Shown here: one piece after another, positions 1 through 64,000 of the stretch | How positions within the stretch are numbered: the first letter of the stretch is position 1 | Layout of the letters: the number at the start of each line of letters is the position of its first letter | From: a virus | Taxonomy: Duplodnaviria; Heunggongvirae; Uroviricota; Caudoviricetes | IMG/VR virus record: IMGVR_UViG_2639762987_000002 | Strand: one strand, 5' to 3' | DNA: 64,000 nt | Notes under the pieces: generated by a model | The model's database searches: none | What the model was told of the DNA's origin: nothing | Seen by the model: the letters and a program-made list of their open reading frames with translations, nothing else | Made by a program: the position numbers and the translations under genes

Positions 1-633
1 ACTTTTGTAATGCACGTTGACGACATTATGGCGGCAGAGGATGCGGGTGATGTTATCGCAATCTGGCATTCACATACTGATGAATCAGCAGAAGCATCTG
101 ATGCCGATCGTGCAGGCTGTGAAGCGACGGAAGTTCCGTGGATGATTCTGGCTATTCGCAAGAATGTTGAGGGAGATGCCCCTTTCCATTTTAGCGAGAT
201 GAATGTGATCACACCTGATGGTTTCGAAATGCCATACCTGGGTAGACCGTATGTATTTGGCGTATTCGATTGCTGGATGTTGTGTCGGGACTATTTGAAG
301 CGTGAGTTTAACGTCGAACTAAACCCGAACGCACACCTGCATATTCCATCGTGGTACACCGGCGATAACGACATTCTCGATCAGAACTACCGTAACGAGG
401 GATTGGTGCGTCTTGCGCCCGGAACAGAGCCTCAACGTGGGGACGTATTCTTTATCCAATACGGGAAAATGCCTGACCACTGCGCGGTTTATATCGGCGA
501 TGGAATGATTCTTCATCACCAGATCGACCGCCTAAGTTGTCGTGCTTATTACGGCGGAATGTATCAGAAACATACGACGCATCACTTGCGTCACAGAGAC
601 TTGCTCAAGGGAGATGAGACGTGTCTGAGTTAG
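1..633 (+). CDS. Tail tip assembly protein, lambda gpK-like (JAB/MPN + NlpC/P60), 5' end cut by window edge
   Basis: Frame open from nt 1; HSHTDESAEASD metal motif then NlpC/P60-like Cys (FDCWMLCRDY) and His; followed by I- and J-like genes as in lambda. Confidence 0.7.
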   Translation, partial: TFVMHVDDIMAAEDAGDVIAIWHSHTDESAEASDADRAGCEATEVPWMILAIRKNVEGDAPFHFSEMNVITPDGFEMPYLGRPYVFGVFDCWMLCRDYLKREFNVELNPNAHLHIPSWYTGDNDILDQNYRNEGLVRLAPGTEPQRGDVFFIQYGKMPDHCAVYIGDGMILHHQIDRLSCRAYYGGMYQKHTTHHLRHRDLLKGDETCLS

Positions 634-1211
634 TTCATGTGCAGCTTGGCGGCCCTATGGCCAAACATTTTGGCCGCCACTGGCATCTAAAGGTGCGTAA
701 TACAAAACAGGCTCTGGATTTAATTGAGGCCAACAAGCCTGGGTTTAAAGCATGGATGAAGCGCAATATCAAAACCTATGACAGATACCACATCCAGATC
801 ACCAATAAACAGGGCCACAAGTGGTCTGTGGACGAGAGTGAATATCAGATGATGGGGCAGTCTGACAATATTGCAAAAATCCGCATTACACCTGTTCCGC
901 GAGGAAGCGGTGGATCTGCTTTTGGATGGTTTCAGACGGTTGTTGGAGCAGTATTAATGGTTGCCTCGATATGGGTGCCCGCTCTTGCGCCTCTCGGTTT
1001 GTCACTGATGATGGGCGGTATAGCGCAAATCATATCTCCGCAAGCCACTAACGAAAGTGTGAGGCAGGCGGATAACTCGAACTCTTATTACTTTGATGGA
1101 CCTCAAAACACAACAAACCAGGGGAACCCTGTACAGCTTATCTATGGCGAGGAAATTTTAGTTGGCTCACAGGTCGTGAGTTCTTCTATCACCATCGACC
1201 AGCTTATGTAA
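621..1211 (+). CDS. Tail assembly protein, lambda gpI-like
   Basis: 196 aa; hydrophobic central segment and C-terminal LIYGEEILVGSQVVS motif resembling lambda I; 13-nt overlap with upstream gene. Confidence 0.65.
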   Translation: MSELVHVQLGGPMAKHFGRHWHLKVRNTKQALDLIEANKPGFKAWMKRNIKTYDRYHIQITNKQGHKWSVDESEYQMMGQSDNIAKIRITPVPRGSGGSAFGWFQTVVGAVLMVASIWVPALAPLGLSLMMGGIAQIISPQATNESVRQADNSNSYYFDGPQNTTNQGNPVQLIYGEEILVGSQVVSSSITIDQLM

Positions 1212-1228
1212 TCAAGGATTTTTTGGAC

Positions 1229-4200
1229 ATGGAACAGTTCAAGAAGAAAAAATTACCGCTTCTTATTGCCGGTGCTGGTGGCAAGAAAAGTAAAAGCTCC
1301 AGCCGTACCCCGGTTGAAGCTGATGATACTGTCAATTCTCGTGCTATGGCAGCCATCCTCGACCTTCTTGGCGAGGGGGTTATCGGTGGCCTGGTAAATG
1401 GCGCAAAGTCGATCTTCATCGACGATTTACCGATCTTGAATGAAGATGGCTCTTCCAACTTCAGCGGTATTACATGGGATTTTCGTGACGGCTCACAAGA
1501 CCAGACGCCAATGGCTGGTTTTGATTTTGTTGAAACGCCTAAGTCCGTAAATATTCAGCTTAAAAAAACACACGACGTTACGGTTTCAATCGATAACGAT
1601 GAAGCTGATCGCGTTCGTGTCATCATGAAATTCCCCTCTTTACGTAGCGTTGATAAAAGCTCTGGCGATACAAATGGCACTACGGTGAAGTACAAATTCC
1701 AGATCGCCAACGCAGACGCAACATTTTCTGATGTAGTGGCAGAAGGTGAGAAAAGCGTTGATATCACGCTAACGGCAAAGAAAACAGGCGTGTATTACCG
1801 TAGCTATGAGCTGAAACTACCTAAGCCTGGTCGTGCATACAAGGTTAGGGTGATTCGTCTTACGGATGATAACAGTAGCCAGTACCTCTACAACGATACC
1901 TGGGTTGATTCCATCGGTGAGATTGTAGATACCCCCATGAACTACCCTAACTCTGCACTTGTTGGCTTAAAGGTCAATTCAGAGCAGTTTGGTAGCACAA
2001 TGCCTTCCCGTTCGTATTTGGTGCGCGGTATCAAAATTCGAGTGCCGTCAAACTACAACGAATACACCAATACTTATGTCGGCGTATGGGACGGTACTTT
2101 TAAGCTGTTGTCTTCTTCAAACCCTGCGTGGATTCTCTACGATTTGCTTACCAATACTCGGTATGGTCTTGGGCAATTTGTGTCGGAGTCCATGATTGAC
2201 CTCGGCCAGCTCTACCAGATTGGTCGATATTGTGACGAAGAGGTCGATGATGGCTTTGGGGGTAAAGAGAAACGCTTTGCAATCAATACGCAGATCACCA
2301 GTCGACAGGACGCATACCGATTAATTCAGGATATTGCCGGTGCATTCCGCGGCATGGTGTTTTGGGCTGGTGGCATGGTTAACATCATGCAGGATAGCCC
2401 ATCAGATCCGGTAATGATGTTTACCAACTCCAACGTCAAAGATGGACTGTTTACCTATAAAGGTTCTGCGCGTAAAGATCGCCCATCCGTTGCGCTCGTG
2501 ACCTACAACAACAAGGAGGACGGTTATAAGCAAAACATCGAGTACGTTGAAGATCAGGACGCAATGCGCCGTTATGGTGAGCGTAAAACAGAAGTCGTAG
2601 CATTTGGATGTACAAGCCGAGGCCAGGCCCACCGAGTTGGTTTGTGGCTTTTGTATACCGCCAGAATGGAGTCGGATGTAATTACATTTACTGCCGGCTT
2701 AGACGCCTCATTTCTGATGCCCGGTGAAACCGTTCTGATTCAGAACAAATATCGTGCAGGTAAACGTAACTCCGGTCGAATTGTGGAGTTTACCAAAAAC
2801 AGCATCACTCTCGATGCGCCTGTGTCGTTAGCTAAAAGCGGCAGCTTTATTCGGATATTGAATCAGGAAGGCAAAATCGTTGAACGCGATGTTCTTGAAA
2901 CTGGCGAAAACATAACAAAGGTTACGTTTTCAAAAGCCCTGTCGTCAGCGGAAACGCCTGTTTTGAACGGTGTCTGGACAATTACAGAACCAGATCTTGA
3001 ACCTATGCGCGTTCGCATCGTTAACATCGCGCAGGGGGAAACGCCGGGTAGCTTTGACATCACCGCTGTTGAGAACAATCCGTCTAAATATGAGGCAATC
3101 GACAATGGTGCAACGCTTATCCCGCAGAATACGACGGTATTGGACCCGACTTACTCCAAGCCGTCTAATTTGCAAATCACTGAAGGGACTTACCTCTCAA
3201 GCCCGGGCAACCTGTCAGTAAAACTGACTGCAACATGGGAAGGGAAATCTCCAGAGTATTGGATCAGTTGGCGACGTTCTGATGAAAACAATGTATCGAA
3301 CTGGCAATCGGCGCGTGTAACCGAAGAACAATACGAAATCGTTAATGTCGCGGAGAATGGACGCTACGACTTCCAACTGTATGCGGTTTCATTCAACGGT
3401 AAAAAAACAGAAATTATCAGTACCGTTTATCAGGTGCTGGGAACAATGACACCGCCGGATGCACCAACGTCATTAACGGCCGTTGGAGACTATCGTAATG
3501 TGATACTGAATTGGGTTAATCCAGATTCGGTAGACCTTGATCACATTAATGTTTACGCATCCCAGACCAACAATCTGGATACGGCGAAACTGATCGCAGA
3601 GTCTGCAAGCACCACCTTTACACATGCTGGTCTTGGGGATAGCGAAACGTGGTATTACTGGGTTCGAGCATCGAACAAGCGAGGTATGTTAAGCCCTCCG
3701 AACTCAAACTTGGGTACAGAGGCGACAACTCGCGATGTACTGTCGTTCCTGGCTGGCAAAATTACATCTTCCGAGCTTGGTCAGGCTCTGCTTGAGGACA
3801 TCAACAGCAAAGCCTCTCAAGAAGCAGTTGACGAGTTAAATGAGCATATCAACCAGAGCGTCGAATCTTTGGAGGGGTCGGTAAACGACGTTAAGGAAGA
3901 TATAGCTGAATTAGATAAGCAGTTCAGCGATAACCTCGCGGGTTTTGAAATAAAATTCAACGAGCGTAGCGATGCTTTGGAGAACGCACAAACCGAGCTT
4001 AAAGGTGAGGTTTCGGCAACGATCGACAAGGTCAATGAAGCGTTTGAAAAAATTGATGCTACTGATGCTGCAATTGTTGAAATCGAAAACACCGTATCTG
4101 AACACGATAAAGCTCTCGCTAATACAGTCGAGGCAATAAAGGCTGCAAGAGACGAAGCGGCGGCTCTTATTGCTAAGGAAAGCGAGGCTCGTGTTGAAGG

Positions 4201-5953
4201 TGATGCCGCAAACGCTAAACAACTGGAAGTGTTGCAGTCGACGGTAGAGGAAAGTTCCGCAGCCGTTGAAGAAATGAAAAAGACGGTTGCAGAGGTCGAT
4301 CGTGCCAGTGCAGAACTGACTACGAACATTGAGGCGTTAGCTAAAACAAATATTGACCTGGCTCTTCGTCAAGATGAAGACCAGCACAAGCAGATGGTCA
4401 ATAACGCGAAGATCGCAACAACACAGAAAACCTTTGCTGATGATATGTCTGCAATGGCCACGAAGGTTGAGGAAATTCGCGTAGAAATTGGCGAAGACAT
4501 TAAGGCCAGTATTCTGGAAGAGTCCACCGCTCGTGCCGATGGCGATGAAGCGTTGGCAAAGCGTGTCACTCAGCTGCAATCTAAGTTTGAAGGAGATATC
4601 AGCGCGGCGATTAGTACAGAACAGGAGGCTCGTACATCTGCCGATGAAGCTTTGACGAAACAAATAACTCAGCTTGAGTCGAAAGTAAGCAACGATATTG
4701 TCGCAGCCATTAAGGAAGAGCAAGAAGCCCGAGCAACGGAAGATTCGGCTCTGGCAAGCCAGATCACCCAACTTCAGGCAAAAGTTGATGATGATATTTC
4801 TGCTGCAATACGCAGTGAGCAGGAGGCGCGTGCGAGCGGAGACTCTGCGTTAGCTAAACAAATAAACCAGCTTCAAGCAAAGGTTGACGGTGATATATCC
4901 GCTGCCATCACTCAGGAGCAGGAGGCCAGAGCAAGTGCTGACCAGGCGCTCTCACGAGAAATTAACAGCCTGCGAGCACAAACCGGAACTGATATTGCCG
5001 CAGCGGTTGCTGTAGAGACAAAGGCAAGGACTGATGCCGATAGTGCATTGTCCACTCAGATTTCGTCTCTTACAGCAAAAGCTAATGATCTCGAGGCATC
5101 TCTTGCCAGAGAAACAACGGCTCGTGCTGATGGTGATACCGCTTTAACAAAAGAGGTTTCAAGTTTAAAAGCACAGACAGCGAAAGATATTAGTGCGGCC
5201 GTTGCAGTTGAAACGCAGGCTCGAACTGATGCTGACTCGGCGTTGTCGTCTCAGATCACCAAGCTGACCTCTCAATACAAAGAGGATATTAAAGCGGCTG
5301 TAGCAACCGAAACGAAAACGCGTACAGAGCAAGATGCTGCATTGGCGACTCAAATCACAAACTTAGAGTCTCAAACGGCAGCCAACATTTCCGCGGCGGT
5401 AACAACTGAAACGACAGCGAGAACGCAGGCAGATAATGCTCTGAGTGGGCGAATCGATACTCTGAAAGCAGAGGTGGATGGAAATACCGCGACAATTCAA
5501 CAGCAGGCAACAGCTATTGCTAATACCAACAAAAAAGTGTCAACCGCGTGGACGTTGAAAATGGAAACTTCAACGAGCGGAGGGCAGAAGTATGTTGCTG
5601 GTATTGCGCTTGGTATCGACACCACTGGCCTTTCTCAGTTTTTGGTGCAGGCTGACAGGTTTGGTTTGGTCAACTCTGTTAACGGGAAGATCACCACGCC
5701 ATTTGTTATCGAAAACAGTATCGCCTATATGAATGGTGCGTATATCAAGGATGGCACAATCACCAATGCAAAAGTAGGCGATCTGCAATCTACCAATTTT
5801 GTTAGCGGTAGATCTGGATGGCGGTTCGGCAAAAATGGAACGCTTGAGATCAACGGTAATAGCGGGGGTAATGGGCGACTGGTCATAAATGGTCAGCGGA
5901 TTGACGTTTATGACGATAACAACGTCTTACGAGTAAGAATTGGCCTTCTGTGA
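1229..5953 (+). CDS. Tail tip host-specificity protein, lambda gpJ-like, with inserted coiled-coil repeat stalk
   Basis: About 1574 aa from ATG 1229 (ORF track starts at TTG 1223); blocks NSALVGLKVNSEQFG, GFGGKEKRF, AFGCTSRGQAHRVGLWL, KYVAGIALGI..LSQFLV match lambda J from memory. Confidence 0.8.
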   Translation: MEQFKKKKLPLLIAGAGGKKSKSSSRTPVEADDTVNSRAMAAILDLLGEGVIGGLVNGAKSIFIDDLPILNEDGSSNFSGITWDFRDGSQDQTPMAGFDFVETPKSVNIQLKKTHDVTVSIDNDEADRVRVIMKFPSLRSVDKSSGDTNGTTVKYKFQIANADATFSDVVAEGEKSVDITLTAKKTGVYYRSYELKLPKPGRAYKVRVIRLTDDNSSQYLYNDTWVDSIGEIVDTPMNYPNSALVGLKVNSEQFGSTMPSRSYLVRGIKIRVPSNYNEYTNTYVGVWDGTFKLLSSSNPAWILYDLLTNTRYGLGQFVSESMIDLGQLYQIGRYCDEEVDDGFGGKEKRFAINTQITSRQDAYRLIQDIAGAFRGMVFWAGGMVNIMQDSPSDPVMMFTNSNVKDGLFTYKGSARKDRPSVALVTYNNKEDGYKQNIEYVEDQDAMRRYGERKTEVVAFGCTSRGQAHRVGLWLLYTARMESDVITFTAGLDASFLMPGETVLIQNKYRAGKRNSGRIVEFTKNSITLDAPVSLAKSGSFIRILNQEGKIVERDVLETGENITKVTFSKALSSAETPVLNGVWTITEPDLEPMRVRIVNIAQGETPGSFDITAVENNPSKYEAIDNGATLIPQNTTVLDPTYSKPSNLQITEGTYLSSPGNLSVKLTATWEGKSPEYWISWRRSDENNVSNWQSARVTEEQYEIVNVAENGRYDFQLYAVSFNGKKTEIISTVYQVLGTMTPPDAPTSLTAVGDYRNVILNWVNPDSVDLDHINVYASQTNNLDTAKLIAESASTTFTHAGLGDSETWYYWVRASNKRGMLSPPNSNLGTEATTRDVLSFLAGKITSSELGQALLEDINSKASQEAVDELNEHINQSVESLEGSVNDVKEDIAELDKQFSDNLAGFEIKFNERSDALENAQTELKGEVSATIDKVNEAFEKIDATDAAIVEIENTVSEHDKALANTVEAIKAARDEAAALIAKESEARVEGDAANAKQLEVLQSTVEESSAAVEEMKKTVAEVDRASAELTTNIEALAKTNIDLALRQDEDQHKQMVNNAKIATTQKTFADDMSAMATKVEEIRVEIGEDIKASILEESTARADGDEALAKRVTQLQSKFEGDISAAISTEQEARTSADEALTKQITQLESKVSNDIVAAIKEEQEARATEDSALASQITQLQAKVDDDISAAIRSEQEARASGDSALAKQINQLQAKVDGDISAAITQEQEARASADQALSREINSLRAQTGTDIAAAVAVETKARTDADSALSTQISSLTAKANDLEASLARETTARADGDTALTKEVSSLKAQTAKDISAAVAVETQARTDADSALSSQITKLTSQYKEDIKAAVATETKTRTEQDAALATQITNLESQTAANISAAVTTETTARTQADNALSGRIDTLKAEVDGNTATIQQQATAIANTNKKVSTAWTLKMETSTSGGQKYVAGIALGIDTTGLSQFLVQADRFGLVNSVNGKITTPFVIENSIAYMNGAYIKDGTITNAKVGDLQSTNFVSGRSGWRFGKNGTLEINGNSGGNGRLVINGQRIDVYDDNNVLRVRIGLL
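4500..5480 (+). repeat. About ten in-frame tandem 99-bp (33-aa) repeats inside the gpJ-like gene
   Basis: Repeating unit DISAAIxxEQEARAxxDxALxxQIxQLxxKVxx read in the translation; predicted alpha-helical. Confidence 0.75.
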
Positions 5954-6046
5954 TGGTAGAAAAAAATATTTATATCGGTAAAAATAAGTAGGTACTTACT
6001 TAATGGTGGGCAAGGATAGCCCACCAAATCAAGGAGCATATTCAAC

Positions 6047-9000
6047 ATGTGGTACAGGGAAGGTACTATCACATTTACACAGGGCAGCAATACTCTGGTT
6101 GGGGCAGGTACAGCCTGGAACGTAACAGCTAATGGTGTGTTGCCGGGGATGATCGTCATTGGCCCCGACAATAAGCTGTATGAGATCAAGCGCGTAACCA
6201 GTGATACGAACATTGTTCTCTCAGAACCTTATACCGGCGAAACTCAGTCTGAAGTTCCGTGCCGAATCATTACGACCTATGAAGGCGACTTAACACAGTT
6301 TAGCGCGCGCTTTACAGCACTAATGTCGCGTATGTCGGCTGATTCCAAGTCCATGCGCAGTTGGTTGACTGCTCTGGATGAGGTGACAATCGAGCGTGAA
6401 GACGGTACAGAAGTGACCGTTAAGCCGCTAATGCAGATCGTCAACGAGCACAACGAAAACGTTGAGTGGTATAAAAATAACACTGACGCGATTGATGCTG
6501 CTGGCGACAAAGCTCGTGAGGCGGCGGCCAGTGCTGCCGCAGCAGCAAAAAGCGCCAATGCCGCTGGAGAAAAAGCCTCTCAAGCGTCTCAAAGTGCATC
6601 CGCTGCGGCATCCTCACAAAGTGCCGCAAGTGCGAGTGCAACTGCTGCGAAAAAATCTGAAACGAATGCTGCAGCGTCACAAAAATCTGCAGCCACTTCT
6701 GCATCCACCGCGACCACGAAGGCGTCAGAAGCTGCCACCTCAGCCCGGGATGCGGCGGCCTCAAAAGAGGCAGCAAAATCATCAGAAACGAGCGCAGCCT
6801 CGAGCGCCAGTAATGCCGCTTCCTCGGCAACGGCGGCTGGAAATTCCGCGAAGGCGGCAAAAACGTCCGAGACGAACGCCAGGTCTTCTGAAACGGCAGC
6901 GGGACAGAGCGCCTCGGCTGCGGCAGGCTCAAAAACAGCGGCTGCGTCGTCTGCCAGTGCCGCGTCAACAAGTGCCGGGCAGGCCTCAGCCAGTGCCACC
7001 GCCGCCGGAAAATCGGCAGAAAGTGCCGCATCGTCTGCTTCAACGGCCACAACGAAGGCTGGCGAAGCCACTGAACAGGCCAGCGCAGCAGCGAGGTCTG
7101 CTTCCGCAGCGAAGACATCCGAAACGAACGCGAAAGCGTCGGAAACCCGTGCAGAATCCTCAAAAACGGCAGCCGCATCGTCCGCCAGTTCGGCAGCGTC
7201 ATCGGCATCATCTGCGTCTGCTTCAAAAGATGAGGCGACCAGACAGGCGTCAGCAGCGAAGGGCAGCGCCACGACGGCATCCACGAAAGCAACAGAGGCG
7301 GCAGGCAGTGCGACGGCTGCATCTCAGAGCAAAACTGCTGCCGAATCTGCTGCGACTCGTGCAGAAGCTGCCGCTGATCGTGCTGAAGAGATTGCCGGTG
7401 CAGTTGCGATGGAAGACGCAAGCCTTACAACTAAAGGTGTTGTGAAACTTAGCAGTGCTGTCGATAGCACCAGTGAATCGCTGGCTGCAACGCCAAAGGC
7501 AGTTAAAACTGTTAAAGATAGTTCAGTTCAAAAAACTGGCGACACAATGGGAGGGCAGTTAAAAATCGGCACGATAAATGCTCTTCGAATATTCAACCAA
7601 GCCTTTGGCCTTATTTTTAGGCGTTCCGAAGATTATATTCATCTTATCCCGACTAATGAAGGGGAGGGAGAAAATGGAGACATCGGTTCATTAAGACCAT
7701 TCTCTATAAACTTAAGATCAGGGTTGGTGTCCATCGGTAATGGACTAAAAGTTGGTGGTAGTGTTACTGGTAATTTGACCGGAAACGCAGATACTGCGAC
7801 CAAGATCAAGACAGCACGTAAGATTGGGGGCGTGGCATTTGATGGATCGGCAGATATCAACTTGCCTGGAGTCAACGCTACCGGTAATCAAAACACTACA
7901 GGTAATGCTGCGACCGCCACGAAACTTCAGGCAGCCAGAACGATTAACGGTGTGTCATTTGATGGTAGTGCAAATATCACATTGACCCCTTCAAATATTG
8001 GGGCGTTGGCATTAACTGGAGGGACTCTTTCAGGTGGTTTAACTGCTGCTGGTGAGATTATTTCAAAGTCAGCAAATGGTCTGCGTATTGCCTATGGCAA
8101 CTATGGATTCTTTATCCGAAATGATGGCTCAAATACATATTTTATGTTGACAGATTCGGGTAACAGTCTTGGTACGTACAATAGCTTAAGGCCGTTTATA
8201 ATTAGTAACTCTACTGGCAATGTTACAATTGCAACTAAATTAAACGCGAGTAGTGGTATCACTGGATCTTTATCGGGTAATGCAAGCACAGCAACCAAAT
8301 TGCAGACAGCAAGAACCATCGGTGGTGTTAGCTTCGATGGCACTGCGAATATTAATTTGCCTGGTGTTAATGCTGCCGGTAATCAGAACACTACCGGTAA
8401 CGCGGCCACAGCGACCAAGTTGCAAACAGCTAGAACTATTAACGGGGTGTCGTTTAACGGCTCTGCGAATATTTCAATACCAACAATTACGTCCAGAGGG
8501 CGCGTTACTGCGCTCACCGGTACAACACAAGGTGCTGCGACTGGATTGCAGATGTACGAGGCATATAACAATGGCTACCCTTCGTCTTACGGGAATGTGC
8601 TTCATCTTAAGGGCGCAACGGCCGTTGGTGAAGGTGAGTTGTTCATAGGTTGGAGCGGTACAAGTGGTGCTCATGCACCTGTACATGTACGTTCGCGACG
8701 AGATACGGATACATCCAGTTGGTCTGAATGGGCGCAAGTTTATACGTCCAAAGACTCAATTCCAGGTGTCAATGCCACCGGTAATCAGAACACTACTGGC
8801 AACGCAGCCTCTGCAACGAAGTTGCAGACAGCCAGAACAATTGGAGGTGTGTCGTTTAATGGCACCGCCAATATTAACTTGCCGGGTGTTAATATAGCGG
8901 GTAATCAGAATACGACTGGTAACGCAGCTTCAGCCACGAAGTTACAAACGGCTCGTACTATCGGTGGTGTTAGTTTTAACGGCACAGCCAATATTAACTT

Positions 9001-9571
9001 ACCTGGTGTGAATACGACCGGTAATCAGAACACTACTGGTAATGCTGCAACCGCCACAAAATTGCAGACAGCAAGGAAAATTGCTGGTGTGGCGTTTGAT
9101 GGCTCTGCCGATATAACTTTGACTGCGGCTAACCTTAATGCTTATACGAAAACAGAGGTAACAAACCTTCTCAGTTCCTATGTGAAGAGTAGTTCTCTTC
9201 CAAGCATGACTGTGCGAACTTCCTCTGTTTCTGGTGGGGATATGGGCATGAGTTTGTCCACATTCATTAGCCACCTTAAATCAAATGGGGCATTTAGCAA
9301 AAGTTATTGGATTGGCTTTGGCGATGCTATGGGATTCAATGCTGGCAGTATCAACAATATAACGGGATTTGGTGCTGTAGAATTAGCAGAATCTATAATC
9401 GAAGTTTTTAATCTACCTAACGGTGATTATACAATTCGTTTAACAACGTCACATAAAGCTGACTACGGTGGAGTGACAAACGCAATCCTCGTTTATCACT
9501 ACCGTAGTAATAGAAGTCCGTCAGGTCAATGGCTGAAATTTGCCGGTACTGTTGGGGCAACAAGCAACTGA
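6047..9571 (+). CDS. Tail fibre protein (side-tail-fibre type)
   Basis: 1174 aa after RBS AAGGAG; long Ala/Ser-rich tract; repeated ~40-aa units with GNAATATKLQTARTIGGVSF typical of phage tail-fibre repeats; follows J-like gene. Confidence 0.75.
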   Translation: MWYREGTITFTQGSNTLVGAGTAWNVTANGVLPGMIVIGPDNKLYEIKRVTSDTNIVLSEPYTGETQSEVPCRIITTYEGDLTQFSARFTALMSRMSADSKSMRSWLTALDEVTIEREDGTEVTVKPLMQIVNEHNENVEWYKNNTDAIDAAGDKAREAAASAAAAAKSANAAGEKASQASQSASAAASSQSAASASATAAKKSETNAAASQKSAATSASTATTKASEAATSARDAAASKEAAKSSETSAASSASNAASSATAAGNSAKAAKTSETNARSSETAAGQSASAAAGSKTAAASSASAASTSAGQASASATAAGKSAESAASSASTATTKAGEATEQASAAARSASAAKTSETNAKASETRAESSKTAAASSASSAASSASSASASKDEATRQASAAKGSATTASTKATEAAGSATAASQSKTAAESAATRAEAAADRAEEIAGAVAMEDASLTTKGVVKLSSAVDSTSESLAATPKAVKTVKDSSVQKTGDTMGGQLKIGTINALRIFNQAFGLIFRRSEDYIHLIPTNEGEGENGDIGSLRPFSINLRSGLVSIGNGLKVGGSVTGNLTGNADTATKIKTARKIGGVAFDGSADINLPGVNATGNQNTTGNAATATKLQAARTINGVSFDGSANITLTPSNIGALALTGGTLSGGLTAAGEIISKSANGLRIAYGNYGFFIRNDGSNTYFMLTDSGNSLGTYNSLRPFIISNSTGNVTIATKLNASSGITGSLSGNASTATKLQTARTIGGVSFDGTANINLPGVNAAGNQNTTGNAATATKLQTARTINGVSFNGSANISIPTITSRGRVTALTGTTQGAATGLQMYEAYNNGYPSSYGNVLHLKGATAVGEGELFIGWSGTSGAHAPVHVRSRRDTDTSSWSEWAQVYTSKDSIPGVNATGNQNTTGNAASATKLQTARTIGGVSFNGTANINLPGVNIAGNQNTTGNAASATKLQTARTIGGVSFNGTANINLPGVNTTGNQNTTGNAATATKLQTARKIAGVAFDGSADITLTAANLNAYTKTEVTNLLSSYVKSSSLPSMTVRTSSVSGGDMGMSLSTFISHLKSNGAFSKSYWIGFGDAMGFNAGSINNITGFGAVELAESIIEVFNLPNGDYTIRLTTSHKADYGGVTNAILVYHYRSNRSPSGQWLKFAGTVGATSN
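6480..7390 (+). repeat. Low-complexity Ala/Ser/Thr-rich coding tract in tail fibre gene
   Basis: Protein region of ~300 aa dominated by A, S, T, K, E; generates spurious long ORFs in other frames and on the minus strand. Confidence 0.8.
7780..9125 (+). repeat. Tail-fibre 120-nt (40-aa) repeats
   Basis: Three in-phase consecutive copies at 8761-8880, 8881-9000, 9001-9120 plus diverged copies near 7861 and 8341 and partial copies. Confidence 0.8.
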
Positions 9572-9609
9572 TTTAGACATTATTTCTAATAAGGATAATT
9601 TATAAGATG

Positions 9610-9645
9610 GTTGTGAGGTCGATAAATATGGCCTCACAACCGCAG
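9610..9645 (+). terminator. Possible hairpin terminator after tail fibre gene
   Basis: 10-bp inverted repeat GGTTGTGAGG...CCTCACAACC; no clear T-run. Confidence 0.35.
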
Positions 9646-9661
9646 TTATAAGGATATATTT

Positions 9662-9916
9662 ATGAGCTATGGTGCACAGGTTTGGTCGCCATCAAGACAG
9701 GAGATGGTCGATGCGTTGGCCCCTGTTTATTACCTCGATTATTTTACTCCCTCTGGTTCAGGAAGTAGAACATATGAGGTTGAGGCGGGATTGGGAATCG
9801 ACTATTACATAATGGACGTAACCAATGGAAAATACACAAGTCTTACGGTTTCTGGAAATACCATTTCGTGGTCTGGAGCTAGTGGCAATTTAAACATATT
9901 GGTTTTTCAAAAATAA
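9662..9916 (+). CDS. Hypothetical protein (tail-fibre-associated by position)
   Basis: 84 aa ORF with RBS AAGGA; no recognisable motif. Confidence 0.4.
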   Translation: MSYGAQVWSPSRQEMVDALAPVYYLDYFTPSGSGSRTYEVEAGLGIDYYIMDVTNGKYTSLTVSGNTISWSGASGNLNILVFQK

Positions 9917-10524
9917 TGTACGGAAGCAAGATATATCGATCTGACGGGAAGGTCTGGATGTCTCCTTCTTTGTCTCCTATCGTTTTTCAGAGAAAGCAGG
10001 TTGTTTCTTTGTCTGGCGGGACAGAGTTTAACACCCAAATATCTCCAGATCGTTCACCGATGATTTTTGTTGCCTATTCGAAAGCTGTTTCATTAATAGC
10101 CAACAGAATAGTGCGTAATAACCAGGTGATTTACAGTTTCGGAGGTCAGGGTAGCGACTCTAGTGCCACGATATACGTATTTTCGAAAGGTATAGCCAAA
10201 AAAGAAACTTGGGGCATGAGTTTTTTCAATGCGCGAGGAGAGGAGATCTATAATACGGCAAATATCCCACTTTCATTTACCTTTCTTAATAATACGGAGT
10301 GGAACAGTTCTGGAGGGCATGTTTTTGATTACCCGCCAGCGATAATCCCAACATATGCAAATGTGTTCGCGGTTCCAGTACCGGGCGGGGCCATGACAAT
10401 GGTTTATGGATATGCGGCATATGGAAATACTGTTAGTTCCATATTCGTAAACCAACTTAATGGCGGCCATAGTTTTAGCGTAAATGGCAGAGTACCGGTA
10501 ATAAATAGAAATCTGTATAACTGA
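9916..10524 (+). CDS. Hypothetical protein (tail-fibre-associated by position)
   Basis: 202 aa ORF, start overlaps upstream stop (TAATG); Gly/Ser/Asn-rich; no recognisable motif. Confidence 0.45.
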   Translation: MYGSKIYRSDGKVWMSPSLSPIVFQRKQVVSLSGGTEFNTQISPDRSPMIFVAYSKAVSLIANRIVRNNQVIYSFGGQGSDSSATIYVFSKGIAKKETWGMSFFNARGEEIYNTANIPLSFTFLNNTEWNSSGGHVFDYPPAIIPTYANVFAVPVPGGAMTMVYGYAAYGNTVSSIFVNQLNGGHSFSVNGRVPVINRNLYN

Positions 10525-10534
10525 TGAGTAAACG

Positions 10535-10765
10535 ATGAAAAGATTATTTCTAACAATAGCTGTTGTTCTCTCTCTTACTGGCTGTCAGAAATTGCCGACA
10601 CCCATATGTTATGGTGAGGCTATCATTGGTGGACAGGAGACAGTCATACCTATATATGCTGTTAAAAAGGTTAACGGCTATACCTTATACAAAGCGGGTA
10701 GCATCTATAACTGGCGATGGGTTGGAGTAGGTGCTTTCTCATCAGTGCGTTGCAATGCTGAATGA
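10535..10765 (+). CDS. Small lipoprotein, candidate receptor-blocking / superinfection-exclusion protein
   Basis: 76 aa; signal peptide MKRLFLTIAVVLSLTGC with lipobox LTGC; lies directly downstream of tail fibre genes. Confidence 0.5.
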   Translation: MKRLFLTIAVVLSLTGCQKLPTPICYGEAIIGGQETVIPIYAVKKVNGYTLYKAGSIYNWRWVGVGAFSSVRCNAE

Positions 10766-10846
10766 TAAGTAAGTACACACCTACAACAAAAGGGTGAAAT
10801 GTGATATAAATCCGCCATCCCGATTTGACTTTTCATGGAGGAAAAC

Positions 10847-11170
10847 ATGTCGAACGAGATGGCGGGCGTTACAACAGAGCAAGTTGAGCGTATTGCCGCG
10901 ATCGTTGCTAGGGAGGTTGTTGGCAAATTAGGTAAAGAGCTACGTGAAGAAATTGGCCAGGAGGTCAATAATCAGCTGAAAACCTACTTTGGTGATATGA
11001 CCCCGGCGCAACATAGTATTCAACACTCCAATCTGGACAAACTCCTTAACCGGTTAGATTCCATCTCCAGTGGGTTCTTTGGCGGCATTGTTTCTAAAAT
11101 AACGTCGTTCATTATTACTGCACTGCTTTTGGGGTTAGCCGCGTATGGCGTAAAAAATGGACTGCAATAA
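10847..11170 (+). CDS. Membrane protein with C-terminal TM helix (possible holin)
   Basis: RBS GGAGGA before ATG 10847 (ORF track begins 10835); single C-terminal hydrophobic helix; first gene of putative lysis cassette. Confidence 0.35.
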   Translation: MSNEMAGVTTEQVERIAAIVAREVVGKLGKELREEIGQEVNNQLKTYFGDMTPAQHSIQHSNLDKLLNRLDSISSGFFGGIVSKITSFIITALLLGLAAYGVKNGLQ

Positions 11171-11183
11171 CAGGAGATCAAGG

Positions 11184-11876
11184 ATGAAGACTCCGAGAGG
11201 CATTCGTAATAATAACCCCGGTAATCTTGATAAAGGATCACCGTGGCAAGGTCTGGTTGCGAATCCAGGCGAACCGCGCTTTTGCACGTTTAAAGACCCT
11301 GTTTGGGGAATTCGTGCGCTGGCGGTGACTCTAATTACCTACCACGACAAACGTCGCGCAAAAGACGGCTCAAGTATCGATACCATTCGTGAAGTTATTG
11401 AACGTTGGGCACCGCCGAATGAAAACAATACTGACGCCTACATTAATGAGGTGTCTAAAGCCGTTGGTGTAACCGCAGACATGATCATCGATCTGCATGA
11501 TTACGACATCCTTCGACCTTTGGTTGAGGCAATCATTCGCCACGAGAATGGCCGAGGCCCGCTAAAAACGCTGAACACCTGGTATGCGGCAGAAGTAATT
11601 GAGGAAGGTCTGCGTCGAGCTGGCGTTGTTAAGCCGGTGAAAACCGTGAAGGCTGTTCCTGTAACTAAAGAAACCGCAGGCGCAACTGTTACAGCAGGTA
11701 TTGGTCTGGCGCAGCTGGCCGATGTTATGCCGCAGGTTTCCGCTGCTATGGATAAAGCACAAGGTCATATCTCTAGCGGGGATACAGTACGCATCATCTT
11801 CGGTATTGCCACTATTGTTGTGGCAGGATTCATTGCCTGGTCGCAGGTAAGAAAACACCAGAAAGGGATGGTCTAA
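11184..11876 (+). CDS. Lysis-cassette protein, putative cell-wall hydrolase with C-terminal membrane anchor
   Basis: RBS CAGGAG before ATG 11184; motif IRNNNPGNL; C-terminal hydrophobic helix; position before spanin pair. Function inferred from context only. Confidence 0.35.
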   Translation: MKTPRGIRNNNPGNLDKGSPWQGLVANPGEPRFCTFKDPVWGIRALAVTLITYHDKRRAKDGSSIDTIREVIERWAPPNENNTDAYINEVSKAVGVTADMIIDLHDYDILRPLVEAIIRHENGRGPLKTLNTWYAAEVIEEGLRRAGVVKPVKTVKAVPVTKETAGATVTAGIGLAQLADVMPQVSAAMDKAQGHISSGDTVRIIFGIATIVVAGFIAWSQVRKHQKGMV

Positions 11877-11877
11877 T

Positions 11878-12129
11878 ATGCTAGGCAGCCTGATGACAAA
11901 GCTAAAAGTTGCTTTGATTACGCTGGCTGCCGTTCTTTTCGTTCTTGTCGGCGCTTACACGATGGGCGGGAATGCGGCGCGACGAGCAATGGAAGAGAAG
12001 GCAAAACAGGAAGACAGAAAACGACTTCAAAGCACAGTGGATGTCAAAAATGAAACGGTTAATGAAGTGCGGCAAAAAGATGCCTCTGGTGTTCATCGCG
12101 AGCTGTTTGATAAATGGGTGCGTGATTAA
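11878..12129 (+). CDS. Putative i-spanin (Rz-like)
   Basis: 83 aa; N-terminal TM helix then charged helical region; an overlapping lipoprotein gene lies in another frame. Confidence 0.5.
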   Translation: MLGSLMTKLKVALITLAAVLFVLVGAYTMGGNAARRAMEEKAKQEDRKRLQSTVDVKNETVNEVRQKDASGVHRELFDKWVRD

Positions 12130-12286
12130 GACGCAGGCTCCAGGCGTGCTATTCTGCGATGCTGCAAATCCTATTTATGTGAGTAGAGAGGATTTTATGA
12201 CTGAGGAAACGGAGCGACAGTTGCTTATCCACAATACGATAGGTGAAAGGCTGTGTGAGTGGGGGGCACCTGAACTGAGTCGATGA
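12050..12286 (+). CDS. Putative o-spanin (Rz1-like lipoprotein), overlapping the i-spanin gene
   Basis: Alternate frame of ORF 11945-12286; signal peptide MKRLMKCGKKMPLVFIAS with lipobox IASC; start codon uncertain (12041 or 12050). Confidence 0.45.
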   Translation: MKRLMKCGKKMPLVFIASCLINGCVIKTQAPGVLFCDAANPIYVSREDFMTEETERQLLIHNTIGERLCEWGAPELSR

Positions 12287-12502
12287 TTGATGAGTGGTCT
12301 CAGTTTACCTTTTATCCTAAAGATGGCATCTTCACTCATATACACGCCTGTTCACTCAAGCTCATGTTGAATCATTTAGTAATTTGATGTAGATTTATTA
12401 GGCATCCACGTAAGTGGGCACATACAGGCTACGCATCCTCGTAGCCTTCAACCCCGAGAGGGGTGCCGCAATGACACTTGTGTTAACGGCTAAGGTGGAC
12501 AC

Positions 12503-12886
12503 ATGCTGAACGAGAAACGTTCTATACAAACTATTCGCGATTGCACGAGTATTATCGAGACTCATGTGCTGAATCAGCACAAGCTTGAAGTACGTAAGCT
12601 CAATAATGACGCTATTGAACCGGAAGACTCACGCTTCATCGTTACCTTCAAAGACGATGTTGAGCGCGCTGGTGCAAGCGTGAAGCCATTAGCTGAAGCA
12701 ATTTACCTGAATGGTCGTGTTCGTTTTGTAGTCAAGCCAGCTAAACAGTACCCTGAGCTGTCTCGTTTTATCGAGGCTTTTTCGGAGGTTATTGAACATT
12801 CTATTCGCCGCTTCTTACGCAATCATGGTAGCATTGTCAGCACGGTTAAGGCTGATGATTCTGCTACAAAATGGCTCCTACACTAG
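12503..12886 (+). CDS. Hypothetical protein
   Basis: 127 aa; overlaps next ORF by 16 nt, suggesting a two-gene operon. Confidence 0.45.
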   Translation: MLNEKRSIQTIRDCTSIIETHVLNQHKLEVRKLNNDAIEPEDSRFIVTFKDDVERAGASVKPLAEAIYLNGRVRFVVKPAKQYPELSRFIEAFSEVIEHSIRRFLRNHGSIVSTVKADDSATKWLLH

Positions 12887-13623
12887 ATAGCGCATATTCA
12901 AAAGATCTAAGCGAGTTTCCTCATAAAGGGGAGACTCGTGTTGTTCGTTTTGGCTTTCTTATCAATGAAGCCTCCCTCTATAAAATCTCAGAAATTGAAA
13001 TCATTGAACCAGAAGATGACATTTGCCTGTATGTCTCTATGGAACTTGTAGGTGCGCGCGACCAAGGCGACCTGAGCGAATTCATCTTAGATCGAGCGGA
13101 TGAAGATGCCCCTGAAGAAGAGATTATCAAAGAGGTGCTCCAGTCCGGGCTTCTGGACGAAAACAAAAATACGATCGCTGGTAGGATAGCTCTGCGTGAA
13201 TATAGTTTTGTTGAAGACGGTAATGAGATCGAATGTTACCAGGTAGCCGGTGTCGAAACTGTCAGAGAGCGTCGTCAGCGAGGATTGTGTCACCGTACCT
13301 ATCTCTTTCTTCTTCATTGGTATGAGCATTTAGTCTGCGACGATACACAAACCATTCCTGGTGCTAAGATCTGGGCAGGGCCTCTCATGCGAACCGGCGA
13401 TGTGCGTATATACAATGCCAAAACAGAAACGTTCGAGGATGTGTTAGGTGAGTACGGGATGGGGAAAGAAACCGGATTTTTGCCGTGGAACAGAGGATTG
13501 TTGCTTGATGCAGAGTTAAGCTCTTGGCTCCCAAACAAAGTGCAAGTTAACGTTCAGAAATTTATCGTACTTATCATCTCCCGCAAAACAAGAACTCCAG
13601 TAGGTTTATACCTAAAAGATTAA
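12871..13623 (+). CDS. Hypothetical protein
   Basis: 250 aa, acidic N-terminal half; followed by a terminator. Confidence 0.5.
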   Translation: MAPTLDSAYSKDLSEFPHKGETRVVRFGFLINEASLYKISEIEIIEPEDDICLYVSMELVGARDQGDLSEFILDRADEDAPEEEIIKEVLQSGLLDENKNTIAGRIALREYSFVEDGNEIECYQVAGVETVRERRQRGLCHRTYLFLLHWYEHLVCDDTQTIPGAKIWAGPLMRTGDVRIYNAKTETFEDVLGEYGMGKETGFLPWNRGLLLDAELSSWLPNKVQVNVQKFIVLIISRKTRTPVGLYLKD

Positions 13624-13628
13624 AAATC

Positions 13629-13651
13629 AGGCGACTTTGGTCGCCTTTTTT
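13629..13651 (+). terminator. Rho-independent terminator
   Basis: AGGCGAC-TTTG-GTCGCCT hairpin followed by TTTTT. Confidence 0.8.
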
Positions 13652-13751
13652 GTTAACAGCCATTGATTCTCGCCTAAAAATTCTAAGGCAGCACCTACCA
13701 TTTAACCTTTACACCACAGCCGTAGGCATTTAGGCTATATCACATATAAGA

Positions 13752-13764
13752 AAACAAGTTGTTT
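13752..13764. promoter_or_regulatory. Palindrome AAACAAgTTGTTT upstream of parA (operator-like)
   Basis: 13-bp palindrome AAACAA-N-TTGTTT; similar sites at 16682, 28267, 40681, 54203. Confidence 0.45.
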
Positions 13765-13799
13765 CAGACGATAATTATATACGCAAAGGGAACTCTCCA

Positions 13800-14468
13800 A
13801 TGACCAAGATCTTTGTGGTTGGCGGCACAAAGGGCGGGCCTGGCAAATCCACCGTTGCCCAGCAAATTGCCGTTTGCCTGAAAGTCAAAAAGAAGAAGAA
13901 GGTTTATATCACTGATATAGATATTCAGCGCACGACAACAAGCTGGTGTGAAGACCGTCGACAGAACGAAGACCTTGAGCTGATTCCTTTTGCATACGTT
14001 CAGGATGACATCATTAAGCACCTAAAATCGCTTCAGGGTAGAGCTGAGTTTGTAGTGGTAGATGCTGGTGGCTTCGACTCCGAAATTCAGCGACAAGCGA
14101 TGCTGATGGCTGACGTTATCATTATCCCGCTGCGTCCTAAGCGTCGTGATTTGAAATCTTTACGTGACATCGATCCTATTATCGACAATGTTCGCAATGT
14201 AAACGATAAAGTGAAGGTCCGCGCGGTCATGAACCAGTGCCCGGCTTTGCCATCACAAGTGTCTCGCATTCTGGCGGCTAAAGAGATTGTTGAGACGTTT
14301 GGCATCGAGTCTGCGCCAGTCAATCTATATAACCGCAACGTCTATGATGATGCGGAAGAGTCTGGTCGTTCTATCTTTGAAATGACCGGTAGCGAGCGCG
14401 ACAAAAAGGCGGAAGCCGAGTTTGAAGAATTTGTAGATTATCTGTTGAGTCTGGAGGAAGAAGAATAA
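13800..14468 (+). CDS. parA: ParA-family partition ATPase
   Basis: Deviant Walker A GGTKGGPGKST at N-terminus; 222 aa; followed by a small RHH-like gene. Confidence 0.75.
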   Translation: MTKIFVVGGTKGGPGKSTVAQQIAVCLKVKKKKKVYITDIDIQRTTTSWCEDRRQNEDLELIPFAYVQDDIIKHLKSLQGRAEFVVVDAGGFDSEIQRQAMLMADVIIIPLRPKRRDLKSLRDIDPIIDNVRNVNDKVKVRAVMNQCPALPSQVSRILAAKEIVETFGIESAPVNLYNRNVYDDAEESGRSIFEMTGSERDKKAEAEFEEFVDYLLSLEEEE

Positions 14469-14827
14469 TGTCCATGAAAATGGGTGACCTAGCAAAGCGC
14501 AAAGAGCCTGATGCACCGGCTAAGAACACAACTCCTTTGCGCCAACCAGTCAGACCACAGGGACGCCCGACTCGTGGCAAAGAGAAAATTAAAAGCCGCA
14601 CAATGTCACTGGAGGACGAATACTTCGAACTGCTGGAGATGATGAAGTTCATCCCTCGCTTCGAGAAGTTCACTCGTTCTGACGTGATTCGAGCAGCCAT
14701 TTTCCATCTGGCAGAGAAGTCACCGCAGGAAATCGAGGACATCGTGAAATTGAATGAGGCGATCACCGCTGCCGATGTCACGATGCGTACCGATGAAATT
14801 AAACGAGAGTTGATGAAGAAAGGTTAA
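14468..14827 (+). CDS. Putative centromere-binding protein (ParG/RHH-like)
   Basis: 119 aa; basic disordered N-terminus, C-terminal strand-helix-helix-like region; start overlaps parA stop. Confidence 0.4.
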   Translation: MSMKMGDLAKRKEPDAPAKNTTPLRQPVRPQGRPTRGKEKIKSRTMSLEDEYFELLEMMKFIPRFEKFTRSDVIRAAIFHLAEKSPQEIEDIVKLNEAITAADVTMRTDEIKRELMKKG

Positions 14828-14828
14828 A

Positions 14829-14865
14829 AGTTATGCATTGGCGCAATGTACGCGCCAATGCATAA
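14829..14865. other. Perfect 15-bp inverted repeat between convergent genes
   Basis: GTTATGCATTGGCGC-aatgtac-GCGCCAATGCATAAC; no T-run; terminator or protein-binding site. Confidence 0.5.
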
Positions 14866-14879
14866 CTACAGTGTCAGCT

Positions 14880-15647
14880 TTATGCCGCGCTAACACTATG
14901 TTCAGTCCTAACCACCCCAACCTTCACAAAAGGGCTACCGTAGCTTGGTGGCTTCTTGATTAATTTGCCTACATACAGTTTTCTAATATGCTCATCGGCT
15001 ATTCTGCCAACAAATTCATAACGTTTTGTGTCGGGGCCAAGAGCTATATCCCTTGTAAAGTACTGCTGAGAACCGGCTTTGACCCAGCATTCAATCTGAT
15101 AAACTTCCATTATCAGCCCACCATATGTAGCGTAGGCATATTTGAGATTCTCGTCTCTTGGAACCTTTGCCCATACGCCACGCGTAGCTTCATATAATGC
15201 CAGAGCGGACATTCCTGACTTGTAGGTGCTGTTTAGCAGGAAGGCAAGACCGGCGTGCTCAGGAGCAATTTCAGTTTCCTCTTGCAGCACTAAGTGATGG
15301 TAGGCGTCCAGTGATATTCTGCCCATCATGGAACCACTTCCTCGTACCTTATTCGTAAGCTCTCCGACCCCCATAAGGTCGATGCATGTCGCCTCAACAA
15401 GTTTGGCTGTGGTTTCATCCATACCATGACGAAGTATATCTATGCCTAATTTTTTATTAGCCAAAAGTTCTTTGATCCGCATGGATTTGGGAGAGTCATC
15501 GGGATACTTGATGTGATCGAGACAACGAGTCGATTTGCCTTTTCCTATGTAAAACGGTCTTTTCATCTTGTCTTCTGTATCATAGAGACAGTAAACATAG
15601 TATTTAGCCTTATCCAATGATCTCGCGTATACCGATAAATCGTCCAT
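14880..15647 (-). CDS. GIY-YIG family nuclease
   Basis: 255 aa on minus strand; N-terminal YYVYCLYD...PFYIGKGKSTR matches the GIY-YIG motif; C-terminal domain unassigned. Confidence 0.6.
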   Translation of the reverse strand: MDDLSVYARSLDKAKYYVYCLYDTEDKMKRPFYIGKGKSTRCLDHIKYPDDSPKSMRIKELLANKKLGIDILRHGMDETTAKLVEATCIDLMGVGELTNKVRGSGSMMGRISLDAYHHLVLQEETEIAPEHAGLAFLLNSTYKSGMSALALYEATRGVWAKVPRDENLKYAYATYGGLIMEVYQIECWVKAGSQQYFTRDIALGPDTKRYEFVGRIADEHIRKLYVGKLIKKPPSYGSPFVKVGVVRTEHSVSAA

Positions 15648-15765
15648 TATTGCATCTCTTTGCTACTGACTAATGCGTTCTATTTTACACATAAGTTTTT
15701 AATCAATTTAACAGGCTCAAAGTGTAGAGCTTCTGGGCGTCTAAGACGACAAGTTATGCCTGTTT

Positions 15766-15822
15766 CTGTATATATAAATAATAAGTAACTTATTAAATAT
15801 ATACGGAAGCAGGTCTTTTAAA
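15766..15822. promoter_or_regulatory. AT-rich element with TATAAATA core flanked by imperfect inverted repeats (copy A)
   Basis: CTGTATATATAAATAA...TATACGGAAG(C)AGG; second copy at 61957-62015; lies in divergent intergenic region. Confidence 0.4.
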
Positions 15823-15929
15823 AGACACCACCAGAACAACTCCCTTCCGTTTCCACTTCCAAAAACTGCCACCAGTCGCTATCATCCGCTCATTGTGATA
15901 AGTAAGTAACTACCTACCAGGTGAGCCAC

Positions 15930-16670
15930 ATGAGCCAAATCTTTTTCGATACCATCGACAACGACCAGTACGACTTCATGACAGAGTGGAATACCGCTGT
16001 TATGGACAAGTGGGTCGCTGAAAACATTGGTTTGTCGCGCTGTAAAGACGAGGCTGAACTCTTCGAGACGAAGTGGTTTGATTACCGCGACATGCATCCT
16101 CTCATGGCCACCTGTCTTTTTACGGAGGCATACAAACGTCAGTACTCAAATATCATGCTGACGCACGGTCGCGAACACTTTGAAACAGCTCCGTTCACCA
16201 CCGGGTTAAAACGCCTGCCTTATCAGGAGTTGTCGACTGCCAATAAAACGTCGCTATGGAAAGCACGCCAGTTTGCGGATCGCTATTGCTGCTCATACGA
16301 CTACTTTATCTCCACCGTTCTTTCCGCAGCTGCACGACGGCTGTGGGACAAGCTGCCGCGCCCACAGCATTTGTGGCAGCCAGAACTGATTGAGATATTT
16401 GAAGAGAAATTAGCCAGACGCGCAACAACCCGTCTGGATGACTCTCTGGTTAGCTTTAAGCATATGGGAGACATGCAGTTCAACCCGATTCAGGAAAGCT
16501 ATTTTGAGTGGATTCTGGAGCGTTTGCGCACCATCCCTCGCAGCAAGCGCATACGCGCAATTTTCTCCGCTATCTGGCTAATGGAAATCGTTCCAGAGCG
16601 CCTTATTTCCGCCCACTTTCCAGAAGAACTGGAAGAAGCACGGCGGTTTATTGATCCCCTATCTAATTAA
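15930..16670 (+). CDS. Hypothetical protein
   Basis: RBS AGGTGAG before ATG 15930 (ORF track begins GTG 15921); no motif recognised. Confidence 0.5.
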   Translation: MSQIFFDTIDNDQYDFMTEWNTAVMDKWVAENIGLSRCKDEAELFETKWFDYRDMHPLMATCLFTEAYKRQYSNIMLTHGREHFETAPFTTGLKRLPYQELSTANKTSLWKARQFADRYCCSYDYFISTVLSAAARRLWDKLPRPQHLWQPELIEIFEEKLARRATTRLDDSLVSFKHMGDMQFNPIQESYFEWILERLRTIPRSKRIRAIFSAIWLMEIVPERLISAHFPEELEEARRFIDPLSN

Positions 16671-16681
16671 CTAATACTAGA

Positions 16682-16694
16682 AAACAATTTGTTT
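16682..16694. promoter_or_regulatory. Palindrome AAACAAtTTGTTT upstream of helicase gene
   Basis: Perfect half-sites AAACAA/TTGTTT 20 nt upstream of the ATG. Confidence 0.45.
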
Positions 16695-16713
16695 AAAAAA
16701 CAAAGGAAAGCAC

Positions 16714-18054
16714 ATGACCGAACTTTGCCATACAGGACGCGGGCTGTCCGAAGAGTTTGATGAAGATTTCCAGAACAGACTGACGGCATATTTTTGTCGT
16801 GATCACGAGTTTCTTACTCGTGCGGGAGATCTGGTTGTGCCTAGCCAGTTTGCCAATGCGGCCAATGCCATATTGGTTAATATGGTTTCGGGCTATTACC
16901 GTATGTACAAGAGCGCGCCCTCTTCATCTGCAATTCTGGATATGCTTAAGCGTGCGAAACGCGATAAGACTATCCGTGAGGAACTATTCGCCGATGTTGT
17001 TGCTGCGTTTAAGCGCATTCTTGCAGAAAAATTGTCCGATACCTCGTACATGGTTGACCAGGTATCAACCTTCGCAAAAAGTGTAGCGTTTGATGATGCT
17101 CTGATTAAGGCTGCTGAACTGAAAGAGAAAGGCGACTTTCAGGGGGCGATGGCAATCATGGCCAAGGTTCAGCAGATTGGATCGAACGAAGCGACCGGAA
17201 TCTATGACTACTACACCTCCGCAAGTGAGCGATTGAAAGCGCGTGAATATGAGGCTTCAGAGGAGTATGTACCAAACAGTATTACAACTGGACTCCCTCT
17301 TCTCGATAGGTTGCTGTACCAAAAAGGCTGGGCAAAGCGCGAAATGGTGCTCTTCATGGGGTTCGCTAAATCCGGTAAATCGACCGCAATGGGTGAGTTT
17401 TCCATAAACGCAACGCTTGCTGGCTACAATGTTCTGTATCTCTCGCTGGAGGTTCACACCACCATTTTATCCGACCGTTTTGATGCAAGATTGTCGGAGA
17501 CAGAAATGTCCAAGCTGGTGGAACGGCGCGATGAGGTTCATCGTAAGTTGGCAGAGTTGGGAGCCACGAAGGGGATTGGTAGTTTGTGGGTGGTTGAGCG
17601 TCCGTCAGGAAGTATGTCACCGGCAGATCTGGACCGTATGCTTAACAGCATGAAAGCCAACGGCATGGTACCTGACATGGTTGTTGTCGACTACGCAGAT
17701 TTGATGCGTGCCAGTTATGACCTTCGTGATGATCGCGCCAACATTCGTAGTATCTACACCGATTTACGTGCTCTTTATGACAAGCATAACGTTGCTGGGA
17801 TCACGGCATCGCAGACAAACCGTGAAGGTGGCGCGTCAGAAGTTGCCACAATGATGCACGCTGCCGACAACATCGAAAAAGTACGTATTGCTGACCTGGT
17901 AATAACGATCAACAAAACCGAAGAAGAAGAAGCGAAAGGAGAGGCTCGTCTCTACTTTGCCGGTTCACGTAACCAGCAGGGAGGGATCAGCATTCGCGTT
18001 AAACAAAACCTCGAACAAATGCGCTTCATTGAGCGAATCTTAGACGTTACCTAA
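16714..18054 (+). CDS. Replicative DNA helicase (DnaB-like, RecA-fold)
   Basis: 446 aa; Walker A GFAKSGKST, Walker B-like VVVDYADLM; adjacent to primase. Confidence 0.6.
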   Translation: MTELCHTGRGLSEEFDEDFQNRLTAYFCRDHEFLTRAGDLVVPSQFANAANAILVNMVSGYYRMYKSAPSSSAILDMLKRAKRDKTIREELFADVVAAFKRILAEKLSDTSYMVDQVSTFAKSVAFDDALIKAAELKEKGDFQGAMAIMAKVQQIGSNEATGIYDYYTSASERLKAREYEASEEYVPNSITTGLPLLDRLLYQKGWAKREMVLFMGFAKSGKSTAMGEFSINATLAGYNVLYLSLEVHTTILSDRFDARLSETEMSKLVERRDEVHRKLAELGATKGIGSLWVVERPSGSMSPADLDRMLNSMKANGMVPDMVVVDYADLMRASYDLRDDRANIRSIYTDLRALYDKHNVAGITASQTNREGGASEVATMMHAADNIEKVRIADLVITINKTEEEEAKGEARLYFAGSRNQQGGISIRVKQNLEQMRFIERILDVT

Positions 18055-18135
18055 AAAATAAGCGTGGAGAACACCTCCACGCTTGATTCATTGGTGAAAC
18101 AACTTTTCTTTTGCCAAACCACAAAAGAAAAACAC

Positions 18136-19317
18136 ATGAGCCTTTATGTTATATCAACATTTAGGTTGGTCACAATATTGCCTGTTAAAAGTGGAATTAT
18201 CGTGAGCGAGCTGAAAGAGCTAATTACCGAATTAGATTTTGAACAATGGTTGGATACTGAAGGTATCGTTTATCGACGTGGAGGCGTGAGTACTCGCGGT
18301 CGTGAAGTGAATATCAAGGAGTGTCCGGTATGCGGCAGCTCCAACTGGAAGGTATATTTCAATCTGACCAGTGGCGTCGGTAAATGCTTCGCTGGTGATC
18401 ATCCCGAAGAGATTCAGTTCAATAAGCTGGTCTTCCTCAAGCACTACAGCGGCAAATCACGACGACAGTTCGAGGAATATGTGCAGAACGCCCTTCTTTC
18501 CCAGGGGTGGGCACCAAAGAAAGAAGAGCTAGTGCTTGCAAGCACAGTCGAGTTAGAGGAGCCAGTTGCACTCCCTCGTCATTACGAGCTTCCTATAGAT
18601 GGCCGTCTTCCAGACTATCTGGTTGAACGAAACATATCGCCTGAAATGGCAAAGTATTTTGACCTACGATACTGCGTCGAAGGCAAGCACGCCTATGTAG
18701 ATCCGTATACAGATCAGGTTAAAGGACAGATATTCGATATGCGAATACTGATACCGGTTTACGATCTGGATGGGGTAATGAAGACATTTCAGGGACGAGA
18801 CATTACCGGTACAGCAGAACGCCGCTACCTCTTTCCTATGCAACTTCCAGCTTCAGGTAAGTTTCTCTACAACGGCCATAATGCAGTCGGCAAACAGACT
18901 GTAGTTGTCTGTGAGGGGGCGTTCGATGTTATGGGGGTTAAACGAGCTATTTTTGACGAAGAAACATTACGTGATTACGTGGAACCAATAGGAACGTTCG
19001 GGATGCATCTATCTGGTAACACCACTCAGGATGCAGAAGATCAGTTAGGCGCGTTCCTGACGCTCAAGGCGCGTGGATTACGTAATGTGATCATGATGTG
19101 GGATAGTGAAAAGCAAGCTATACGCAACACGATGGCCGCAGCCAGGCGACTGACCAGTATCGGTCTTAATGTCAAAGTTGCGTGTTTGGGTGAGGAAGGA
19201 CTCGACCCGGGCGGTGCAACGCCAGAACAAATTATCAAAGCCTATTATCGGGCAAAACCGTATACCAAACAGTTGGAGTTGCAAAGCAAGGTTTTGGGCA
19301 TTAAGGCTCTATCATAA
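18136..19317 (+). CDS. DNA primase (DnaG-like zinc finger + TOPRIM)
   Basis: ATG 18136 preceded by AAAAGAAAAACACATG; CPVCGSS...GKCFAGDH zinc motif; VVVCEGAFDVMG and MMWDSEKQ TOPRIM-like motifs. Confidence 0.7.
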   Translation: MSLYVISTFRLVTILPVKSGIIVSELKELITELDFEQWLDTEGIVYRRGGVSTRGREVNIKECPVCGSSNWKVYFNLTSGVGKCFAGDHPEEIQFNKLVFLKHYSGKSRRQFEEYVQNALLSQGWAPKKEELVLASTVELEEPVALPRHYELPIDGRLPDYLVERNISPEMAKYFDLRYCVEGKHAYVDPYTDQVKGQIFDMRILIPVYDLDGVMKTFQGRDITGTAERRYLFPMQLPASGKFLYNGHNAVGKQTVVVCEGAFDVMGVKRAIFDEETLRDYVEPIGTFGMHLSGNTTQDAEDQLGAFLTLKARGLRNVIMMWDSEKQAIRNTMAAARRLTSIGLNVKVACLGEEGLDPGGATPEQIIKAYYRAKPYTKQLELQSKVLGIKALS

Positions 19318-19392
19318 CAATCACCTTTAAAATAAGTAGATGATTACTTATCTTTCTGTGAGAATACTTTCATCTGTTAGCTAGGAGTTGGT

Positions 19393-20169
19393 ATGAAAGA
19401 CGAAATTCAGAAATTAGCCTGCGACATCATTGATAAAACTGGTTTAGAAATCAGCGAGAGCAATCGACTAGACATCATTGAAAAAGCGGTAAAAACAGCA
19501 ATGGATCATATCGCCACTCGTTTGGTCGAGATCCCGCTACCGGGGCTACCTTATCTGAAGGTTAAGTTACACGTATGGGGTGAACCTTCTTGTGCACGAC
19601 GTTCTGCATTAGTTGTTTTTATTAGCAAAGAAAACCCGCTCAGTCTTAAAGTGCAGGTTGGAGCATGGCTTGATGGCAGAGTGATCTACACAAATACCGT
19701 TTTTTGTCTTTCAAACGATGAAACTATTGAAGCGGCCATTCAAGAAGCAGTTCTAGCAATGCGCAGCAGCGGTTTGATGAAGAATAACTACGAAGAGTAC
19801 TTGCGTTCGATAAGTGGTGAAAAGACATTATCTCTGAAAGCAGATTTCGTTACCCCGAAAAATCTGTTGGAAGTCTTGCTTAATAAAGGGGCTAATGATG
19901 CCGTAAATGTAATCAGAGAGAGTGAGTATGCGTCTCTTTGCGACATGTGCAAAAGCCAGTTGGATCTGGTGCATATCGTTATTGATGCTGGGAAGGCATG
20001 TGATGGCGTAATGGCGGAATTTGCTTGGAAGGTGGTCAGGATTGCTAACGAATTACCGATGATAGAGCAAGAGGCTAAATCATACGCCACCAATCATGTC
20101 ACAGAGCTTCTTGCCCCCTATCGCTTAGAAAGCAATCAGCGCAAGATGATTAGCTGGGGAAGTTGGTAA
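19393..20169 (+). CDS. Hypothetical protein
   Basis: 258 aa; RBS AGGAG. Confidence 0.5.
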   Translation: MKDEIQKLACDIIDKTGLEISESNRLDIIEKAVKTAMDHIATRLVEIPLPGLPYLKVKLHVWGEPSCARRSALVVFISKENPLSLKVQVGAWLDGRVIYTNTVFCLSNDETIEAAIQEAVLAMRSSGLMKNNYEEYLRSISGEKTLSLKADFVTPKNLLEVLLNKGANDAVNVIRESEYASLCDMCKSQLDLVHIVIDAGKACDGVMAEFAWKVVRIANELPMIEQEAKSYATNHVTELLAPYRLESNQRKMISWGSW

Positions 20170-20224
20170 TCTCTCCGCGCGTCGTTTTTTACGCAAATAA
20201 CGATAGGTAAGTACAAGATTATTT

Positions 20225-20707
20225 ATGGCGGTAGTTGTGAAAGCTGACTTGTCAAAAATCCCCTCTATTTCAGGAAATAATGGTTATTCACTTCGTTGTG
20301 AGGAAGTAAAGATAAACGGTGAGTCGGCATATTGCAGCTACTCCGTTTGCCAGCACACCATTCTTGCCTTCAAAGAAAACCGTCTTCCTCGAACTTCATT
20401 CCAGTCGTGCGCAACCGCTATCAAAGCAGGCAAATGCAAGGCGTTAAAAATGATGGTTGAAGAGATTCGTAAAGGAGAATCTCTGTATTTCGAAGATATG
20501 ACCGTGCTCATTAAGGAGGTTGAAGAACGGAATAAACAAGCCAGAACTTTAAAACGAAAACGTGACAGTGTAACGATTAATGGCATGGTTAAGAAGAGCA
20601 CCACATCACAAACAGCGATCACTGACGTGTATGCGGCGTTGCTTGAAGAAACAACAAAAGAAACACATGAGCAAATCGATCAACATATGGAGGTAAAACA
20701 ACAATGA
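20225..20707 (+). CDS. Hypothetical protein
   Basis: 160 aa; several Cys; overlaps ligase start. Confidence 0.45.
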   Translation: MAVVVKADLSKIPSISGNNGYSLRCEEVKINGESAYCSYSVCQHTILAFKENRLPRTSFQSCATAIKAGKCKALKMMVEEIRKGESLYFEDMTVLIKEVEERNKQARTLKRKRDSVTINGMVKKSTTSQTAITDVYAALLEETTKETHEQIDQHMEVKQQ

Positions 20708-22026
20708 AAAAGTTGATCGCACTTAAGCATAAGCTGGACGAAATGAAAGCTATGGGAACCAATGCAAAAAAAGAGGCATTGGCCAACATGGATGACTTCG
20801 AGCAAAGCATGGTTTCATTGATGCTCAACCCTTTCATCCGTTTTGGGGTAAAGAAATACAAAGTGGCAGAGCCGCTTAGTGAGTCCATCCCAAGTGACGA
20901 AAAAGCCATTGATGTACTGAATAAGCTGGCCTCTCGCGAGCTAACGGGGAACGCAGCAATAGCAGCTGTTGAGTCTATCGTGGCGTCAATGTGCGCCGAT
21001 GGGCAGGACGTGTTCCGTCGTTTCCTCTTAAAAGACCCGAAAGCAGGTGTTGGGATTAGCCTATGCAACAAGGTTTTTGAAAATCCCATTCCGAAATTCG
21101 AGGTGCAGCTGGCGTCACCGTATAAAGAAAAAGGCGACAAATACCCCTTCAAGCCAAATCCTAAAGCAAAATGGCCGATGATTGGCAGTCTTAAGCTCGA
21201 TGGTTTGCGAGTAATTTGCGAGGTTATTGTTGACGAGGAAGAGGTTAACTTCCTTTCTCGTACTGGTAATCCAATCACGTCTCTCGATCACCTAAAGCCA
21301 GCAATGCTCGAATTAGGCAAACTTTCAGGCCACAAACACATCTTCTTCGATGGTGAAGGAACTGCCGGTTCATTTAACCAGTCCGTATCTGCATTGCGCA
21401 AAAAGAACGTGCAGGCAATTGGCGCTATTTATCATGTTTTCGACTTCTTCCTACCGGAATGGCGAGCACAGGCTAAATCCAAAGAGTATGCAAAGACAGG
21501 TATGAAGCTGAAAGAGCGCCTGGCTATGCTGGTGGCGTTGTTCAAAAACGATCGCAGTGAAGGCTACACACAAGACATTCACCTGCATCCGTTCTATATC
21601 ATCCATAGCCACGAAGACTTCATCGAACGCTTCATGAAACGCCTGGACGATAACGAAGAAGGGGAGATGGGCAAAGATCCGAACTCTGTTTACGAGTTTA
21701 AACGTACCCGCAGCTGGTGGAAGTTAAAAGACGAAGATTCAGAAGATGGTGAAATTATCGACTTTGAGCCGGGCGACCCGGACTCTGGTTTTGCCAACAC
21801 ACTTGGAAAAATTGTTATTCGTCTTGAAAACGGCGTCATCGTTCGTGCGAGCGGCATTAAGCATAAATATCTGGATGAGTTCTGGAACAACAAAGAGAAG
21901 TACCGTGGTCGTATTGTCGAGGTTCATTGTCACGAGAAAACACCGGACGGCAGCTTACGCCACCCACGACTGAAATGGCCGCGTTGCTTACGCGATACAG
22001 AAGATCGAATCGGAGATAAAGAATGA
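20704..22026 (+). CDS. ATP-dependent DNA ligase
   Basis: 440 aa; adenylation motif I SLKLDGLR (KxDG). Confidence 0.7.
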   Translation: MKKLIALKHKLDEMKAMGTNAKKEALANMDDFEQSMVSLMLNPFIRFGVKKYKVAEPLSESIPSDEKAIDVLNKLASRELTGNAAIAAVESIVASMCADGQDVFRRFLLKDPKAGVGISLCNKVFENPIPKFEVQLASPYKEKGDKYPFKPNPKAKWPMIGSLKLDGLRVICEVIVDEEEVNFLSRTGNPITSLDHLKPAMLELGKLSGHKHIFFDGEGTAGSFNQSVSALRKKNVQAIGAIYHVFDFFLPEWRAQAKSKEYAKTGMKLKERLAMLVALFKNDRSEGYTQDIHLHPFYIIHSHEDFIERFMKRLDDNEEGEMGKDPNSVYEFKRTRSWWKLKDEDSEDGEIIDFEPGDPDSGFANTLGKIVIRLENGVIVRASGIKHKYLDEFWNNKEKYRGRIVEVHCHEKTPDGSLRHPRLKWPRCLRDTEDRIGDKE

Positions 22027-22202
22027 TGCTCGGCTGGATGATTGCATTTTTAGCAGTTGGTTTTTTCATAGGTATTGTGGTGATGTCCAGTTGCATCAAT
22101 GACTACATTAAAAGCGGTGTTATAGAAAGACGCGGTCGTATTTATCGCATTGTAGAAATAACCAACACCCTGAAGGAGATTAAGGATGATCGTATTAAGT
22201 AA
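22023..22202 (+). CDS. Small membrane protein, paralog family member A
   Basis: 59 aa, below ORF-track cutoff; ATGA overlap with ligase stop; TM helix then RGRIYRIVEIT motif. Confidence 0.4.
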   Translation: MMLGWMIAFLAVGFFIGIVVMSSCINDYIKSGVIERRGRIYRIVEITNTLKEIKDDRIK

Positions 22203-22401
22203 ACGGGAGAAGGAAACGCTTCATGAAATCAGTAAGTGGCCGGAGTTCCCTGAGTACTGGAAGCCTAAAACGCGAGCTAAGTTAGAGCGTTTAGGGTTGG
22301 TTGCAAACGTTTCTGAAACGTGGTGTTCGGCCAACTACCAGTTAACTGATAAAGGGAAAGTATTGCTACAGCAATTAGTAGAATCAGGAGTGTTAAAATG
22401 A
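22186..22401 (+). CDS. Hypothetical small protein
   Basis: 71 aa; RBS AAGGAG. Confidence 0.45.
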   Translation: MIVLSKREKETLHEISKWPEFPEYWKPKTRAKLERLGLVANVSETWCSANYQLTDKGKVLLQQLVESGVLK

Positions 22402-22550
22402 TTCCATACATCTCATTAGCTTTTATGGGTGGCTTCCTTATCGGCTTCGGCATCTGTCGTGATTTAATTAAGCAGGAACTTAAAACCAAAACACTGTGCA
22501 TCGGAAAGCGTGTGTATCGGGTAGTTCATGAAACAAAGGTGAAAAAATGA
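22398..22550 (+). CDS. Small membrane protein, paralog family member B
   Basis: 50 aa, below ORF-track cutoff; ATGA overlaps at both ends; TM helix then GKRVYRVVHET motif paralogous to 22023-22202. Confidence 0.4.
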   Translation: MIPYISLAFMGGFLIGFGICRDLIKQELKTKTLCIGKRVYRVVHETKVKK

Positions 22551-22837
22551 GCAATTTAACTTCTTGGGAATGGTGGTTGGCCACCTATTTCTTAGCGGCC
22601 GGAGTCGCATTCGCCTTTTACGTAGGTCAGTTAGTCGTAAAACTGTTGCTGATTAAATTTGCTAGTCATAAACGTATCGATGATGGTCTGTGGCGTCTTG
22701 GCACCCTAGTGGAAACTCGCTACGGGCAACTTAAGGAGAACGAAACCATTACTATCCAAGCGAAACGATTCACTGCCACCATTACAAGAACACCTAGTCG
22801 TAGAGTGGCCTTGATCAAAAAAGTCACAACCGAATAA
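22547..22837 (+). CDS. Small membrane protein
   Basis: 96 aa; N-terminal TM helix; start overlaps upstream stop. Confidence 0.45.
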   Translation: MSNLTSWEWWLATYFLAAGVAFAFYVGQLVVKLLLIKFASHKRIDDGLWRLGTLVETRYGQLKENETITIQAKRFTATITRTPSRRVALIKKVTTE

Positions 22838-23039
22838 AAACATATTGATAAGTATTTACTTACTTATCTTTTGTGTATAAGATGACTTTGTTTTCGTTGA
22901 GACGCGACTGTTTGAACTTAAATACAAGTGCAAACGAAGAAGTCTATCTGGCAGTAGCCTAATAAGCCAAACACCAGCGAGGTCAGTTTCCAGCCTCGTT
23001 ACCGAAATGGGACACACTGAGCGAGTGTGATTGCAGAAC

Positions 23040-23420
23040 GCAGGAGGGAACATTCATGTTCCCTCCGATGAAGTAACAGAATGGGCGGTTGGTATATTTT
23101 CAACTCCATATGACTCCCGGATTCTTAGCCACTGACCGCCCATCCTGTTACGTCATTTTGTTCAATTATGTCGTTTATACTGGGTTAAAAAGCGGCGACG
23201 TAGCCCGGCTGGTATGGTTAGCCAGCACACAACGTTGAGGCCATTACATTTTTATCAATTCTAAGGTTCTATTCACAGAGATACCGGCGAGCGTTGATAT
23301 GTAACATGTTGGGCAAACATTCAATCGGAGTAGTGGCCTCAACGTTGTGAAGACGGGATTGTTGTGTAGGTTTAACCACTGTTGCCATTGGTGCCTGTTT
23401 TCACAACAAATGATTCCATA
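23040..23420 (+). ncRNA. Candidate structured non-coding RNA region upstream of tRNA cluster
   Basis: No ORF over 60 codons; perfect hairpin 23043-23066; long-range complementarity 23076-23089 with 23135-23148 and 23228-23244 with 23343-23359. Confidence 0.3.
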
Positions 23421-23615
23421 CATCACATTGTATAAATTACAAAGTAGGTGCTGTCCTCAGAAACATCATCTACTTAAAGATTTTGCCTTCTACTATTGAG
23501 CGAAGTCGAAAGCGTCTGGCACTAACGAAAAGTGCAAGTAGCGGTGCGTTTCCTGGCAGAAACTAAACCGTCGCGATTGGCACTGTTGAGTAATAAATAC
23601 TGGCAGTGCTGAATT

Positions 23616-23690
23616 GATGGTGTAGCTCAGCGGTAGAGCAGTTGGCTGTTAACCAACTGGTCGGTGGTTCGAATCCACCCACCATCGCCA
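23616..23690 (+). tRNA. tRNA-Asn (anticodon GTT)
   Basis: Manual fold: acceptor GATGGTG/CACCATC, anticodon loop CTGTTAA, T-loop TTCGAAT, 3' CCA. Confidence 0.75.
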
Positions 23691-23695
23691 ATTTA

Positions 23696-23782
23696 GGGGA
23701 GTTAGTCCGTAGAGGTAGCGGTGTAGACTGTAAATCTACTGTCATGGCGACTCGGGTGGTTCGACTCCATCACTCCCCACCA
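23696..23782 (+). tRNA. tRNA-Tyr (anticodon GTA), long variable arm
   Basis: 87 nt; acceptor GGGGAGT/ACTCCCC, anticodon loop CTGTAAA, T-loop TTCGACT, 3' CCA. Confidence 0.65.
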
Positions 23783-23786
23783 AATT

Positions 23787-23862
23787 GCCGGTTTAGCTCA
23801 GTTGGTAGAGCGCCTGCCTTGTAAGCAGGATGTCAGCGGTTCGAGTCCGTTAACCGGCACCA
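23787..23862 (+). tRNA. tRNA-Thr (anticodon TGT)
   Basis: 76 nt; acceptor GCCGGTT/AACCGGC, D-loop AGTTGGTAGA, anticodon loop CTTGTAA, T-loop TTCGAGT, 3' CCA. Confidence 0.8.
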
Positions 23863-24079
23863 ACACAACAGGAAAGAGCATTGAAAACCGCCGAGACTGC
23901 CCTGTTTTAAGCGTAAGTCCGTGCAAACGTCATACAGTGCTCTTTTCGTTGTGGTTGATGCGCAGACTGATGCGCGGAAAGAAATGCCCCAGCGACACAC
24001 GAGGCGAGTTCACACACTGCAATGCAGTCAGTAGCCGGGGTCGCTAAGCCGGAGATCAGTACCGGTAACCACAACAATT

Positions 24080-24166
24080 GGAGAGTAGGGAGCATGGTGC
24101 TCAAGCGGTCTTGAAAACCGTCCCATTGTGCAAACGATGATGGTTCGATTCCATTACTCTCCGCCA
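24080..24166 (+). tRNA. tRNA-Ser (anticodon TGA), long variable arm
   Basis: 87 nt; acceptor GGAGAGT/ACTCTCC, anticodon loop CTTGAAA, T-loop TTCGATT, 3' CCA. Confidence 0.65.
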
Positions 24167-24320
24167 GACACAGCGTTGAGCGGTTTGGCCTTTTAATCAA
24201 CTCGATTAAGACTCCGCTAACATAAACCAGACCGCTCAACGCTGTGATAGATAATTACGGCAGACGTTCTTAACCATAGCTTGCTAACATCCTAGCAACA
24301 CTTTTTTCAGCGCAAAATTC

Positions 24321-24343
24321 AAAGGGGCTTCGGCCCCTTTTTT
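24321..24343. terminator. Bidirectional rho-independent terminator
   Basis: AAAGGGGC-TTCG-GCCCCTTT with A-run before and T-run after; sits between tRNA cluster and the end of a minus-strand gene. Confidence 0.8.
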
Positions 24344-24358
24344 GTTGAACAGTGCAAT

Positions 24359-25621
24359 TTACTTTGCATAGTCGCCCAATTTTAATATTTCGCGCTTATA
24401 TTCATTAACCATGCTACTGGATTCAGTATAAATTCGATTTAAAAGATTATCGTTATCTTTATTTTCATTTATCTTAATTAGTGCTAATTTATATTCATAG
24501 TCATCAAATGCCACAATTAAATGGTGGCCTGGGATTATATCTTCGTCACTCTTAAAGTATATATCTTCAAGTATGTAATCTAGTTGATTAGATTTTCTTT
24601 TCTCGATGTAATCTTCAGCCATAGCTATTACATCATTCCTGTCATTTAACCTGTTTTTTTCGGAAGGCACATCTTCGTAATGTTGCACGATTGAACAACC
24701 AATAAGGCGTGGGATGTAAACGTCAAAATGAGTAACTCTATCATTCGCGGTTTTAAGTAGTTCCTCAAAGTAGTTTCTTACATGTAAAGGCAACTTCTCA
24801 AAGTAATCATTAATTATAGGAGAACAAGGAGTTTTATAATTCATAAGAACCGACGGTACGAGCTTTGGGTGTCGAAACATCCAGTCCCTTTTAACGTCCG
24901 ATGGAACATAATAACTTTTAATGATATTATCAAAATAATTTATCATTCGAGATTTGAATATTTTGTTGAATCTAAGGTTTATGAATGTATCCAGATAAGG
25001 CATATTTGAATAAGCATCATCAAAAAATATTTCTTCATTGAAGAAATCATATTTATTTAATAAATAAAACAGTTTTTCCGAATTAATATGTTCACAATAA
25101 TCGATTTTTAATCCAAAGATAGCAATGATCAACTTCATCTGAGGTGGGATTTTAAAAATTAATTGTGACACATACGCTCTTTTTTCCTTGAGACATTCCC
25201 CATCAATATAAAATGAACCATCCACATACTCAAATATATTAATAATATGCTTCACATACTGTATTACCTCATGCTGTCTTACCAATGGATAATATAGTCT
25301 ATGTAACTCATCGCTGTTTAAATTAATTTTGTGTTTATCGATAATTTGTTTTGCAAGAAGACATAACTCATCATGTTGATTTAATAAGGAATCAAACCAT
25401 TGTTTAAATGCACTCTTTCGCATTTCGAACAATGATTCAGTTGTTAATTGAAGGGCTGAAAAAGCCGCTTTTGCACTTTTTCTCGCTTCGTAGGCATTCC
25501 ATGCTGTTGCTATAAAAGCAAATGCTGTAGCCAATGTTCCAACAGTTTGACCATTTAAAACAACCCAATCCCAAAAAATGACGGTGAGCAGTAGTATAAT
25601 AATGAAAATTAAAAAAGGCAT
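24359..25621 (-). CDS. AT-rich membrane-anchored protein of unknown function (candidate exclusion/defence gene)
   Basis: 420 aa on minus strand; two N-terminal TM helices; strongly AT-rich by eye relative to flanks; own terminator. Confidence 0.6.
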   Translation of the reverse strand: MPFLIFIIILLLTVIFWDWVVLNGQTVGTLATAFAFIATAWNAYEARKSAKAAFSALQLTTESLFEMRKSAFKQWFDSLLNQHDELCLLAKQIIDKHKINLNSDELHRLYYPLVRQHEVIQYVKHIINIFEYVDGSFYIDGECLKEKRAYVSQLIFKIPPQMKLIIAIFGLKIDYCEHINSEKLFYLLNKYDFFNEEIFFDDAYSNMPYLDTFINLRFNKIFKSRMINYFDNIIKSYYVPSDVKRDWMFRHPKLVPSVLMNYKTPCSPIINDYFEKLPLHVRNYFEELLKTANDRVTHFDVYIPRLIGCSIVQHYEDVPSEKNRLNDRNDVIAMAEDYIEKRKSNQLDYILEDIYFKSDEDIIPGHHLIVAFDDYEYKLALIKINENKDNDNLLNRIYTESSSMVNEYKREILKLGDYAK

Positions 25622-25713
25622 GTATGTATTTCACTCTACTAACTATAAAATATTAGGCTAATGTTAACCAAACAATGCCTTAATTAATAGATTGATCGAG
25701 GCTTTAATAGCTT

Positions 25714-25753
25714 TATAATGCAGACCGCAAAGATAGGTATGCACATACCTATC
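25714..25753 (+). promoter_or_regulatory. Promoter with TATAAT -10 followed by perfect palindrome GATAGGTATG-ca-CATACCTATC
   Basis: TATAAT at 25714-25719; palindrome 25732-25753 belongs to the dispersed GATA(A/G)GTA...TAC(C/T)TATC family. Confidence 0.5.
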
Positions 25754-25795
25754 TTCTTTGTAAGTAAAGTTACATATCAATTCTACGAGGTCACA

Positions 25796-26041
25796 ATGAC
25801 GATCACTATCTACGGACGAGATAACTGCTCATACTGCAAACGTGCGGTCGAGCTGGCGAAGCAACTAAAGGGACATGGCTACGGTGATTATGAGTACATC
25901 GACATCACCACTGCCGGTATCGACAAGGAAAAACTAAGTGAAATTGTTGGTAAACCGGTAGAGACTATCCCCCAAGTGCTGATCGATGGCCAACCGATTG
26001 GCGGATACACAGAACTGGCTGCATACGTCAGCACCCTCTGA
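25796..26041 (+). CDS. Glutaredoxin/NrdC-like thiol-disulfide protein
   Basis: 81 aa from ATG 25796 with RBS GAGGT (ORF track begins 25718); active-site CSYC; C-terminal GG motif. Confidence 0.65.
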   Translation: MTITIYGRDNCSYCKRAVELAKQLKGHGYGDYEYIDITTAGIDKEKLSEIVGKPVETIPQVLIDGQPIGGYTELAAYVSTL

Positions 26042-26046
26042 TTTTA

Positions 26047-26068
26047 ACGGCTCACAGGAGCCGTTTTT
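26047..26068 (+). terminator. Rho-independent terminator
   Basis: ACGGCTC-ACAG-GAGCCGT hairpin followed by TTTTT. Confidence 0.75.
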
Positions 26069-26251
26069 ATTCCCACCAAACTCACTCCCGTTTCCCTTAA
26101 AATTCAAAAAACAACGTCAAAATGATTCCATACCTACTATGTATGGAATCATTGCTGAAAATGAGTTACTTTTACTCTTGATCCTATAAGAATCTATGCC
26201 TAATATACTGTTTACTTATACAGTGCATCGGCGTAACTCGGTGATTGTCAT

Positions 26252-27355
26252 ATGAAAAATAGCTTTGACAGAGCACGCGCTGCGGAGAACACCTCAAAAG
26301 AGGCGATAGAGTATCTCGAAAGAGCATCTCAAATGCAGGCCGTTATGATCTCGCAGGTTAGCAATGACATGAGATTCTCGGACGCATTCATGTTATTCAC
26401 TCGCTTATCTCTGCTGATAACCAGACGTCGGCCAGAGATCGCTGTTCATTGTATTTTGATACATGTTTTGCCGCACATTGCCGATGTAAAAGTAAGTGAC
26501 ATTAATAGGTTCATGGTGAACCAACTGGTCAACCCACTAATACTGGATGGCAAAATTGTTATGGGCCGCCGCGTTTTCTCTCTGATGAAGCAGTTCCTTA
26601 GCTGGTGCGCCTTCCAGGGGATGATAGACGTGTCACCGTTAAACGATATGTCACTAAACAAAGTTGCCGGTGGCGCAAAGCCCACACCTCGCGAGCGGAA
26701 GCTGACCGACGCAGAGGTATGGGTGTTCTGGAATATATGGGACTACTTCAATGTGTGCGCTGGTACAAAATGGGCGGCCAGGCTGTGTCTTGTATCCGCA
26801 AGACGACCTGACGAAGTACTGCGGGCTAAAAAAAGTGAGTTCAATCTTAAGCGTGGGGTTTGGAATCAAGGCAAGAGGAACAAATCTGCCCGTGAGCATT
26901 CGCTGCCTTTAAGCACATTAATGCGCACATGTATTGAAGAGTTGTTCGAATACGGTAAAGGCAGCCAGTGGCTCGTGCCTTCGAATAAAAAAATCGGGAA
27001 AGACCTTCCTATGTCTAAAGTGGCAATAGCCCAGGCATTACGTCGTATCCTGGAACGACCAGAACTGATGGAGCTTGAGCCATTTACACCCCGAGACTTG
27101 CGCCGTACTGCGCGTAGTTACTTCCCAGCATTAGGCATAAGCCAGGAGGTATCACGTAAAATCATGAACCACAGTCTTGAGGGGATAGATCGAGTCTACG
27201 ACCGGCACGATTATATGGACGAGATGCGAGACGCCTTAGAAAGTTTCTCGACGTACATCGCATCAATCGTAGAGCAACCGGATTTAGACGAAATTGACCA
27301 CAAATTTAAGGGAGATCGTCTATCAACAGAGCTTATTCGTGTAAATTTTTCATAG
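26252..27355 (+). CDS. Tyrosine site-specific recombinase (integrase or resolution recombinase)
   Basis: 367 aa; C-terminal region with ARRPDEVLR, LRRTARSY, NHSLEG...YDRHDY resembling tyrosine recombinase boxes. Confidence 0.6.
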   Translation: MKNSFDRARAAENTSKEAIEYLERASQMQAVMISQVSNDMRFSDAFMLFTRLSLLITRRRPEIAVHCILIHVLPHIADVKVSDINRFMVNQLVNPLILDGKIVMGRRVFSLMKQFLSWCAFQGMIDVSPLNDMSLNKVAGGAKPTPRERKLTDAEVWVFWNIWDYFNVCAGTKWAARLCLVSARRPDEVLRAKKSEFNLKRGVWNQGKRNKSAREHSLPLSTLMRTCIEELFEYGKGSQWLVPSNKKIGKDLPMSKVAIAQALRRILERPELMELEPFTPRDLRRTARSYFPALGISQEVSRKIMNHSLEGIDRVYDRHDYMDEMRDALESFSTYIASIVEQPDLDEIDHKFKGDRLSTELIRVNFS

Positions 27356-27736
27356 AGACTTTATGGCCTCAACAACCTTTTGTGATGCGCCTTTCTCTTT
27401 ACCGAATCGCTCGTTATATGCAGCAAGAACCTGTTTTTCGTCCTCGTTAAGAGGAGCAGTGCCTTCTTTGTATAAAAATGCTGCGAGTTCGGGTTGGCGT
27501 TCTTCCAGCACCATCATCATAAGACGACTTGGCTCAATACCCAGTGCCAGCGCCAGCGGACGAACCTTATCGATAGGCAAAGGAATTTTGCCGCTTTTAA
27601 TTAAAGAAAGGTTGTTGGCGTTTTTATACCCAATTGTTTTGGCTATCTGGGCCTGGCTCATAGGTGAGGATTCAATCAACCCTGCGATAAAAGCAGCGTA
27701 GCGACTTTCTATAAATTCAATCTTGTTATCAGACAT
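27350..27736 (-). CDS. XRE-family helix-turn-helix transcriptional regulator
   Basis: 128 aa on minus strand; HTH segment SQAQIAKTIGYKNANNLSLIKSG; divergent from downstream operon. Confidence 0.6.
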   Translation of the reverse strand: MSDNKIEFIESRYAAFIAGLIESSPMSQAQIAKTIGYKNANNLSLIKSGKIPLPIDKVRPLALALGIEPSRLMMMVLEERQPELAAFLYKEGTAPLNEDEKQVLAAYNERFGKEKGASQKVVEAIKSL

Positions 27737-27767
27737 GGTTACAACCTTTGCGCGTTCAATTCTCTCT

Positions 27768-27781
27768 GGTAAGTGCTTACC
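27768..27781. promoter_or_regulatory. Operator-like palindrome GGTAAGTGCTTACC in divergent promoter region of the XRE regulator
   Basis: Perfect palindrome; same core as the site at 51759-51779. Confidence 0.45.
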
Positions 27782-27987
27782 GATATTACATCAAAGGTTA
27801 GGGTTGTAAAGCTATTATCATTTTTTTCGATAGGCACTTAAAAGACCGGTTAAAGGCCATTGCACGGAGAAAAATTAGCCCAAAATAGGTAAGAAAATTA
27901 ACTTGCATATGATATGAATGTATTCAGTATTGATACAAATTTTAGTAGTATTCCTTACCATAGTATAAGTTAGAATGGATTGATTGA

Positions 27988-28200
27988 ATGAACACCACTA
28001 TTTCCAGCCTAATCGCTCTTGAGATCGGACACGTACAGAAATTAGCTGATGAGTGTGTAGCTGACATCCTCACCGATCTACCGAATGAGCAGATTCAGGT
28101 TGGTGTGAATGACACAACTGGCTTTATATTCGAACTTAACAACAAACGCTTCACGCTTCTCAATACCGGCTCCGAGTCTTTAGCCGTCAGAATCTGTTAA
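27988..28200 (+). CDS. Hypothetical small protein
   Basis: 70 aa; first plus-strand ORF after divergent region; followed by hairpin 28214-28248. Confidence 0.4.
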   Translation: MNTTISSLIALEIGHVQKLADECVADILTDLPNEQIQVGVNDTTGFIFELNNKRFTLLNTGSESLAVRIC

Positions 28201-28298
28201 CCCCTCTTCTCCCTGCGCGAATGGCTTAGTTCCCTGTTCGCGCAGTGCTACATTAAACACACTAGTAAATAATTTGTTTTCATAACAAAGGATTAGCC

Positions 28299-30407
28299 AT
28301 GTCTAAAAAACGTTCCATCAAAGAGGTTCAGGACTTCCGTGACAGTGTAAAACGAGTAGTCGCTCTCCTTTCAGGTAAAAACATCCCTGTTGCAGAACGA
28401 GGAGACGACGCTTATGTACGCTATAACGATGATGGAGAGCCAATTCTCGTAAACATCCCATCAATCCCGGATAACGCAACACCGGCATTGATGAATGCTG
28501 TGCGCGGATTTCTCGATCATGAGGTTGCTCACATTTTGTTTACCGATATTCGTGTGTCCAACAAAATGAGAGAAAAAGAACGCGTTCCTTCTTGGTCGCT
28601 ATGGAATGCCTTAGAAGACGTGTTCATCGAGCGAAAAATGGGGCAGGTCTTTAACGGAACAAGACGTAATCTGATGGCAACTCAGCGCCTTATAATCGAA
28701 AAAGTCTTTAAACCAAAGGCTTCAGAGGCTATTGCTTATTGTGGCAAAGATCAGCGCGCGCTTTTTCTAAACTTCTTTCTCTGTCCGGTTGTAAGAGCCT
28801 GGGATGGCCAAGCACCGTTCGTAGATTTCATGGATGAATACTGGCCTGTCATTGAGAAACCAATTTCATTATTAAAAGAACATGGTATCGATGTGGCCGT
28901 GCGTAACATGTCTTGCACCGAGGATTGTGTAAAGGTGGCTGCGACCATAGCTAAGATCCTCAAAGACACTGAAAGTGAAAGCAAAGGTAAGGAGTCAGCT
29001 CCGGGAAAAACTTCCGATCCTTCAGACGCTGACCAGACGGATGCCTCTGGAGAAAACAGTGAAGACAACGAAGATCATGAGACACCCTCAGCGTTAGATA
29101 ATCACAAATCTATCAAATCAGAATCACATAGTAGGTACAAACATGATAATAACGACAGTGATGATTCAGATAATTCTGAATCATCAGAAACAATATTCGA
29201 TGATACAGAAAATGATAAAGAGGTATCAGATTCTGATGCTTCTGATAACGCGGCGTCAGAATCATTAACCGCTGACCACGAAAAAAGAAAAACGACAGAA
29301 GACGGCTCTTCAGATATCCCAACTCCGTCAAAAATGAGTCTGGAAGAGGCTTTAGAGGAGTTGGATAGCATGGAAGATGAAGTCGGAGGCATGACAGAAG
29401 ATGCGCTATCCGAAACGATTAAAAGCGAGTTAACAGAAAGCTCGAAAAGCGAATACAGGCCATACAATCGCTCATACGACTTCATCGGCTCGATTGATCA
29501 GGCAGAAGCCCATATCAAACGGCTTATTAAAACATTCTCCGATATTGATTTGGGAGGATATCCAATCAGCCGCTATCGCATCGTTCCTGAAGGCAACCAG
29601 CTCTTCGACAAATATATTGAAAAGCACCTTTCGTCAGGTGTTTCGTCGACGCTGGCAAAAGACCTGGAACGTGCAATAGCAAGCAGAAACAGAGTTCAGT
29701 TTATACCTGGCCAGCGTCGGGGGCGCATTCATGGTTCAAGTATCTACAGATTAACAATGAATGATGATCGCGTGTTTCGTAAAAAAGAAGAATCTAAAGC
29801 CGTTAACGCCTGTGTTCAACAAGTGATTGATTTATCGGGTTCAATGAGTGGCGAAACGATAAAACTAGCTCTTGCAAGTGCATATACCATCGCCGATGCA
29901 CTTGATCGAATAAATGTTCCCAACATTATCACCGGCTTCACTACATTTGGCAGTCATATGGCAGCAGGAGAACTTAAGGCTATCAAATATGAGTTCTCTC
30001 GCTTTGAATCTTTAATGCTACCTATCATCAAAAATTGGAATGAAAAAGCAAATTCTCGCGAAGTTCGCTCACGTATGGGGTGCGTAGGCTACACATTCCC
30101 ACTTCTTAATAACGTGGATGGTGAAAGCATAGCCAGCCTTGCATCGTTATTTTCCGGTCGCATGGAGGACAGGAAGATCATGCTTGTTCTGAGTGATGGC
30201 GCGCCGTGGGCTGTTGGGAGAGGTTTTGACGCTCATTTGCGTTCAGTTGCGAAGCAAATTGAAACGCAGACTGATATTGATTTGATGGCAATTGGCATCA
30301 TGACTGACGCACCGGAGAGATTTTACTCAAATCATGCCCTGGTAACGAGCGTTGATAGTCTTGGTTCATCTGTAGTTACTGAACTATCTCGTATCATTTT
30401 AAAGTGA
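28299..30407 (+). CDS. vWA-domain protein (CobT-like) with long acidic linker
   Basis: 702 aa; MIDAS-like VIDLSGSMSG; about 120-aa D/E/S-rich tract; C-terminal VLSDGAPW. Confidence 0.65.
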   Translation: MSKKRSIKEVQDFRDSVKRVVALLSGKNIPVAERGDDAYVRYNDDGEPILVNIPSIPDNATPALMNAVRGFLDHEVAHILFTDIRVSNKMREKERVPSWSLWNALEDVFIERKMGQVFNGTRRNLMATQRLIIEKVFKPKASEAIAYCGKDQRALFLNFFLCPVVRAWDGQAPFVDFMDEYWPVIEKPISLLKEHGIDVAVRNMSCTEDCVKVAATIAKILKDTESESKGKESAPGKTSDPSDADQTDASGENSEDNEDHETPSALDNHKSIKSESHSRYKHDNNDSDDSDNSESSETIFDDTENDKEVSDSDASDNAASESLTADHEKRKTTEDGSSDIPTPSKMSLEEALEELDSMEDEVGGMTEDALSETIKSELTESSKSEYRPYNRSYDFIGSIDQAEAHIKRLIKTFSDIDLGGYPISRYRIVPEGNQLFDKYIEKHLSSGVSSTLAKDLERAIASRNRVQFIPGQRRGRIHGSSIYRLTMNDDRVFRKKEESKAVNACVQQVIDLSGSMSGETIKLALASAYTIADALDRINVPNIITGFTTFGSHMAAGELKAIKYEFSRFESLMLPIIKNWNEKANSREVRSRMGCVGYTFPLLNNVDGESIASLASLFSGRMEDRKIMLVLSDGAPWAVGRGFDAHLRSVAKQIETQTDIDLMAIGIMTDAPERFYSNHALVTSVDSLGSSVVTELSRIILK

Positions 30408-30502
30408 ACAAAACAGCCTTAACGATAAGTAACCACTTACGATAGATAATGATATATTTATATAAGAAGTTGAACGCTCATTAGAAAACAAAGGAAAAAC
30501 GC

Positions 30503-31738
30503 ATGACTACTACTGCACTGCAAAATGAAAAAAATCCTTCTGATTACCTTGTTTGCAAGTGGTGCGGAAAATCATTTCACTATTTTAAGTCCCATGTAGC
30601 CAATGGTAATTGCGAGGGCATTCCTGAGTCAGTAAAAGATGCCGATCCTGACACCGTACTGAAAATGTACACAACACAGTTTCCAGATGAGCCAACGCTA
30701 TCGAAAAAGGCACTTGATGCAATTCAAGCTAAACGTGCCGAGCAAAAAAGCGAAATGGCCAAATCATCTGGCGTGACCAGTAGCCCAGGCTACACAGGCA
30801 CAGTTGAGTACAAGACAGATCTGGTCGCAGCTCACGAACTGCTAAATGTAACGGTGAAAGAACTCGGAACAAAACGTGGGACGCCGCTCATGGTTAGCGT
30901 CAACGTCAATACGCCGTTTCCAGAGTTCGTTCCAGAAGTGAAGAAGGGATACGTATATGGCGACTTCGAACTGATCAAAGACATTTTCATGATGCTTGAA
31001 CTTGGCATACCTGGCTATTTGTGGGGTCATGCAGGAACAGGCAAATCTTCATTGCCTACACAACTATGTGCTTTGCTCAATCGTCCGTTAATCCGTGCCC
31101 AACATACAGCATCAATGGAAGAGGCTCATGTTACGGGACAAATTCTGGCGCGTGATGGCTCTACGTATTTCGAGCCTGGCTTGCTTGCGCTCGCAATGAA
31201 GCATGGCTGGGTTTACCTCGCGGATGAATACGACTTTGCGTTTCCACAGATTCTTGGCGTGTATCAGCCAGTGCTGGAAGGTGAAGCGTTGGTCATCAAA
31301 GAGGCGACTCCAGAATGGCGTCGCATTACTCCGCATGAACGGTTTGCTTTCATTGGCACTGGCAACACGAACGGATCTGGTGATGAAACCGGCTTGTACC
31401 AGGGTACAAACATCCAGAACGCCGCGAACTTTTCGCGTTTTGGCATCGTTTCGAATGTGAAATACATGAGCAAAGAGGCAGAGATCAACATGTTGATAAA
31501 TGCCGGTATCGTGGATGAATACGCAGAAAAGATGGTTAAGTTTGCCGGTATCGTTCGCGATGGATACGAAGAACACCTTATCAGTCAGCCAATTGGCCCT
31601 CGTGAACTTTTGTTGTCGGCCAAGATTGGAATGATGCGAGGCGACTTTGTGACAGGTATTGAGCGTTCTTTCATTAACAAACTCCCTTCAGCTTCTGCAC
31701 AAGCGGCTCGTGAAGTTGTTCAAAAAATATTTGGTTAA
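30503..31738 (+). CDS. AAA+ ATPase (MoxR/CobS-like)
   Basis: 411 aa; Walker A GHAGTGKSS, Walker B VYLADEYD; N-terminal Cys cluster CKWCG...NGNCEG. Confidence 0.65.
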   Translation: MTTTALQNEKNPSDYLVCKWCGKSFHYFKSHVANGNCEGIPESVKDADPDTVLKMYTTQFPDEPTLSKKALDAIQAKRAEQKSEMAKSSGVTSSPGYTGTVEYKTDLVAAHELLNVTVKELGTKRGTPLMVSVNVNTPFPEFVPEVKKGYVYGDFELIKDIFMMLELGIPGYLWGHAGTGKSSLPTQLCALLNRPLIRAQHTASMEEAHVTGQILARDGSTYFEPGLLALAMKHGWVYLADEYDFAFPQILGVYQPVLEGEALVIKEATPEWRRITPHERFAFIGTGNTNGSGDETGLYQGTNIQNAANFSRFGIVSNVKYMSKEAEINMLINAGIVDEYAEKMVKFAGIVRDGYEEHLISQPIGPRELLLSAKIGMMRGDFVTGIERSFINKLPSASAQAAREVVQKIFG

Positions 31739-31740
31739 TC

Positions 31741-31944
31741 GTGCGTAAAGGATGTTTCGGCTCTCTTATCGCTGCTTCTGAAACTGGTAAGGCTTGTCTG
31801 GTGTGTCCAGACAAGCCCGATTGTCACCAATCAGCAAAAGAAGTTGCGATTTCGATGCATGGGAAGTTCGTAGGCTTCCCCAATGACAAAATCAAAAAAA
31901 CCAGAAAGGTAAAAACACATGAAGGCACTGATGGTTCGAACTGA
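31741..31944 (+). CDS. Hypothetical small Cys-containing protein
   Basis: 67 aa from GTG; overlaps dnaE start; weak. Confidence 0.25.
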   Translation: MRKGCFGSLIAASETGKACLVCPDKPDCHQSAKEVAISMHGKFVGFPNDKIKKTRKVKTHEGTDGSN

Positions 31945-34900
31945 CTTCTCACTTGGGGAGTCGGCTCTAAAAGCAGAAAACGCGGTGAAGATTGCCAGAG
32001 AAGCTGGCTACACCGCTGTAATTTCAGCAGATAGCATGAATATTGCGAGCGTTATTCCACTACAACGTGCCGCTGGTGACGACATGGCGGTTATTTGTGG
32101 TGTGAAACTAAACATTGTTGATGATCCCACATACGAGCACCGGGCTAAACTTGCTAAAGAATCTATGAGATGTATGGAATCATTAGAGCGGGGACGTAAC
32201 TACTCGTTTACCGCTCTAATTAAAAATGAGCAAGGATATCGCGACATCTGCGAACTAATGACGGTGGCCAACACACGAGAACAGTTCTACTTTGTACCGC
32301 GTCTCTCGCTCGAACAGTTGGTTTCTACATATGCCAAAGGCAACATCATCCTGCTCACTTCCGACATCGGTAGCGTGTTCCAACGCAACGATTTTGCAAA
32401 AATCATAAGCTCACTGATTACAGCGGGCGGGAAAGACAACTTCTATAGTGTGGTTTATCCGCACCCTACCCCATTCTACGACCAGATTAACGTCCGAGCG
32501 ATGAAAGTCGCCAGCGCACTGAAAATAGAGCCAGTAGCGTTCTATCCCGCTTATTACGAATCGATCGACGATGCAGACATTAAAGACATTGCGCACATGG
32601 TTACGAACAACATAAAAATCGACCAGCCGCATCGTCTGCGTATCCCCCACCAGCGAGATAACGCCATCAATGGTCGTCGCCATCTCCTTGAGGCGCTTAA
32701 AGCCTTCTCCGTTCGCATGGATGTGCCGGTAACAGCTGCAATGGCCTCAACAACGCAGGACTCCATTATCGATGCCTGCACATGGCGCTGGCATGAATTG
32801 CCACCAGCACTGCCCAAGATGGCAGACGACGAACCTGCAACGCTGATGAAACTGGCTGTTGCAGGGCTGCGTAAACGTCTTACCACAAAAGAGTTTGGAT
32901 ACACACCACCTGCTTCTGAGAACAGGGTTTATGTTGAGCGGCTAAAGTACGAAATGGACACGCTGACTCGCCTGGGATTCTGTGGTTACTTCCTGATGGT
33001 ACGCGATCTGATGAATCACAGCCGTGAAACTGGCATTCCTGTCGGGCCTGGTCGTGGTTCCTCTGCCGGTTCTCTGGTGGCGTGGTGCATAGGCATAACC
33101 AACGTCGACCCAATCCGTCACGGTCTTCTGTTTGAGCGTTTCATCAACCCTGAGCGTCTCGACTTGCCGGATGCGGACTTGGACTTCAGCCAGGCACGTC
33201 GCCATGAGGTGATCGAGTATCTGAATGAACGCTACGGCGAAGATTACGTTGCAGGCATTCCGAACTTCACCTACCTGGGCGCAGCCTCTGCACTACGTGA
33301 CACCGCTCGTATTTATGGTGTGGAGTCCGCAGATATGGCGGTATCAAAAGAACTGAAGAACGTCGAGGATGATAGCCTTCCATTGGAAGAGCTGCGCGAA
33401 CAACTGGCAAGTCTCGACAAATACGCAACAAAATATCCTGATGCATTCAATGCAGCCTGCAAGTTACAAAGCCTTATGCGTGGCTTTGGTAGACATGCGG
33501 CAGGGATGATCGTAGCAGGTGTTCCTCTGACAGAACGTACACCGGTTGAACGCCGTGGTGACGCGCGTTGTATCGCATTTGACAAGCGTTACTGCGAGGC
33601 TATGGGCCTAATTAAGCTGGACGTACTTGGTCTGGCAACTCTCGATTTGCTCGATAGTGCAAAACGCTACATAAAAGAGAACACAGGTGAAGATATCAAT
33701 CTTGATGCCATTTCTCTTGAAGATCGCAAGGTGCTGGATGGTTTTGCTGCTGGGTACACTCAAGGTGTTTTCCAGCTTGAATCAGGCCCAATGCGCAAGC
33801 TGCTTAAAGATTTAGGTGGTGGAATTGAGCCAATGAGCTTTAAAACGGTTGTTGCTACGACTGCGCTCTTCCGGCCGGGGCCAATTCAGTCAGGCATGTT
33901 GGATGACTATGTTTCTGTAGCCAAAGGCTTTATGACGCCGGAATCATTACACCCCGTTCTTGATGAACTTACCGCAGAAACAAATGGCGTGATTCTCTAT
34001 CAGGAACAGACGATGAACGCGACTCGATTGCTTGCTGGCTTCACAATGGCTGAAGCTGACGGCGTTCGTAAAGCGATCGGCAAAAAAGACATGGAAAAAA
34101 TGAAGAGCATGGGCGAGAAGTTCATCGTTCAGGCTCAAGCTGGCTGGATAGACGTTGAGCTGGAAGATGGCACTACACAGCGCATTCACCGTGCGGAACA
34201 TTTTAAATGCGAAGACGGAACTCTGAAAACTGTCGAAGAGGCACTTGAGTACGGCGCAAAACTACCTATAAACGCAGTACGCGTTACAGCGTCACATCCA
34301 GGGCTATCAGAGATGAAAGCGAAGGAGATCTGGACCGCATTCGAAAAGAATGGTGCCTACCAGTTCAACAAATCACACTCTGTTGCTTACTCCTTAATCA
34401 GTTATCAATCTATGTGGTTGAAAACTCATTATCCCGCGGAGTTCTTCGCTGCTGCTCTCACTATTCTTGGCGAAGATAAACACCAGGGGCTGGTTAAAGA
34501 TGCGCTGACCTATGGTATTCGCGTATTGCCACCAGACGTTAACGTGTCATCTAACCGAATCGAGATCCGCACGCTTGAAGATGGCAGCCAGGTGCTGTAT
34601 GCGCCCTTCTCTGCTGTGAAAGGGTGTTCTGAGAATGGCTGCCAAGCCATCATGAGAGCGCGAGAAAAAGTTGGCGGCAAATTCGAGTCACTGGCGCAAT
34701 TCGAAGAAGCTGTCGAGAAACGTGCCTGTAATAGTCGAGTGCGCGAATCACTGCAAAAAGTAGGTGCGTTTGCATCCATCGAGCCAGGTAGTCTGCCAGC
34801 AACTGATCCAGAGCGTCTCCGCGACCAGGCTGAATTGATGGGAAACCTTGTCATAGACGCAGTTAAAGCCTCACGTCCGTTTGAGATGAACCCCAAACGT

Positions 34901-35437
34901 TCGGCTGAGATTAACGTGCTCATGACACGGATGGCGGCTGAAATGGGATTAGGTGATGAACTAATCCGCCCTAGCATTGGCATTAAGCCGAAAATCATGA
35001 TCATTCTGGACAATGCGAACGGCAATGATGCTCGAACCGGTTACTTTATGGAGAACGGATACGACGACTTTAAGGCCAAGCTATTGACGGCTGGAGATTT
35101 ACGCATGGGCGATCTCTATGTCACAGGCGTTTGCAAGAAGGTTAAAGACAAAGAAAAAGACTACACCAAAGACGAGATCGGCCAGTTCACCGACTTTATA
35201 CGAGAAGAGATCAATCTGGTGCGTCCGACCTATGTGCTGACGTGTGGCAGCCGGGCAACGGCATTGTTTAACAACAAAAACAAGCCATCCGATTTGGTCG
35301 GCAGGAAGGAGTACCTTCCAGACCTTGACGTTACTGTCTTTTACGGGTTTAACCCCAACATTCTTTACTTCAGACCTGAAGAGGGAGAACGACTAGAAGC
35401 GATATTAGCCGACGTAGCAGAAACCATTAAGACGTGA
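31919..35437 (+). CDS. dnaE: DNA polymerase III alpha-type replicase (DnaE family)
   Basis: 1172 aa; N-terminal PHP-like region; core motif GIPVGPGRGSSAGSLVAWCIGITNVDPI; start preceded by AAAGGTAAAAACACATG. Confidence 0.85.
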   Translation: MKALMVRTDFSLGESALKAENAVKIAREAGYTAVISADSMNIASVIPLQRAAGDDMAVICGVKLNIVDDPTYEHRAKLAKESMRCMESLERGRNYSFTALIKNEQGYRDICELMTVANTREQFYFVPRLSLEQLVSTYAKGNIILLTSDIGSVFQRNDFAKIISSLITAGGKDNFYSVVYPHPTPFYDQINVRAMKVASALKIEPVAFYPAYYESIDDADIKDIAHMVTNNIKIDQPHRLRIPHQRDNAINGRRHLLEALKAFSVRMDVPVTAAMASTTQDSIIDACTWRWHELPPALPKMADDEPATLMKLAVAGLRKRLTTKEFGYTPPASENRVYVERLKYEMDTLTRLGFCGYFLMVRDLMNHSRETGIPVGPGRGSSAGSLVAWCIGITNVDPIRHGLLFERFINPERLDLPDADLDFSQARRHEVIEYLNERYGEDYVAGIPNFTYLGAASALRDTARIYGVESADMAVSKELKNVEDDSLPLEELREQLASLDKYATKYPDAFNAACKLQSLMRGFGRHAAGMIVAGVPLTERTPVERRGDARCIAFDKRYCEAMGLIKLDVLGLATLDLLDSAKRYIKENTGEDINLDAISLEDRKVLDGFAAGYTQGVFQLESGPMRKLLKDLGGGIEPMSFKTVVATTALFRPGPIQSGMLDDYVSVAKGFMTPESLHPVLDELTAETNGVILYQEQTMNATRLLAGFTMAEADGVRKAIGKKDMEKMKSMGEKFIVQAQAGWIDVELEDGTTQRIHRAEHFKCEDGTLKTVEEALEYGAKLPINAVRVTASHPGLSEMKAKEIWTAFEKNGAYQFNKSHSVAYSLISYQSMWLKTHYPAEFFAAALTILGEDKHQGLVKDALTYGIRVLPPDVNVSSNRIEIRTLEDGSQVLYAPFSAVKGCSENGCQAIMRAREKVGGKFESLAQFEEAVEKRACNSRVRESLQKVGAFASIEPGSLPATDPERLRDQAELMGNLVIDAVKASRPFEMNPKRSAEINVLMTRMAAEMGLGDELIRPSIGIKPKIMIILDNANGNDARTGYFMENGYDDFKAKLLTAGDLRMGDLYVTGVCKKVKDKEKDYTKDEIGQFTDFIREEINLVRPTYVLTCGSRATALFNNKNKPSDLVGRKEYLPDLDVTVFYGFNPNILYFRPEEGERLEAILADVAETIKT

Positions 35438-35444
35438 TCCCATA

Positions 35445-35469
35445 AACATGGCCTCTATGGCCATGTTTT
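35445..35469 (+). terminator. Rho-independent terminator
   Basis: AACATGGCC-tctat-GGCCATGTT hairpin followed by T-run. Confidence 0.7.
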
Positions 35470-35562
35470 CCCTTATCCCCTCATATCCCCTATCCTCGAA
35501 CTCCTTGCCTTATCATCACAATGATATAATCAATATAAAATGATAAGTAAAAAGGAAAGCAC

Positions 35563-35994
35563 ATGATCACCGATATTTACGAGAAAATAATGTCTGATCT
35601 CGAGTTTGACCGAGACAATCTGGAGGAAGTCTGGCGTAGACAACCCCGCCTTTTAATGGAGTATGGCTCAAAACTCGCTCATGCAGAAAGAAGTGTCGCA
35701 GAGGCAAAACTTAACCTTGAAGCTGTTGAAGCAAAGCTATACGACACAGAGCGTAAGAACTTGAGTATGAACGGCATTAAGTTCAACGAGTCTGTACTGG
35801 ACGCTAAGGTTAAAACAAACCCACAGTATCTGTCTAAACGGCAGAAGTTGGATGAAGCACGGCACATCGCAGACATATACAAACATGCTGTCGCCGCCTT
35901 TTCGCATCGCCGAGACATGATCGTTCAGGCGTCAAAGATGGCCATCGTTGAATTAGAGCGATTAGGCTCTGAACGCTTTATTACTCCCCGTTGA
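35563..35994 (+). CDS. Hypothetical protein (coiled-coil)
   Basis: 143 aa; start context AAAAGGAAAGCACATG. Confidence 0.5.
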   Translation: MITDIYEKIMSDLEFDRDNLEEVWRRQPRLLMEYGSKLAHAERSVAEAKLNLEAVEAKLYDTERKNLSMNGIKFNESVLDAKVKTNPQYLSKRQKLDEARHIADIYKHAVAAFSHRRDMIVQASKMAIVELERLGSERFITPR

Positions 35995-36111
35995 TTTTTG
36001 ATAGATAATAAGTAAGTACTGATCTATCATTTAACAGCTCGAAAGAGCCACGAATGAACGAAAGCCCAACGCGCATAGCGCCATCGGCCAAATCACAACA
36101 AGGAGAAACAC

Positions 36112-37140
36112 ATGTCTAAGACATTACTTGATTTGCTTAACAAAACTCGTGAAGACATTGCCGCCAAACGTGGTAACAACGTTGATCTGACTCGCTTAAA
36201 AGACGGCGTCAACTATATCCGCATCTTCCCGAATAAAGACGACCCAAACGGTAAGTTCTTCCAGACTTTCGGTATGCACTACGTTAAGTATCAGAACGAG
36301 GAAGGTAAAGAAGCAACCAACGCTTATATTTGTGAGCAACATACTCACGGTCGCGCTTGTCAGCTATGCGAAATGGTGATGGAAGGTCGCGCTCGTCACA
36401 AGGGTAACAAAGCAATGGAAGAACGCATCGGTCAAATGCGTGCCACTCCTCGCTACCTGGTCAACGGCATTCTTTCTGCTCGTGAGGATTTCGCAGATGC
36501 TGAGAAATGCCAGTTAATCGAGCTGCCGTCTACTGTATTCGATGATATCTGCAAAGCAATCACCGAAGACATCGCTGATGATATCGGCAATCCACTGAGC
36601 AAAGAGGAAGGCTACGCATTCCTGATTAAACGTACTGGCTCTGGTCGCGATACCAAATATGACGTCTCGCCTAAGCGTAAAGTCTACAAAGGCGATATCG
36701 AAGATAAATTCTGGAATACCCAGCATGATCTGATCGCATACGCAAATCAGGCTGATGAAACTCGTCTTCTGTCGACAGTTCGCACTATGGGTCGTCTGAT
36801 TGGCATCGCTGCACCAACTGCCGCAGCATCTGCACCAGCAATTTCCTCAACCGCGAAAACATCGGCTGCGGCACTACCTGGATTTGGCTCTGTCACTGGT
36901 CATACAGAAGGAGCGACGGCTGTAGCAACCGCGCACACACCGGCTTCTGAACCAACCAGTCTGGTTGATGAAGAAATCCTCCGTGCCGTTGAAACTGAAT
37001 TTAAACCAGAGGCAAGTTCCGCTGCCGTTGCTGTATCAGTCAAAGAGTCTGAAGCAGTCGCAGCGACATCTGTAGCAACCGCATCTGCGACGGAAGATGA
37101 AGGTCTGGATGACCTACTGAGAGAGCTGGACTCTCTGTAA
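36112..37140 (+). CDS. Single-stranded DNA-binding protein (gp32-like)
   Basis: 342 aa; Cys/His cluster CEQHTHGRACQLCEM; Ala/Ser-rich linker; acidic C-terminal tail EDEGLDDLLRELDSL. Confidence 0.5.
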   Translation: MSKTLLDLLNKTREDIAAKRGNNVDLTRLKDGVNYIRIFPNKDDPNGKFFQTFGMHYVKYQNEEGKEATNAYICEQHTHGRACQLCEMVMEGRARHKGNKAMEERIGQMRATPRYLVNGILSAREDFADAEKCQLIELPSTVFDDICKAITEDIADDIGNPLSKEEGYAFLIKRTGSGRDTKYDVSPKRKVYKGDIEDKFWNTQHDLIAYANQADETRLLSTVRTMGRLIGIAAPTAAASAPAISSTAKTSAAALPGFGSVTGHTEGATAVATAHTPASEPTSLVDEEILRAVETEFKPEASSAAVAVSVKESEAVAATSVATASATEDEGLDDLLRELDSL

Positions 37141-37156
37141 TCCCATTACGTGACCA

Positions 37157-37185
37157 GTAAGGCGTCTACGGACGCCTTACTTTTT
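37157..37185 (+). terminator. Rho-independent terminator
   Basis: GTAAGGCGTC-TACG-GACGCCTTAC followed by TTTTT; lies inside the ORF-track 5' extension of the next gene. Confidence 0.8.
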
Positions 37186-37200
37186 GGAAGGAATGTACCG

Positions 37201-38145
37201 GTGAATTATCTCTTCGTAGATGGCAATAGCCTGGGTTATTACCACCAACAATCTGACAAATTGCACAACGGCGAAATGGAAGTACAGGCTGCTTTCGGCT
37301 TTGTTAAGAACGTCCGTCGTTATGCCTCCATCCTCCATGCCCGACCTATGATTCTTTGGGATGGATTTAGTGACAAGCGTCGCGACTTTTACCCGGACTA
37401 CAAAGCAAATCGCGACGACGATCCTGATATGAAAAAGATGAAGGAAGGCTTTGCTATCCAGAAGCCATACATCCTCAAAATGATGACCGCGCTTGGTGTT
37501 AACCAAATCATTGCAAAAGATGCAGAAGCGGATGATCTGGCCGGGCTGCTGGTATCCCGCATGGCACCGCAGCCAACCGTTGAACACATCTATCTGTTAA
37601 CAGGCGATAGCGACTGGCTTCAGTTAGTTCGCGAAAACGTAAGCTGGGTAAGCCTGCGTGAAGACGCCAAAAACAAGCAGGTTAATTTTGAGCAATTTGC
37701 GGAGCTGACAGGATTCGCCACGCCTCGCGCATTTTTGGAAGCAAAAGCATTACAAGGCGATAACTCGGACAACATTAGCGGTGTTGGTGGCATTGGTGCT
37801 GGCGGTGCGAAAGAGCTGCTGCATGAATGGGGAAGTGTCGCAACGATGGTACGCGGCATCAACGACGGCTCAATCGTGGTTAATAAAGGGCGTCATAAGA
37901 CCGCCTTCAACAAACTAGCGAAGAATGCCTTCAACGAGAAAACAGGCTGTCGAATGCTCGAAGCGTTCAAGAGAAACATCACGCTAATGAACCTGATTGA
38001 GACGAAGTTTCCGCCTACCGAAATCGAAACAATCAAAGGCAATCGTGACGTGAAAGCATTCGAGCAACTGTGCTACGAGCTGAATTTCCGTTCGTTCCTT
38101 GAAGACCTTGAAGTGTTTGTTCTTCCATTCGAAAGGTATTGCTAA
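37201..38145 (+). CDS. 5'-3' exonuclease / flap endonuclease (PIN-like)
   Basis: N-terminal YLFVDGNSLGYY as in Pol I-type 5' nucleases; GDSDWLQLV; start set at GTG 37201 after RBS GGAAGG because the ORF-track start 37150 overlaps the terminator. Confidence 0.7.
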   Translation: MNYLFVDGNSLGYYHQQSDKLHNGEMEVQAAFGFVKNVRRYASILHARPMILWDGFSDKRRDFYPDYKANRDDDPDMKKMKEGFAIQKPYILKMMTALGVNQIIAKDAEADDLAGLLVSRMAPQPTVEHIYLLTGDSDWLQLVRENVSWVSLREDAKNKQVNFEQFAELTGFATPRAFLEAKALQGDNSDNISGVGGIGAGGAKELLHEWGSVATMVRGINDGSIVVNKGRHKTAFNKLAKNAFNEKTGCRMLEAFKRNITLMNLIETKFPPTEIETIKGNRDVKAFEQLCYELNFRSFLEDLEVFVLPFERYC

Positions 38146-38411
38146 TGCTTAAATCGATTATCAATGGCGCTACAACCACCCCTGCCCAACTGGCAAAAGA
38201 GATTGTCTTTTATCACGGTGAGTACGCTGTCATCGCACTGCCGTCAATTCTAGGCGCTGCCGGAATGAAAGCGACAGATCGCGAGTTTGGATTAGTCAGC
38301 GAGCAGGTCGTAAAAATCCTCGCTCGTGTATCCAGACTCCTTAACCACGATGCGATTGTATTCGACGAATCCGCCGCTTTAAAACGAATCAACGAAACAA
38401 AAGGAGCCTGA
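38145..38411 (+). CDS. Hypothetical small protein
   Basis: ATG 38145 overlaps upstream stop (TAATG); ORF track begins TTG 38139. Confidence 0.4.
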   Translation: MLKSIINGATTTPAQLAKEIVFYHGEYAVIALPSILGAAGMKATDREFGLVSEQVVKILARVSRLLNHDAIVFDESAALKRINETKGA

Positions 38412-38413
38412 TC

Positions 38414-39487
38414 ATGGCAAAAGGAAAATCCGCACTGGCACTTGCTCTGAAAAAGAAAATCGGTAGCAACGACGAAATTCAGAAAGTAACTCATTGGATT
38501 GATACAGGCTTTCCACCGTTAAACAAAGCTATTTCTGGTCGTTACGATGGCGGCTTCCCATGTGGTCGTATCGTCGAAGTATTCGGTCCTCCAAGTGCAG
38601 GGAAAACGTTCCTTGCAACAGCAGCGATGATCTCCGCTCAAAAACAAGATGGTCTGGCGGTATTCCTCGATCATGAAAACAGTTTTGACGTTGGTCTGGC
38701 TGTAGCCAATGGCCTGAACGCAGATGAGGATGACGGTCAGTGGGTATACAAGCAGCCTGATACCTTCGAAGACTCTGTAGAGTTGATCGGCACAATTCTT
38801 AAATTGGTACGTGATGAAGAGCTTATTCCTGAATCAGCACCTATCTGTATCGTGGCTGACTCACTTGCGTCTATGGTTCCGAACTCCAAAGCCGAGAAGT
38901 TCGAAAAGATGGCTGAAGGCACTGCCAAAGACAAAGATCAGCTAAACATGAACGACAATACGGCACTGGCTCGTGCGACAAGTGCGAACTTCCCTACTCT
39001 GGCTTTGTGGGCACGCAAATACAACGCCTGCATCATCTTCTTGAATCAGGTTCGCACAAAAATCGGTGTAATGTTTGGCGACCCTACTACGTCGCCAGGT
39101 GGAGATTCACCGAAGTTCTACGCTTCTGTACGTATCCGTCTTGGTGCATCGGTGATGAAGGATGGTAAAGAGAAGATCGGCCAGGACGTAGGCGCAGAAT
39201 GCATCAAAAATAAAGTTGCACCACCGTATGGCAAATGCACCTGGAAATTCTACTTCGATCCTACTCGTGGCCTCGACGTTATCGAATCGCTCGTCGAGTA
39301 CATGCTGGAAGAAGGATACCTGCCAAAGAACGCCAGCGGGCGAGTTGAAATTGGTGACAAGAAATACACCAAATCGCAGATCGTCGAGATGTATCGGGAG
39401 AAGCCACTGGCTGAAATCATTGCGGCTTTGCAGGCAATCGACGACCGAAGAGCAAAAGACAACCCCACCGAGTCAGTAGAAGAGTAA
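38414..39487 (+). CDS. RecA-family recombinase
   Basis: 357 aa; Walker A VFGPPSAGKTFLA; RBS AAAGGAG. Confidence 0.65.
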   Translation: MAKGKSALALALKKKIGSNDEIQKVTHWIDTGFPPLNKAISGRYDGGFPCGRIVEVFGPPSAGKTFLATAAMISAQKQDGLAVFLDHENSFDVGLAVANGLNADEDDGQWVYKQPDTFEDSVELIGTILKLVRDEELIPESAPICIVADSLASMVPNSKAEKFEKMAEGTAKDKDQLNMNDNTALARATSANFPTLALWARKYNACIIFLNQVRTKIGVMFGDPTTSPGGDSPKFYASVRIRLGASVMKDGKEKIGQDVGAECIKNKVAPPYGKCTWKFYFDPTRGLDVIESLVEYMLEEGYLPKNASGRVEIGDKKYTKSQIVEMYREKPLAEIIAALQAIDDRRAKDNPTESVEE

Positions 39488-39493
39488 ACACAA

Positions 39494-39516
39494 GGCGTCC
39501 ACAGGACGCCTTTTTT
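39494..39516 (+). terminator. Rho-independent terminator
   Basis: GGCGTCC-ACA-GGACGCC followed by TTTTTT. Confidence 0.8.
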
Positions 39517-39521
39517 ATCTC

Positions 39522-39550
39522 TTGAAAATATATAAGTACTTACTTATTAT
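39522..39550 (+). promoter_or_regulatory. Sigma70-like promoter with palindrome ATAAGTACTTACTTAT in the spacer
   Basis: TTGAAA (39522-39527), 17-nt spacer, TATTAT (39545-39550); spacer carries the dispersed palindrome family. Confidence 0.5.
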
Positions 39551-39579
39551 TTTCGCATAACAACCACATAGGAAAACAC

Positions 39580-39780
39580 ATGATCAAAATCTATCTATTG
39601 GCAGTAGCCACAGGCCTTTCAGTGGCTCTCATCTACGGTTTACTGGTTCCGTCGCTGATTTCTACCAAGAGTGATTTAGCCGTCATGTTTGGAGTTATCG
39701 TTGGTTTTGGTGCTCCTGTAATCGGTCTTATTGCTGGTCGTAAGTTTATCAACTCATTAATCAAAGCAAAGGGGAAATAA
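39580..39780 (+). CDS. Small membrane protein
   Basis: 66 aa; two hydrophobic helices; immediately upstream of SPFH lipoprotein gene. Confidence 0.5.
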   Translation: MIKIYLLAVATGLSVALIYGLLVPSLISTKSDLAVMFGVIVGFGAPVIGLIAGRKFINSLIKAKGK

Positions 39781-39783
39781 GTA

Positions 39784-40614
39784 ATGAAGAAAGGTTTACT
39801 TGCAGTTGCTCTGGCGGCTATTTGCACAATGGGTCTTACTGGCTGTGATCGCGTGGAGCCTGGATACGTTGGCATCAAAGTAAACAAATTAGGTGAAGAC
39901 AAAGGGATCGGTGAAGTGGTTGGCGTTGGTCGCCAATGGACAGGTCTTAACACCGAACTTTACGTATTCCCGACCTTCAAACAAATGAAGACCTACGACG
40001 AACCGTTCACATTCCAGATGAGTGACGGTACTGCTATTGGTCACAAAATTGGCGTTGCGTATCTGGTTAATCGTGACAAGGTAACGACGGTGTTCCAGAC
40101 CTATCGCAAAGGCGTAGACGATATCACCGAATCAGATCTGCGTCAGAAAATTGCCGACTCTCTAAACCGTTTGGCCAGCCGTATGACCACTGACTCATTT
40201 ATCGACGGTGGTAAGGCGCAATTGCTGGACAACGCACTGAAAGACATTCAGAAAGAGATGTCTCCGGTTGGTATTGAGGTACTGAGCCTGTCATGGGTTG
40301 GAAAGCCTGATTACCCAAAAACCGTCATTGAATCTATCAACGCCAAAGTAACGGCTAACCAGCGTACTCTGCAACGTCAGCAGGAAGTTGAACAGCGTAA
40401 AGCTGAGGCGAATATGCTACGTGAACAGGCTAATGGTGAAGCTGATGCTATCCGTGCTCGTGCGCAAGCAGAAGCCGACGCCATTCGTCTGCGCGGTGAA
40501 GCTCTGCGTCAAAACCCGAACGTTATGGAGCTGGAAGCCATCAATAAATGGAATGGCCAGTTACCGCAGTACATGACTCAAGGGGCTAACACTCCTTTCA
40601 TTACAGTGAAATAA
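39784..40614 (+). CDS. SPFH/band-7 domain lipoprotein
   Basis: 276 aa; lipoprotein signal MKKGLLAVALAAICTMGLTGC; C-terminal EAEANMLREQANGEADAIRARAQAEAD coiled coil typical of HflK/C-like proteins. Confidence 0.55.
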   Translation: MKKGLLAVALAAICTMGLTGCDRVEPGYVGIKVNKLGEDKGIGEVVGVGRQWTGLNTELYVFPTFKQMKTYDEPFTFQMSDGTAIGHKIGVAYLVNRDKVTTVFQTYRKGVDDITESDLRQKIADSLNRLASRMTTDSFIDGGKAQLLDNALKDIQKEMSPVGIEVLSLSWVGKPDYPKTVIESINAKVTANQRTLQRQQEVEQRKAEANMLREQANGEADAIRARAQAEADAIRLRGEALRQNPNVMELEAINKWNGQLPQYMTQGANTPFITVK

Positions 40615-40632
40615 CTCTCATTAAGAAGATCA

Positions 40633-40656
40633 GGCGTCCAGTTGGACGCCGTTTTA
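40633..40656 (+). terminator. Rho-independent terminator
   Basis: GGCGTCC-agtt-GGACGCC followed by GTTTTATT. Confidence 0.7.
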
Positions 40657-40680
40657 TTCTCGTTATTATCACACACAAGA

Positions 40681-40693
40681 AAACAATTTGTTA
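40681..40693. promoter_or_regulatory. Palindrome AAACAAtTTGTTa upstream of gene 40710
   Basis: Member of the AAACAA-N-TTGTTT family. Confidence 0.4.
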
Positions 40694-40709
40694 AAAGGTT
40701 AAGTTAATT

Positions 40710-41534
40710 ATGCCCAACCACATTACAAACGAAATCCGAGTCATAGGTGGTACAAATAAACAACGCTTAGATTTCATACGTGCCATAACTAACAAAAAAG
40801 GTCTAATTGACTTTAATACCATTTGCAGACGTCCGAAAAGTATAGAAATGGAAGAAAACAATCATATCAGGCGCATGGCCTCTGCAATGGCGGGCGAAAC
40901 AGTTTACGACCACATGTTCGGTGAATTAAAGACTCCAGAACAGGTCGAATTAGCTATGCGTGAATCAGGAATGACACGCAAGGAAATTCGCAAAATCAAA
41001 GAGCAGGCTCTTATGCGGCTTGAGAATTATCGTCGCTATGGCTATTACTCATGGTTTGACTGGTCGCGAGCTAATTGGGGAACAAAATGGAATGCCTACA
41101 ACATCGAAATGCCCGTAAAACGTATCCCTACACGTATTAAGTACGGCCATAATTTCCGCCATACACACGTTCGAGCATATGCAAAAAGAATCTATAAAAA
41201 ACGTCTTGCAAGACATGCCGCAACTGGTGGTGAGTTGGTGATTCGCTTTGAAACAGCCTGGTCTATGCCAAAACCAATTTATCAAGCGATGGCTAGAAAG
41301 TTCCCGCACCTTGAGTTTGTAATACGTTATGCAGACGAAGACTTCGGCAATAACTGCGGATTCATTTTACTTCGCAACGGCAAATGGGAATATGACTACA
41401 TTGCACCGGCGAATAACAAACAATCGTCAGAAGAAAAAATCAAATGGCGCAAGTTCGCCTTTGAGTTATGTTGTCCTGGTATCACTCCACAAGAATACGG
41501 TCTAAATGAAGAATACGAATACGCCGGATATTAA
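40710..41534 (+). CDS. Hypothetical protein
   Basis: 274 aa; Trp-rich motif YSWFDWSRANWGTKWNAYNIE; basic. Confidence 0.5.
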   Translation: MPNHITNEIRVIGGTNKQRLDFIRAITNKKGLIDFNTICRRPKSIEMEENNHIRRMASAMAGETVYDHMFGELKTPEQVELAMRESGMTRKEIRKIKEQALMRLENYRRYGYYSWFDWSRANWGTKWNAYNIEMPVKRIPTRIKYGHNFRHTHVRAYAKRIYKKRLARHAATGGELVIRFETAWSMPKPIYQAMARKFPHLEFVIRYADEDFGNNCGFILLRNGKWEYDYIAPANNKQSSEEKIKWRKFAFELCCPGITPQEYGLNEEYEYAGY

Positions 41535-41581
41535 AAAAAATTGTCATTTAGCTTTACGCATGAAGCATAGAGGTTAATAAG

Positions 41582-42322
41582 ATGAAAAGAAAAATTGAAG
41601 AACCAAAAACGACCCTTAATAAACATGGGGAAAAAATTCAAACACATCCAGCGTTCGGTCTTGTGAAAACAAGCCGTGTTAGCACAACTGGCATTCGCCT
41701 ATTTGATTCAGAACTGGAACATAGAGACTATATTGAAATAGGCGTTTACGAGGCGGAACTGTCCTTAGACAATGAACGAACCCGCCCACAAAGAAGTTGC
41801 AATAGACGGCCTTTAGTTGAAATTAGACTTAGCCAGGCACAATGGGCTGCTATGGTTAGCAGTTTTGGAGTGGGCGAAGGTGTGCCATGCACTATTTCAT
41901 ATAAAACCATTGGAGACTCAATTAGAGTTCATGATATTGCCGAGCAAAAAAGTATTCGGCAAAAATTCAACGATCAAATAAAGGCCGCTACGAATAGTGA
42001 GATTGATCGACTTAATCAGCAAGTTTCAGAGCTAGGTGAACTTGTGAAAAAAGGAAGAGCTGGAAAACGTGACCTTGAAGAACTATATAGAAAACTAGCA
42101 TCTGCTGTAGCTAACCTTCCTGAAAATCTGTGCTTTGCTACCGAATTAATGCAGGAACAAATGGATGAAATTGTCTCATCTGGAAAGGCGGAGATTGAGG
42201 CGTATGTTGCGGGCACGGTTATGCGTAAAGGGTTAGCAGCATTAGGCACAGAATCATGCATTAACGATGATCCTACTGTCTCTATCACCAAAATGGAAAG
42301 CGGTAAAGAATTACTGCCATAA
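41582..42322 (+). CDS. Hypothetical protein (coiled-coil)
   Basis: 246 aa; RBS GAGG. Confidence 0.5.
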   Translation: MKRKIEEPKTTLNKHGEKIQTHPAFGLVKTSRVSTTGIRLFDSELEHRDYIEIGVYEAELSLDNERTRPQRSCNRRPLVEIRLSQAQWAAMVSSFGVGEGVPCTISYKTIGDSIRVHDIAEQKSIRQKFNDQIKAATNSEIDRLNQQVSELGELVKKGRAGKRDLEELYRKLASAVANLPENLCFATELMQEQMDEIVSSGKAEIEAYVAGTVMRKGLAALGTESCINDDPTVSITKMESGKELLP

Positions 42323-42342
42323 ATGCATCTGAGGTACTGACA

Positions 42343-42732
42343 ATGCTTTTAATTCAACCTGGGTTCGGTTTAAAGATAAAAAAAGGGCATATGTTTGGTG
42401 AGCGAGATTCCAAACGAAAAATTCTGTCTATTCGATTACCATTTATCACCATTCATTGGTTAAACAGAGAGTCAACCGATTATTGGTATAAATGCGCAAG
42501 AGCAGCATTTAACGACCCTGACTGGTTTGTAGAAAATCACCACGCGGTTCGTCAGGCAAAAAGAAAGGCTAATACGACATATATGAAGGCATATCAGGAT
42601 GCCTGGGAAGAACATCGTGGCCGATACCAAAAAAACATTGAAAAACTTGAATCAGAAAATATGGACCTAAGAAGAAAACTCGGTGAAGCACGTCGAGACA
42701 TCGAAGCATATAAACGTCTTGTATCGGAGTGA
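42343..42732 (+). CDS. Hypothetical protein
   Basis: 129 aa; basic, C-terminal coiled coil. Confidence 0.45.
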   Translation: MLLIQPGFGLKIKKGHMFGERDSKRKILSIRLPFITIHWLNRESTDYWYKCARAAFNDPDWFVENHHAVRQAKRKANTTYMKAYQDAWEEHRGRYQKNIEKLESENMDLRRKLGEARRDIEAYKRLVSE

Positions 42733-42793
42733 ATATATCTTTGCTTTATTTTTTCAAAGGTGATTATTTTCCTATTTATAAGGAGAAGTAAAC

Positions 42794-43219
42794 ATGGCAG
42801 CAATTAAGAAACTCTACGATGCCGCAAACGCGGCTCTGGATGTTATTGATGATGAAGTATCAAAAGGCTTTCCTGAACCTGATTGGGCGCATCAGCTACG
42901 AAACGCTATCGCCGAAATGAATCCACCAGATCCGACCACCGACGAGACAGACTGGCAGCGATTTATCCGTATGTACGCTCAGGAAATAGGTCCAACGCCA
43001 ACGGCAGAGCAAGCAATGCTGCTGAAATACTTCAAAGAGGCGGGAGAGGATTTACCAATTGATGACTCAGCATATTGGTTCCACTGCGCATGGCGTAAGT
43101 ATGACGTGATATTCACACAAGGCATGGGGAGCAAAGATATGGTTGTGTGGCATCTACTCCATATAGACACAGCCGTTGACAGAGTTATTGAACAGTTTTT
43201 CCCTAAACAAGAAGATTGA
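42794..43219 (+). CDS. Hypothetical protein
   Basis: 141 aa; RBS AAGGAG. Confidence 0.5.
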   Translation: MAAIKKLYDAANAALDVIDDEVSKGFPEPDWAHQLRNAIAEMNPPDPTTDETDWQRFIRMYAQEIGPTPTAEQAMLLKYFKEAGEDLPIDDSAYWFHCAWRKYDVIFTQGMGSKDMVVWHLLHIDTAVDRVIEQFFPKQED

Positions 43220-43274
43220 TCGCCTATTCATAACTAACAAAATAAGTAAACACTAACCACAAAAGGAAAAACAC

Positions 43275-43550
43275 ATGAGAGTTTTAGTTCGAATCGTTAC
43301 CAGCACTGTCTATGACGTGTTTCCGCTTTTTATGGTCAAAGCCGATGGCCTTAACGACGAAGAAACTGACGCACTGATCCAGCGTATTCTCGTTGAATAT
43401 ACAGGTCATGACGCTGATTCAGTGATGGTTGATGATGATGGTGTTTGTTGGCATAACGGCAACTGTTGGTACGTAGAAGAGACTCAACAAATCAGTGATG
43501 AAGATGCCGCACATCTTGAGCGTATTTTAAGCATCAGCACTTTTGAGTGA
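43275..43550 (+). CDS. Hypothetical acidic small protein
   Basis: 91 aa; start context AAAAGGAAAAACACATG. Confidence 0.5.
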   Translation: MRVLVRIVTSTVYDVFPLFMVKADGLNDEETDALIQRILVEYTGHDADSVMVDDDGVCWHNGNCWYVEETQQISDEDAAHLERILSISTFE

Positions 43551-43765
43551 GTTTACAGTAAAGTTTATATAAGTTAGTATCTACCTATCATGAAGATTTT
43601 TATTGAATACTTGTTACTCATCGTTTCAATAGCTTTTGTCATCGACTGCATTTTCACTGGTGTCATTCGTAAAGTCTTTTCCCCGGTGCACGACGTAGTC
43701 ATAAACGCTTTGGCTATCGTGCTCGTATTTAATTCAGCATTTGATGTAATCAAAGAGGTGGCAGC

Positions 43766-44101
43766 ATGAAGACCATCCCATTCGCGCTGTTGTTTCTTTC
43801 TTCGATCGTTGTGGCTGACACCACTGTTTATCAGTGTGAAATGTCTGTAGCCGACGTTAAGAATGGCGCTCTTACCGACGTCATAAAAGCACCATATGGA
43901 GCGATGGTCGTAGACAGCGGCGACCAGTTCTATGTTGTGCGTGACGATCGAGTGTTGTCATCCCCATATCTCACAAATCGTAATGGCAAATTAACCGGCG
44001 TCGGAGAAGACCACTTCGTATACAACAAATACAAGGGCTTCTATGGCGTTCACGCTTCTCAGCAAAGCTACCTTTTCGATGACTGCAAGGAGGTTGGGTA
44101 A
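43766..44101 (+). CDS. Secreted small protein (signal peptide)
   Basis: 111 aa; N-terminal MKTIPFALLFLSSIVVA signal; RBS AGAGGTGG. Confidence 0.5.
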   Translation: MKTIPFALLFLSSIVVADTTVYQCEMSVADVKNGALTDVIKAPYGAMVVDSGDQFYVVRDDRVLSSPYLTNRNGKLTGVGEDHFVYNKYKGFYGVHASQQSYLFDDCKEVG

Positions 44102-44313
44102 TGGCATTAACACTGGCAGGTCTGGAAATCGAGAAAACAAGCGGCTACTGGCGTGCTAAGGGTTTCAAGCAGCCTGGCATTCTTGAGCGTCTGGAACGTG
44201 AAGATGGGTATATCGTCCACCAGCGGCGTGAATGGCGTATGTACGATCCAGAAACAGGAAAACTGACTACAAAAGCCGGAACACTTTGGGGTCTGTTGAA
44301 GAAAATACACTAA
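44101..44313 (+). CDS. Hypothetical small protein
   Basis: 70 aa; start overlaps upstream stop (TAATG). Confidence 0.45.
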   Translation: MALTLAGLEIEKTSGYWRAKGFKQPGILERLEREDGYIVHQRREWRMYDPETGKLTTKAGTLWGLLKKIH

Positions 44314-44360
44314 ATGCAAACTGACTGCGGCTCGTTCCGCAGTCATATTTCATAGTCGTC

Positions 44361-44893
44361 ACCGCTGACAGCATACACAATCAACTACCGCTGATAGCAT
44401 ATCGAGAGTCTATCTCACCGCTCACAGCATACTTTACTCGATTTTTTACCGCTGACAGCATACTTAAGAAATTGCATGAATAATGTGTCCCGGTATGGGT
44501 ATAACCAGAACAAAATTACCGCTGGCAGCATACGAATGTCTGACATATACCATTAATTACCGCTGATAGCATATCCAAACAAAAATTCCTCAATAAAACA
44601 CCGCTGACAGCATACGTTCTATCAGGGAGTAGCAGGCAATAAATGCCTTTCACTACAAGCAATCAGCGCAATAGCAATAGAATGTTAGTGAGCGCAAACC
44701 TATATGGAATGCACTCTTCGAGGTTAGTAACCACTGGGGAGGTATGACAGAGCATTGAGTGGTGATAGATGATTTACCGCTCACAGCATACGTTCATCTC
44801 ACTATACCGCTGGTAGCATATCTTTAACCGTTCACAGCATACTTTTCAGAAAAATAGCCGCTGATAGCATACATTTCACCGCTGACAGCATAT
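44361..44893 (+). repeat. Iteron array downstream of rep gene (12 direct repeats, consensus ACCGCTGACAGCATAC)
   Basis: Copies begin at 44361, 44387, 44417, 44448, 44518, 44559, 44600, 44776, 44806, 44827, 44857, 44878; all same orientation, irregular spacing 21-70 bp. Confidence 0.85.
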
Positions 44894-45987
44894 CAAAGCA
44901 GTTTGAGACTATTGGAAAGGATCTCAATCATCTTGATATTTTCAGGCGTCAAATTCTGCGAAAGTTCGGTTATCTTGTTGATAATGTTCTGTTTGGCATC
45001 AATTTCCCCAGCTTTCTCATCTGGTTTTTTGGGTTCGATGTCTTCAGGTTTTGGCGGTGCGACTTTGAGTTTTGGATTGCGGCTGTGAATCTGGATATAG
45101 ATCGACCGCCCACGCTTAATCTCGCTGTATTCGAGATAGCCCAAATCTTGGAGAGCTTTTAAGCCGTTACGTATAGTCTGATTCTGCGAGCTGACATTCC
45201 TGCTACTCAAATTGAGTCGCGCACGCAATCGAGCAAGCGATACCGGCGCAGGCTTGGTTGGAAGACTTTCGATGAAGGTGTACAGAGCCTGTGCTGTTTC
45301 TTTGCGTGGTAGCTTATTGATAACCTTTAACTGCAAAAGAACCTTATGGTCAAAGCGATATAGCTCGGCCAGCTTCGGTTCTGCATAGAACACCACCGTA
45401 TCTTTCTGCTCGTTGTAGTCCACGCTATTGATGAGGTGCACCATCAGAAGCGAGATCTTGTTAGAGCCGTCGACGTTCTTTTCTTCATACGTTCTCTGGA
45501 AAGACAGAGTTGTACGCATGATCTTCAAAAGACTGTTTGTAAGCCGGTCGCGGAGTGTTTTGCGGATCTGTGACGATGGATAGCCACAAAACTTAGCAAA
45601 TTTCGTGATGCTTAACTCGACACGACCGTTAGGTTCGCCGTATTCTGCCAGCGAACGCACAACGCCCACCCACGTTTTGAAATCATGATCCATGTCGAGA
45701 CGAGGACCGGTTATCTTGATATCGGAATAGCCTTCAGAACGGGCTACTTCGAGCTGGACAAGCTCCTTTGAAGCATCGATCTCATTTGGCTTGTTACGTT
45801 TACTGTATTTTGTTCCCTTAAGCGTGGGGACGAACAACCCCAGTCGCATCAACGCAATTGGTTGGACTGTATTGTTGCTATTAGGGACAAGTTCCCCTGT
45901 GTACAATTCAAGGGAACCTTCTTCAAAGTTGTCGATGTTATCTTCTACTTCTTTGTTATTTTTACCTTTTTTATTTTTTGTGGACAT
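44893..45987 (-). CDS. repA: Iteron-binding plasmid-type replication initiator (RepA-like)
   Basis: Minus strand, 364 aa from ATG at 45987 with RBS AAAGG (ORF track extends to 46107 across iterons); flanked on both sides by iterons. Confidence 0.6.
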   Translation of the reverse strand: MSTKNKKGKNNKEVEDNIDNFEEGSLELYTGELVPNSNNTVQPIALMRLGLFVPTLKGTKYSKRNKPNEIDASKELVQLEVARSEGYSDIKITGPRLDMDHDFKTWVGVVRSLAEYGEPNGRVELSITKFAKFCGYPSSQIRKTLRDRLTNSLLKIMRTTLSFQRTYEEKNVDGSNKISLLMVHLINSVDYNEQKDTVVFYAEPKLAELYRFDHKVLLQLKVINKLPRKETAQALYTFIESLPTKPAPVSLARLRARLNLSSRNVSSQNQTIRNGLKALQDLGYLEYSEIKRGRSIYIQIHSRNPKLKVAPPKPEDIEPKKPDEKAGEIDAKQNIINKITELSQNLTPENIKMIEILSNSLKLL

Positions 45988-46007
45988 GTGGACACCTTTG
46001 TCATTCA

Positions 46008-46109
46008 ACCGCTGACAGCATACTTGATTTGCCGCTGACAGAATACCAAAAACAGTTGGCAGCATACGGTGAACCGCTGACAGACTATCAATTACCGCTG
46101 ACAGCATAC
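46008..46109 (+). repeat. Origin-proximal iterons upstream of rep gene (5 copies, about 21-bp periodicity)
   Basis: Copies at 46008, 46031, 46052 (degenerate), 46073, 46094. Confidence 0.8.
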
Positions 46110-46149
46110 ATGAACATGACTTCAGACCAGGCGTGGCGCGGCTTACAGC

Positions 46150-46222
46150 GATCGGGGATCTTATTTGATCTATATAAGGATCTGTCTATGGATCTCTTTA
46201 TTAGGATCTATCCTGTGGATAT
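46150..46222. promoter_or_regulatory. Origin-like region: six clustered GATC sites and a DnaA-box-like TGTGGATAT
   Basis: GATC at 46150, 46157, 46168, 46180, 46191, 46205, four inside (A/T)GGATCT heptamers; TGTGGATAT at 46214-46222 is 8/9 to the DnaA box. Confidence 0.6.
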
Positions 46223-46308
46223 GTGAATAATTAAAACAGGCATTTACTACCTTCGGCGCACCTGGTGGGTTATCGTTGCCTCGGCTAACAATCACAGAAA
46301 AATGACAT

Positions 46309-46953
46309 ATGGATCTAAAACGCACGCGCTGGGTTCGTCGTCTTGAAGACGGCTCCTACACTATCGAATCAAATTCCAACCTGAATAAGCAGAAGTTGCT
46401 TTGTGACATCTGCGGTATAGCGGCGAAGTGCCCGATCTACGAAACCAGAATTAAACTTGATAAGGCTGGTGTGAATTTTCATTTAAACAGTTGCATCAGG
46501 TACGTTCCATTACTCGCATTTCGTAAACCGATCATCGGATTGGATGCTCCCTACTTCAACACACTCCGTTCAGGTGTGACGTGGCGAGATCGTTTATCAC
46601 CAGACAAGCTGATTTGCCTCGTATCCGCAGACACAGGGAAAATCATCCGTTTTGGGAAAGTAGACAAGGTTTACTCAGGCCCAGTAGACGAAATGTTGCG
46701 GAAACACAGCCGGTTTAATCATCTCTGTATGGGTGGTGAGAAAATCGAGAAGGTAGAAGAAGTGATCCGCAAATCCTACGGACACTTTCTGACCAAAGAT
46801 AGCCTGCTCACCGCAATCTACATCAAACATGTAAAACGTGAGTTCGACCTCGAATACCACAGCGAAGAAGAGCTTAACCTTGTTGACCCACGTCCAAAAG
46901 CTGGCGTCATAAGCATAAACGCAGCGCGTAAAAAGCCCACTGACGCGCTGTAA
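46309..46953 (+). CDS. Hypothetical protein
   Basis: 214 aa; several Cys; no motif recognised. Confidence 0.5.
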   Translation: MDLKRTRWVRRLEDGSYTIESNSNLNKQKLLCDICGIAAKCPIYETRIKLDKAGVNFHLNSCIRYVPLLAFRKPIIGLDAPYFNTLRSGVTWRDRLSPDKLICLVSADTGKIIRFGKVDKVYSGPVDEMLRKHSRFNHLCMGGEKIEKVEEVIRKSYGHFLTKDSLLTAIYIKHVKREFDLEYHSEEELNLVDPRPKAGVISINAARKKPTDAL

Positions 46954-47207
46954 CCCTCCAGATCGTATATTGGCGTAGATAGAATCTACGCCTCCTCAAA
47001 ATAGCTCTCATAGCGTTCTACAGTGATTCTGTCTTATTTTTAGTCATATAGACAAGCAAACTTGCGCCACAATAAATAGGTATATACTTACTTATAAATT
47101 TTGTATATTAAGGCGCTCGTTTCATTCCTAACATACCGTTATGCATAGTTGTTTACCTCATCATTGCTCTTAGAATTTGTATCAAAATAACCACAAAGGA
47201 AAAATAC

Positions 47208-48293
47208 ATGACTTTGCCATACGGCGTCATTTCTGACTGCCACTACCACAAATGGGATGCGTTCTCCACGACGAACGCTGAGGGGCTTAACTCCAGACTT
47301 GAAATACAGTTGGAAGCAACGAAAGAAGCAGCCATCGCCATGAAGAAGGCCGGTTGTAAGTACATGTTGGTTGCCGGTGATACATTTCACGTCCGAGGAA
47401 CTGTGTCCCCTTCTGTTTTGCATTACGTAACTGAAACGTACAAGTGGATTATCAACGAGCTTGATCTGATAGTAGTAATGCTGGCCGGTAATCACGATCT
47501 TGAAACCAACGATTCAGTATATAGCGCCAACGCAGCAGCATCGCTGAGTTCTATCGGCGTGGTAATCGTATGTGGCAAGCGCCCACACTCAATAAAAATT
47601 GGTGATGTGACTGTCCACCTGATTAGCTGGCGTAACAATCATGCGGAGCTTATCAGCGATCTGAAAGCATTACGTAAGAGCGTAGAAGGTGATAATCATG
47701 ACGTTGTTATCCATACATCCATTAACAAAGCCATTCCAACAATGCCTGACGTCGGTATCGATGCGCAGGAGTTAAAGGATATCGGCTTTCGTCTCGTGCT
47801 TAGTGGGCATTACCACAACCACAAAGAGGTCATTCCTGGAGTTATCAGTGTCGGTGCGCTGACCCATCAAAATTGGGGAGATGTTGGATCTCTGGCTGGT
47901 TACATGATCGTAAACCCGGACGGCAGTTTCAGTCACTACGAAACCAGTGCGCCTAAATTCATTAACCTGGAAGATTATGTTGCCGATGACCAAATTCGCG
48001 GCAACTACGTGCGTTTCCGCGCCGTAATCGAGAACGATGAAGAAGGCATTAAGTACCAGAACATCCTTAAAACAATGGGTGCAAAAGGTGTTGTGTGCAA
48101 CTTCATCCGTAAGTCATCAATGATGGAAGGGACTGCAAGCACAACGGAAACCAGCAAAATCGATAGCCTGGGAGAGTCGGTATCTGCTTATTGCAAGATT
48201 GTCCACGATACTGACGGCGGATTTGATCTGAGCAAGTTGGATATTTTGTGTCAGGAAATCCTCACCGAAGCGGAGAGTTCGGAGGCTGTGTGA
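47208..48293 (+). CDS. sbcD: SbcD/Mre11-family nuclease
   Basis: 361 aa; phosphoesterase motifs LVAGDTFH, LAGNHD, SGHYHNH; start context AAAGGAAAAATACATG. Confidence 0.75.
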   Translation: MTLPYGVISDCHYHKWDAFSTTNAEGLNSRLEIQLEATKEAAIAMKKAGCKYMLVAGDTFHVRGTVSPSVLHYVTETYKWIINELDLIVVMLAGNHDLETNDSVYSANAAASLSSIGVVIVCGKRPHSIKIGDVTVHLISWRNNHAELISDLKALRKSVEGDNHDVVIHTSINKAIPTMPDVGIDAQELKDIGFRLVLSGHYHNHKEVIPGVISVGALTHQNWGDVGSLAGYMIVNPDGSFSHYETSAPKFINLEDYVADDQIRGNYVRFRAVIENDEEGIKYQNILKTMGAKGVVCNFIRKSSMMEGTASTTETSKIDSLGESVSAYCKIVHDTDGGFDLSKLDILCQEILTEAESSEAV

Positions 48294-48526
48294 GGCAAAG
48301 TCGTTATGGGAGCTTTCGAGACTTTGCCATCACGATGAAAAGACTTGAACGAGGCCAGACGGTGATGTTTCACAAGCCCTACCCGCCACAAGGAAATCCC
48401 GTAGCGTTTTATCTTGGAAGGTTAACCAGAAAAGGCGTATTGAGGCGCAGATCCTTCCCGGCGCATACGGAGTTCAGATTGAAAGAAGGTCAAAAGCTAA
48501 CACACGGTATCAAAGGTGTTATATGA
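48290..48526 (+). CDS. Hypothetical small basic protein between sbcD and sbcC
   Basis: GTG 48290 after RBS GGAGG, GTGA overlap with sbcD stop; ORF track begins GTG 48248. Confidence 0.3.
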   Translation: MRQSRYGSFRDFAITMKRLERGQTVMFHKPYPPQGNPVAFYLGRLTRKGVLRRRSFPAHTEFRLKEGQKLTHGIKGVI

Positions 48527-50439
48527 AGTTTTTAAAGCTCCAGGTTGAGAATTTTATGGCTATCGCCAGCGCGGAGGTCGAGTTAGATCAGCGTGGTTTA
48601 GTGCTCATTCAGGGTGTTAATAGTGATGATAGTTCCGCATCAAGTAATGGCTCTGGAAAGTCAACGCTAATGAATAGCCTGATGTGGTGTCTTTATGGCG
48701 AAACAGCTCATGGTGTGAAGGGTGACGATGTGTTGTCTACCGACCATGAAAAGAACTGTCGTGTTGCAGTAACCATCGAGGATGAAGGCAAGAGATATGC
48801 GATCATTCGTCACCGTAAACACAAAGAGTTCAAAAATCGTCTTATCGTTCGTGGTGAAGATGGCGATATGACGAAAGGCAAAGATGCGCTGACGCAAGAG
48901 TTCGTCGAGCGTCTGATCGGTGCATCTAAAGAGGTTTTCATGGCTTCCATCTATGCGAGCCAAGAAGCTATGCCAGATTTACCTGGAATGTCCGACAAAA
49001 ACCTCAAAACCATCGTAGAAGAAGCCGCTGGCGTTGACAGACTGACACGCGCCTACGCTATTGCTCGTGAGCGAGCTAATGCAGCTGCCGCACGTATGGA
49101 TGTGGTTAAAACCAAATTGGAGTCGACAATCTCGACCATTGAGGCAACACAGTCAGAAATTGAGTCAGCGAAAGCCTCCTCTGAATCATGGGAGCAAGAG
49201 CGTTCTAAACGTTATGACGATGCCCTGGCTGGGCTGGCCAGTGCCGAAGTTGAGTTAACGGAAGTTGAACTTGAGATCCGCACTCTTCCCGAACAGATCC
49301 GTGATACCGAGAAGGCAATCGAAAGTGAGCGCAAAAAGTTAGCCTCAAAAGAAGAACATGACGCCAAGTTGCTCAAAGTTCGTGGTGCGATAACTGATAT
49401 TCGGGCAAGCATCAAAGCTACAGAAAATAGTCAGGCTGATGCAATGAGCCGCGCGCGTAATTTTAAGACCAAAGCAGAAGAGGTTGGTACTAAAGTGGGA
49501 TCACCATGTCCTACTTGTGGCAAAGCCTACTGCGAAGAAGATCTATCAACGGTGAAGGAGAATTTCATTGAACAAGCACGTCAGGAAATTGGTCAGGCGA
49601 AGACACTTGCAGAGGCAATGGCTAAACACAAAACGAATCTTGAGAAAGCGTTAAGCATTGAGTCTGCCCTTGTTAAAACGACACCTGATGTAACGGCTAT
49701 CATTGCCCGGATTGAAGAGCTTACGAAACAACTCTCATCTTTGCGTCATCGTGAGAAGGAGGTTGTTGCTATTGAGTCTCTTGTGACTCGTGCTCGTACT
49801 GAGGTCGATCGTATATCAAAAGAGATTAATCCGTTTATTGCTCTTATCGCCAGACACGAAGATAACTTGGTATCCAGTAAGTCTACCTTCAAGTCCTTAA
49901 AAGATGAGTTGAAGGCTATTCAGGAACAAACGTTGCTATTGGAAAAAGCTCGTCAGGTCTACTCTCCTGCCGGGGTGCGTTCTCATATTTTGACGTCTGT
50001 TACGCCTTTCCTGAATACACGCACTGCCGAGTATCTCAATACGTTGTCTGACGGGAATATTACTGCTGAGTGGTCGACGATGGATGTCACTAAAAAAGGT
50101 GAGTATCGCGACAAATTCAACATTAGTGTGCAGAAGAAAGGTTCAAGTAAGTCGTTCCAGACCCTCTCTGGTGGTGAGAAGCGGAAGGTTCGCATTGCGT
50201 GTTCTTTGGCATTGCAGGATCTGGTTAGTAACCGGGCGAGTAAAAACATCGATTTGTTTATCGGCGACGAAATTGACGATGCACTCGATACAGCCGGTCT
50301 TGAACGCCTCATGGGTATTCTGGAGTCCAAAGCTCGCGAGCGAGGTACTGTGCTGATTATCTCCCATAAAGAGATGAAGTCATGGTTCCGGGAAACTATT
50401 ACGCTGGAAGTTAAAGAGGGGCGCAGCTATGTCGTTTAA
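48523..50439 (+). CDS. sbcC: SbcC/Rad50-family ATPase
   Basis: 638 aa; Walker A NGSGKST, coiled coil with zinc-hook CPTCG, signature LSGGEKRK, Walker B DEIDDALD. Confidence 0.75.
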   Translation: MKFLKLQVENFMAIASAEVELDQRGLVLIQGVNSDDSSASSNGSGKSTLMNSLMWCLYGETAHGVKGDDVLSTDHEKNCRVAVTIEDEGKRYAIIRHRKHKEFKNRLIVRGEDGDMTKGKDALTQEFVERLIGASKEVFMASIYASQEAMPDLPGMSDKNLKTIVEEAAGVDRLTRAYAIARERANAAAARMDVVKTKLESTISTIEATQSEIESAKASSESWEQERSKRYDDALAGLASAEVELTEVELEIRTLPEQIRDTEKAIESERKKLASKEEHDAKLLKVRGAITDIRASIKATENSQADAMSRARNFKTKAEEVGTKVGSPCPTCGKAYCEEDLSTVKENFIEQARQEIGQAKTLAEAMAKHKTNLEKALSIESALVKTTPDVTAIIARIEELTKQLSSLRHREKEVVAIESLVTRARTEVDRISKEINPFIALIARHEDNLVSSKSTFKSLKDELKAIQEQTLLLEKARQVYSPAGVRSHILTSVTPFLNTRTAEYLNTLSDGNITAEWSTMDVTKKGEYRDKFNISVQKKGSSKSFQTLSGGEKRKVRIACSLALQDLVSNRASKNIDLFIGDEIDDALDTAGLERLMGILESKARERGTVLIISHKEMKSWFRETITLEVKEGRSYVV

Positions 50440-51172
50440 ATTAAGCCGCTCGCAGTTTTTGCAGGTATTTGCAGTGATGCAGTCGATAAAACTGATCAAT
50501 GGGCATACTTCCAATGGTGCGGCTCCACGTATTCTGTGGGGCAGCAACAATATTGACGGAGTACAATTTGCCGCGTTGCTTGGTCTAATATCCGAGACGC
50601 CATTGATGCAAAGTTTGAAATCACTACCACCTGGATGTATTGCGCCGATCCTGATTAATCCTTTTGTTGAGGGGGGATATCTTCCCAACGTCGGGCCTGG
50701 GTTTATTGCATCCCATGAAACTGAAGATCTTAACATTAATAGCGAAGGGTTCTTTGGGGGAATGGGTGCGCATCACTGTATGGCTTTCACGAACCTTATT
50801 CGACTTGCCAATAAGCGGGTGGATAGTTTGGCATCGCCAGGTGATGCTTTTACTGGTTTCCTTATCCAAAGGAGGGATAAAAAGTACAGTGCGGACAAAC
50901 TACAGTTTGTTGGTAAGTATGGAGAAATGGTAGAAATCGAACTTCAGCTCCCTCATGTTTTAGCAAACGATAGTGCAGACAGTCGGAGGCTGTTGGGCAT
51001 CATGCGTCATTTCATAGCAAGTGGTGTTAAACATACCGCAGATAAACGTGTCACGCAGGAAAATGAGTATTCAGACTTTGCAAACTATCCCCAACCAACG
51101 TTGCAAACGGCAATAGTAGCCAATTCGTTGGAGGCGAGATTATTGGAAAACCCTATATGGGGAACATGGTAA
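50429..51172 (+). CDS. Hypothetical protein
   Basis: 247 aa; overlaps sbcC stop by 11 nt. Confidence 0.5.
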   Translation: MSFKLSRSQFLQVFAVMQSIKLINGHTSNGAAPRILWGSNNIDGVQFAALLGLISETPLMQSLKSLPPGCIAPILINPFVEGGYLPNVGPGFIASHETEDLNINSEGFFGGMGAHHCMAFTNLIRLANKRVDSLASPGDAFTGFLIQRRDKKYSADKLQFVGKYGEMVEIELQLPHVLANDSADSRRLLGIMRHFIASGVKHTADKRVTQENEYSDFANYPQPTLQTAIVANSLEARLLENPIWGTW

Positions 51173-51181
51173 GGAGACTAT

Positions 51182-51751
51182 ATGAGTAAAAAAATCAGCG
51201 TAGTTGGTGTTGATCCCTCAATGAGCAACTTTGGGCTTGCTGTGGGCACTTTAGACCTTGAGACGGACGAACTTGAGATTCACGGCCTTACTCTTATTGA
51301 GACTAAAGCGGGGAGTAACAAAAAGACCGTTCGTGTGAACAGTGACGATCTGCGCCGAGCCAGTGAAATATGGCGTGTTGCGAAGCCAATCATTGATAAG
51401 GCAAATATGGTTTTTTGTGAGCTACCGGTTGGGAGCCAAAACTCTCGTTCGCAGACGTCTTACGGTATTTGTATCGGTGTACTTGCGTGTGTGGATAAGC
51501 CATTGATCCAGGTTACTCCAAACGAAATCAAGCATTTTGTCGGCAATAAACTTACTACATCGAAAGAAGAGATTATCCAGTGGGCTACGAAAAAACACCC
51601 TAAAGCACCGTGGCTGCGTCGTAAGCAATCTGGACAGGATGTTCTCGTGAACAAAAACGAACATTTGGCTGATGCGGTGGCTGCCATCCATACCGGTATG
51701 CAAACAGATCAGTTCCGCCAGGTGCGCGATGTTCTTAAGTCTCTCATTTGA
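51182..51751 (+). CDS. RuvC-like Holliday junction resolvase
   Basis: 189 aa; N-terminal VVGVDPSMSNFGLAVG, internal FCELPVG, C-terminal DAVAAIHTG resembling RuvC catalytic segments. Confidence 0.6.
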   Translation: MSKKISVVGVDPSMSNFGLAVGTLDLETDELEIHGLTLIETKAGSNKKTVRVNSDDLRRASEIWRVAKPIIDKANMVFCELPVGSQNSRSQTSYGICIGVLACVDKPLIQVTPNEIKHFVGNKLTTSKEEIIQWATKKHPKAPWLRRKQSGQDVLVNKNEHLADAVAAIHTGMQTDQFRQVRDVLKSLI

Positions 51752-51785
51752 TTTCATTGATAGGTAAGTGCTTATCTATTAACAT

Positions 51786-51815
51786 GGGCCACTATATTTA
51801 GTGGCCCTCTTTATT
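51786..51815 (+). terminator. Hairpin terminator
   Basis: GGGCCACT-atattt-AGTGGCCC followed by TCTTTATTT. Confidence 0.6.
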
Positions 51816-51824
51816 TGGTGATAC

Positions 51825-54140
51825 ATGATAAGCATCGTAAAACGTAACGGCCAAACAGAGCCGTTATCCGAAGAAAAATACAACCGCGTCGTAATGTATG
51901 GCGTAGAAGGCATTCGTGGTGTAAGCGCATCCGCTGTAGCAATGGGAGCTGCGGCCAGCATTTTTGATGGGATGACCACCAGCCAGTTGCATGAGGCTTT
52001 GGTTAAATCTGCCGCTGATTTGATCTCACCAGAAGCACCAAATTACTCACAGGTGGCTGCCCGCCTGAACATTTTTAAAATCCGCAAAGATGCCTTCGGT
52101 CGTTACGACTATCCGAACTTCTACCAACACATTGTCAAGAACGTTAACAAGGGCGTTTATGACAAGGATTTGCTGACACATTATTCGTTTGAAGAGATCG
52201 AAGAACTCGGCAATTACATTAAGCCGAAACGTGACGATCTTTTTGGCTATGCAGCTACGGTGCAGTTGCAAAGCAAATACCTCGTTCAAAACCGTGTTAC
52301 TGGTGAGATTCATGAGGGGCCGCAACATATCTATATGCTGGTAGGCATGTGTCTGTTCCAGAATTGGGAAGACGACTGCGCTGGCAAAACACGTATGGAG
52401 ATGGTCAAAGGTTTCTATGACGTTACAAGTACGTTCAAACTGTCTCTGCCCACACCTATCATGGCCGGCGTCCGTACTCCAACCCGTCAGTTCTCCAGTT
52501 GTGTGCTGATTGAGTCTGGCGATAGTCTGAAAGGGATTAGTGCAGCTTCAGCCGCAATTATCGACTACGTTTCACGTCGTGCTGGAATTGGTATTGGTAT
52601 TGGCCGTATCCGTGCGCTGGGCAGCGAGATCCGCAATGGTGAAGCCACCCATACCGGAGTTATTCCATTCCTGAAGCATTTCCAGACGGCTGTTAAATCT
52701 TGTTCGCAAGGTGGTGTTCGTGGTGGCGCAGCAACAGCGTTTTACCCGATCTGGCATCTTGAAGTTGAAAGTCTGCTGGTGGTGAAAAATAACCGTGGTA
52801 TTGATGAAAACCGCGTTCGCCATCTTGATTACGGCGTCATGAGTAACCGTCTAATGTACCGTCGACTCGTCAGAAGCGAGAACATCACTCTGTTCAGCCC
52901 GCATGATGTGCCTGATATGTACGAAGCCTTCTTCACAGACCAGGAGCTGTTTGAAAAGCTGTACCATAAATACGAAGCCGATGATTCAATTCGCAAGAAG
53001 TCAGTACCTGCCATTGAGCTGTTCTCATCTCTGATGCAGGAACGAGCGTCCACGGGCCGAATTTATATTGCGAACGTCGATCATATTAATGAGCATGGCG
53101 CTTTCATTCCTGCTCTTGCACCTGTCCGCCAGTCAAACCTGTGTATGGAGATCACCCTACCCACCCGTCCACTGGCATTTACCGACGACCCGAACGGTGA
53201 GATCGCGCTATGCACTTTATCCGCTTTTAACCTCGGAGCCATCCGTTCACTGGAGTCTCTTAAAGAGGTGGCGTTCTATGCCGTTGCTGCACTGGATTCG
53301 TTACTGGATTATCAAGACTATCCGATGGAGGCAGCCGAAGTGCCTGCCAAAGCTCGTCGTAGCTTGGGAATTGGTGTAACCAACTTTGCTTATTACCTGG
53401 CAAAGAATGGCGTTCGTTATTCTGATACCGCTGGCAATAAACTGGTGCATGAAACGTTCGAAGCTATCCAGTATTACCTTCTTGATGCCAGCTGCCGACT
53501 TGCTGAAGCAAAAGGTGAGTGTGACTGGTTTGAGCAGACCAAATACGCAATTGGTCAGTTGCCGATCGACCATTACCGTTCTTCATTAGACGAAAGTGGC
53601 GAAACCAACTTTGAGTTAAAGATGCCGTGGGAAGAACTGCGTGAACGTATTGCAAAATACGGCCTTCGCAACTCCACACTGACGGCACAAATGCCATGCG
53701 AGACTTCCAGCCAGATCACTAATTCCACCAACGGCATCGAACCGCCTCGTGGCCCGGTGTCGGTGAAATCTTCTAAGGACGGCATCGTTAAGATGGTCGT
53801 GCCTGAGTTTGAAAAACTGAAGGAACAGTATGAATACCTGTGGGATATGCCGGACAACCGCGGCTATCTGACAAAGGTGGCGATCATCCAGAAGTTCTTT
53901 GACCAGGCTATTTCAGCCAATACCAACTATGACCCTTCTCGCTTTGAAGGCGATAAAGTCCCAATGATGACGCTACTGTCAGATTTGCTTCTCGCCTACA
54001 AGATGGGAGTTAAAACGCTTTACTACCACAACACCAGAGATGGTGCAGGAAAGCGTGATGACGACGAACCGCAGAATCCACTGGCGCAAGCTGTAGCCGT
54101 CGAGCCAGAAGATGAGTGCGACGGAGCCTGCAAAATCTGA
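51825..54140 (+). CDS. nrdA: Ribonucleotide reductase class Ia large subunit
   Basis: 771 aa; N-terminal ATP-cone-like VKRNGQTEPL; active-site SNLCMEITLPT and PCETSSQI. Confidence 0.9.
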   Translation: MISIVKRNGQTEPLSEEKYNRVVMYGVEGIRGVSASAVAMGAAASIFDGMTTSQLHEALVKSAADLISPEAPNYSQVAARLNIFKIRKDAFGRYDYPNFYQHIVKNVNKGVYDKDLLTHYSFEEIEELGNYIKPKRDDLFGYAATVQLQSKYLVQNRVTGEIHEGPQHIYMLVGMCLFQNWEDDCAGKTRMEMVKGFYDVTSTFKLSLPTPIMAGVRTPTRQFSSCVLIESGDSLKGISAASAAIIDYVSRRAGIGIGIGRIRALGSEIRNGEATHTGVIPFLKHFQTAVKSCSQGGVRGGAATAFYPIWHLEVESLLVVKNNRGIDENRVRHLDYGVMSNRLMYRRLVRSENITLFSPHDVPDMYEAFFTDQELFEKLYHKYEADDSIRKKSVPAIELFSSLMQERASTGRIYIANVDHINEHGAFIPALAPVRQSNLCMEITLPTRPLAFTDDPNGEIALCTLSAFNLGAIRSLESLKEVAFYAVAALDSLLDYQDYPMEAAEVPAKARRSLGIGVTNFAYYLAKNGVRYSDTAGNKLVHETFEAIQYYLLDASCRLAEAKGECDWFEQTKYAIGQLPIDHYRSSLDESGETNFELKMPWEELRERIAKYGLRNSTLTAQMPCETSSQITNSTNGIEPPRGPVSVKSSKDGIVKMVVPEFEKLKEQYEYLWDMPDNRGYLTKVAIIQKFFDQAISANTNYDPSRFEGDKVPMMTLLSDLLLAYKMGVKTLYYHNTRDGAGKRDDDEPQNPLAQAVAVEPEDECDGACKI

Positions 54141-54202
54141 CATATGGTGGGGGATATCCCCACCTTCTCTTTGATTTGTAAGCCTTGTTTAAACACATAA
54201 GA

Positions 54203-54215
54203 TAACAACTTGTTT
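54203..54215. promoter_or_regulatory. Palindrome tAACAAcTTGTTT upstream of nrdB
   Basis: Member of the AAACAA-N-TTGTTT family. Confidence 0.4.
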
Positions 54216-54246
54216 AAACGCACCAAAAAAGAAAAAGGAAAAACAC

Positions 54247-55389
54247 ATGTCATATTCAACGTTCCGTTTGGGTGCTAATGATGCAACCAAAGAGCCTATG
54301 TTCCTCGGACAATCTGTCAACGTGGCACGTTACGATCAGCAAAAATACCGTGATTTTGAAAAGTTGATTGAACGTCAATTGTCTTTCTTCTGGCGGCCGG
54401 AAGAAGTTGATATTTCGAGCGATCGTATCGACTTCAACACGAAGCTGCGGGACCACGAACGTCACATTTTTCTGAGCAATCTCCGTTATCAAACGTTACT
54501 CGATTCAGTTCAGGGACGTAGTCCAAATGCAACGCTGCTGCCGCTTATCTCTATTCCTGAACTGGAAACGTGGGTTGAAACGTGGTCTTTCTCTGAGACT
54601 ATCCATAGCCGCAGCTACACCCACATTATTCGTGGCATGGTGGACGATCCGAGCATTGTTTTTGACGGTATTGTTACGGATGAAGAAATCATCAACCGAG
54701 CGATCAGTATCTCTGCTGAATATGACAGGCTTTATGGGATGACCTGCGAGCGCCAGTCGTTAGGTGAGAAGGAATTTGAGCGTCTGTACGTAAATGAATA
54801 TGGCTGGGAGCCATACCCTTTGCATCGTCAGCTTTTCCGCACGTTGGTGTCCATTAATGCTCTTGAGGCGATCCGTTTCTACGTAAGTTTTGCATGTACG
54901 TTTGCCTTTGGTGAACGGAAGTTGCTTGAGGGTAACACCAAAATTATGCGCTTTATTGCCCGTGATGAAGCTCTGCATTGCGAAGGAACTGAACGCATGA
55001 TCCGCTTCATGCGTACCGGTCGCGAAGGTTTATTGTGGAAAGAGATTGCTGCTGATGAAGAAAACGTCATTTACGACACCATGAAATCAGTCGCCGAACA
55101 AGAAATGAACTGGGCAGACTATCTCTTCAAAGACGGTTCGATGATTGGTTTAAACGCGGATATTCTCAAAACCTATGTAAAATACCGCACCAATCTGGCT
55201 ATGAATCGTCTTGGCCTGAAGTCTTTATTTCCAGAAGTTACCACTGATCCGCTGGTCTGGATGAACAAGTGGTTGTTAACCGACACACTGCAAATTGCAC
55301 CACAAGAGGCAGAGCAAAGCACATATCTGGTAGGTCAGATCGATTCTACCGTGGATAAGGCTTCTCTAAGCCAGTTTGCAGACCTGTAA
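54247..55389 (+). CDS. nrdB: Ribonucleotide reductase class Ia small subunit
   Basis: 380 aa; di-iron/tyrosyl-radical protein features; directly downstream of nrdA; start context AAAAAGGAAAAACACATG. Confidence 0.9.
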
Positions 55390-55466
55390 ACCGATACAAA
55401 GCATTATGTGGCCTAGCAACGCTGGGCCACAATGGATCACAAGAATTAAGAAGGAACAAAACTAGC

Positions 55467-56336
55467 ATGAACTTTACCAAACTGACTGACCACCTGAAAC
55501 TTGCCACCGATCGACTCATTGGATTTAAGCCAGAACCATATGAATTGCATGAAGGCCATGGTGTAGCCACTGAAAGTATTTACAAGATGGTCGATCAGTT
55601 TCATGAACTCTTCCAGCATCCGAGACGCGTTATGCCGACACCAGAGCTGCTTCGTCTCCGTGCAAGCCTGATTCATGAAGAAGCTGTAGTGGAAGGTATT
55701 CCAGCTGCAATGAATGGGGATATTGAGCAACTGCTGGATGCAATGGCCGACTTTTTATACGTTGGTGTTGGTACGATGGTCGCCATCAAAGGTGGTATTT
55801 CTACCGGCATGACCTATTACACGCAGGAACAGAGCATTGATCGCTTTATGCAGACAATTTTTGTGCCTGGTAACACTGTTTTCGATGATATGGCAATGCC
55901 ATTTCAGGAAGCTCGTGAGGCGTCATGTATGCTCGAAGAGCTGGCAGATAAACTTGAGAAGAAGACTGTTAAGGATTCTGAGCTGATTCAGGAACTGCGC
56001 CGTGTAATGAACAAAATCTATGTGGCGTGCATGATGACTTATCGACTGGCTGATTTTCTCGGTATCAATGTCGTCGAGCTGGTTGGCGAAATTCATCGGT
56101 CCAACATGACAAAATTATGGCCTGCAGATGCCGAAGAGCGTCGCCATGCTGTGGCCAACTGCAAATACGACTCTTCTGACCTGGGATTTCGCCATGCTGA
56201 TGGCACCGATAAGATGATCGGTTTTCGAATTTCCGATGGAAAGATTCTGAAGTCTCCAACCTATAGTGATGTCGATTTATCCTCCTTTGTTGAGCAAGCT
56301 AAAGCCTCAGCAATGTACGGAATGATCAAAAAATAA
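55467..56336 (+). CDS. Possible MazG-like nucleoside triphosphate pyrophosphohydrolase
   Basis: 289 aa; helical EExxE/D-rich segment LIHEEAVVEGIPAAMNGDIEQLLDAMADFLYV; assignment tentative. Confidence 0.4.
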   Translation: MNFTKLTDHLKLATDRLIGFKPEPYELHEGHGVATESIYKMVDQFHELFQHPRRVMPTPELLRLRASLIHEEAVVEGIPAAMNGDIEQLLDAMADFLYVGVGTMVAIKGGISTGMTYYTQEQSIDRFMQTIFVPGNTVFDDMAMPFQEAREASCMLEELADKLEKKTVKDSELIQELRRVMNKIYVACMMTYRLADFLGINVVELVGEIHRSNMTKLWPADAEERRHAVANCKYDSSDLGFRHADGTDKMIGFRISDGKILKSPTYSDVDLSSFVEQAKASAMYGMIKK

Positions 56337-56405
56337 TTGTAGGTAGTTATCTATCTGTGTATATTGCGCTGGCGCGTTAAATTTCTGAAACAACTATTCG
56401 TTTTT

Positions 56406-56431
56406 GGTGGCCTATGGCCACCATTTTTTTA
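56406..56431 (+). terminator. Rho-independent terminator
   Basis: TGGTGGCC-tat-GGCCACCA followed by TTTTTTT. Confidence 0.8.
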
Positions 56432-56507
56432 TCTGTCTGGTCTTGTTCTCTCAATAAATGTAAACTCACGCAATGAATAAGTGGTTACTTATCTTTGTGA
56501 GGTTTTT

Positions 56508-57611
56508 GTGTCACTCCTTTTGAATCGTGAGCATACGAACGGTCAGGTAACAAACGCATCGTATGCAAAAGTTATTGAGACGGTGCTTAAAAGCGGCGTG
56601 CAGGCTGATGATCGCACAGGCACTGGTACTTTAAGCACCTGCTACGTTCCCTCTTACTACATGCTTACTGGTGGGACTGTGCCGCTTATTTCTGGAAAGG
56701 CGGTAAATCTTAAGCCACTGCTTGTCGAACTTGAGTGGTATCTGAAAGGCACGGGCAACATCCAATTTCTCAAGGATAACGGCGTTAAGATTTGGGATGC
56801 ATGGGCCGATGAGAATGGCGATTTGGGGCCGGTTTACGGTAAGCAGTGGCGTCGATGGGAAGATACCCGCATCGTGAGCCATAGTGAATATCTGAGCAAG
56901 ATCGCTACTTTCCGTGAACGCGGGTACAAAGTCGAGGGATACCTGGGTATCAGTGAAGATCGCGTAGTGCTGTCCCGTGAAATCGATCAGCTACAGCGTA
57001 TTGTCGATACACTGCGCACGAACCCTACCGATCGTCGCATCATGCTTAACGCATGGAACGTAGGCGAGCTTGAGGATATGAAACTGCCACCTTGCCACTT
57101 TGTCTTCTCTTTGTGGAGTCGTGAACTGGATTTTGAAACCCGTTTAACGATGGCAACTGACATTGGTCTACAACACAGTCGCCTCGGTTATGAGTCTATC
57201 TACACCAAGATGCTATACGATCTGGAGATGGACGGCAGTGTTACTGAAACTGAACTGGATGAACTTGGAATCCCCAAACGCATCCTCAACTCCTGCCTCG
57301 TACAGCGTAGCGTAGACACTTTTGTTGGTATGCCATTCAATATTGCTGGCTATGGCATTCTCACTCATTTTCTCGCGAAGATTACGGGTCACATGGCCGG
57401 TGCATTTGTGCATTTTGGCTTTGACGTGCATTTGTACAACAACCACATGGAAGGTGTGTGTGAGCTAATGCAACGACAGGCTCCAGAGCATTCAGATCCG
57501 GTCGTTATATTCCCTAATGAATGGTCTGAGCTGGATGATTTCAAATGGGACGAGATTCTTATTCTTGGCTATGCCCCTCTACCGTGGATCAAGGTTCCAG
57601 TGGCGGTGTGA
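56508..57611 (+). CDS. thyA: Thymidylate synthase (ThyA)
   Basis: DRTGTGTLS near N-terminus and catalytic MLNAWNVGELEDMKLPPCHFVFSLW; start uncertain (GTG 56508 after GAGG; ORF track begins GTG 56481). Confidence 0.85.
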   Translation: MSLLLNREHTNGQVTNASYAKVIETVLKSGVQADDRTGTGTLSTCYVPSYYMLTGGTVPLISGKAVNLKPLLVELEWYLKGTGNIQFLKDNGVKIWDAWADENGDLGPVYGKQWRRWEDTRIVSHSEYLSKIATFRERGYKVEGYLGISEDRVVLSREIDQLQRIVDTLRTNPTDRRIMLNAWNVGELEDMKLPPCHFVFSLWSRELDFETRLTMATDIGLQHSRLGYESIYTKMLYDLEMDGSVTETELDELGIPKRILNSCLVQRSVDTFVGMPFNIAGYGILTHFLAKITGHMAGAFVHFGFDVHLYNNHMEGVCELMQRQAPEHSDPVVIFPNEWSELDDFKWDEILILGYAPLPWIKVPVAV

Positions 57612-57612
57612 T

Positions 57613-58026
57613 ATGGCAAGAGGTATGTATGTCTTATGCGAAATTGAAGGTGTGCTGGCAAATACCAGCCATCGTAAATCTGTATCTGACTCGGATGCAG
57701 GCCAATTCATTGCCGGTGATGAACTCATTTTCCCCACCAGCCGTATGTTGCGTGGTTTTGCTCGCTCAGGGGCTGAAGTGGTGCTTATCAGTAGCCGCTC
57801 TGAAACTCTTGAAGCGCCCACTAAACGATGGCTGAAAGATTTTGGTGTTGATTACGACTGGCTTCACCTCGTACCGAATAGCACTAGTTATGAGAAGCAT
57901 ATTAAGCGCACATTAGCGGAGCATAAAGGCGATCTGCTTATCGCTGCGCTGGTGCACGATCCTCGACTCCGTGCCGCTTTAGCTGACTCACATCATAGAC
58001 CGGTCATCTATGAGGTGAGCAAATGA
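57613..58026 (+). CDS. Hypothetical protein
   Basis: ATG 57613 two nt after thyA stop; ORF track begins 57517 inside thyA; no motif recognised. Confidence 0.4.
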   Translation: MARGMYVLCEIEGVLANTSHRKSVSDSDAGQFIAGDELIFPTSRMLRGFARSGAEVVLISSRSETLEAPTKRWLKDFGVDYDWLHLVPNSTSYEKHIKRTLAEHKGDLLIAALVHDPRLRAALADSHHRPVIYEVSK

Positions 58027-58499
58027 AGATGATAGCTGCTGTTGGCCGTAACTATGAGATCGGCATAGCGAACGAACTGCCCTGGCGTTGTTCTACCGAT
58101 CTGAAGCTATTTAAGAGACTCACCAAAAACGCCACTGTCGTTATGGGGCGTAAAACGATGGAAAGTCTCAAACGCCCTCTTCCAGAGCGTCATAACCTCG
58201 TTTTGACGCGCTCTCATGGCTTTGTACCAAATGGATTCTACCCTGCTGGTGTGGATGATGTGTTGCGATTACCAGAGCCTGTGTGGGTGATTGGCGGGGA
58301 ACAAATTTACTCGCTATTCATGCCGCATGTTGAAGAGATTTGGCTCTCCCACATCGGCGTTGATGTGCCAAACGCCGATGCATTCTTCCCGGCAAGCATG
58401 ATGCGTAATTTAGGCTTTGTGCCTGTTGAAACAGCTTATACCCAACGAGCCAGCGAGGAAGAGCCTGGCTTTTCGCAGATCGTATACAGAAGGTCGTAA
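58023..58499 (+). CDS. folA: Dihydrofolate reductase
   Basis: 158 aa; MIAAVGRNYEIGIANELPWR and VVMGRKTMESL match DHFR N-terminal motifs; ATGA overlap with upstream gene. Confidence 0.85.
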   Translation: MKMIAAVGRNYEIGIANELPWRCSTDLKLFKRLTKNATVVMGRKTMESLKRPLPERHNLVLTRSHGFVPNGFYPAGVDDVLRLPEPVWVIGGEQIYSLFMPHVEEIWLSHIGVDVPNADAFFPASMMRNLGFVPVETAYTQRASEEEPGFSQIVYRRS

Positions 58500-59143
58500 T
58501 GGATTACCGGATTGGGATCACTGGTGCTCAGGGCAGTGGGAAAACAACCCTGGCTAAATATATCGACAAACATTACGGAATCCCTTACGTGGATGCTGGT
58601 GTCGGAAGTTTGATGAGCCGCCTCGGTGTTCGAGTAGGTGATTCTATGCCTCTATATGAGCGGCTTCAGATTCAAATGGAAATAGCAAAGCATATAGAGC
58701 TACTTACGCGTGGTGCTGAAGGCTTTGTTATCGATCGCACACCTGCTGATGTTATGGCCTACACGTTGGATTTGGTCGGCCATACAAATGAAGATCGGTG
58801 TATTGAGTTAGCCCTCGATATCGAAAAGTTTTGCCACAAAACTGCTATTTCAAACTTTAACGCCATTGCTGGCCTACGCCCGGGGGTCGCTCTCTCAGAG
58901 CGAGATTACTTGCGGTCACAACGAGCATCATTAGACCGTCTGTATGTCGCTCGTATTGATGCGTTGATGTGCGGGGAACTGACAAAAATTCACCTGCATC
59001 CGCAAAGGGGAGATCTGCAAACCTTCGTCGTTTCCAACCGGTATCGCACAGTTGAAGCAAGAGCCAGATCAGTGATGAGAATGCTAGATAACGCGGTAGA
59101 AAAGATAGAAAACCGGTTCTGTGGCCGAGTGACCGTTCATTAG
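58499..59143 (+). CDS. P-loop nucleotide kinase (possible dNMP kinase)
   Basis: 214 aa; Walker A GITGAQGSGKTT at N-terminus; sits in nucleotide-metabolism cluster. Confidence 0.45.
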   Translation: MDYRIGITGAQGSGKTTLAKYIDKHYGIPYVDAGVGSLMSRLGVRVGDSMPLYERLQIQMEIAKHIELLTRGAEGFVIDRTPADVMAYTLDLVGHTNEDRCIELALDIEKFCHKTAISNFNAIAGLRPGVALSERDYLRSQRASLDRLYVARIDALMCGELTKIHLHPQRGDLQTFVVSNRYRTVEARARSVMRMLDNAVEKIENRFCGRVTVH

Positions 59144-59204
59144 AAATTGTTCGCCTCTTCGACATTGCGACAATAAAACTCTCAAAATGGGTTAAGGATA
59201 AAAA

Positions 59205-59624
59205 ATGTTTAGTGAAATGTTGCTTGAAGATGAACTGGATCGGAAAACAACAGAGGCTTTGATTCGTGTAGCGGACGAACATTCCCGGTCGCTTATGAGC
59301 GATCGAGAGGCTCGTCTGGCTATTCGTGCCATATTCGAAACTGCGCAGGGGCTTGTTGGTACACAAGTGGGTGAAGCCATTAACATCGCCATGTCTCAGT
59401 TCAGTGAAGGCAGTAAAAAGTCTCTGTTTCCTATGCATTTGATGCTGGCTGGTGGCACGGTGCTTTATATCTCTGTTTGTCTGGATAGCAACCAAATCAA
59501 TATTCTCAACACTGTGTCAGGTAAGTGGAAAGATCCGATTGTCTGTGAAACCAGTGAAGAAACTTTGAAAAAAGCGGCTCAATTTGTACGTAGCGCACTA
59601 CTTAAGGGCGCTAAGAAGTTGTAA
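59205..59624 (+). CDS. Hypothetical protein
   Basis: 139 aa; helical. Confidence 0.5.
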   Translation: MFSEMLLEDELDRKTTEALIRVADEHSRSLMSDREARLAIRAIFETAQGLVGTQVGEAINIAMSQFSEGSKKSLFPMHLMLAGGTVLYISVCLDSNQINILNTVSGKWKDPIVCETSEETLKKAAQFVRSALLKGAKKL

Positions 59625-59633
59625 GGAGTTCTG

Positions 59634-60191
59634 ATGACAACGATTGTTGCAGGCATCGATATCGAGTCTACGGGACTGGATTTCCTTGCTGGTCATAAAA
59701 TTATTGAAATCGCAATTACCCGCTATGAACTGGAGACACAGAGACATATTGATAGTCTGGAGATGCGTTTTAACCCTCGCAGAAACATAGATCCGAAAGC
59801 TCAAGCCGTTCATGGCATTTCATTGGAACAGCTCGCAGCTGAACCTTTGTTGTCAAATCATGCCAGCGAAATTGGCGCTTATATGGGGGCATGTAGTGTG
59901 TGGGTTGCTCATAACGGCGAAGCATTTGATATACCATTTATTCGACACGAGTTTTCAGGGTATGGAGTAAGACTGCCAGAAGTTCCTGTTATAGATACTA
60001 TGTTATCGGGATTGTGGGCCACAGAAGACGGCAAACGTCCCCGCCTTGAAGAGTTGGCCTTCTCTCTTGGCTATATATACGATCATGCCAAAGCACATAG
60101 TGCCTTATATGACACAAACTTAATGATGCAATGCTTCTTTAAGGCACGTAATAAGTACGGATTTTTTAAATTACCCTCTGAAATTGTGTAA
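59634..60191 (+). CDS. DnaQ-like 3'-5' exonuclease (DEDDh)
   Basis: 185 aa; Exo I GIDIESTGL, Exo II HNGEAFD, Exo III HSALYDT. Confidence 0.75.
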   Translation: MTTIVAGIDIESTGLDFLAGHKIIEIAITRYELETQRHIDSLEMRFNPRRNIDPKAQAVHGISLEQLAAEPLLSNHASEIGAYMGACSVWVAHNGEAFDIPFIRHEFSGYGVRLPEVPVIDTMLSGLWATEDGKRPRLEELAFSLGYIYDHAKAHSALYDTNLMMQCFFKARNKYGFFKLPSEIV

Positions 60192-60195
60192 AACA

Positions 60196-60233
60196 AAAGC
60201 CTACTTTAAAAAGTTTAAAGTAGGCTTTCTTTT
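60196..60233 (+). terminator. Rho-independent terminator
   Basis: AAAGCCTACTTT-loop-AAAGTAGGCTTT followed by CTTTT. Confidence 0.8.
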
Positions 60234-60349
60234 AAAGAACAGTAGCCTTTCAATCATTTCCTGCCTGTATTTAATACTTTTCCGCCTGATAGGTTTAGTC
60301 AAAATGCAGCCATCGAAACGCAAATGTAACCAAACAGAAGGAGACTTAC

Positions 60350-61159
60350 ATGAGTTCGGTTGAAAATGTAATGACAAATGATGATCTGGACGAGCTGACA
60401 GCCATGTTGCAATCACTTGATGAACCAGTAAAAAAAGCTGCACAGGTTGAAAATACTGATGATATTGACGATCTGCTGCTCGGCCTAGATGCTGGCGTAG
60501 CCATGAGTTCTGATGATGTTGCCGAAGAACTGTTCAATGAAGAAAAAGCAGGTGATTTCAGCTCTGCTTTAAATGAGTTGGAGTTAGCGCATGAGCCTAT
60601 AAACGTAATTAACGCTGAAAGTGTTGAAGCTGCCGAAAACGAGCCAGAACAATTGGGATTTATTGAGGTTGAAGAGTGTGTTGAGGTTAATGATGAATTA
60701 AAAGTTCAACAGTCAAATGATAGCAATACAAATAAAAAAGCTCGTACTGCAAGAGGTCCTCGTTTTACTTTAAGTGATAAAGATGATTCGTTTTTCAATA
60801 AAGCGGGCTTAGAAAAAGATATTTTCTTAGACGCTTACGATAACGCGCCTGTCAAAGCAAAGGATAAGATATTAAACCTTCTTAATTGGTTTAGCGGAGG
60901 TCCAGATATTAGTGTTTACACGGTAATTTCCATGAGACACCTTCTCACAGAAAAGAAGGCTACAAGTAATAGTATTAAGATTGCTTTAATGAGCAATCCA
61001 GAAAAACCGTATCCGCTTAATACTGCGTCAACTCAGGCTGGGCAAATGATGGCTGTATTTCCAGCGACAGGAATTGCCGTTAGAGACGGTGGAAATCTAA
61101 CATTGAACGAAGAATCACCGATCGTTAAGAAGTTTGTCGCGGAGTACACTATTGGATGA
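60350..61159 (+). CDS. Hypothetical acidic protein
   Basis: 269 aa; D/E-rich N-terminal half; RBS AAGGAG. Confidence 0.5.
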   Translation: MSSVENVMTNDDLDELTAMLQSLDEPVKKAAQVENTDDIDDLLLGLDAGVAMSSDDVAEELFNEEKAGDFSSALNELELAHEPINVINAESVEAAENEPEQLGFIEVEECVEVNDELKVQQSNDSNTNKKARTARGPRFTLSDKDDSFFNKAGLEKDIFLDAYDNAPVKAKDKILNLLNWFSGGPDISVYTVISMRHLLTEKKATSNSIKIALMSNPEKPYPLNTASTQAGQMMAVFPATGIAVRDGGNLTLNEESPIVKKFVAEYTIG

Positions 61160-61342
61160 CGTTCCCCTACTTAAAATAAAGCCCATAGAGAGCTTTATAG
61201 TACTGGGTAAGCCAATCACATACCCAGCACCACAAAAACGCGCCAGAGAGCTTCTCGTTTGCATTTCTGGCGCGTTTTATTTGATTGCCAGACATAAAAT
61301 CAAATGCAAAAATAGGTATATACTTACCTATCGAGAAAGAAG

Positions 61343-61936
61343 ATGATTGCAGCCGAAAAAATCAAACAGCGAAAGCGCGACAACTCTCTTCGTGACCTCT
61401 GGAGAACACCTGACTGGCTGTTTTCTGCCATTCAACGTTATCTTGGAGTGACATTTGATGTTGACGTTGCCTGCAACAAGGACAATGCAAAGCTGCCTAA
61501 TTTCATAGGCGTTGAGCGTGATGCTTTGAAATCTGAATGGGGACAGCCAGGTACAATTGCCTTCCTCAATCCACCCTACTCCAAAATCTCCCCCTGGATT
61601 GATGCGGCTATACGTGAGCAGGCTCGCGGAGTTACAACAGTGATGCTAATTCCTCAATCCCTAGATACAAAGTGGTATGAGCGTGCAACAGAGTGTGCGA
61701 ATGAGACGATTATTCTGTCTGGTGGCCGCGTAGCGTTTGTCGAGCCTGACGTAAATCTGGGTCAGGTAGAAGTAAACATCAACCCAGGTGGCAGTATGCT
61801 CGTTGTTTTTCGAGGATTCTGTCAGGACGCTGGGCACTCTATAAGCAAGATCCCTTTGGACGTCATGAAAAGTCTGGGAGGGTATGATCCTGCGAATGTG
61901 ATCAGGAAAAAAAGACCATCAAAGAAGGCTGCTTAG
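61343..61936 (+). CDS. DNA N6-adenine methyltransferase (phage Dam-like)
   Basis: 197 aa; catalytic FLNPPYSKISPW (NPPY) motif. Confidence 0.7.
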   Translation: MIAAEKIKQRKRDNSLRDLWRTPDWLFSAIQRYLGVTFDVDVACNKDNAKLPNFIGVERDALKSEWGQPGTIAFLNPPYSKISPWIDAAIREQARGVTTVMLIPQSLDTKWYERATECANETIILSGGRVAFVEPDVNLGQVEVNINPGGSMLVVFRGFCQDAGHSISKIPLDVMKSLGGYDPANVIRKKRPSKKAA

Positions 61937-61956
61937 TTTGTTCTGGTGTCTGTAAT

Positions 61957-62015
61957 TAGCCTGCTTCTGTATATATAAATAACTACATATTAATTATTAA
62001 TATACGGAAGAAGGC
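61957..62015. promoter_or_regulatory. AT-rich element with TATAAATA core flanked by imperfect inverted repeats (copy B)
   Basis: CTGTATATATAAATAA...TATACGGAAGAAGG; paralogous to 15766-15822. Confidence 0.4.
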
Positions 62016-62121
62016 TGTTTTGTATCAGAGACTCCAGACCTGAACATCACTACAGAATCCACTAGAACCCCTTCCCAGACGCTTTAAAATCGATTTTATG
62101 AACCACTTTAAGGAAACCAAC

Positions 62122-62349
62122 ATGTCATACCCGACTAATGTCGTTGCGCTCGTAGAGAGCGATTTTCTGGCCCAGGCTCGTGAAATGATGAAAGATCGTG
62201 AGCAGGCTTTCAACTTGTACGAATGGGCAATTAAGTGCTTGCATCTTGGCGAGCATCGCGAACTTGTTGAACAGCTTTTAGGTGAGTTGATCAATGAGGT
62301 GTTTGCCTTGAATGTTCAACTACATGGTAGAGAAAATAATCAATCATAA
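62122..62349 (+). CDS. Hypothetical small protein
   Basis: 75 aa from ATG 62122 with RBS AAGGAAA (ORF track begins 62098). Confidence 0.45.
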   Translation: MSYPTNVVALVESDFLAQAREMMKDREQAFNLYEWAIKCLHLGEHRELVEQLLGELINEVFALNVQLHGRENNQS

Positions 62350-62399
62350 TGATAGATAAGTACAAACTATTCATAAAGTGAATTGTAAGTGCTAAGATC

Positions 62400-62850
62400 T
62401 GATAGTTTCCAGTCGTAGACTGGAGACTCGACCTGATGGGTGGGGGTAAGCGTCACTGGCGTCAGGTTTAAAAAAGCTCACTACCAGCGTAGAACTGGTG
62501 CCGTTTAGGTGTCGGGGAAGGGGGAACCAAAGTGAGCAGAGACAAGGGTCACTTTATGATTGTCGAGTCTGGGGTGTTTCGAGAGGTTGAATCCAGTACT
62601 CCCCTTCATAAAGTGTGGGAAGATCTCGGTTCTGGGGTGCTGTCATCCATAACTTCCCAAGTCTAAGCTGGCAGTAGACTTAGACCATAACTTTTCAGGT
62701 TATGAAACGACCAGGTTGGTGAGAGATTTTTATACTCACCTCCCTGGGAGAGTATTACCTGAAAAGACAACCTCTCACTTCGTTCGAGGTGAACTTCACT
62801 CACTTCGTTCGTTCAGTTCAGGTTTATAAAAACCTGTTCTGGGAAGTAAT
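62400..62850 (+). ncRNA. Candidate structured RNA or regulatory leader in an ORF-free region
   Basis: No ORF; complementary AGACTCGAC (62424-62432) and GTCGAGTCT (62562-62570); repeated TCTGGGGTG and CACTTCGTTCG motifs. Confidence 0.25.
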
Positions 62851-62872
62851 TTGTTTATTTTAATAATTATTA

Positions 62873-62897
62873 ACACGCACGCGTGTGCGCACGCGCG
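62873..62897. other. 25-nt strictly alternating purine-pyrimidine tract (Z-DNA-prone)
   Basis: ACACGCACGCGTGTGCGCACGCGCG containing palindromes CACGCGTG and GTGCGCAC; upstream of RNase H start. Confidence 0.6.
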
Positions 62898-62934
62898 AGG
62901 AAAAATCGGCGCGGCGCTTGATTCAGGAGTTTAT

Positions 62935-63525
62935 ATGACGACGAAGACACCAGCCCGATCGCAAGCAAAAACTCGCAAAAAAGCCAAAAACAAAAATTCC
63001 CCCCGCACCAATCCCACAACGCCTGTCGTAGAGTTCAATCCCCAGCTTAAAACCGTGAAAATCTTTAGTGATGGCTCTTGCCTTAAAAATCCGGGTGGCC
63101 CGGGCGGTTACGGTATCGTTCTCCAGTATCGTGGTGAGGAACGCGAGTTCTCAGATGGTTTTCATAGCACCACCAATAACCGCATGGAGATGATGGGGGC
63201 ACTTATCGGGCTGGAGCGTTTGAAATATCCATGCAACGTTATTTTGCACTCTGATAGCCAGTATCTGAAAAACGGCATGACACAGTGGATGAAATGGTGG
63301 AAACGCAATGGATGGATGACTTCTGACAAAAAACCGGTAAAGAATGTTGATCTGTGGAAGCGTCTGGATGAGGCCGCAAGTCGACATAATGTTCGCTGGA
63401 AGTGGGTTAAAGGCCACGCCGGGCATCGTGAGAATGAAATATGCGATCGACTCGCGAAGATCGCAGCTTTTTCAGCAGCAGATATGCCTCACAAGAAAGA
63501 TATTGGTTTTGTTTATAATAAGTAG
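62935..63525 (+). CDS. rnhA: Ribonuclease HI with basic N-terminal extension
   Basis: ATG 62935 after RBS CAGGAG (ORF track begins 62851); [48 protein letters not shown] closely match bacterial RNase HI from memory. Confidence 0.9.
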
Positions 63526-63673
63526 TAAGTAAGTGTTTACCTATCATTTTAAATCATGTATCTTATCGGCGTCAGGATGACAATGTGTCGGTAAGACACA
63601 GTTCCAGGATGGAACGAGAAAGGCGGCTGGCAATCGCCAGCCGCAACTCTTTCTGACACTGGATGGGGTCCAC

Positions 63674-63982
63674 ATGGCACGTCAAACCTATTTCACTTCT
63701 GCAACTAAACGTCCTCGTTCTTTACGTCAAATTTTGGCCGAATTATTTAGCGGTCGTGTTATGTCACGTCTTGATGAACTAGAGACTACCGTTCGGTTGC
63801 TGAATGAACGTTTAGATAATCAAGCGTCAGTTGTTGCGAACGTGGGGGCGATTGTTGCCTCTGGTTCTTCACGCGAAGCGAAAAGTACACGGCCTTTAGT
63901 GAAGGAGAAAAACAACAAGGACAGTTCGAATGGAAAATTTTCAAAGAAAGAGGCTGAAACCAATGGCCTACGTTCTCATTAG
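63674..63982 (+). CDS. Hypothetical protein
   Basis: 102 aa; preceded by GC-rich hairpin GCGGCTGGC-aatc-GCCAGCCGC at about 63623-63645. Confidence 0.45.
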   Translation: MARQTYFTSATKRPRSLRQILAELFSGRVMSRLDELETTVRLLNERLDNQASVVANVGAIVASGSSREAKSTRPLVKEKNNKDSSNGKFSKKEAETNGLRSH

Positions 63983-64000
63983 AGTTTCACTGGCGACGGT

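Follow-up and report, generated by a model that had tools for sequence, protein, structure and literature searches.

Ten gene starts with a common leader

The window, that is, the whole stretch of 64,000 nucleotides that was analysed, belongs to an SSU5-type phage-plasmid of E. coli; its closest relative is PhiR41_1 (98%). Ten ATGs in the window are preceded by a leader of the form (A)ACCACA–AAGGA–A-run–(A/G)(C/T)AC–ATG. A first-pass annotation had listed nine of these as gene starts in a nearly identical context, which was found ahead of every one of them; the tenth, at 36112, had been missed. All ten leaders lie on the + strand. The first (16692..16716, tttaaaaaacaaaggaaagcacATG) opens a DnaB-like helicase gene, whose start is likewise annotated in Cyrano (32112) and SSU5 (34417). 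An AAA_5 ATPase, named cobalamin synthetase in Cyrano, follows the leader at 30481..30505, which carries the variant ACGC where the orthologs in SSU5 and Klebsiella have AAAACAC, and DNA polymerase III alpha follows the leader at 31897..31921 (SD variant AAGGT). The leader of a UvsY-like gene (35541..35565) has an extended -10 element (TGATATAAT) 32 nt upstream. The additional site at 36112 (36090..36114, aaatcacaacaaggagaaacacATG) belongs to a gp32-like SSB, whose leader includes CACAACA and whose orthologs have ACAC or ATAC before the ATG.

Four further leaders were found in the distal part of the window. The leader at 39558..39582 precedes a gene for a 66-aa membrane protein and has a predicted transcript start about 22 nt upstream. 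Ahead of it on the + strand, at 39492..39550, lies an intrinsic terminator (39492-39512) followed by a sigma-70-like promoter, TTGAAA-17-TATTAT (39522-39550), with a 22-bp palindrome inside its spacer. A 91-aa hypothetical protein (43253..43277) and the ribonucleotide reductase beta gene nrdB (54225..54249) also match the motif, and an SbcD-like nuclease (47186..47210) shows the variant ATAC. Eight of the ten motif starts coincide with starts annotated in Cyrano, the primase and uvsY starts being different there.

The leader at 18114..18138 (ccaaaccacaaaagaaaaacacATG) lacks the GG core, its SD region reading AAAGAAAA. A leader ORF of 22 codons (18136-18201) begins at the ATG at 18136 and continues in frame into GTG 18202, the primase start as annotated in the relatives. 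The equivalent ORF terminates in SSU5 and L207 at a TGA overlapping the primase ATG, and in L243 and L244 it has only 6 codons before its stop. Differences between the window and SSU5 within the leader ORF have no third-position bias (6, 6, 7). ATG 18136 is probably not the primase start proper and instead opens a leader ORF fused to or abutting the primase. The motif module is found here ahead of a leader ORF that is not conserved and is coupled to primase. A weak copy on the + strand (20645..20669, aaacaacaaaagaaacacATG, 12-14 bits) lies within the 3' end of ORF 20225-20707, just 5' of the ligase start. In SSU5 the counterpart of this ATG overlaps the stop of the upstream gene (ATGA), and the ligase ATG is directly preceded by a mini-ORF of 12 codons. 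It is doubtful that the weak copy is a true start in this window.

The degenerate 15-mer proposed in the first-pass annotation was found in exact form at only two window sites (0.01 expected). With up to two mismatches it was found at six, all on the + strand (1.12 expected; none of 100 shuffles reached six), and the other three listed sites deviate by a 1-nt change in spacer length or by one substitution. A position weight matrix built on the ten sites and spanning -24 to +3 relative to the ATG scored these at 25-33 bits (18-30 bits when each was left out in turn), with a runner-up of 12.0 bits among the 1,313 + strand ATGs. The maximum on the - strand was 12.4 bits; the class is limited to the + strand. 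CAC at -3 to -1 was present at 10 of 55 provisional gene starts, compared with 1.45% of + strand ATGs (binomial P = 6e-9).

An SD core (AAGGA, AGGAG or AAGGT) was detected at -12 to -8 in nine of the ten leaders, site 18136 being the exception, and the leaders have the form of an SD-led initiation region, with a purine core 5-10 nt 5' of a real ORF start. An SD alone would require no particular sequence between itself and the start, given a suitable length and little structure; here positions -7 to -1 are both informative and selectively constrained. Within the class, information at these positions is about equal to that of the ATG, whereas a logo over all genes gives about 0.05 bit in the spacer. 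Spacer conservation is thus a property of the sub-class, and the logo of a generic SD, which the first-pass annotation had named as the outcome that would speak against it, was not seen within it. Rfam covariance models at gathering thresholds matched the whole window only at three tRNAs, with no match at the motif. The motif is strand-specific, anchored to the AUG and restricted to one gene class.

Conservation and selection in the SSU5 family

Some 800 plasmids of the SSU5-supergroup have been sequenced, pHCM2-, pMT1- and Klebsiella-type elements among them. The motif was found ahead of 12-22 non-structural genes each in Cyrano, SSU5 and the divergent Klebsiella relatives vB_KpnS_p4727 and pC714_2, the last of which has the highest count of the genomes examined; none was found in the structural modules of these four. 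In SSU5, motif ATGs open eight genes orthologous to window sites. As comparison DNA, 50 kb of phage P1 contained only two motif matches, and CAC preceded the start in none of 65 E. coli genes, ribosomal protein operons included. The earlier suggestion that the starts mark a class of genes was borne out: in five family genomes the motif is confined to non-structural genes of DNA replication, recombination and nucleotide metabolism that are placed after intergenic gaps. It is retained across divergence down to 42% SSB identity, there at partly different genes; recA has the motif in pC714_2 and lacks it in the window. The motif is conserved over Escherichia, Salmonella and Klebsiella lineages.

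Nucleotide diversity at -4 to -1 was 0-0.26 in the seven motif genes; of eight non-motif genes, seven had 0.30-0.67. The exception was stom with 0.00, owing to the overlap of its leader with upstream coding sequence. Diversity at third codon positions, for comparison, was 0.09-0.51. Positions -4 to -1 are under purifying selection in the motif genes only. CAC was retained in 26 of 26 ortholog haplotypes of the helicase gene, in 13 of 13 at the leader-ORF site 18136 and in 6 of 6 for DNA polymerase III alpha, and in the gene for the 66-aa membrane protein -4 to -1 was invariant in 23 haplotypes (upstream pi 0.35). SD flavour, spacer length and upstream sequence all change while the motif persists. 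In nrdB, AAACAC-ATG is constant although the upstream sequence falls into at least six unrelated haplotypes and the SD comes in three flavours (AAGGA, AGGG and GAGGG); among SbcD-like orthologs the spacer varies (AAAA, AAAATA, AAAAGA) and the CAC beside the ATG is constant. Length variation is confined to the spacer, with ACAC locked to the AUG. Other uvsY alleles in the family have a different N-terminus and a non-motif leader, and motif presence switches with allele replacement at uvsY and at g59205, which shows gain or loss of the motif by single genes.

Purifying selection, a conserved spacer and upstream ACCACA, and host genes that lack the motif together show that the leader goes well beyond an SD, as the first-pass annotation had supposed. 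Its further interpretation as a shared translational operator or RNA-processing signal did not fare equally well. An SD at optimal spacing, oligo-A, ACA and the lack of structure mean that known cis-acting enhancers of translation account for most of the composition of the leader.

Possible functions of the leader

Motif leaders are unusually accessible. The median energy required to open -15 to +13 was 3.7 kcal/mol for the motif against 8.5 kcal/mol (P = 3e-4), and the leaders are 82% A+C and 4% U from -20 to -1. ACA triplets, in single-stranded leader near the SD, number 2.5 per motif leader, compared with 0.59 for other window genes and 0.46 in the 65 E. coli genes. It has been shown in Salmonella that ACA is a translation-enhancing module for which strict positioning is not required and in which G is the most harmful substitution (PMC3879156). 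In E. coli libraries, oligo-A spacers gave the highest expression (PMC7264876). Based on these data, we consider it about an even chance that the motif is an unstructured, RNA-level ribosome-loading module on the short leaders of lytic early genes, marking the early DNA-metabolism (non-structural) genes of SSU5-supergroup phage-plasmids. Such a module would consist of an ACA-containing C/A-rich stretch (AACCACA) directly 5' of the SD, a minimal SD core (AAGGA, AGGAG or AGGG) at optimal aligned spacing, an oligo-A spacer, and a second ACA within the ACAC abutting the AUG. Nearly free of U and with its sole G in the SD, the leader would be unable to fold and so would leave the site open to ribosome loading. 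Ahead of primase it would load ribosomes on the short leader ORF coupled to the real start. From the published enhancer and spacer data we infer that the module acts by raising initiation efficiency, and from promoter-like sites that the leaders are short (about 12-30 nt); the same module may in addition be bound by a regulator.

Efficiency alone leaves some features out of account. The published ACA enhancer is position-free, so the AUG-locked ACAC is left unexplained, and highly expressed host genes do not use the motif (CAC in none of 65). At -1, U is preferred over C. Cytidine was also unfavourable in the E. coli spacer libraries (PMC7264876), and for both reasons CAC is not the expected optimum. 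Rigid anchoring to the AUG and non-optimal C residues would fit a binding site better than an enhancer. The search for an RNA-binding regulator suggested in the first-pass annotation did yield a candidate: an FljA-like protein of about 173 aa with a tandem-Sm (Hfq-like) fold (PF03614), found family-wide and encoded outside the 64-kb window. The FljA family acts post-transcriptionally on fliC mRNA (PMC2652032; bioRxiv 10.1101/2025.10.27.684867), and its fold and this literature make RNA binding a candidate role. The motif could then be a translational operator for the family's own FljA-like protein, a putative occluder of start codons; we regard this as possible and rather unlikely. A protein of the lysogenic state would sit on the single-stranded, A-rich, AUG-anchored leaders of lytic DNA-metabolism mRNAs and add a post-transcriptional lock to repressor control.

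The FljA-like gene was found in 12 of 12 SSU5-like phage records, including Cyrano, SSU5 and PhiR41_1, and in 831 plasmids; the rest of 50,697 phage records gave two partial matches only (36-47% of the query, 35-47% identity), both in short fragment records. Its counts by genus follow those of the SSB backbone gene (Klebsiella 341/347, Escherichia 229/224, Enterobacter 92/92, Yersinia 62/63). Klebsiella and Y. pestis are non-flagellated, and since the gene is kept there, host fliC cannot be its conserved target. In pC714_2, which has more motif sites than any other genome examined, a 36% identical copy lies at the syntenic place, and in an LF82 lysogen the FljA-like gene was transcribed in parallel with an HTH repressor while the motif genes were silent. 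The co-occurrence of motif and gene is, however, phylogenetically non-independent, both being simply family traits, and the motif stays the same across lineages even where identity between their FljA-like proteins is only 36-66%. When an FljA-encoding plasmid was moved into motile E. coli the cells became non-motile (PMC2652032), which presumably makes the fliC leader of E. coli one of the canonical targets of FljA; yet this leader (caauauaggauaacgaaucAUG) lacks the motif, and its ...caatataggataacgaatcATG has in common with it only AGGA and an AAC. Alternatively, the FljA-like protein might act on one mRNA only, such as that of rep or of a lytic regulator, or have one of the two palindromic motifs as its binding site.

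The remaining explanations appear less probable. A host post-transcriptional regulator of C/A- or A-rich leaders, such as GcvB through its R1 seed, Hfq (ARN repeats) or CsrA (ACA..GGA), would tie translation of the phage lytic genes to host physiology. GcvB, with its G/U-rich R1 seed, acts by masking ACA enhancers (PMC3879156); predicted duplexes with R1 were stronger for the motif (mean -17.2 vs -13.0 kcal/mol, P = 8e-4; E. coli control -14.1), and the CACAACA of the SSB leader is also in favour. These energies lie inside the host range (minimum -24.2), however, and the difference follows from composition, any C/A-rich sequence pairing with a G/U-rich seed; for CsrA the fit is poor, as the ACA-to-GGA distance varies between sites. 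We find a host regulator improbable. The motif might also be an inherited or copied cassette of little specific function, a homologous linker spread by recombination at gene boundaries, promoting module exchange and kept as mildly constrained as any working RBS. Most of its variants (GCAC, ATAC, ACGC) differ from a single consensus by transitions and not by A<->C swaps, and the allele replacements at uvsY and g59205 are consistent with this. The common stretch is merely about 20 nt, though, non-motif genes of the same genomes are unconstrained at -4 to -1, and retention down to 42% SSB identity at different genes (recA in pC714_2) points to repeated gain under selection, which leaves a cassette with only a small share of our confidence.

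At the DNA level, the motif could be the start-site and initial-transcribed region of an early promoter class, some of whose promoters would have the near-palindrome AACAA-N-TTGTTTAA (P2) as -10 or operator, 15-35 nt 5' of the ATG. P2 lies directly 5' of the motif leaders 16714 and 54247 and of several pC714_2 and SSU5 sites, and promoter-like hexamers put transcript starts 12-30 nt from the ATG. A promoter origin is nevertheless very unlikely: the invariant part is phased to the ATG and to no upstream element, promoter distances vary, several motif sites lack P2, and P2 also precedes non-motif genes (28299, 40710). We give still less credence to RNA processing, in which an endoribonuclease specific for ACA, either MazF of the host or a plasmid-borne toxin, would cut at -4 to -2, inactivating the mRNAs or yielding near-leaderless ones. 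At nearly every site a single nucleotide separates ACA from the AUG, MazF cleavage near initiation codons has been noted (PMC3879156), and several toxin-antitoxin systems are carried by family members. ACA is, however, a 3-nt site, and the rest of the motif would be superfluous for cleavage. The leaderless-mRNA model for MazF is itself contested.

Being conserved and under selection across the family, the leader is a real gene-class signal for translation; possibly it is also the docking site of a family-specific RNA-binding repressor. It has practical value as a simple marker of the early gene class and of true starts in five genomes, and probably in several hundred related plasmids. SSU5-like phage-plasmids, which carry resistance genes, occur widely in Escherichia, Klebsiella, Salmonella, Enterobacter and Yersinia, and in a literature search on them the control of their lytic genes was not described. 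Since CAC is not the predicted optimum, the motif offers a natural test case for the role of the bases just 5' of the AUG in enterobacterial initiation, and should it be only a strong RBS it would still be of use as a compact part for expression. The motif and the FljA-like tandem-Sm protein together give a concrete and cheaply testable hypothesis of post-transcriptional lysogeny control. We put it forward tentatively, at low probability, that in the plasmid state the SSU5-supergroup silences its lytic genes for replication, recombination and nucleotides in part through translation, a tandem-Sm FljA paralogue binding the ...AAGGAAAAACAC-AUG leader of 10-22 mRNAs. If true, the FljA family would have its first multi-gene regulon, T4-RegA-like and based on an Sm fold, and the control of lysogeny would include a post-transcriptional layer.

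Comparison with known systems

T4 RegA is a phage-encoded repressor that acts on AUG-overlapping operators of many early mRNAs, largely for DNA replication. As in the RegA regulon, early DNA-metabolism genes (gp32-like SSB, UvsY, RNR) have a common AUG-proximal sequence here, at ten window sites and 12-22 per relative, and the SSU5-type phage has T4-like recombination genes. The RegA operators differ in being A/U-rich and much less uniform, and a Pfam scan of 56 window and Cyrano proteins, mostly hypothetical, gave no match to the RegA family. In Salmonella flagellar phase variation FljA (PF03614) blocks translation of fliC mRNA (PMC2652032), and a homologue is a core gene of the phage-plasmid family. 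The phage-plasmid clade is about 35-40% identical to canonical FljA, is present in non-flagellated hosts, and the E. coli fliC leader has no such motif; the FljA family is not known to govern any multi-gene regulon, and the link between protein and motif is a putative one.

Strong engineered or phage RBSs with A-rich spacers, such as the T7 gene 10 leader (Komarova et al., 2020, PMC7264876), have the same optimal SD spacing and unstructured oligo-A; C is unfavourable in their spacers, whereas C at -3 and -1 is most conserved here. Similar to the motif leaders are also the enhancers of yifK, dppA and gltI that are silenced by GcvB (Yang, Figueroa-Bossi & Bossi, 2014, PMC3879156): ACA flanks the SD in single-stranded, C/A-rich leaders, the host is one of the Enterobacteriaceae, and G, harmful there, is nearly absent outside the SD here. 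Those enhancers are position-free and lie 5' of the SD. The leaders described here, known from sequence, have in addition a second ACA fixed at -4 to -2 with an invariant C, and are found in 10-22 genes of one mobile element.

A start-codon motif in a sub-class of genes

The window is part of an Escherichia coli SSU5-type phage-plasmid, with 98% identity to PhiR41_1, 96% to Cyrano (pLF82) and 79% to Salmonella phage SSU5. Nearly all of its genes lie on the plus strand, and their order runs from tail genes through lysis, partition, DNA replication/recombination and nucleotide metabolism to an RNase H gene. The first-pass annotation had listed nine genes with almost identical sequence before the start codon, and all nine positions (16714, 18136, 30503, 31919, 35563, 39580, 43275, 47208, and 54247) were confirmed as ATGs with the described upstream context. 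A tenth site, overlooked there, precedes the gp32-like SSB gene at 36112. The motif is a leader of about 20 nt consisting of (A)ACCACA, an AAGGA-type Shine-Dalgarno (SD) sequence, an A-run, and (A/G)(C/T)AC abutting the ATG. The likeness reaches further upstream than first reported: AACCACA stands before the SD at four sites, and two further sites have a variant of this stretch (ATCACAA and AACCAGA).

Exact matches to the degenerate 15-mer occur twice in the window against 0.01 expected; with up to two mismatches there are six sites, all on the plus strand, against 1.12 expected, and none of 100 shuffles reached six. The motif sites outside these matches are off by one substitution or by one base of spacer length. 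A matrix over positions -24 to +3 scored the ten sites at 25-33 bits (18-30 bits leave-one-out), compared with 12.0 bits for the runner-up among 1,313 plus-strand ATGs and 12.4 bits for the top minus-strand position. CAC at -3 to -1 precedes 10 of 55 provisional starts vs. 1.45% of all ATGs (P = 6e-9). Spacer and ATG are equally informative within the motif class, whereas the spacer of all annotated Cyrano or SSU5 genes taken together holds about 0.05 bit at each position. The motif thus belongs to a discrete sub-class, about 10-20% of genes, and not to the ribosome-binding sites of the genome generally.

The motif genes of the window encode a DnaB-like helicase, a primase leader ORF, an AAA_5 ATPase, DNA polymerase III alpha, UvsY, SSB, a 66-aa membrane protein, a 91-aa protein, SbcD, and NrdB. 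Each is preceded by an intergenic gap of 43-254 nt, and in some of these gaps a promoter-like site comes after a terminator. On the plus strand a terminator at 39492-39512 is followed by TTGAAA-17-TATTAT, from which transcription would begin about 22 nt upstream of the ATG at 39580; the ATG at 35563 has an extended -10 (TGATATAAT) 32 nt upstream. Individual sites of this kind serve as illustration only, and generic sigma-70 and terminator scans gave fewer promoter-like sites than shuffles. In LF82 lysogen transcriptomes (PMC9928086), UvsY and SSB, the motif genes for which values were taken, stand at about 9-11 normalized units vs. about 96 for the putative repressor.

Distribution and selection in relatives

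Scans of whole relatives found the motif at orthologous genes and at additional non-structural genes, on the coding strand only and never in structural modules: 14 sites in Cyrano, 15 in SSU5, 12 in Klebsiella phage vB_KpnS_p4727, and 22 in the Klebsiella plasmid pC714_2, whose SSB is only 42% identical. CAC at -3 to -1 precedes 21 of the 105 annotated starts of pC714_2 (P = 4e-16). A general coliphage or host feature was ruled out, as there were 2 matches in 50 kb of phage P1 and 1 in 50 kb of E. coli, and CAC was absent before 65 E. coli starts, ribosomal-protein operons included. An exact scan of IMG/VR with AAAGGAAAAACACATGA returned, among the matches listed, SSU5-like contigs mixed with single scattered matches, a result with no bearing on other phage families. 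A known Rfam family was also rejected as the identity of the motif, the Rfam matches in the window being tRNAs only.

Orthologous leaders were taken from 240 IMG/VR loci. Nucleotide diversity at -4 to -1 was 0.00-0.26 in the seven motif genes. Of eight non-motif genes at these loci, seven gave 0.30-0.67; the exception, stom, gave 0.00, since upstream coding sequence runs into its leader. Diversity at third-codon positions was 0.09-0.51. In the motif class, -4 to -1 is under purifying selection. In nrdB leaders the upstream sequence is of at least six unrelated kinds and the SD of three flavors, yet AAACAC-ATG is kept throughout; in sbcD leaders CAC stays beside the ATG while the spacer varies in length and sequence. 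The motif is also gained and lost at single genes: recA has it in pC714_2 and lacks it in the window, and uvsY carries it in the allele of the window and lacks it in most alleles. A frozen ancestral cassette would not be expected to show this pattern of selection and turnover. The earlier claim that the similarity exceeds an SD sequence is borne out by the informative spacer and the low diversity next to the ATG, and the idea of a gene class holds for the ten sites of the window and, family-wide, for non-structural genes only.

Several other regions of these genomes were also noted. Four tRNA genes (Asn, Tyr, Thr, Ser) were identified at 23616-24166 by ARAGORN and three by Rfam; Cyrano has three (Asn, Thr, Ser) and SSU5 one. 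The cluster adjoins a low-GC island at 24000-26000 (36% GC vs. about 46%), where a minus-strand ORF of 420 aa (24359-25621) had no match in a Pfam search. The Cyrano equivalent holds a different gene, CYRAN_43, by far the top-expressed Cyrano gene in the lysogen, and the island is probably a variable accessory slot (moron or defense). The recA-like gene is 2,340 nt long in Cyrano (55065-57404) and 1,074 nt in the window (38414-39487), a difference suggestive of an intein or inserted domain in the Cyrano gene. A hicAB toxin-antitoxin pair lies between polIII alpha and uvsY in Cyrano (50263-52241) and is missing from the window (35437-35563). A minus-strand ORF (14880-15647) separating the partition genes from the replication module has a LEM-3-like GIY-YIG nuclease domain and is possibly a homing endonuclease.

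Candidate regulators and palindromes

The search for a small RNA-binding regulator yielded one candidate, encoded outside the window. Cyrano CYRAN_114 (173 aa) belongs to PF03614, the FljA family ("repressor of phase-1 flagellin"), and is full-length (E = 1e-80); its gene is on the minus strand at 100780-101301 of OV696614.1, and the PhiR41_1 gene is at 37195-37710. Among the 56 proteins scanned against Pfam, no RegA or other known RNA-binding domain was found, this protein excepted. Fold prediction gave two tandem Sm/Hfq-like domains. The literature searched contained no account of this fold or of the phage-plasmid clade, which is only about 35-40% identical to canonical FljA. The gene is present in all 12 SSU5-like phage records, and elsewhere among phage records only two fragment records have partial matches. 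It also occurs in 831 plasmids and is a core gene of SSU5-supergroup plasmids (about 830), including those of Klebsiella and Yersinia pestis; its counts per genus (Klebsiella 341, Escherichia 229, Enterobacter 92, Yersinia 62) follow those of the SSB backbone gene (347, 224, 92 and 63, respectively). Klebsiella and Y. pestis are not known to carry flagella, so that control of host flagellin can hardly be the conserved role of the clade. In the LF82 lysogen the gene is transcribed, with a profile parallel to that of the HTH repressor. The FljA family is reported to act post-transcriptionally on fliC mRNA (PMC2652032; bioRxiv 10.1101/2025.10.27.684867).

Two palindromic DNA/RNA motifs share the intergenic regions. 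A 22-bp palindrome (GATAGGTAAGT|ACTTACCTATC) recurs in gaps just before plus-strand genes, early and late, with 25 sites at up to seven mismatches vs. 2.1 in shuffles. Copies lie at 5983, 10764, 15897, 19331, 20202, 22847, 25732, 27764, 36007, 39527, 43568, 47075, 51759, 56472, 61311, 62351, and 63524. A promoter-like site has one copy in its spacer, and at genes with no SD (15921, 20225, 43590, 56481, 61343) several copies overlap the ribosome-binding region. The palindrome has the look of a genome-wide operator, akin to the C1 operators of P1, or of an RNA hairpin. A near-palindrome, GAAAACAA(T/A)TTGTTTAAA, occurs at 13750, 16680, 28265, 40679, and 54201, with a half-site near 54175, and stands 15-35 nt before five ATGs (ParA-like, helicase, CobT-like, 40710, and NrdB). 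It is kept in SSU5, IMG/VR relatives and pC714_2, and could serve as a promoter element resembling an extended -10, as an operator for a dimeric DNA-binding protein, or as both.

The FljA-like protein is a testable candidate regulator, and the earlier interpretation stands in part: the motif goes beyond an SD and marks a gene class, while its role as an operator has gained a candidate only. That this protein reads the motif leaders as a translational operator is credible, if rather improbable. Its co-occurrence with the motif is phylogenetically non-independent, the E. coli fliC leader is unlike the motif, and both palindromes offer alternative targets. The motif does not covary with divergence of the protein; its constancy at 66% and 36% protein identity is in itself neutral, neither for nor against the link. 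A phage-encoded antisense RNA was rejected, as no complement (CATGTGTTTTTCC, up to one mismatch) was found on the transcribed strand of the window or Cyrano, where the matches are the motif sites themselves. Pairing of the host sRNA GcvB with the leaders is an unlikely rival: duplexes predicted with its R1 region only are stronger for motif leaders, but this follows from base composition, and full-length GcvB gave long meaningless hybrids that did not set the motif leaders apart. MazF-type cleavage at ACA, a promoter or initial-transcribed-region role, and origin as a recombination linker are also possible, but each finds little support or is contradicted by the phasing to AUG and the pattern of selection.

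Ribosome loading as the proposed function

The most likely reading, held with moderate confidence, is that the motif acts as an enhancer-bearing ribosome-loading module, as suggested by accessible C/A-rich leaders, an oligo-A spacer and ACA triplets with a published enhancer role. Positions -20 to -1 are 82% A+C and 4% U, with G confined to the SD. The SD core is at optimal aligned spacing. The energy for opening -15 to +13 has a median of 3.7 kcal/mol in motif leaders vs. 8.5 in other genes (P = 3e-4). An oligo-A run makes up the spacer of the motif leaders, and in E. coli libraries spacers of this class perform best (PMC7264876). ACA triplets, shown by experiment to act as a translation-enhancing module in Salmonella mRNAs (PMC3879156), number 2.5 per motif leader vs. 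0.59 and 0.46 in controls. The motif would thereby form an open, enhancer-bearing module on the short leaders of lytic early genes.

The primase leader ORF fits ribosome loading. The motif ATG at 18136 opens an ORF that either abuts the start of primase or runs into it in frame. The ORF has 22 codons (18136-18204 region); its start is conserved and its peptide is not, with no third-position bias and a stop after six codons in two relatives. Its 3' end varies from in-frame fusion to primase via GTG, through a TGA overlapping the primase ATG, to the six-codon truncation, and the primase start annotated in relatives is the GTG at 18202. This suggests that leader ORF and primase are translationally coupled.

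The motif class would then be an enhancer-type translation initiation region in a new form, and more interesting still if an FljA-like regulon exists. A trans-acting reader stays in play because host genes of high expression do without the motif, which counts against ribosome loading, and because of two differences from known systems. The published ACA enhancer needs no strict position, whereas the ACAC of the motif is locked rigidly to the AUG; and cytidine is unfavorable in published spacers, whereas conservation of the motif is highest at the C residues of -3 and -1.

Follow-up and report, generated by a model that had tools for sequence, protein, structure and literature searches.

The 64,000-nucleotide stretch of DNA analysed here (hereafter the window) encodes a broad set of replication enzymes alongside a RepA plasmid initiator, which raises the question of whether this element carries a self-contained replisome for host-independent lytic replication and uses RepA in the plasmid state, as a preliminary description had proposed. 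The element is an ordinary phage-plasmid of the SSU5/pHCM2 family, and both it and its gene set have already been described. The window represents approximately 60% of an E. coli phage-plasmid genome of this type and shares 99.5% identity with the E. coli plasmid pAVS0968-B (NZ_CP124394.1), 96-98% with phages CMS-2020a, PhiR41_1 and Cyrano and 80% with Salmonella phage SSU5. The SSU5_pHCM2 group itself sits in the SSU5 supergroup (Pfeifer et al. 2021, PMC7969092). The suggestion that a DnaE replicase is unusual for a siphovirus-like element was overstated, since 1328 of 50,697 phage records, many siphoviruses among them, carry a DnaE-type polymerase, and the same replication module is present in the 785 sequenced plasmids whose records match the window. 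We found no replication experiments on any SSU5-type element in the searchable literature.

Profile searches bore out the proposed DnaB-like helicase, DnaG-like primase, DnaE polymerase, DnaQ-like proofreader, 5' nuclease, ligase and RepA iteron system (coordinates are those of the window, and genes lie on the plus strand unless stated). The DnaB-family replicative helicase (16714-18054; PF03796 DnaB_C, 49.9 bits against a cut-off of 27, 3.6e-13; TIGR03600 phage_DnaB, 4.9e-14) is preceded by a gene for an all-helical protein (15921-16670), the first upstream of it and a candidate helicase loader or initiator. The DnaG-type primase, with zinc-ribbon and TOPRIM regions, follows at 18064-19317 (phrog_47 DNA primase, 8e-64; TIGR01391, 7.8e-9); it carries a CxxC...C zinc-ribbon motif (CPVC...C), its Pfam scores fell just under cut-off (DNAG_N, 25.4 against 26; Toprim_2, 21 against 22.1), and its true start is probably near 18202, judging by the annotation of a relative. 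An ATP-dependent DNA ligase is encoded at 20704-22026 (PF01068, 49.4 bits). The 185-aa epsilon-like protein is a DEDDh 3'-5' exonuclease (59634-60191; RNase_T, 77.5 bits) consisting of the exonuclease domain only; among PDB entries it comes closest to E. coli epsilon (5e-11; the alignment covers epsilon residues 11-176), and it has neither the C-terminal alpha-binding tail nor a QxxLF motif. A dNTP supply block spans 51825-59143 and comprises, by Pfam, NrdA, NrdB, a MazG-like protein, ThyA, a 169-aa ORF with a sub-threshold PNKP-phosphatase-like match (HAD_PNKP, 22.3 against a cut-off of 27.6), DHFR and a P-loop kinase-like protein. Two further components were present in a different form or place from that first described: the single-stranded-DNA-binding protein belongs to the T4 gp32 family (36112-37140; PF08804, 224.7 bits) and is not of the bacterial OB type, and the RNase H, an RNase HI (62851-63525; PF00075, 152.5 bits) that likely starts near 62935, rnhA being 591 nt in a relative, lies outside the interval 16714-60191 in which it had been placed.

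Domain searches, named beforehand as a possible refutation, kept the 1172-aa protein (31919-35437) in the DnaE superfamily of C-family DNA polymerases, with PHP, DNA_pol3_alpha (248 bits), finger and HHH_6 matches and a non-canonical C-terminus. It scored above the cut-off of TIGR00594 (633 against 434) and below that of the NCBIfam DnaE equivalog model (679 against 1002), with E. coli alpha (E 4e-109) and Taq alpha (E 8e-122) among its relatives. The catalytic residues D418, D420 and D568 are invariant in all 41 family members, and the PHP HxH motif has been lost. At the C-terminus, a family-4 UDG fold (aa 985-1172, 34871-35434; TIGR00758, 1.3e-8) stands in place of the OB and tau-binding domains of DnaE. 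A profile of 26 homologues matched 4zbx at 1.9e-21, and the AF2 model of the domain (pLDDT 94.4) resembled TM0511, 1ui0 and 4zby in Foldseek searches (TM 0.75-0.82). The motif-B histidine of UDG is absent from all 41 members, 40 of which have N, S or T instead, and this loss argues against a canonical glycosylase role. The linker between the (HhH)2 and UDG-like domains contains a candidate clamp-binding motif, QAELM (aa 970-974, 34826-34840), within a family motif DQxEL[ML]PG in which Q is kept in 37 and L in 33 of the 41 members. QAELM resembles QADMF of E. coli alpha; the assignment is ambiguous, because pairwise alignment pairs it with 897-RAALM rather than with 920-QADMF.

The polymerase gene (hereafter DnaE-UDG) lies in a string of genes running from CobT to RecA, flanked by a divergent HTH repressor gene (27350-27736, minus strand; a weak HTH_19 match, annotated as a putative repressor in Cyrano). 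The string encodes a CobT-like VWA protein (28299-30407; CobT_C, 279 bits; CobT, 95 bits), a CobS/MoxR-like AAA+ ATPase (30503-31738; AAA_5, 57.4 bits), the polymerase, a UvsY-like recombination mediator (35563-35994), the gp32-type protein, a FEN/5'-3' exonuclease of the T4 RNase H/Pol I 5' nuclease type (37150-38145; 5_3_exonuc_N, 87 bits, and 5_3_exonuc, 46 bits, both above cut-off) and a RecA/UvsX-type recombinase (38414-39487; PF00154, 145.8 bits). The UvsY assignment is weak (phrog_231, 1e-4, and the Cyrano annotation), with a higher score against phrog_2058, a family of unknown function (3e-69). A bidirectional intrinsic-terminator-like hairpin (39492-39512; 9-bp stem with 6 GC pairs, then a T-run) closes the string. 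Further downstream lie SbcD (47208-48293; Metallophos) and SbcC (48523-50439; AAA_23, SMC_N and SbcC_Walker_B), a nuclease pair analogous to T4 gp47/gp46, and a RuvC-like Holliday-junction resolvase (51182-51751; phrog_159, 8e-57). To gauge conservation, we scored co-occurrence within ±10 kb of DnaE-UDG in 38 distant loci from IMG/VR, each spanning 18 kb or more and many lying on contigs of 95-119 kb. CobT, CobS, DnaE-UDG, UvsY, FEN and RecA were found in 38/38 loci, SbcD in 37 and SbcC in 33; a repressor homologue was found in 29, at the same divergent position in those loci whose gene order was inspected. In most of the 12 distant loci inspected for gene order, CobT lay directly upstream and CobS upstream of DnaE-UDG. 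The order repressor(-)-CobT-CobS-DnaE(UDG)-UvsY-gp32-FEN-RecA...SbcD-SbcC constitutes a conserved module. RepA was absent near the module in all 38 distant loci.

The company that the polymerase keeps suggests an alternative in which DnaE-UDG is a repair, uracil-handling or recombination enzyme, acting with gp32, UvsX and UvsY at D-loops while host Pol III carries out bulk lytic synthesis, as in P1. The missing OB and tau-binding domains, the degenerate PHP site and the fusion to a DNA-repair fold all fit such a role, as does the fact that the gene always sits among recombination genes and away from helicase and primase, which occur within ±10 kb of it in 0-1 of the 38 distant loci. P1, the nearest model for a plasmid prophage, encodes no polymerase and relies on host Pol III. 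However, the catalytic aspartates are kept in all 41 family members, the missing motif-B histidine speaks against glycosylase activity of the canonical kind, and an own helicase, primase, proofreading-type exonuclease and large dNTP block are typical of phages that use their own polymerase. We consider it unlikely that DnaE-UDG is something other than the main replicase.

The plasmid replicon reads as a P1 oriR-type layout. The initiator gene repA (44893-45987, minus strand; Rep3_N, 37.1 bits against a cut-off of 22.4) encodes an iteron-binding protein with 43.5% identity to P1 RepA (E 2e-64); the mechanically called ORF extends to 46107, and by our reading the ATG at 45987 comes after the upstream iterons. 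A pattern search of the window for CCGCTGACAGCATA, allowing up to two mismatches, returned 16 iterons against 0.4 expected by chance, a number that none of 100 shuffles reached. Twelve lie downstream of repA (44362-44892), in the position of P1 incA, and four, together with one degenerate copy, lie upstream (46009-46108), in the position of P1 incC/oriR. The origin flank (46150-46230) contains six GATC sites followed by tandem DnaA-box-like TTATTCACATATCCACA. With six sites in 56 bp, where approximately 0.33 would be expected per 80 bp, this is the densest GATC cluster of the window; each DnaA box deviates by one mismatch, and the window as a whole contains no more such boxes than chance would give. 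A Dam-type N6-adenine methyltransferase (61343-61936; PF05869, 131.8 bits) could methylate the GATC cluster.

RNA-seq values for a lysogen of Cyrano, which is 96% identical to the window overall but only 48% identical in RepA, bear on when these genes are used (PMC9928086 S1 Table). RepA (133), the repressor (96) and ParA (50) are expressed, and the replisome genes are near the level of the virion genes (capsid 7.4, virion genes 7-8): DnaE 10, primase 10.6, ligase 5.9, gp32 9.1, FEN 6.6 and RecA 10.2, with the helicase at 21. Cyrano is maintained at approximately 5.5 copies per chromosome, and ciprofloxacin raises its virion production 39-fold. The proposal of two replication modes is plausible and consistent with both these data and the P1-like oriR anatomy, whereas the host independence attributed to the lytic mode did not hold up.

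No beta clamp or clamp loader appeared in Pfam and NCBIfam scans of the window or in the annotation of the complete 99.5%-identical plasmid, and when E. coli DnaN and DnaX-gamma served as phmmer queries, none of the six-frame ORFs of either sequence matched, even with the threshold relaxed to E≤10. A very divergent clamp could lie among several ORFs in the window (140-270 aa) that have no assignment. We recognised no topoisomerase, helicase loader or lytic initiator in the window, and no topoisomerase or lytic initiator in the complete relative either; no lytic origin was identified, and repeat scans outside oriR gave only a 55-bp AT-rich palindrome (15759-15813). A complete phage replisome that drives the lytic cycle without host replication proteins would account for the encoded helicase, primase, polymerase, exonuclease, SSB, FEN, ligase, RNase HI and dNTP synthesis, and for the silence of the replisome genes in the lysogen. 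Yet a set that lacks a sliding clamp and clamp loader is not host-independent, nor does self-containment sit well with the other missing functions, with a DnaE devoid of OB and tau-binding domains or with an exonuclease devoid of its alpha-binding tail, and we regard this explanation as very unlikely.

That the phage helicase, primase and DnaE also serve the RepA origin in the plasmid state, as one replisome under two regulators, is highly improbable: helicase expression slightly above that of its neighbours and a copy number exceeding that of P1 speak for it, but DnaE, primase, gp32 and FEN stay at virion-gene background in the lysogen, RepA alleles have been swapped among lineages whose phage modules remain 96-98% identical, and the distant relatives have no RepA in the neighbourhood of the module. 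This allele exchange and absence indicate that the two systems are modular and separable.

The analysis shows what the genes encode, that the polymerase has had domains replaced, how the origin is laid out, that synteny is conserved and that the replisome genes are silent in the lysogen of a relative. It is probable that the element combines two replication systems of different origin, neither of them host-independent, namely a RepA/oriR plasmid mode and a lytic mode based on phage enzymes. The assignment of a machinery to each origin, and the way in which the polymerase attains processivity, are inferred. In the plasmid mode, RepA would bind the approximately five iterons upstream of its own gene, beside the GATC-rich stretch and DnaA boxes, and by analogy with P1 would recruit host DnaA, DnaB/DnaC, primase and Pol III holoenzyme, while the 12 downstream iterons would titrate RepA. 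In the lytic mode, loss of the divergently encoded repressor would allow expression of long rightward gene strings. These would supply the DnaB-type helicase, DnaG-type primase, ligase and DnaE-UDG polymerase, a T4-like toolkit for recombination-dependent replication (UvsY-like protein, gp32, FEN, UvsX/RecA, SbcCD and the RuvC-like protein), and the dNTP-synthesis enzymes, stand-alone epsilon-like exonuclease, Dam and RNase HI. With neither clamp nor loader among the phage genes, only two options are left to the phage polymerase: it takes over the beta clamp and clamp loader of the host, possibly by means of the conserved QAELM-type motif, or it synthesises DNA with no clamp at all.

P1 combines a plasmid replicon, oriR (RepA with incC and incA iterons), with separate lytic replication from oriL/RepL. 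The window resembles it in its homologous RepA, in having repA flanked by iterons on both sides, with the GATC cluster and DnaA boxes next to the upstream ones, and in the lifestyle of a plasmid prophage whose separate lytic programme is governed by a repressor. It differs in having its own polymerase and another iteron sequence and number (4-5 and 12), and a RepL/oriL homologue was not identified in the window. The likeness to T4 recombination-dependent replication lies in the counterparts of gp32, UvsX, UvsY (the weak assignment), gp46/47, RNase H and ligase that cluster around the polymerase. Unlike T4, which uses the B-family polymerase gp43 with the gp45 clamp and gp44/62 loader, the window has a C-family polymerase and neither clamp nor loader, and its helicase is DnaB-type, with no gp59-like loader demonstrated.

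With E. coli Pol III alpha (DnaE1), the window polymerase shares the PHP-palm-thumb-fingers-(HhH)2 core and the catalytic aspartate triad; DnaE1 has an OB fold and a tau-binding C-terminal domain where the window polymerase has the family-4 UDG fold, the PHP domain of the latter lacks HxH, and the window encodes no cognate clamp, tau or epsilon-tail partners. With the SSU5, pHCM2 and Cyrano phage-plasmids, the window shares near-identical DNA (96-99.5% to E. coli members, 80% to SSU5) and the gene order from tail genes to helicase, primase, DnaE, gp32, RecA, RepA, SbcCD and RNR. In RepA, the window has only 48% identity with Cyrano and SSU5 but 85% with Klebsiella members; its cargo differs too, in that the window lacks HicAB between dnaE and uvsY, has a different ORF at 24359-25621 and has a short recA, that of Cyrano being 2340 nt. 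A UDG-fused polymerase variant of identical architecture, 'DnaEX', has already been noted in Y. pestis and S. enterica strains (Timinskas et al. 2014, PMC3919608), whose carriers, not named there, are presumably of the pMT1/pHCM2 type. In that study DnaEX was treated as an extra bacterial polymerase, whereas here it emerges as the polymerase conserved, with fixed synteny, across a wide range of ~100-kb phage genomes.

The 10-kb stretch around the 1172-aa open reading frame (ORF) shares 99.5% identity with the E. coli plasmid pAVS0968-B (NZ_CP124394.1), 96-98% with the Escherichia phages CMS-2020a, PhiR41_1 and Cyrano, the last a prophage of E. coli LF82, and 80% with Salmonella phage SSU5. Annotated relatives have the same gene order as the window, and this agreement, together with the high nucleotide identity, therefore identifies the window as part of an SSU5/pHCM2-type phage-plasmid, a member of the largest set of related phage-plasmids (Pfeifer et al., PMC7969092). 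Neither the element nor its set of genes is new to the literature; in strain LF82, Cyrano is maintained at ~5.5 copies per chromosome and its virion production rises 39-fold with ciprofloxacin (PMC9928086). SSU5-type elements are very common in clinical Enterobacteriaceae, with 785 plasmids in PLSDB matching the window module from Klebsiella, Escherichia, Enterobacter, Yersinia and Salmonella, and they can carry resistance genes, so there is practical value in knowing which host functions serve their maintenance or lytic burst.

Comparison with these close relatives also revealed a number of local differences. In Cyrano, a HicAB toxin-antitoxin pair lies between dnaE and uvsY (27275-28123 of the Cyrano locus), where the window has a gap at 35437-35563, and the Cyrano recA is annotated at 2340 nt (31228-33567) compared to 1074 nt in the window (38414-39487), which suggests that the Cyrano gene contains an intein or a mobile insertion. 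A tRNA cluster at 23616-24166 comprises four genes (Asn, Tyr, Thr and Ser) where Cyrano has only three; interspersed among the four genes are inverted repeats of 20-27 nt that are related in sequence, CACAACGTTGAGGCC / CACAGCGTTGAGCGG (flanks 23068-24246). Next to it, a 420-aa ORF on the opposite strand (24359-25621, minus) occupies a low-GC island (36% versus ~46%) and matches phrog_18168, to which no function is assigned, with no match in Pfam; because other genes stand here in Cyrano, the ORF is likely to be variable cargo or a defence gene. Host-like cargo, apbC and metG (methionine--tRNA ligase), is carried by the closest plasmid relative, NZ_CP124394.1, at 72587-75878, a region beyond the window's coverage. 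Within the tail-fibre region, the ORF at 6047-9571 (1174 aa) contains a 120-bp unit repeated three times in tandem (8765-9119, 73% matches).

HMM scans confirmed every replication function that the preliminary description had named. These are a DnaB-type helicase (16714-18054), a primase (18064-19317), an ATP-dependent ligase (20704-22026), DnaE (31919-35437), a single-stranded DNA-binding protein (36112-37140), a FEN-type 5' nuclease (37150-38145), a Rep3-family RepA (44893-45987, minus strand), a DEDDh exonuclease (59634-60191) and RNase HI (62851-63525), the last of which lies beyond the 16714-60191 interval first assigned to the replisome. The single-stranded DNA-binding protein belongs to the T4 gp32 family rather than to the bacterial OB type. 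For the primase, there is a strong match to phrog_47 (8e-64), and the sequence contains a zinc-ribbon motif, while the Pfam zinc-ribbon and TOPRIM core matches fall about 0.6-1.1 bits short of their cut-offs. The nearest solved relatives of the exonuclease are E. coli epsilon structures (RNase_T, 77.5 bits; E. coli epsilon, 5e-11), and the DxE, NxxxFD and HxxxxD motifs are evident in the alignment. At 185 aa, however, the protein ends straight after the catalytic domain (NF004316, 70 against a cut-off of 196), with neither an alpha(PHP)-binding C-terminal tail nor a clamp-binding motif. Neighbouring recombination genes encode a UvsY-like protein, a weak assignment, a RecA/UvsX-type recombinase, SbcCD and a RuvC-like resolvase; NrdAB, a MazG-like protein, ThyA, DHFR and Dam are also encoded nearby, and a CobT-like VWA protein and a CobS/MoxR-like AAA+ ATPase lie directly upstream of dnaE. 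The thymidylate synthase (56481-57611) is a ThyA (PF00303, 263 bits), although the homologous Cyrano gene is annotated ThyX, and its PF00303 match is split into two stretches, suggesting an insertion.

Domain searches on the 1172-aa protein, which could have moved it to another family, left it as a C-family polymerase of the DnaE superfamily. It scores 633 against a cut-off of 434 with TIGR00594 and matches Taq alpha at 8e-122, the PHP, Pol3 palm/thumb, fingers and (HhH)2 core domains are all above their Pfam cut-offs, and none of the catalytic residues D418, D420 and D568 varies across the 41 aligned relatives. The term "cellular-type" does not apply to it: the protein is not a DnaE1, lacks the OB and tau-binding domains and falls below the cut-off of the DnaE equivalog model (NF004226, 679 versus 1002). 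It can be aligned with the alpha subunits of E. coli and Taq only as far as about aa 955, and the PHP HxH motif is lost.

The last ~190 residues (aa 985-1172) instead adopt a family-4 uracil-DNA-glycosylase (UDG) fold. TIGR00758 detects this domain at 1.3e-8, with a score of 34.7 against the family cut-off of 125; a 26-sequence profile retrieves 4zbx from the PDB at 1.9e-21, and an AF2 model of the domain (pLDDT 94.4, pTM 0.91) superimposes on TM0511, 1ui0 and 4zby in Foldseek with TM scores of 0.75-0.82. At the positions of the family-4 motifs GEAPG and HPS the window protein reads LDNANG and NPN. The motif-B His position is occupied by N, S or T in 40 of the 41 family members and by His in none, and the Fe-S CxxC, kept in 17 of 41 relatives, is absent from the window domain. 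With this histidine and the CxxC missing, canonical glycosylase activity appears doubtful. The DnaE-UDG architecture has been published previously (Timinskas et al., PMC3919608), and DnaE-type polymerases, found in 1328 of 50,697 phage records, are a minority yet established feature of phages. A word-indexed homologue search with the C-terminal domain returned nearly all fragments, and we therefore relied on an exhaustive HMMER search, which yielded 143 clusters at 50% identity with a UDG-type C-terminal domain; in 43 of these the proteins exceed 1000 aa (~1080-1240 aa in 40), with the UDG domain at the C-terminus. The linker preceding the domain carries a motif conserved in the family, DQxEL[ML]PG, within which QAELM (aa 970-974 in the window protein) resembles clamp-binding motifs of the Qxx[LM]F type and is a candidate for such a site. 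We also considered QAELM as the positional homologue of E. coli QADMF, but pairwise alignment gave no clean support and left the equivalence ambiguous.

We next consider the proposal that this replisome is self-contained and host-independent, which is not supported, since neither a clamp nor a clamp loader was found. No scan of the window with Pfam, PHROG or NCBIfam models matched DNA_pol3_beta, a gp45-like clamp, RFC, tau, delta or a topoisomerase, and phmmer searches with E. coli DnaN and DnaX-gamma against all six-frame ORFs of the window and of the relative plasmid returned nothing at E<=10. Neither a clamp, a loader nor a topoisomerase is listed in the gene tables of the 114.8-kb relative plasmid, although PLSDB tables are incomplete and serve as supporting evidence only. 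The same three model libraries revealed no clamp, loader or lytic initiator among the unassigned ORFs at 15921, 19393, 20225, 50429, 59205 and 60350. Neither an initiator for lytic replication nor a second origin could be identified in the window, and a repeat scan found no further tandem or iteron arrays. The search for a second origin turned up only an AT-rich palindrome of 55 bp at 15759-15813, a possible operator or candidate lytic origin. This near-perfect palindrome (CCTGTTTCTGTATATATAAATAATAAGTAACTTATTAAATATATACGGAAGCAGG) lies between a divergent ORF (14880-15647, minus strand) and the helicase operon. Host independence was the claim that would have been of interest, and the finding as first stated adds nothing new; the residual novelty is only mechanistic, and concerns the workings of a clamp-less, tau-less DnaE and the roles of the UDG fold and the syntenic CobS/CobT-like pair. 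The literature we searched contained no experiments on SSU5-type replication.

To place this polymerase in a wider context, we searched IMG/VR with an alignment led by a distant sequence, an earlier alignment having returned only relatives of at least 94% identity, and recovered 137 distant relatives, many on contigs of 95-119 kb. CobT, CobS, DnaE, UvsY, FEN and RecA co-occur in all 38 distant loci of at least 18 kb, together with gp32 and SbcD (37 of 38 each) and SbcC (33 of 38). The module runs in the order repressor (minus strand), CobT, CobS, a ~200-aa Cys-rich ORF, DnaE(UDG), UvsY, gp32, FEN and RecA, followed further along by SbcD, SbcC and RuvC; RepA lies outside this module. In several distant loci, including L086, L087, L089, L094 and L095, the additional ORF of ~190-210 aa in the gap between cobS and dnaE has an N-terminal GCFGS..C..C....C motif, and some loci also have a sigma-factor-like ORF there; the corresponding gap in the window is only 180 bp.

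The CobT/CobS pair (28299-31738 in the window) is found within 10 kb on either side of DnaE-UDG in 38 of 38 distant loci (L086-L161), and sits just upstream of that gene in the majority of the 12 loci whose gene order we examined. No CobN partner was seen with the pair. Although annotated as cobalamin/porphyrin biosynthesis proteins, their fixed position within a replication and recombination operon suggests a role unrelated to cobalamin. A bolder reading, which we consider improbable, is that CobT(VWA)-CobS(MoxR AAA+)-DnaE(UDG)-UvsY-gp32-FEN-RecA constitutes an uncharacterised C-family replicase system across a broad group of ~100-kb phages. Under such a scheme the UDG fold could take over the function of the OB and tau-binding domains, for instance by sensing the template or uracil or by serving as a docking platform, and the AAA+/VWA pair, mislabelled "cobalamin biosynthesis", could assist replication, for example in assembly or as a processivity factor. 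Lytic replication would then, after all, have no need of the host clamp loader.

The preliminary description had also proposed two replication modes, a lytic one and a RepA-driven one in the plasmid state. This remains reasonable, and lysogen expression lends it independent support; the claim that the lytic mode is host-independent is not supported. Normalised counts for Cyrano in the LF82 lysogen, with a floor of ~5 (PMC9928086), reach 133 for repA, 96 for the repressor and 50 for parA, compared to 10.1 for DnaE, 10.6 for primase, 5.9 for ligase, 9.1 for gp32, 6.6 for FEN and 10.2 for RecA. The major capsid and terminase genes give 7.4 and 8.4. In the plasmid state, most of the replication genes of the phage are thus just as silent as those for the virion, and the helicase, with a count of 21, reaches roughly two to three times the level of the virion genes. 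The gene for the repressor is oriented divergently to the CobT-to-RecA string, which closes, after recA, with a strong hairpin terminator (39492-39512). Otherwise, hits to promoter and terminator consensus sequences across the window were no more frequent than expected by chance.

Finally, we examined the plasmid replicon. The window RepA (44893-45987) is 48% identical to that of Cyrano/SSU5 and 85% identical to RepAs of Klebsiella phage-plasmids, whereas the phage genes beside it share 96-98% identity with Cyrano, which indicates that the replicon, and with it the incompatibility type, has been exchanged while the rest of the phage backbone stayed conserved. Such an exchange fits the picture of a conserved phage with variable plasmid genes (Pfeifer et al., PMC7969092).

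A sequence search of the PDB with RepA gave no match, and the protein shares 43.5% identity with phage P1 RepA (E 2e-64). The iteron core CCGCTGACAGCATA is present in 16 copies in the window, compared to 0.4 expected by chance and with none of 100 shuffles reaching 16. Of these, twelve are downstream of repA (44362-44892); the other four, accompanied by one further degenerate copy, are upstream (46009-46108). Adjoining the upstream iterons are six GATC sites in 56 bp (46150-46208), the densest cluster in the whole window, and two adjacent DnaA-box-like sequences, TTATTCACA and ATATCCACA (46214-46230), each with one mismatch; counts of such boxes across the window do not exceed chance. Replication of the P1 replicon depends on host DnaA, DnaB/C, primase, Pol III and chaperones, and by analogy the window replicon should work with the same host functions. 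Its layout is that of P1 oriR: as in P1, where the incC and incA iterons flank repA, iteron arrays lie on either side of the gene, and the DnaA boxes and GATC-rich stretch beside the P1 origin iterons likewise have their counterparts in the window.

Follow-up and report, generated by a model that had tools for sequence, protein, structure and literature searches.

Do the two very short open reading frames that follow a DNA ligase gene in the stretch of DNA analyzed here (64,000 nucleotides, hereafter the window) encode proteins, are these proteins related to one another, and what might they do? An earlier note had described the run 22023-22837 as a cluster of tiny, paralogous and translationally coupled membrane proteins, and the coordinates and translations that it gave for frames of 59 and 50 aa proved exact. 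Their products are referred to here as p59 (MMLGWMIAFLAVGFFIGIVVMSSCINDYIKSGVIERRGRIYRIVEITNTLKEIKDDRIK), the A-type micro-protein, and p50 (MIPYISLAFMGGFLIGFGICRDLIKQELKTKTLCIGKRVYRVVHETKVKK), the B-type micro-protein; the proteins encoded between and after them are p71 and p96. The best overall explanation, and on balance a probable one, is that p59 and p50 represent real, paralogous membrane micro-protein genes whose products work together with p96.

Table 1. Features of the micro-protein locus and its surroundings, with positions in the window.
Feature	Position	Strand	Basis and remarks
ATP-dependent DNA ligase gene	20704..22026	+	Pfam DNA_ligase_A_M, E 5.8e-13
Direct repeat, left copy (16 bp, imperfect)	22012..22027	+	GGAGATAAAGAATGAT; Shine-Dalgarno motif and ATGA junction
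p59, A-type micro-protein, 59 aa	22023..22202	+	PHROG 4381; homologues; dN/dS; hydropathy
Direct repeat, right copy	22175..22190	+	GGAGATTAAGGATGAT; p59/p71 junction
p71, 71-aa protein	22186..22401	+	PHROG 4054, E 2e-45; 17-nt overlap with p59, 4-nt overlap with p50
p50, B-type micro-protein, 50 aa	22398..22550	+	PHROG 6302; homologues; dN/dS
p96, predicted 96-aa single-pass membrane protein	22547..22837	+	PHROG 4507, E 2e-58; synteny
Four tRNA genes (Asn, Tyr, Thr, Ser)	23616..24166	+	ARAGORN; downstream of the cassette, same strand
First strong intrinsic-terminator-like hairpin past the cassette	24321..24340	+	8-bp stem with 5 GC pairs, then a T-run

Genomic context

The window is an SSU5-like phage-plasmid of E. 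coli. Over the kilobase holding the micro-protein locus, an E. coli plasmid is 100% identical to it and the phage-plasmid Cyrano 98.6% identical. Phage-plasmids of the SSU5 type are widespread among clinical Escherichia, Salmonella, Klebsiella, Enterobacter and Yersinia. Homologues of the ligase gene carry the label DNA ligase in Cyrano, in SSU5 and in RefSeq plasmids. Within the helicase-primase-ligase operon, which serves replication, no large gene comes after the ligase gene; the p59 start overlaps its stop codon, and the micro-protein genes lie at the distal end. Elements with the micro-protein family measure about 104-112 kb, and the family comes after the ligase every time. No promoter-like sites were found across 15000-24500, nor was a strong terminator found ahead of 24321, and the four tRNA genes downstream probably share the cassette transcript. 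In distant relatives, the micro-protein genes adjoin anti-defence-type genes (Tad2-like, Acb2/Tad1 and Lar).

p59 and p50 as genuine genes

Both proteins match an existing protein family over their full length: p59 matches PHROG 4381 (SSU5_045-like; residues 1-59 on profile positions 1-59 of 59, E 1.1e-39) and p50 matches PHROG 6302 (SSU5_047-like; residues 1-50 on positions 1-50 of 50, E 1.4e-36). Homologues of p59 form 40 clusters, with 64-98% identity between orthologs; those of p50 form 30 clusters, with 54-98% identity and an invariant GKRVYRxVHE, and 649 plasmid records match the p50 segment. In related genomes, where the earlier note had proposed to look, both frames are kept across elements of Escherichia, Salmonella, Klebsiella, Enterobacter, Citrobacter and Yersinia. 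Compared with relatives at a dS of about 0.9-2, dN/dS amounts to 0.09-0.17 for p59 and 0.17-0.22 for p50, indicating purifying selection on both. A conserved second ATG at 22026, which is the start used in SSU5 and RefSeq, would yield a p59 of 58 aa. The A/B family occurs only in SSU5-like phage-plasmids of Enterobacterales.

The frames might instead be open merely by chance, or form a non-coding spacer, in a stretch that is AT-rich and resembles intergenic DNA, given that both are very short and that p59 is unannotated in Cyrano, as is the p50 ortholog in pLAO4 and pLAO59. Such frames, however, would not be expected to show dN/dS values of 0.09-0.22 at near-saturated synonymous change, to remain intact in 84 loci of several genera, or to combine Shine-Dalgarno motifs and conserved overlaps with full-length PHROG matches. 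This possibility is effectively refuted and retains next to no probability, and comparative sequence evidence thus shows p59 and p50 to be real genes. They had been called unannotated, which holds for the records just named but not for SSU5 or the RefSeq plasmids, where both are present; WP_085949093.1 and WP_000613553.1 are annotated on the very plasmid that is 100% identical over the locus kilobase. Neither is therefore novel as a sequence, both being known as SSU5_045 and SSU5_047, as RefSeq hypothetical proteins and in the two PHROGs. What the comparison adds is that annotation is inconsistent between records, with p59 or p50 missed in some and a doubtful name given to p96.

The p59 copy is often cleanly deleted in relatives. 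Its gene is flanked by a direct repeat whose two copies are identical at 14 of 16 bases, and plasmid NZ_CP072690 carries an exact 163-bp deletion between the repeat copies. In this sense p59 is a module that can be excised cleanly, with its own ribosome-binding/ATGA junction as its boundary, and it illustrates how coupled operons can gain and lose tiny genes with the coupling unbroken. Natural variants in which p59 is missing, or in which p50 is truncated and p96 absent, exist as full-length elements of about 110-120 kb, from which it follows that the role of these proteins is not needed for plasmid maintenance.

Paralogy of p59 and p50

Pairwise similarity between p59 and p50 is modest (31% identity over 45 aa, BLASTP E 3e-5), and alignment scores are inflated by the hydrophobic helices. 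Their Smith-Waterman score of 53 was reached by none of 5000 whole-sequence shuffles, by 8 of 5000 when hydrophobic segment and tail were shuffled separately, and by 90 of 5000 (p ~0.02) when only the tails were compared. Profiles of the A and B families can be aligned over their whole length with no gap (hhalign E 9.6e-6, probability 83%), so that the resemblance seen in the earlier note withstands both types of alignment test. Moreover, among the 1133 six-frame open reading frames of the window, p59 and p50 are each other's best non-self profile match (E 0.008 and 0.005), the next matches having E > 0.2. In the gap-free merged alignment, R39, Y41 and R42 are invariant and G13 and G17 nearly so; the R-x-Y-R-x-V motif is the best-conserved part of both families.

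Searching 1.84 billion proteins with a profile (E ≤ 0.001) yielded 24 representatives, all but one of 32-78 aa; the exception, a 238-aa repeat protein matching over 14 residues only, looks spurious. Some of the relatives are intermediate between the families: one of them (MMIPYI...RRRVYRVVEIT) joins a B-like N-terminus to an A-like C-terminus, and another bridging sequence ends in ...IKSGIVRFGNRVYRVVHET. These A/B intermediates fill the same genomic slot as p59 and p50. Single-copy forms with a B-like N-terminus and an A-like C-terminus were considered as deletion hybrids of A and B, an origin that was rejected because a hybrid formed by deletion from an upstream A gene into a downstream B gene would have the opposite termini.

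Could the likeness be convergent or compositional, a matter of unrelated hydrophobic helices each followed by a basic tail? PHROGs files p59 and p50 in separate families, word-indexed searches with either did not retrieve the family of the other, and the tails-only shuffle reaches a p of only about 0.02. Against this stand the ungapped end-to-end profile alignment (E 1e-5), the reciprocal best matches in the window, the outcome of the segment-preserving shuffle, the same-slot intermediates and the invariant G, R, Y and R in the same columns, which make convergence highly improbable. The alignments thus show p59 and p50 to be true, anciently duplicated paralogs within one superfamily. PHROGs 4381 and 6302 are thereby united as one family, and synteny ties this family to p96, a further membrane protein.

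Predicted topology and structure

As the earlier note had reported, each protein combines a predicted membrane helix with a downstream R-x-Y-R-x-V motif. In p59 the hydrophobic helix spans residues ~6-22 (22038-22088) and includes G13xxxG17, and the motif RIYRIVEIT occupies residues 39-47 (22137-22163); in p50 the helix spans residues ~4-20 (22407-22457) and includes G12xxxG16, with the motif RVYRVVHET at residues 38-46 (22509-22535). The mean Kyte-Doolittle hydropathy of the 17-residue hydrophobic stretch is 2.59 for p59 and 1.88 for p50, and 1.9-3.1 across the family. The family shares a common build: an uncharged N-terminus of 0-10 residues, a small-xxx-small (GxxxG) helix and a K/R-rich tail of ~30 residues with the invariant core R-h-Y-[RK]-h-V, where h is a hydrophobic residue. 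Family N-flanks carry 0-1 charges and C-flanks 6-10 K/R versus 3-8 D/E; in p59 and p50 the N-flank is uncharged (3-5 aa) and the C-flank K/R-rich. By the positive-inside rule, we infer that p59 and p50 are single-pass inner-membrane micro-proteins with the N-terminus outside and the C-terminus inside.

An AlphaFold2 model of p59 from the merged A and B alignment has a mean pLDDT of 70, with residues 1-20 forming a helix (pLDDT 79-88); the tail is drawn as a continuous helix at low confidence and is unreliable. A β-hairpin was considered for the tail (h-h-x-h / G-x / R-h-Y-R-h-V) and dropped, as the motif has its hydrophobic-moment maximum at 100-130 degrees, a helix-like value, even though its residues are mostly β-branched. 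Searches of Pfam, NCBIfam, PADLOC and PDB sequences with all four proteins offered no clue to function, giving only sub-threshold matches driven by the helices or by a winged helix-turn-helix (wHTH), and no PADLOC defence-system profile matched p59, p50 or p96.

p71 and p96

The description of the locus as a cluster of paralogous membrane proteins applies to p59 and p50 but does not extend to their neighbors. No hydrophobic segment was found in a hydropathy scan of p71, which has weak profile matches to HTH_45 and to the C-terminal wHTH of Csa3 (the Csa3/CARF region in PADLOC, at the wHTH level) and whose homologue in Cyrano is named 'putative transcriptional regulator'. As judged from these features, p71 is a soluble, weakly winged-helix-like protein and not a membrane protein.

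p96 has a hydrophobic stretch at about residues 11-37 followed by a basic, predicted cytoplasmic tail, and its AlphaFold2 model, of low confidence (mean pLDDT 66), consists of a long helix and a short hairpin. In databases it carries the doubtful name 'C-type natriuretic protein'. It was considered as a third paralog and rejected: BLASTP gave no alignment at E ≤ 100, the hhalign probability was below 1% and the shuffle p exceeded 0.1. In loci that continue, an intact B-type or single-copy gene is directly followed by a p96-type gene, which usually overlaps it, and in L019, the only locus without a B copy, the order is A, p71, p96-type. With a micro-protein gene always ahead of the p96-type gene, synteny suggests that the micro-protein(s) and p96 form a working unit and probably act together.

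Gene overlaps and expression

Every junction in the run had been described as an ATGA or similar overlap. Three of the four are 4-nt ATGA overlaps, namely ligase/p59 (a 1-nt TGATG overlap if p59 starts at 22026), p71/p50 and p50/p96, whereas p59 and p71 overlap by 17 nt. The p59, p71, p50 and p96 starts are preceded, at a distance of 5-7 nt, by Shine-Dalgarno-like GGAG, GGAG, AGGAG and AAGGTG, respectively. Across 84 related loci, stop/start overlaps and open frames are kept while start codons vary (ATGA, GTGA, TTGA, TGATG and TAATG forms): the junction between the B-type and p96 genes is ATGA in 66 loci, that between p71 and the B-type gene is ATGA in 45, TGATG in 24, TTGA in 3 and TAATG in 3, and the 17-nt overlap between the A-type gene and p71 recurs in 69. 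This pattern fits the translational coupling deduced earlier from the overlaps themselves. The gene ahead of the ligase, on the other hand, also overlaps the ligase gene by 4 nt (20707/20704); ATGA overlaps are common throughout the operon and hence not special to the micro-protein cluster.

In an LF82 lysogen (Cyrano) grown in LB, CYRAN_36-39 have log2(fpkm+5) values of 2.32-3.0, corresponding to about 0-3 fpkm, and they are not among the lysogen-expressed genes (PMC9928086, Table 1 and S1 Table). These near-zero transcripts suggest a role of the micro-proteins in the lytic or replicative program. In the literature on SSU5 phage-plasmids, no paper on these genes was found, the LF82/Cyrano transcriptome alone being informative. 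The distal position in the replication operon, together with the overlaps, likewise leads to the expectation that the genes are expressed with the replication genes and not in the quiescent lysogen.

Possible functions

Superinfection-exclusion and lysogenic-conversion proteins, which block incoming phage DNA or alter the envelope, include T4 Imm/Sp, P22 SieA and Cor/Llp-type proteins, and an exclusion-type role is frequent among small phage membrane proteins. That frequency, the accessory and variable presence of the genes and their anti-defence-type neighbors in distant relatives would speak for such a role here, but it appears unlikely in view of the near-zero Cyrano lysogen transcripts, which leave the genes outside the 13 lysogen-expressed morons (PMC9928086), and of their coupling to lytic replication genes. 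Exclusion in the early lytic phase, by analogy with T4 Imm, may apply. A membrane tether for lytic DNA replication in the manner of phi29 p16.7, its basic tails binding DNA, the ligase or p71, agrees with the basic character of the tails, with the wHTH-like protein encoded inside the cassette and with the placement of the family directly after the ligase gene, overlapping its stop codon, in all ligase-keeping lineages. We nevertheless consider it quite unlikely, as Pfam, PHROGs and PDB sequences yielded no likeness to DNA-binding or replication-organizer families, a B-type gene and p96 are retained in ligase-less elements (L009 and L016), and the tail is only ~30 residues long.

Very unlikely, in our assessment, are membrane-damaging toxins, whether type I toxin-like or holin-like, or a small lipoprotein in the case of p59. 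Although size and architecture recall Hok-, TxpA- and Fst-type toxins, the Pfam Hok/Gef, toxin and holin families give no match at E ≤ 1, and the overlaps embed the genes in an operon instead of the stand-alone gene with antisense RNA. p96 does match holin PHROG 2359 weakly (E 0.027), yet through its hydrophobic helix only (residues 8-34), and the cassette sits in a replication operon and not in a recognizable lysis cassette. The VVMSSC of p59 resembles a lipobox, and residues 20-24 fit the PROSITE lipobox pattern, but lipoprotein status was rejected since no K/R is found in the n-region ahead of this cysteine and the cysteine is not conserved: it is missing from the A-type members in L012 and L019, stands in a non-lipobox context (GFFCG) in L015, and in the B family is absent or misplaced relative to the lipobox.

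In the preferred explanation, that of real paralogous micro-proteins working with p96, the genes, each preceded by a Shine-Dalgarno motif, would be expressed via their stop/start overlaps, and the micro-protein(s) and p96 would assemble into a small hetero-oligomeric membrane complex. On the cytoplasmic side of the membrane, the basic tails of this complex would interact with a partner of host or phage origin, with p59, the A copy, as an optional extra. With low confidence, we propose an accessory early function aimed at the host membrane, for example the modulation of some membrane-bound process of the host or the tethering of replication to the membrane. A bolder and rather doubtful extension is that the micro-protein(s) and p96 constitute a membrane module of three components, specific to the SSU5-like lineage of phage-plasmids, whose function has no described counterpart in phages; formed only during lytic replication, such a membrane platform might, for instance, recruit the ligase or replisome or neutralize a membrane-bound host defence, and the R-x-Y-R-x-V tail would then represent a short interaction motif of a new type. 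Any function established for these proteins would extend the as yet short list of characterized phage micro-proteins.

Comparison with known systems

SSU5_045 and SSU5_047 of Salmonella phage SSU5 (WP_085949093.1 and WP_000613553.1) are direct orthologs of the same length in the same post-ligase position. In databases they stand as two separate, unrelated families of hypothetical proteins, whereas here they are joined as paralogs and tied to PHROG 4507. phi29 p16.7, a membrane-anchored organizer of phage DNA replication, resembles the predicted build of p59 and p50 in its N-terminal membrane anchor and basic cytoplasmic part, and its gene likewise lies among early/replication genes. It is longer (~130 aa) and contains a coiled coil as well as a defined DNA-binding domain that is dimeric, in contrast to the 50-59 aa and ~30-residue tail found here, and no p16.7-like similarity was found in Pfam, PHROGs or PDB sequences. 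Hok/Gef type I toxins likewise have ~50 aa, an N-terminal hydrophobic helix and a short polar tail, but their Pfam profile PF01848 does not match p59 or p50, and the tail, predicted to be cytoplasmic here, is periplasmic in Hok. MgrB and AcrZ of E. coli, Caulobacter SidA, phiX174 E and SPO1 gp56 are of the same size (30-90 aa) and also have a single helix; they act by contacting a larger membrane or membrane-proximal partner. These small bitopic regulators show no homology to p59 and p50, and several of them act mainly by the helix, whereas p59 and p50 have a conserved element in the tail (R-x-Y-R-x-V) in addition to the helix. By analogy, we consider contact with a larger partner the most likely mode of action for p59 and p50 as well.

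Cassette layout and junctions

The helicase-primase-ligase operon ends with a cassette of four short genes, named p59, p71, p50 and p96 by length in amino acids. Re-reading of the sequence returned the coordinates that an earlier note had assigned to p59 and p50, together with its shared motif (RIYRIVEIT in p59, RVYRVVHET in p50). That note also placed an ATGA or similar overlap at every junction, which is correct for three of them: ligase/p59, p71/p50 and p50/p96 are ATGA, whereas p59/p71 is a 17-nt overlap. Phage SSU5 and RefSeq start p59 at the second ATG (22026), and with that start the ligase/p59 junction becomes a 1-nt TGATG overlap. In gene order, GGAG, GGAG, AGGAG and AAGGTG precede the starts at a distance of 5-7 nt. 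Among 84 related loci the overlaps are kept despite start-codon changes and the ORFs are open. The junction of A-type (p59-like) genes with p71 is the 17-nt overlap in 69 loci and GTGA in 3, that of p71 with B-type (p50-like) genes is ATGA in 45, TGATG in 24, TTGA in 3 and TAATG in 3, and that of B-type genes with p96 is ATGA in 66. The p59 and p50 genes are co-located and linked by overlaps that fit translational coupling.

Features of the cassette region and of related loci
Feature	Element	Coordinates	Strand	Remark
DNA ligase gene	window	20704-22026	+	followed by the four short ORFs
p59	window	22023-22202	+	after ligase
p71	window	22186-22401	+	between p59 and p50
p50	window	22398-22550	+	between p71 and p96
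p96	window	22547-22837	+	last of the four
Imperfect direct repeat, 16 bp	window	22012-22027, 22175-22190		around p59; GGAGAT[A/T]AAG[A/G]ATGAT, 14/16 match
tRNA genes	window	23616-24166		Asn, Tyr, Thr, Ser
First strong terminator hairpin	window	24321-24340		after tRNA genes
420-aa ORF	window	24359-25621	-	N-terminal hydrophobic segment
p59 deletion	NZ_CP072690 (L003)	1610-1630
Altered cassette	vB_Kpn_1825-KPC53 (L008)	2574-3107
Ligase-p71 fusion	vB_KpnS_p4727 (L009)	2303-2551
B-type gene	distant metagenomic relative (L012)	6401-6559		TTG start
Genes downstream of cassette	distant relatives L010; L012; L016/L017	7962-8636; 9594-10381; 8168-8689

Coding constraint and paralogy

Codon-level constraint marks p59 and p50 as evidently real genes. 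Compared with relatives at a synonymous divergence of about 0.9-2, p59 has a dN/dS of 0.09-0.17 and p50 one of 0.17-0.22; p71 and p96 give similar values, and ligase 0.02. In related genomes the motif is conserved in both families and forms their best-conserved part, with RRGRIYRI nearly invariant in A type and GKRVYRxVHE invariant in B type.

The proposed paralogy of p59 and p50 was upheld, with good though not overwhelming statistics. Aligned by BLASTP, the peptides gave an E-value of 3e-5. In 5000 global shuffles their score was never reached; when hydrophobic segment and tail each kept their own composition, 8 of 5000 reached it, and with only the tails 90 of 5000 did. With hhalign, the A and B family profiles align end-to-end and ungapped (E 9.6e-6, probability 83%), and each profile, run on the window's 1133 six-frame ORFs, has the other ORF as its best non-self match. 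A search of 1.84 billion representative proteins with a merged A+B profile retrieved 24 representatives at E≤0.001, 23 of them 32-78 aa long; the remaining one, a 238-aa repeat protein matched on 14 residues only, looks spurious. The strongest argument for paralogy comes from intermediates among these matches, such as MMIPYI...LRRRVYRVVEIT, with a B-like N-terminus and an A-like C-terminus; another match is ...DWIKQDIKSGIVRFGNRVYRVVHET. In a 13-member alignment of all types the core is gap-free, with an invariant Gly in the helix and an invariant Arg and Tyr. Relatedness of p96 to p59 or p50 was not detectable by BLASTP, hhalign or shuffles.

Distribution and deletion variants

Over the kilobase around the cassette the window shares 100% identity with E. 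coli plasmid NZ_CP024264, 98.6% with phage-plasmid Cyrano (pLF82) and about 75% with Salmonella phage SSU5, and it is evidently an SSU5-like phage-plasmid. All family members with readable context lie in elements of about 104-112 kb, directly after ligase. Most loci have the order A-p71-B-p96; A-B-p96, single copy-p96, A-p71-p96 and p71-B-p96 also occur. What the loci share is one or more micro-protein genes with a p96-type membrane protein gene after them; the latter directly overlaps the B-type or single-copy gene where present. Exceptions are limited to contig ends and to one Klebsiella lineage that lost p96 and part of B in the same deletion and whose A copy is also without its helix after an in-frame loss.

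Two Klebsiella phages carry natural deletion variants. In vB_Kpn_1825-KPC53, an in-frame loss of the hydrophobic helix leaves 40 aa of A type, B is both truncated and fused, and p96 is missing. In vB_KpnS_p4727 an in-frame fusion joins the N-terminus of ligase to the C-terminus of p71, with loss of ligase, p59 and most of p71. B and p96 are retained despite ligase loss in this phage and in L016, a distant relative.

The p59 gene is accessory. Plasmid records with a DNA match number 355 for p59 versus 649 for p50 (about 92-101 versus 186 among close E. coli relatives, 8 versus 212 in Klebsiella); p59 is absent from about half of the close relatives in E. coli and from most of those in Klebsiella. 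The repeat bounding p59 consists of ribosome-binding site plus ATGA junction, and in E. marmotae plasmid NZ_CP072690 an exact 163-bp deletion between the repeats restores a ligase/p71 ATGA junction.

Expression and downstream neighbourhood

The cassette genes are silent in the lysogen. In the published LF82 transcriptome, CYRAN_36-39, the orthologs of ligase, p71, p50 and p96, have log2(fpkm+5) values of 2.32-3.0 in LB, essentially zero, reach a few tens of fpkm at most in other conditions, and do not belong to the set of 13 Cyrano genes that the lysogen expresses (PMC9928086). No sigma70-like promoter was predicted on either strand of 15000-24500, versus 15.0 ± 3.6 expected from dinucleotide-preserving shuffles, and the count in 24500-40000 is normal (20 versus 25.2 ± 4.9). 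Together with the terminator hairpin after the tRNA genes, this fits one long unit switched on with replication; replication operon, small genes and tRNAs may thus form a single transcription unit purged of promoters and ending at that hairpin.

tRNA content is variable among otherwise close relatives: Cyrano has three tRNA genes at this place, SSU5 and pJN2-26 one each. The 420-aa ORF beyond them, without a match in a Pfam search, is possibly a variable gene of accessory or defence type; Cyrano carries different genes there (hypothetical protein and glutaredoxin). Distant relatives have NinH, Lar (restriction alleviation), Tad2-like and Acb2/Tad1-hairpin genes downstream of the cassette, which marks the region distal to ligase as an accessory, anti-defence neighbourhood.

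Protein features and proposed role

From their sequences, p59 and p50 are micro-proteins with one hydrophobic helix: in each, an uncharged N-flank of 3-5 residues leads into a single strongly hydrophobic stretch, and a tail rich in K/R follows. The layout of p96 is generally alike; hydropathy analysis found no such stretch in p71. Because of the positive-inside rule, p59 and p50 would be oriented N-out/C-in. AF2 draws the tail as a helix with low confidence; its hydrophobic moment is helix-like, yet its composition is rich in beta-branched residues.

We propose that the helices would self- or hetero-associate through the conserved GxxxG motif, that one or both micro-proteins may form a working complex with p96, as synteny suggests, and that the basic R-x-Y-R-x-V tail would act on the cytoplasmic side of the membrane in the lytic or replicative phase. 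Candidate cellular roles are the modulation of a host membrane process, exclusion early in the lytic phase, and the tethering of replication to the membrane.

Comparison with catalogued proteins

Pfam, NCBIfam, PHROGs, PADLOC and PDB sequences indicated no known functional family for the cassette proteins. Full-length PHROG matches are all to function-unknown families (p59, 4381; p71, 4054; p50, 6302; p96, 4507). RefSeq calls many p96-family members 'C-type natriuretic protein', a name without backing from any Pfam or NCBIfam model that looks like a propagated misnomer. The earlier note's observation was confirmed and its interpretation was right in part: the ORFs that it called unannotated are listed in RefSeq (WP_085949093.1, WP_000613553.1) and in SSU5 (SSU5_045, SSU5_047), but p59 is missed in Cyrano, as is the p50 ortholog in pLAO4 and pLAO59, though intact in both. 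In L012, a B-type gene starting inside a TTGA overlap went uncalled by the gene caller. Tiny members of the family are probably under-counted in databases. p59 and p50 are thus catalogued yet uncharacterised phage micro-proteins, to which we add the link between the A and B families, p96 as an apparently obligate neighbour save for the Klebsiella exception, and p59 as a cleanly excisable module.
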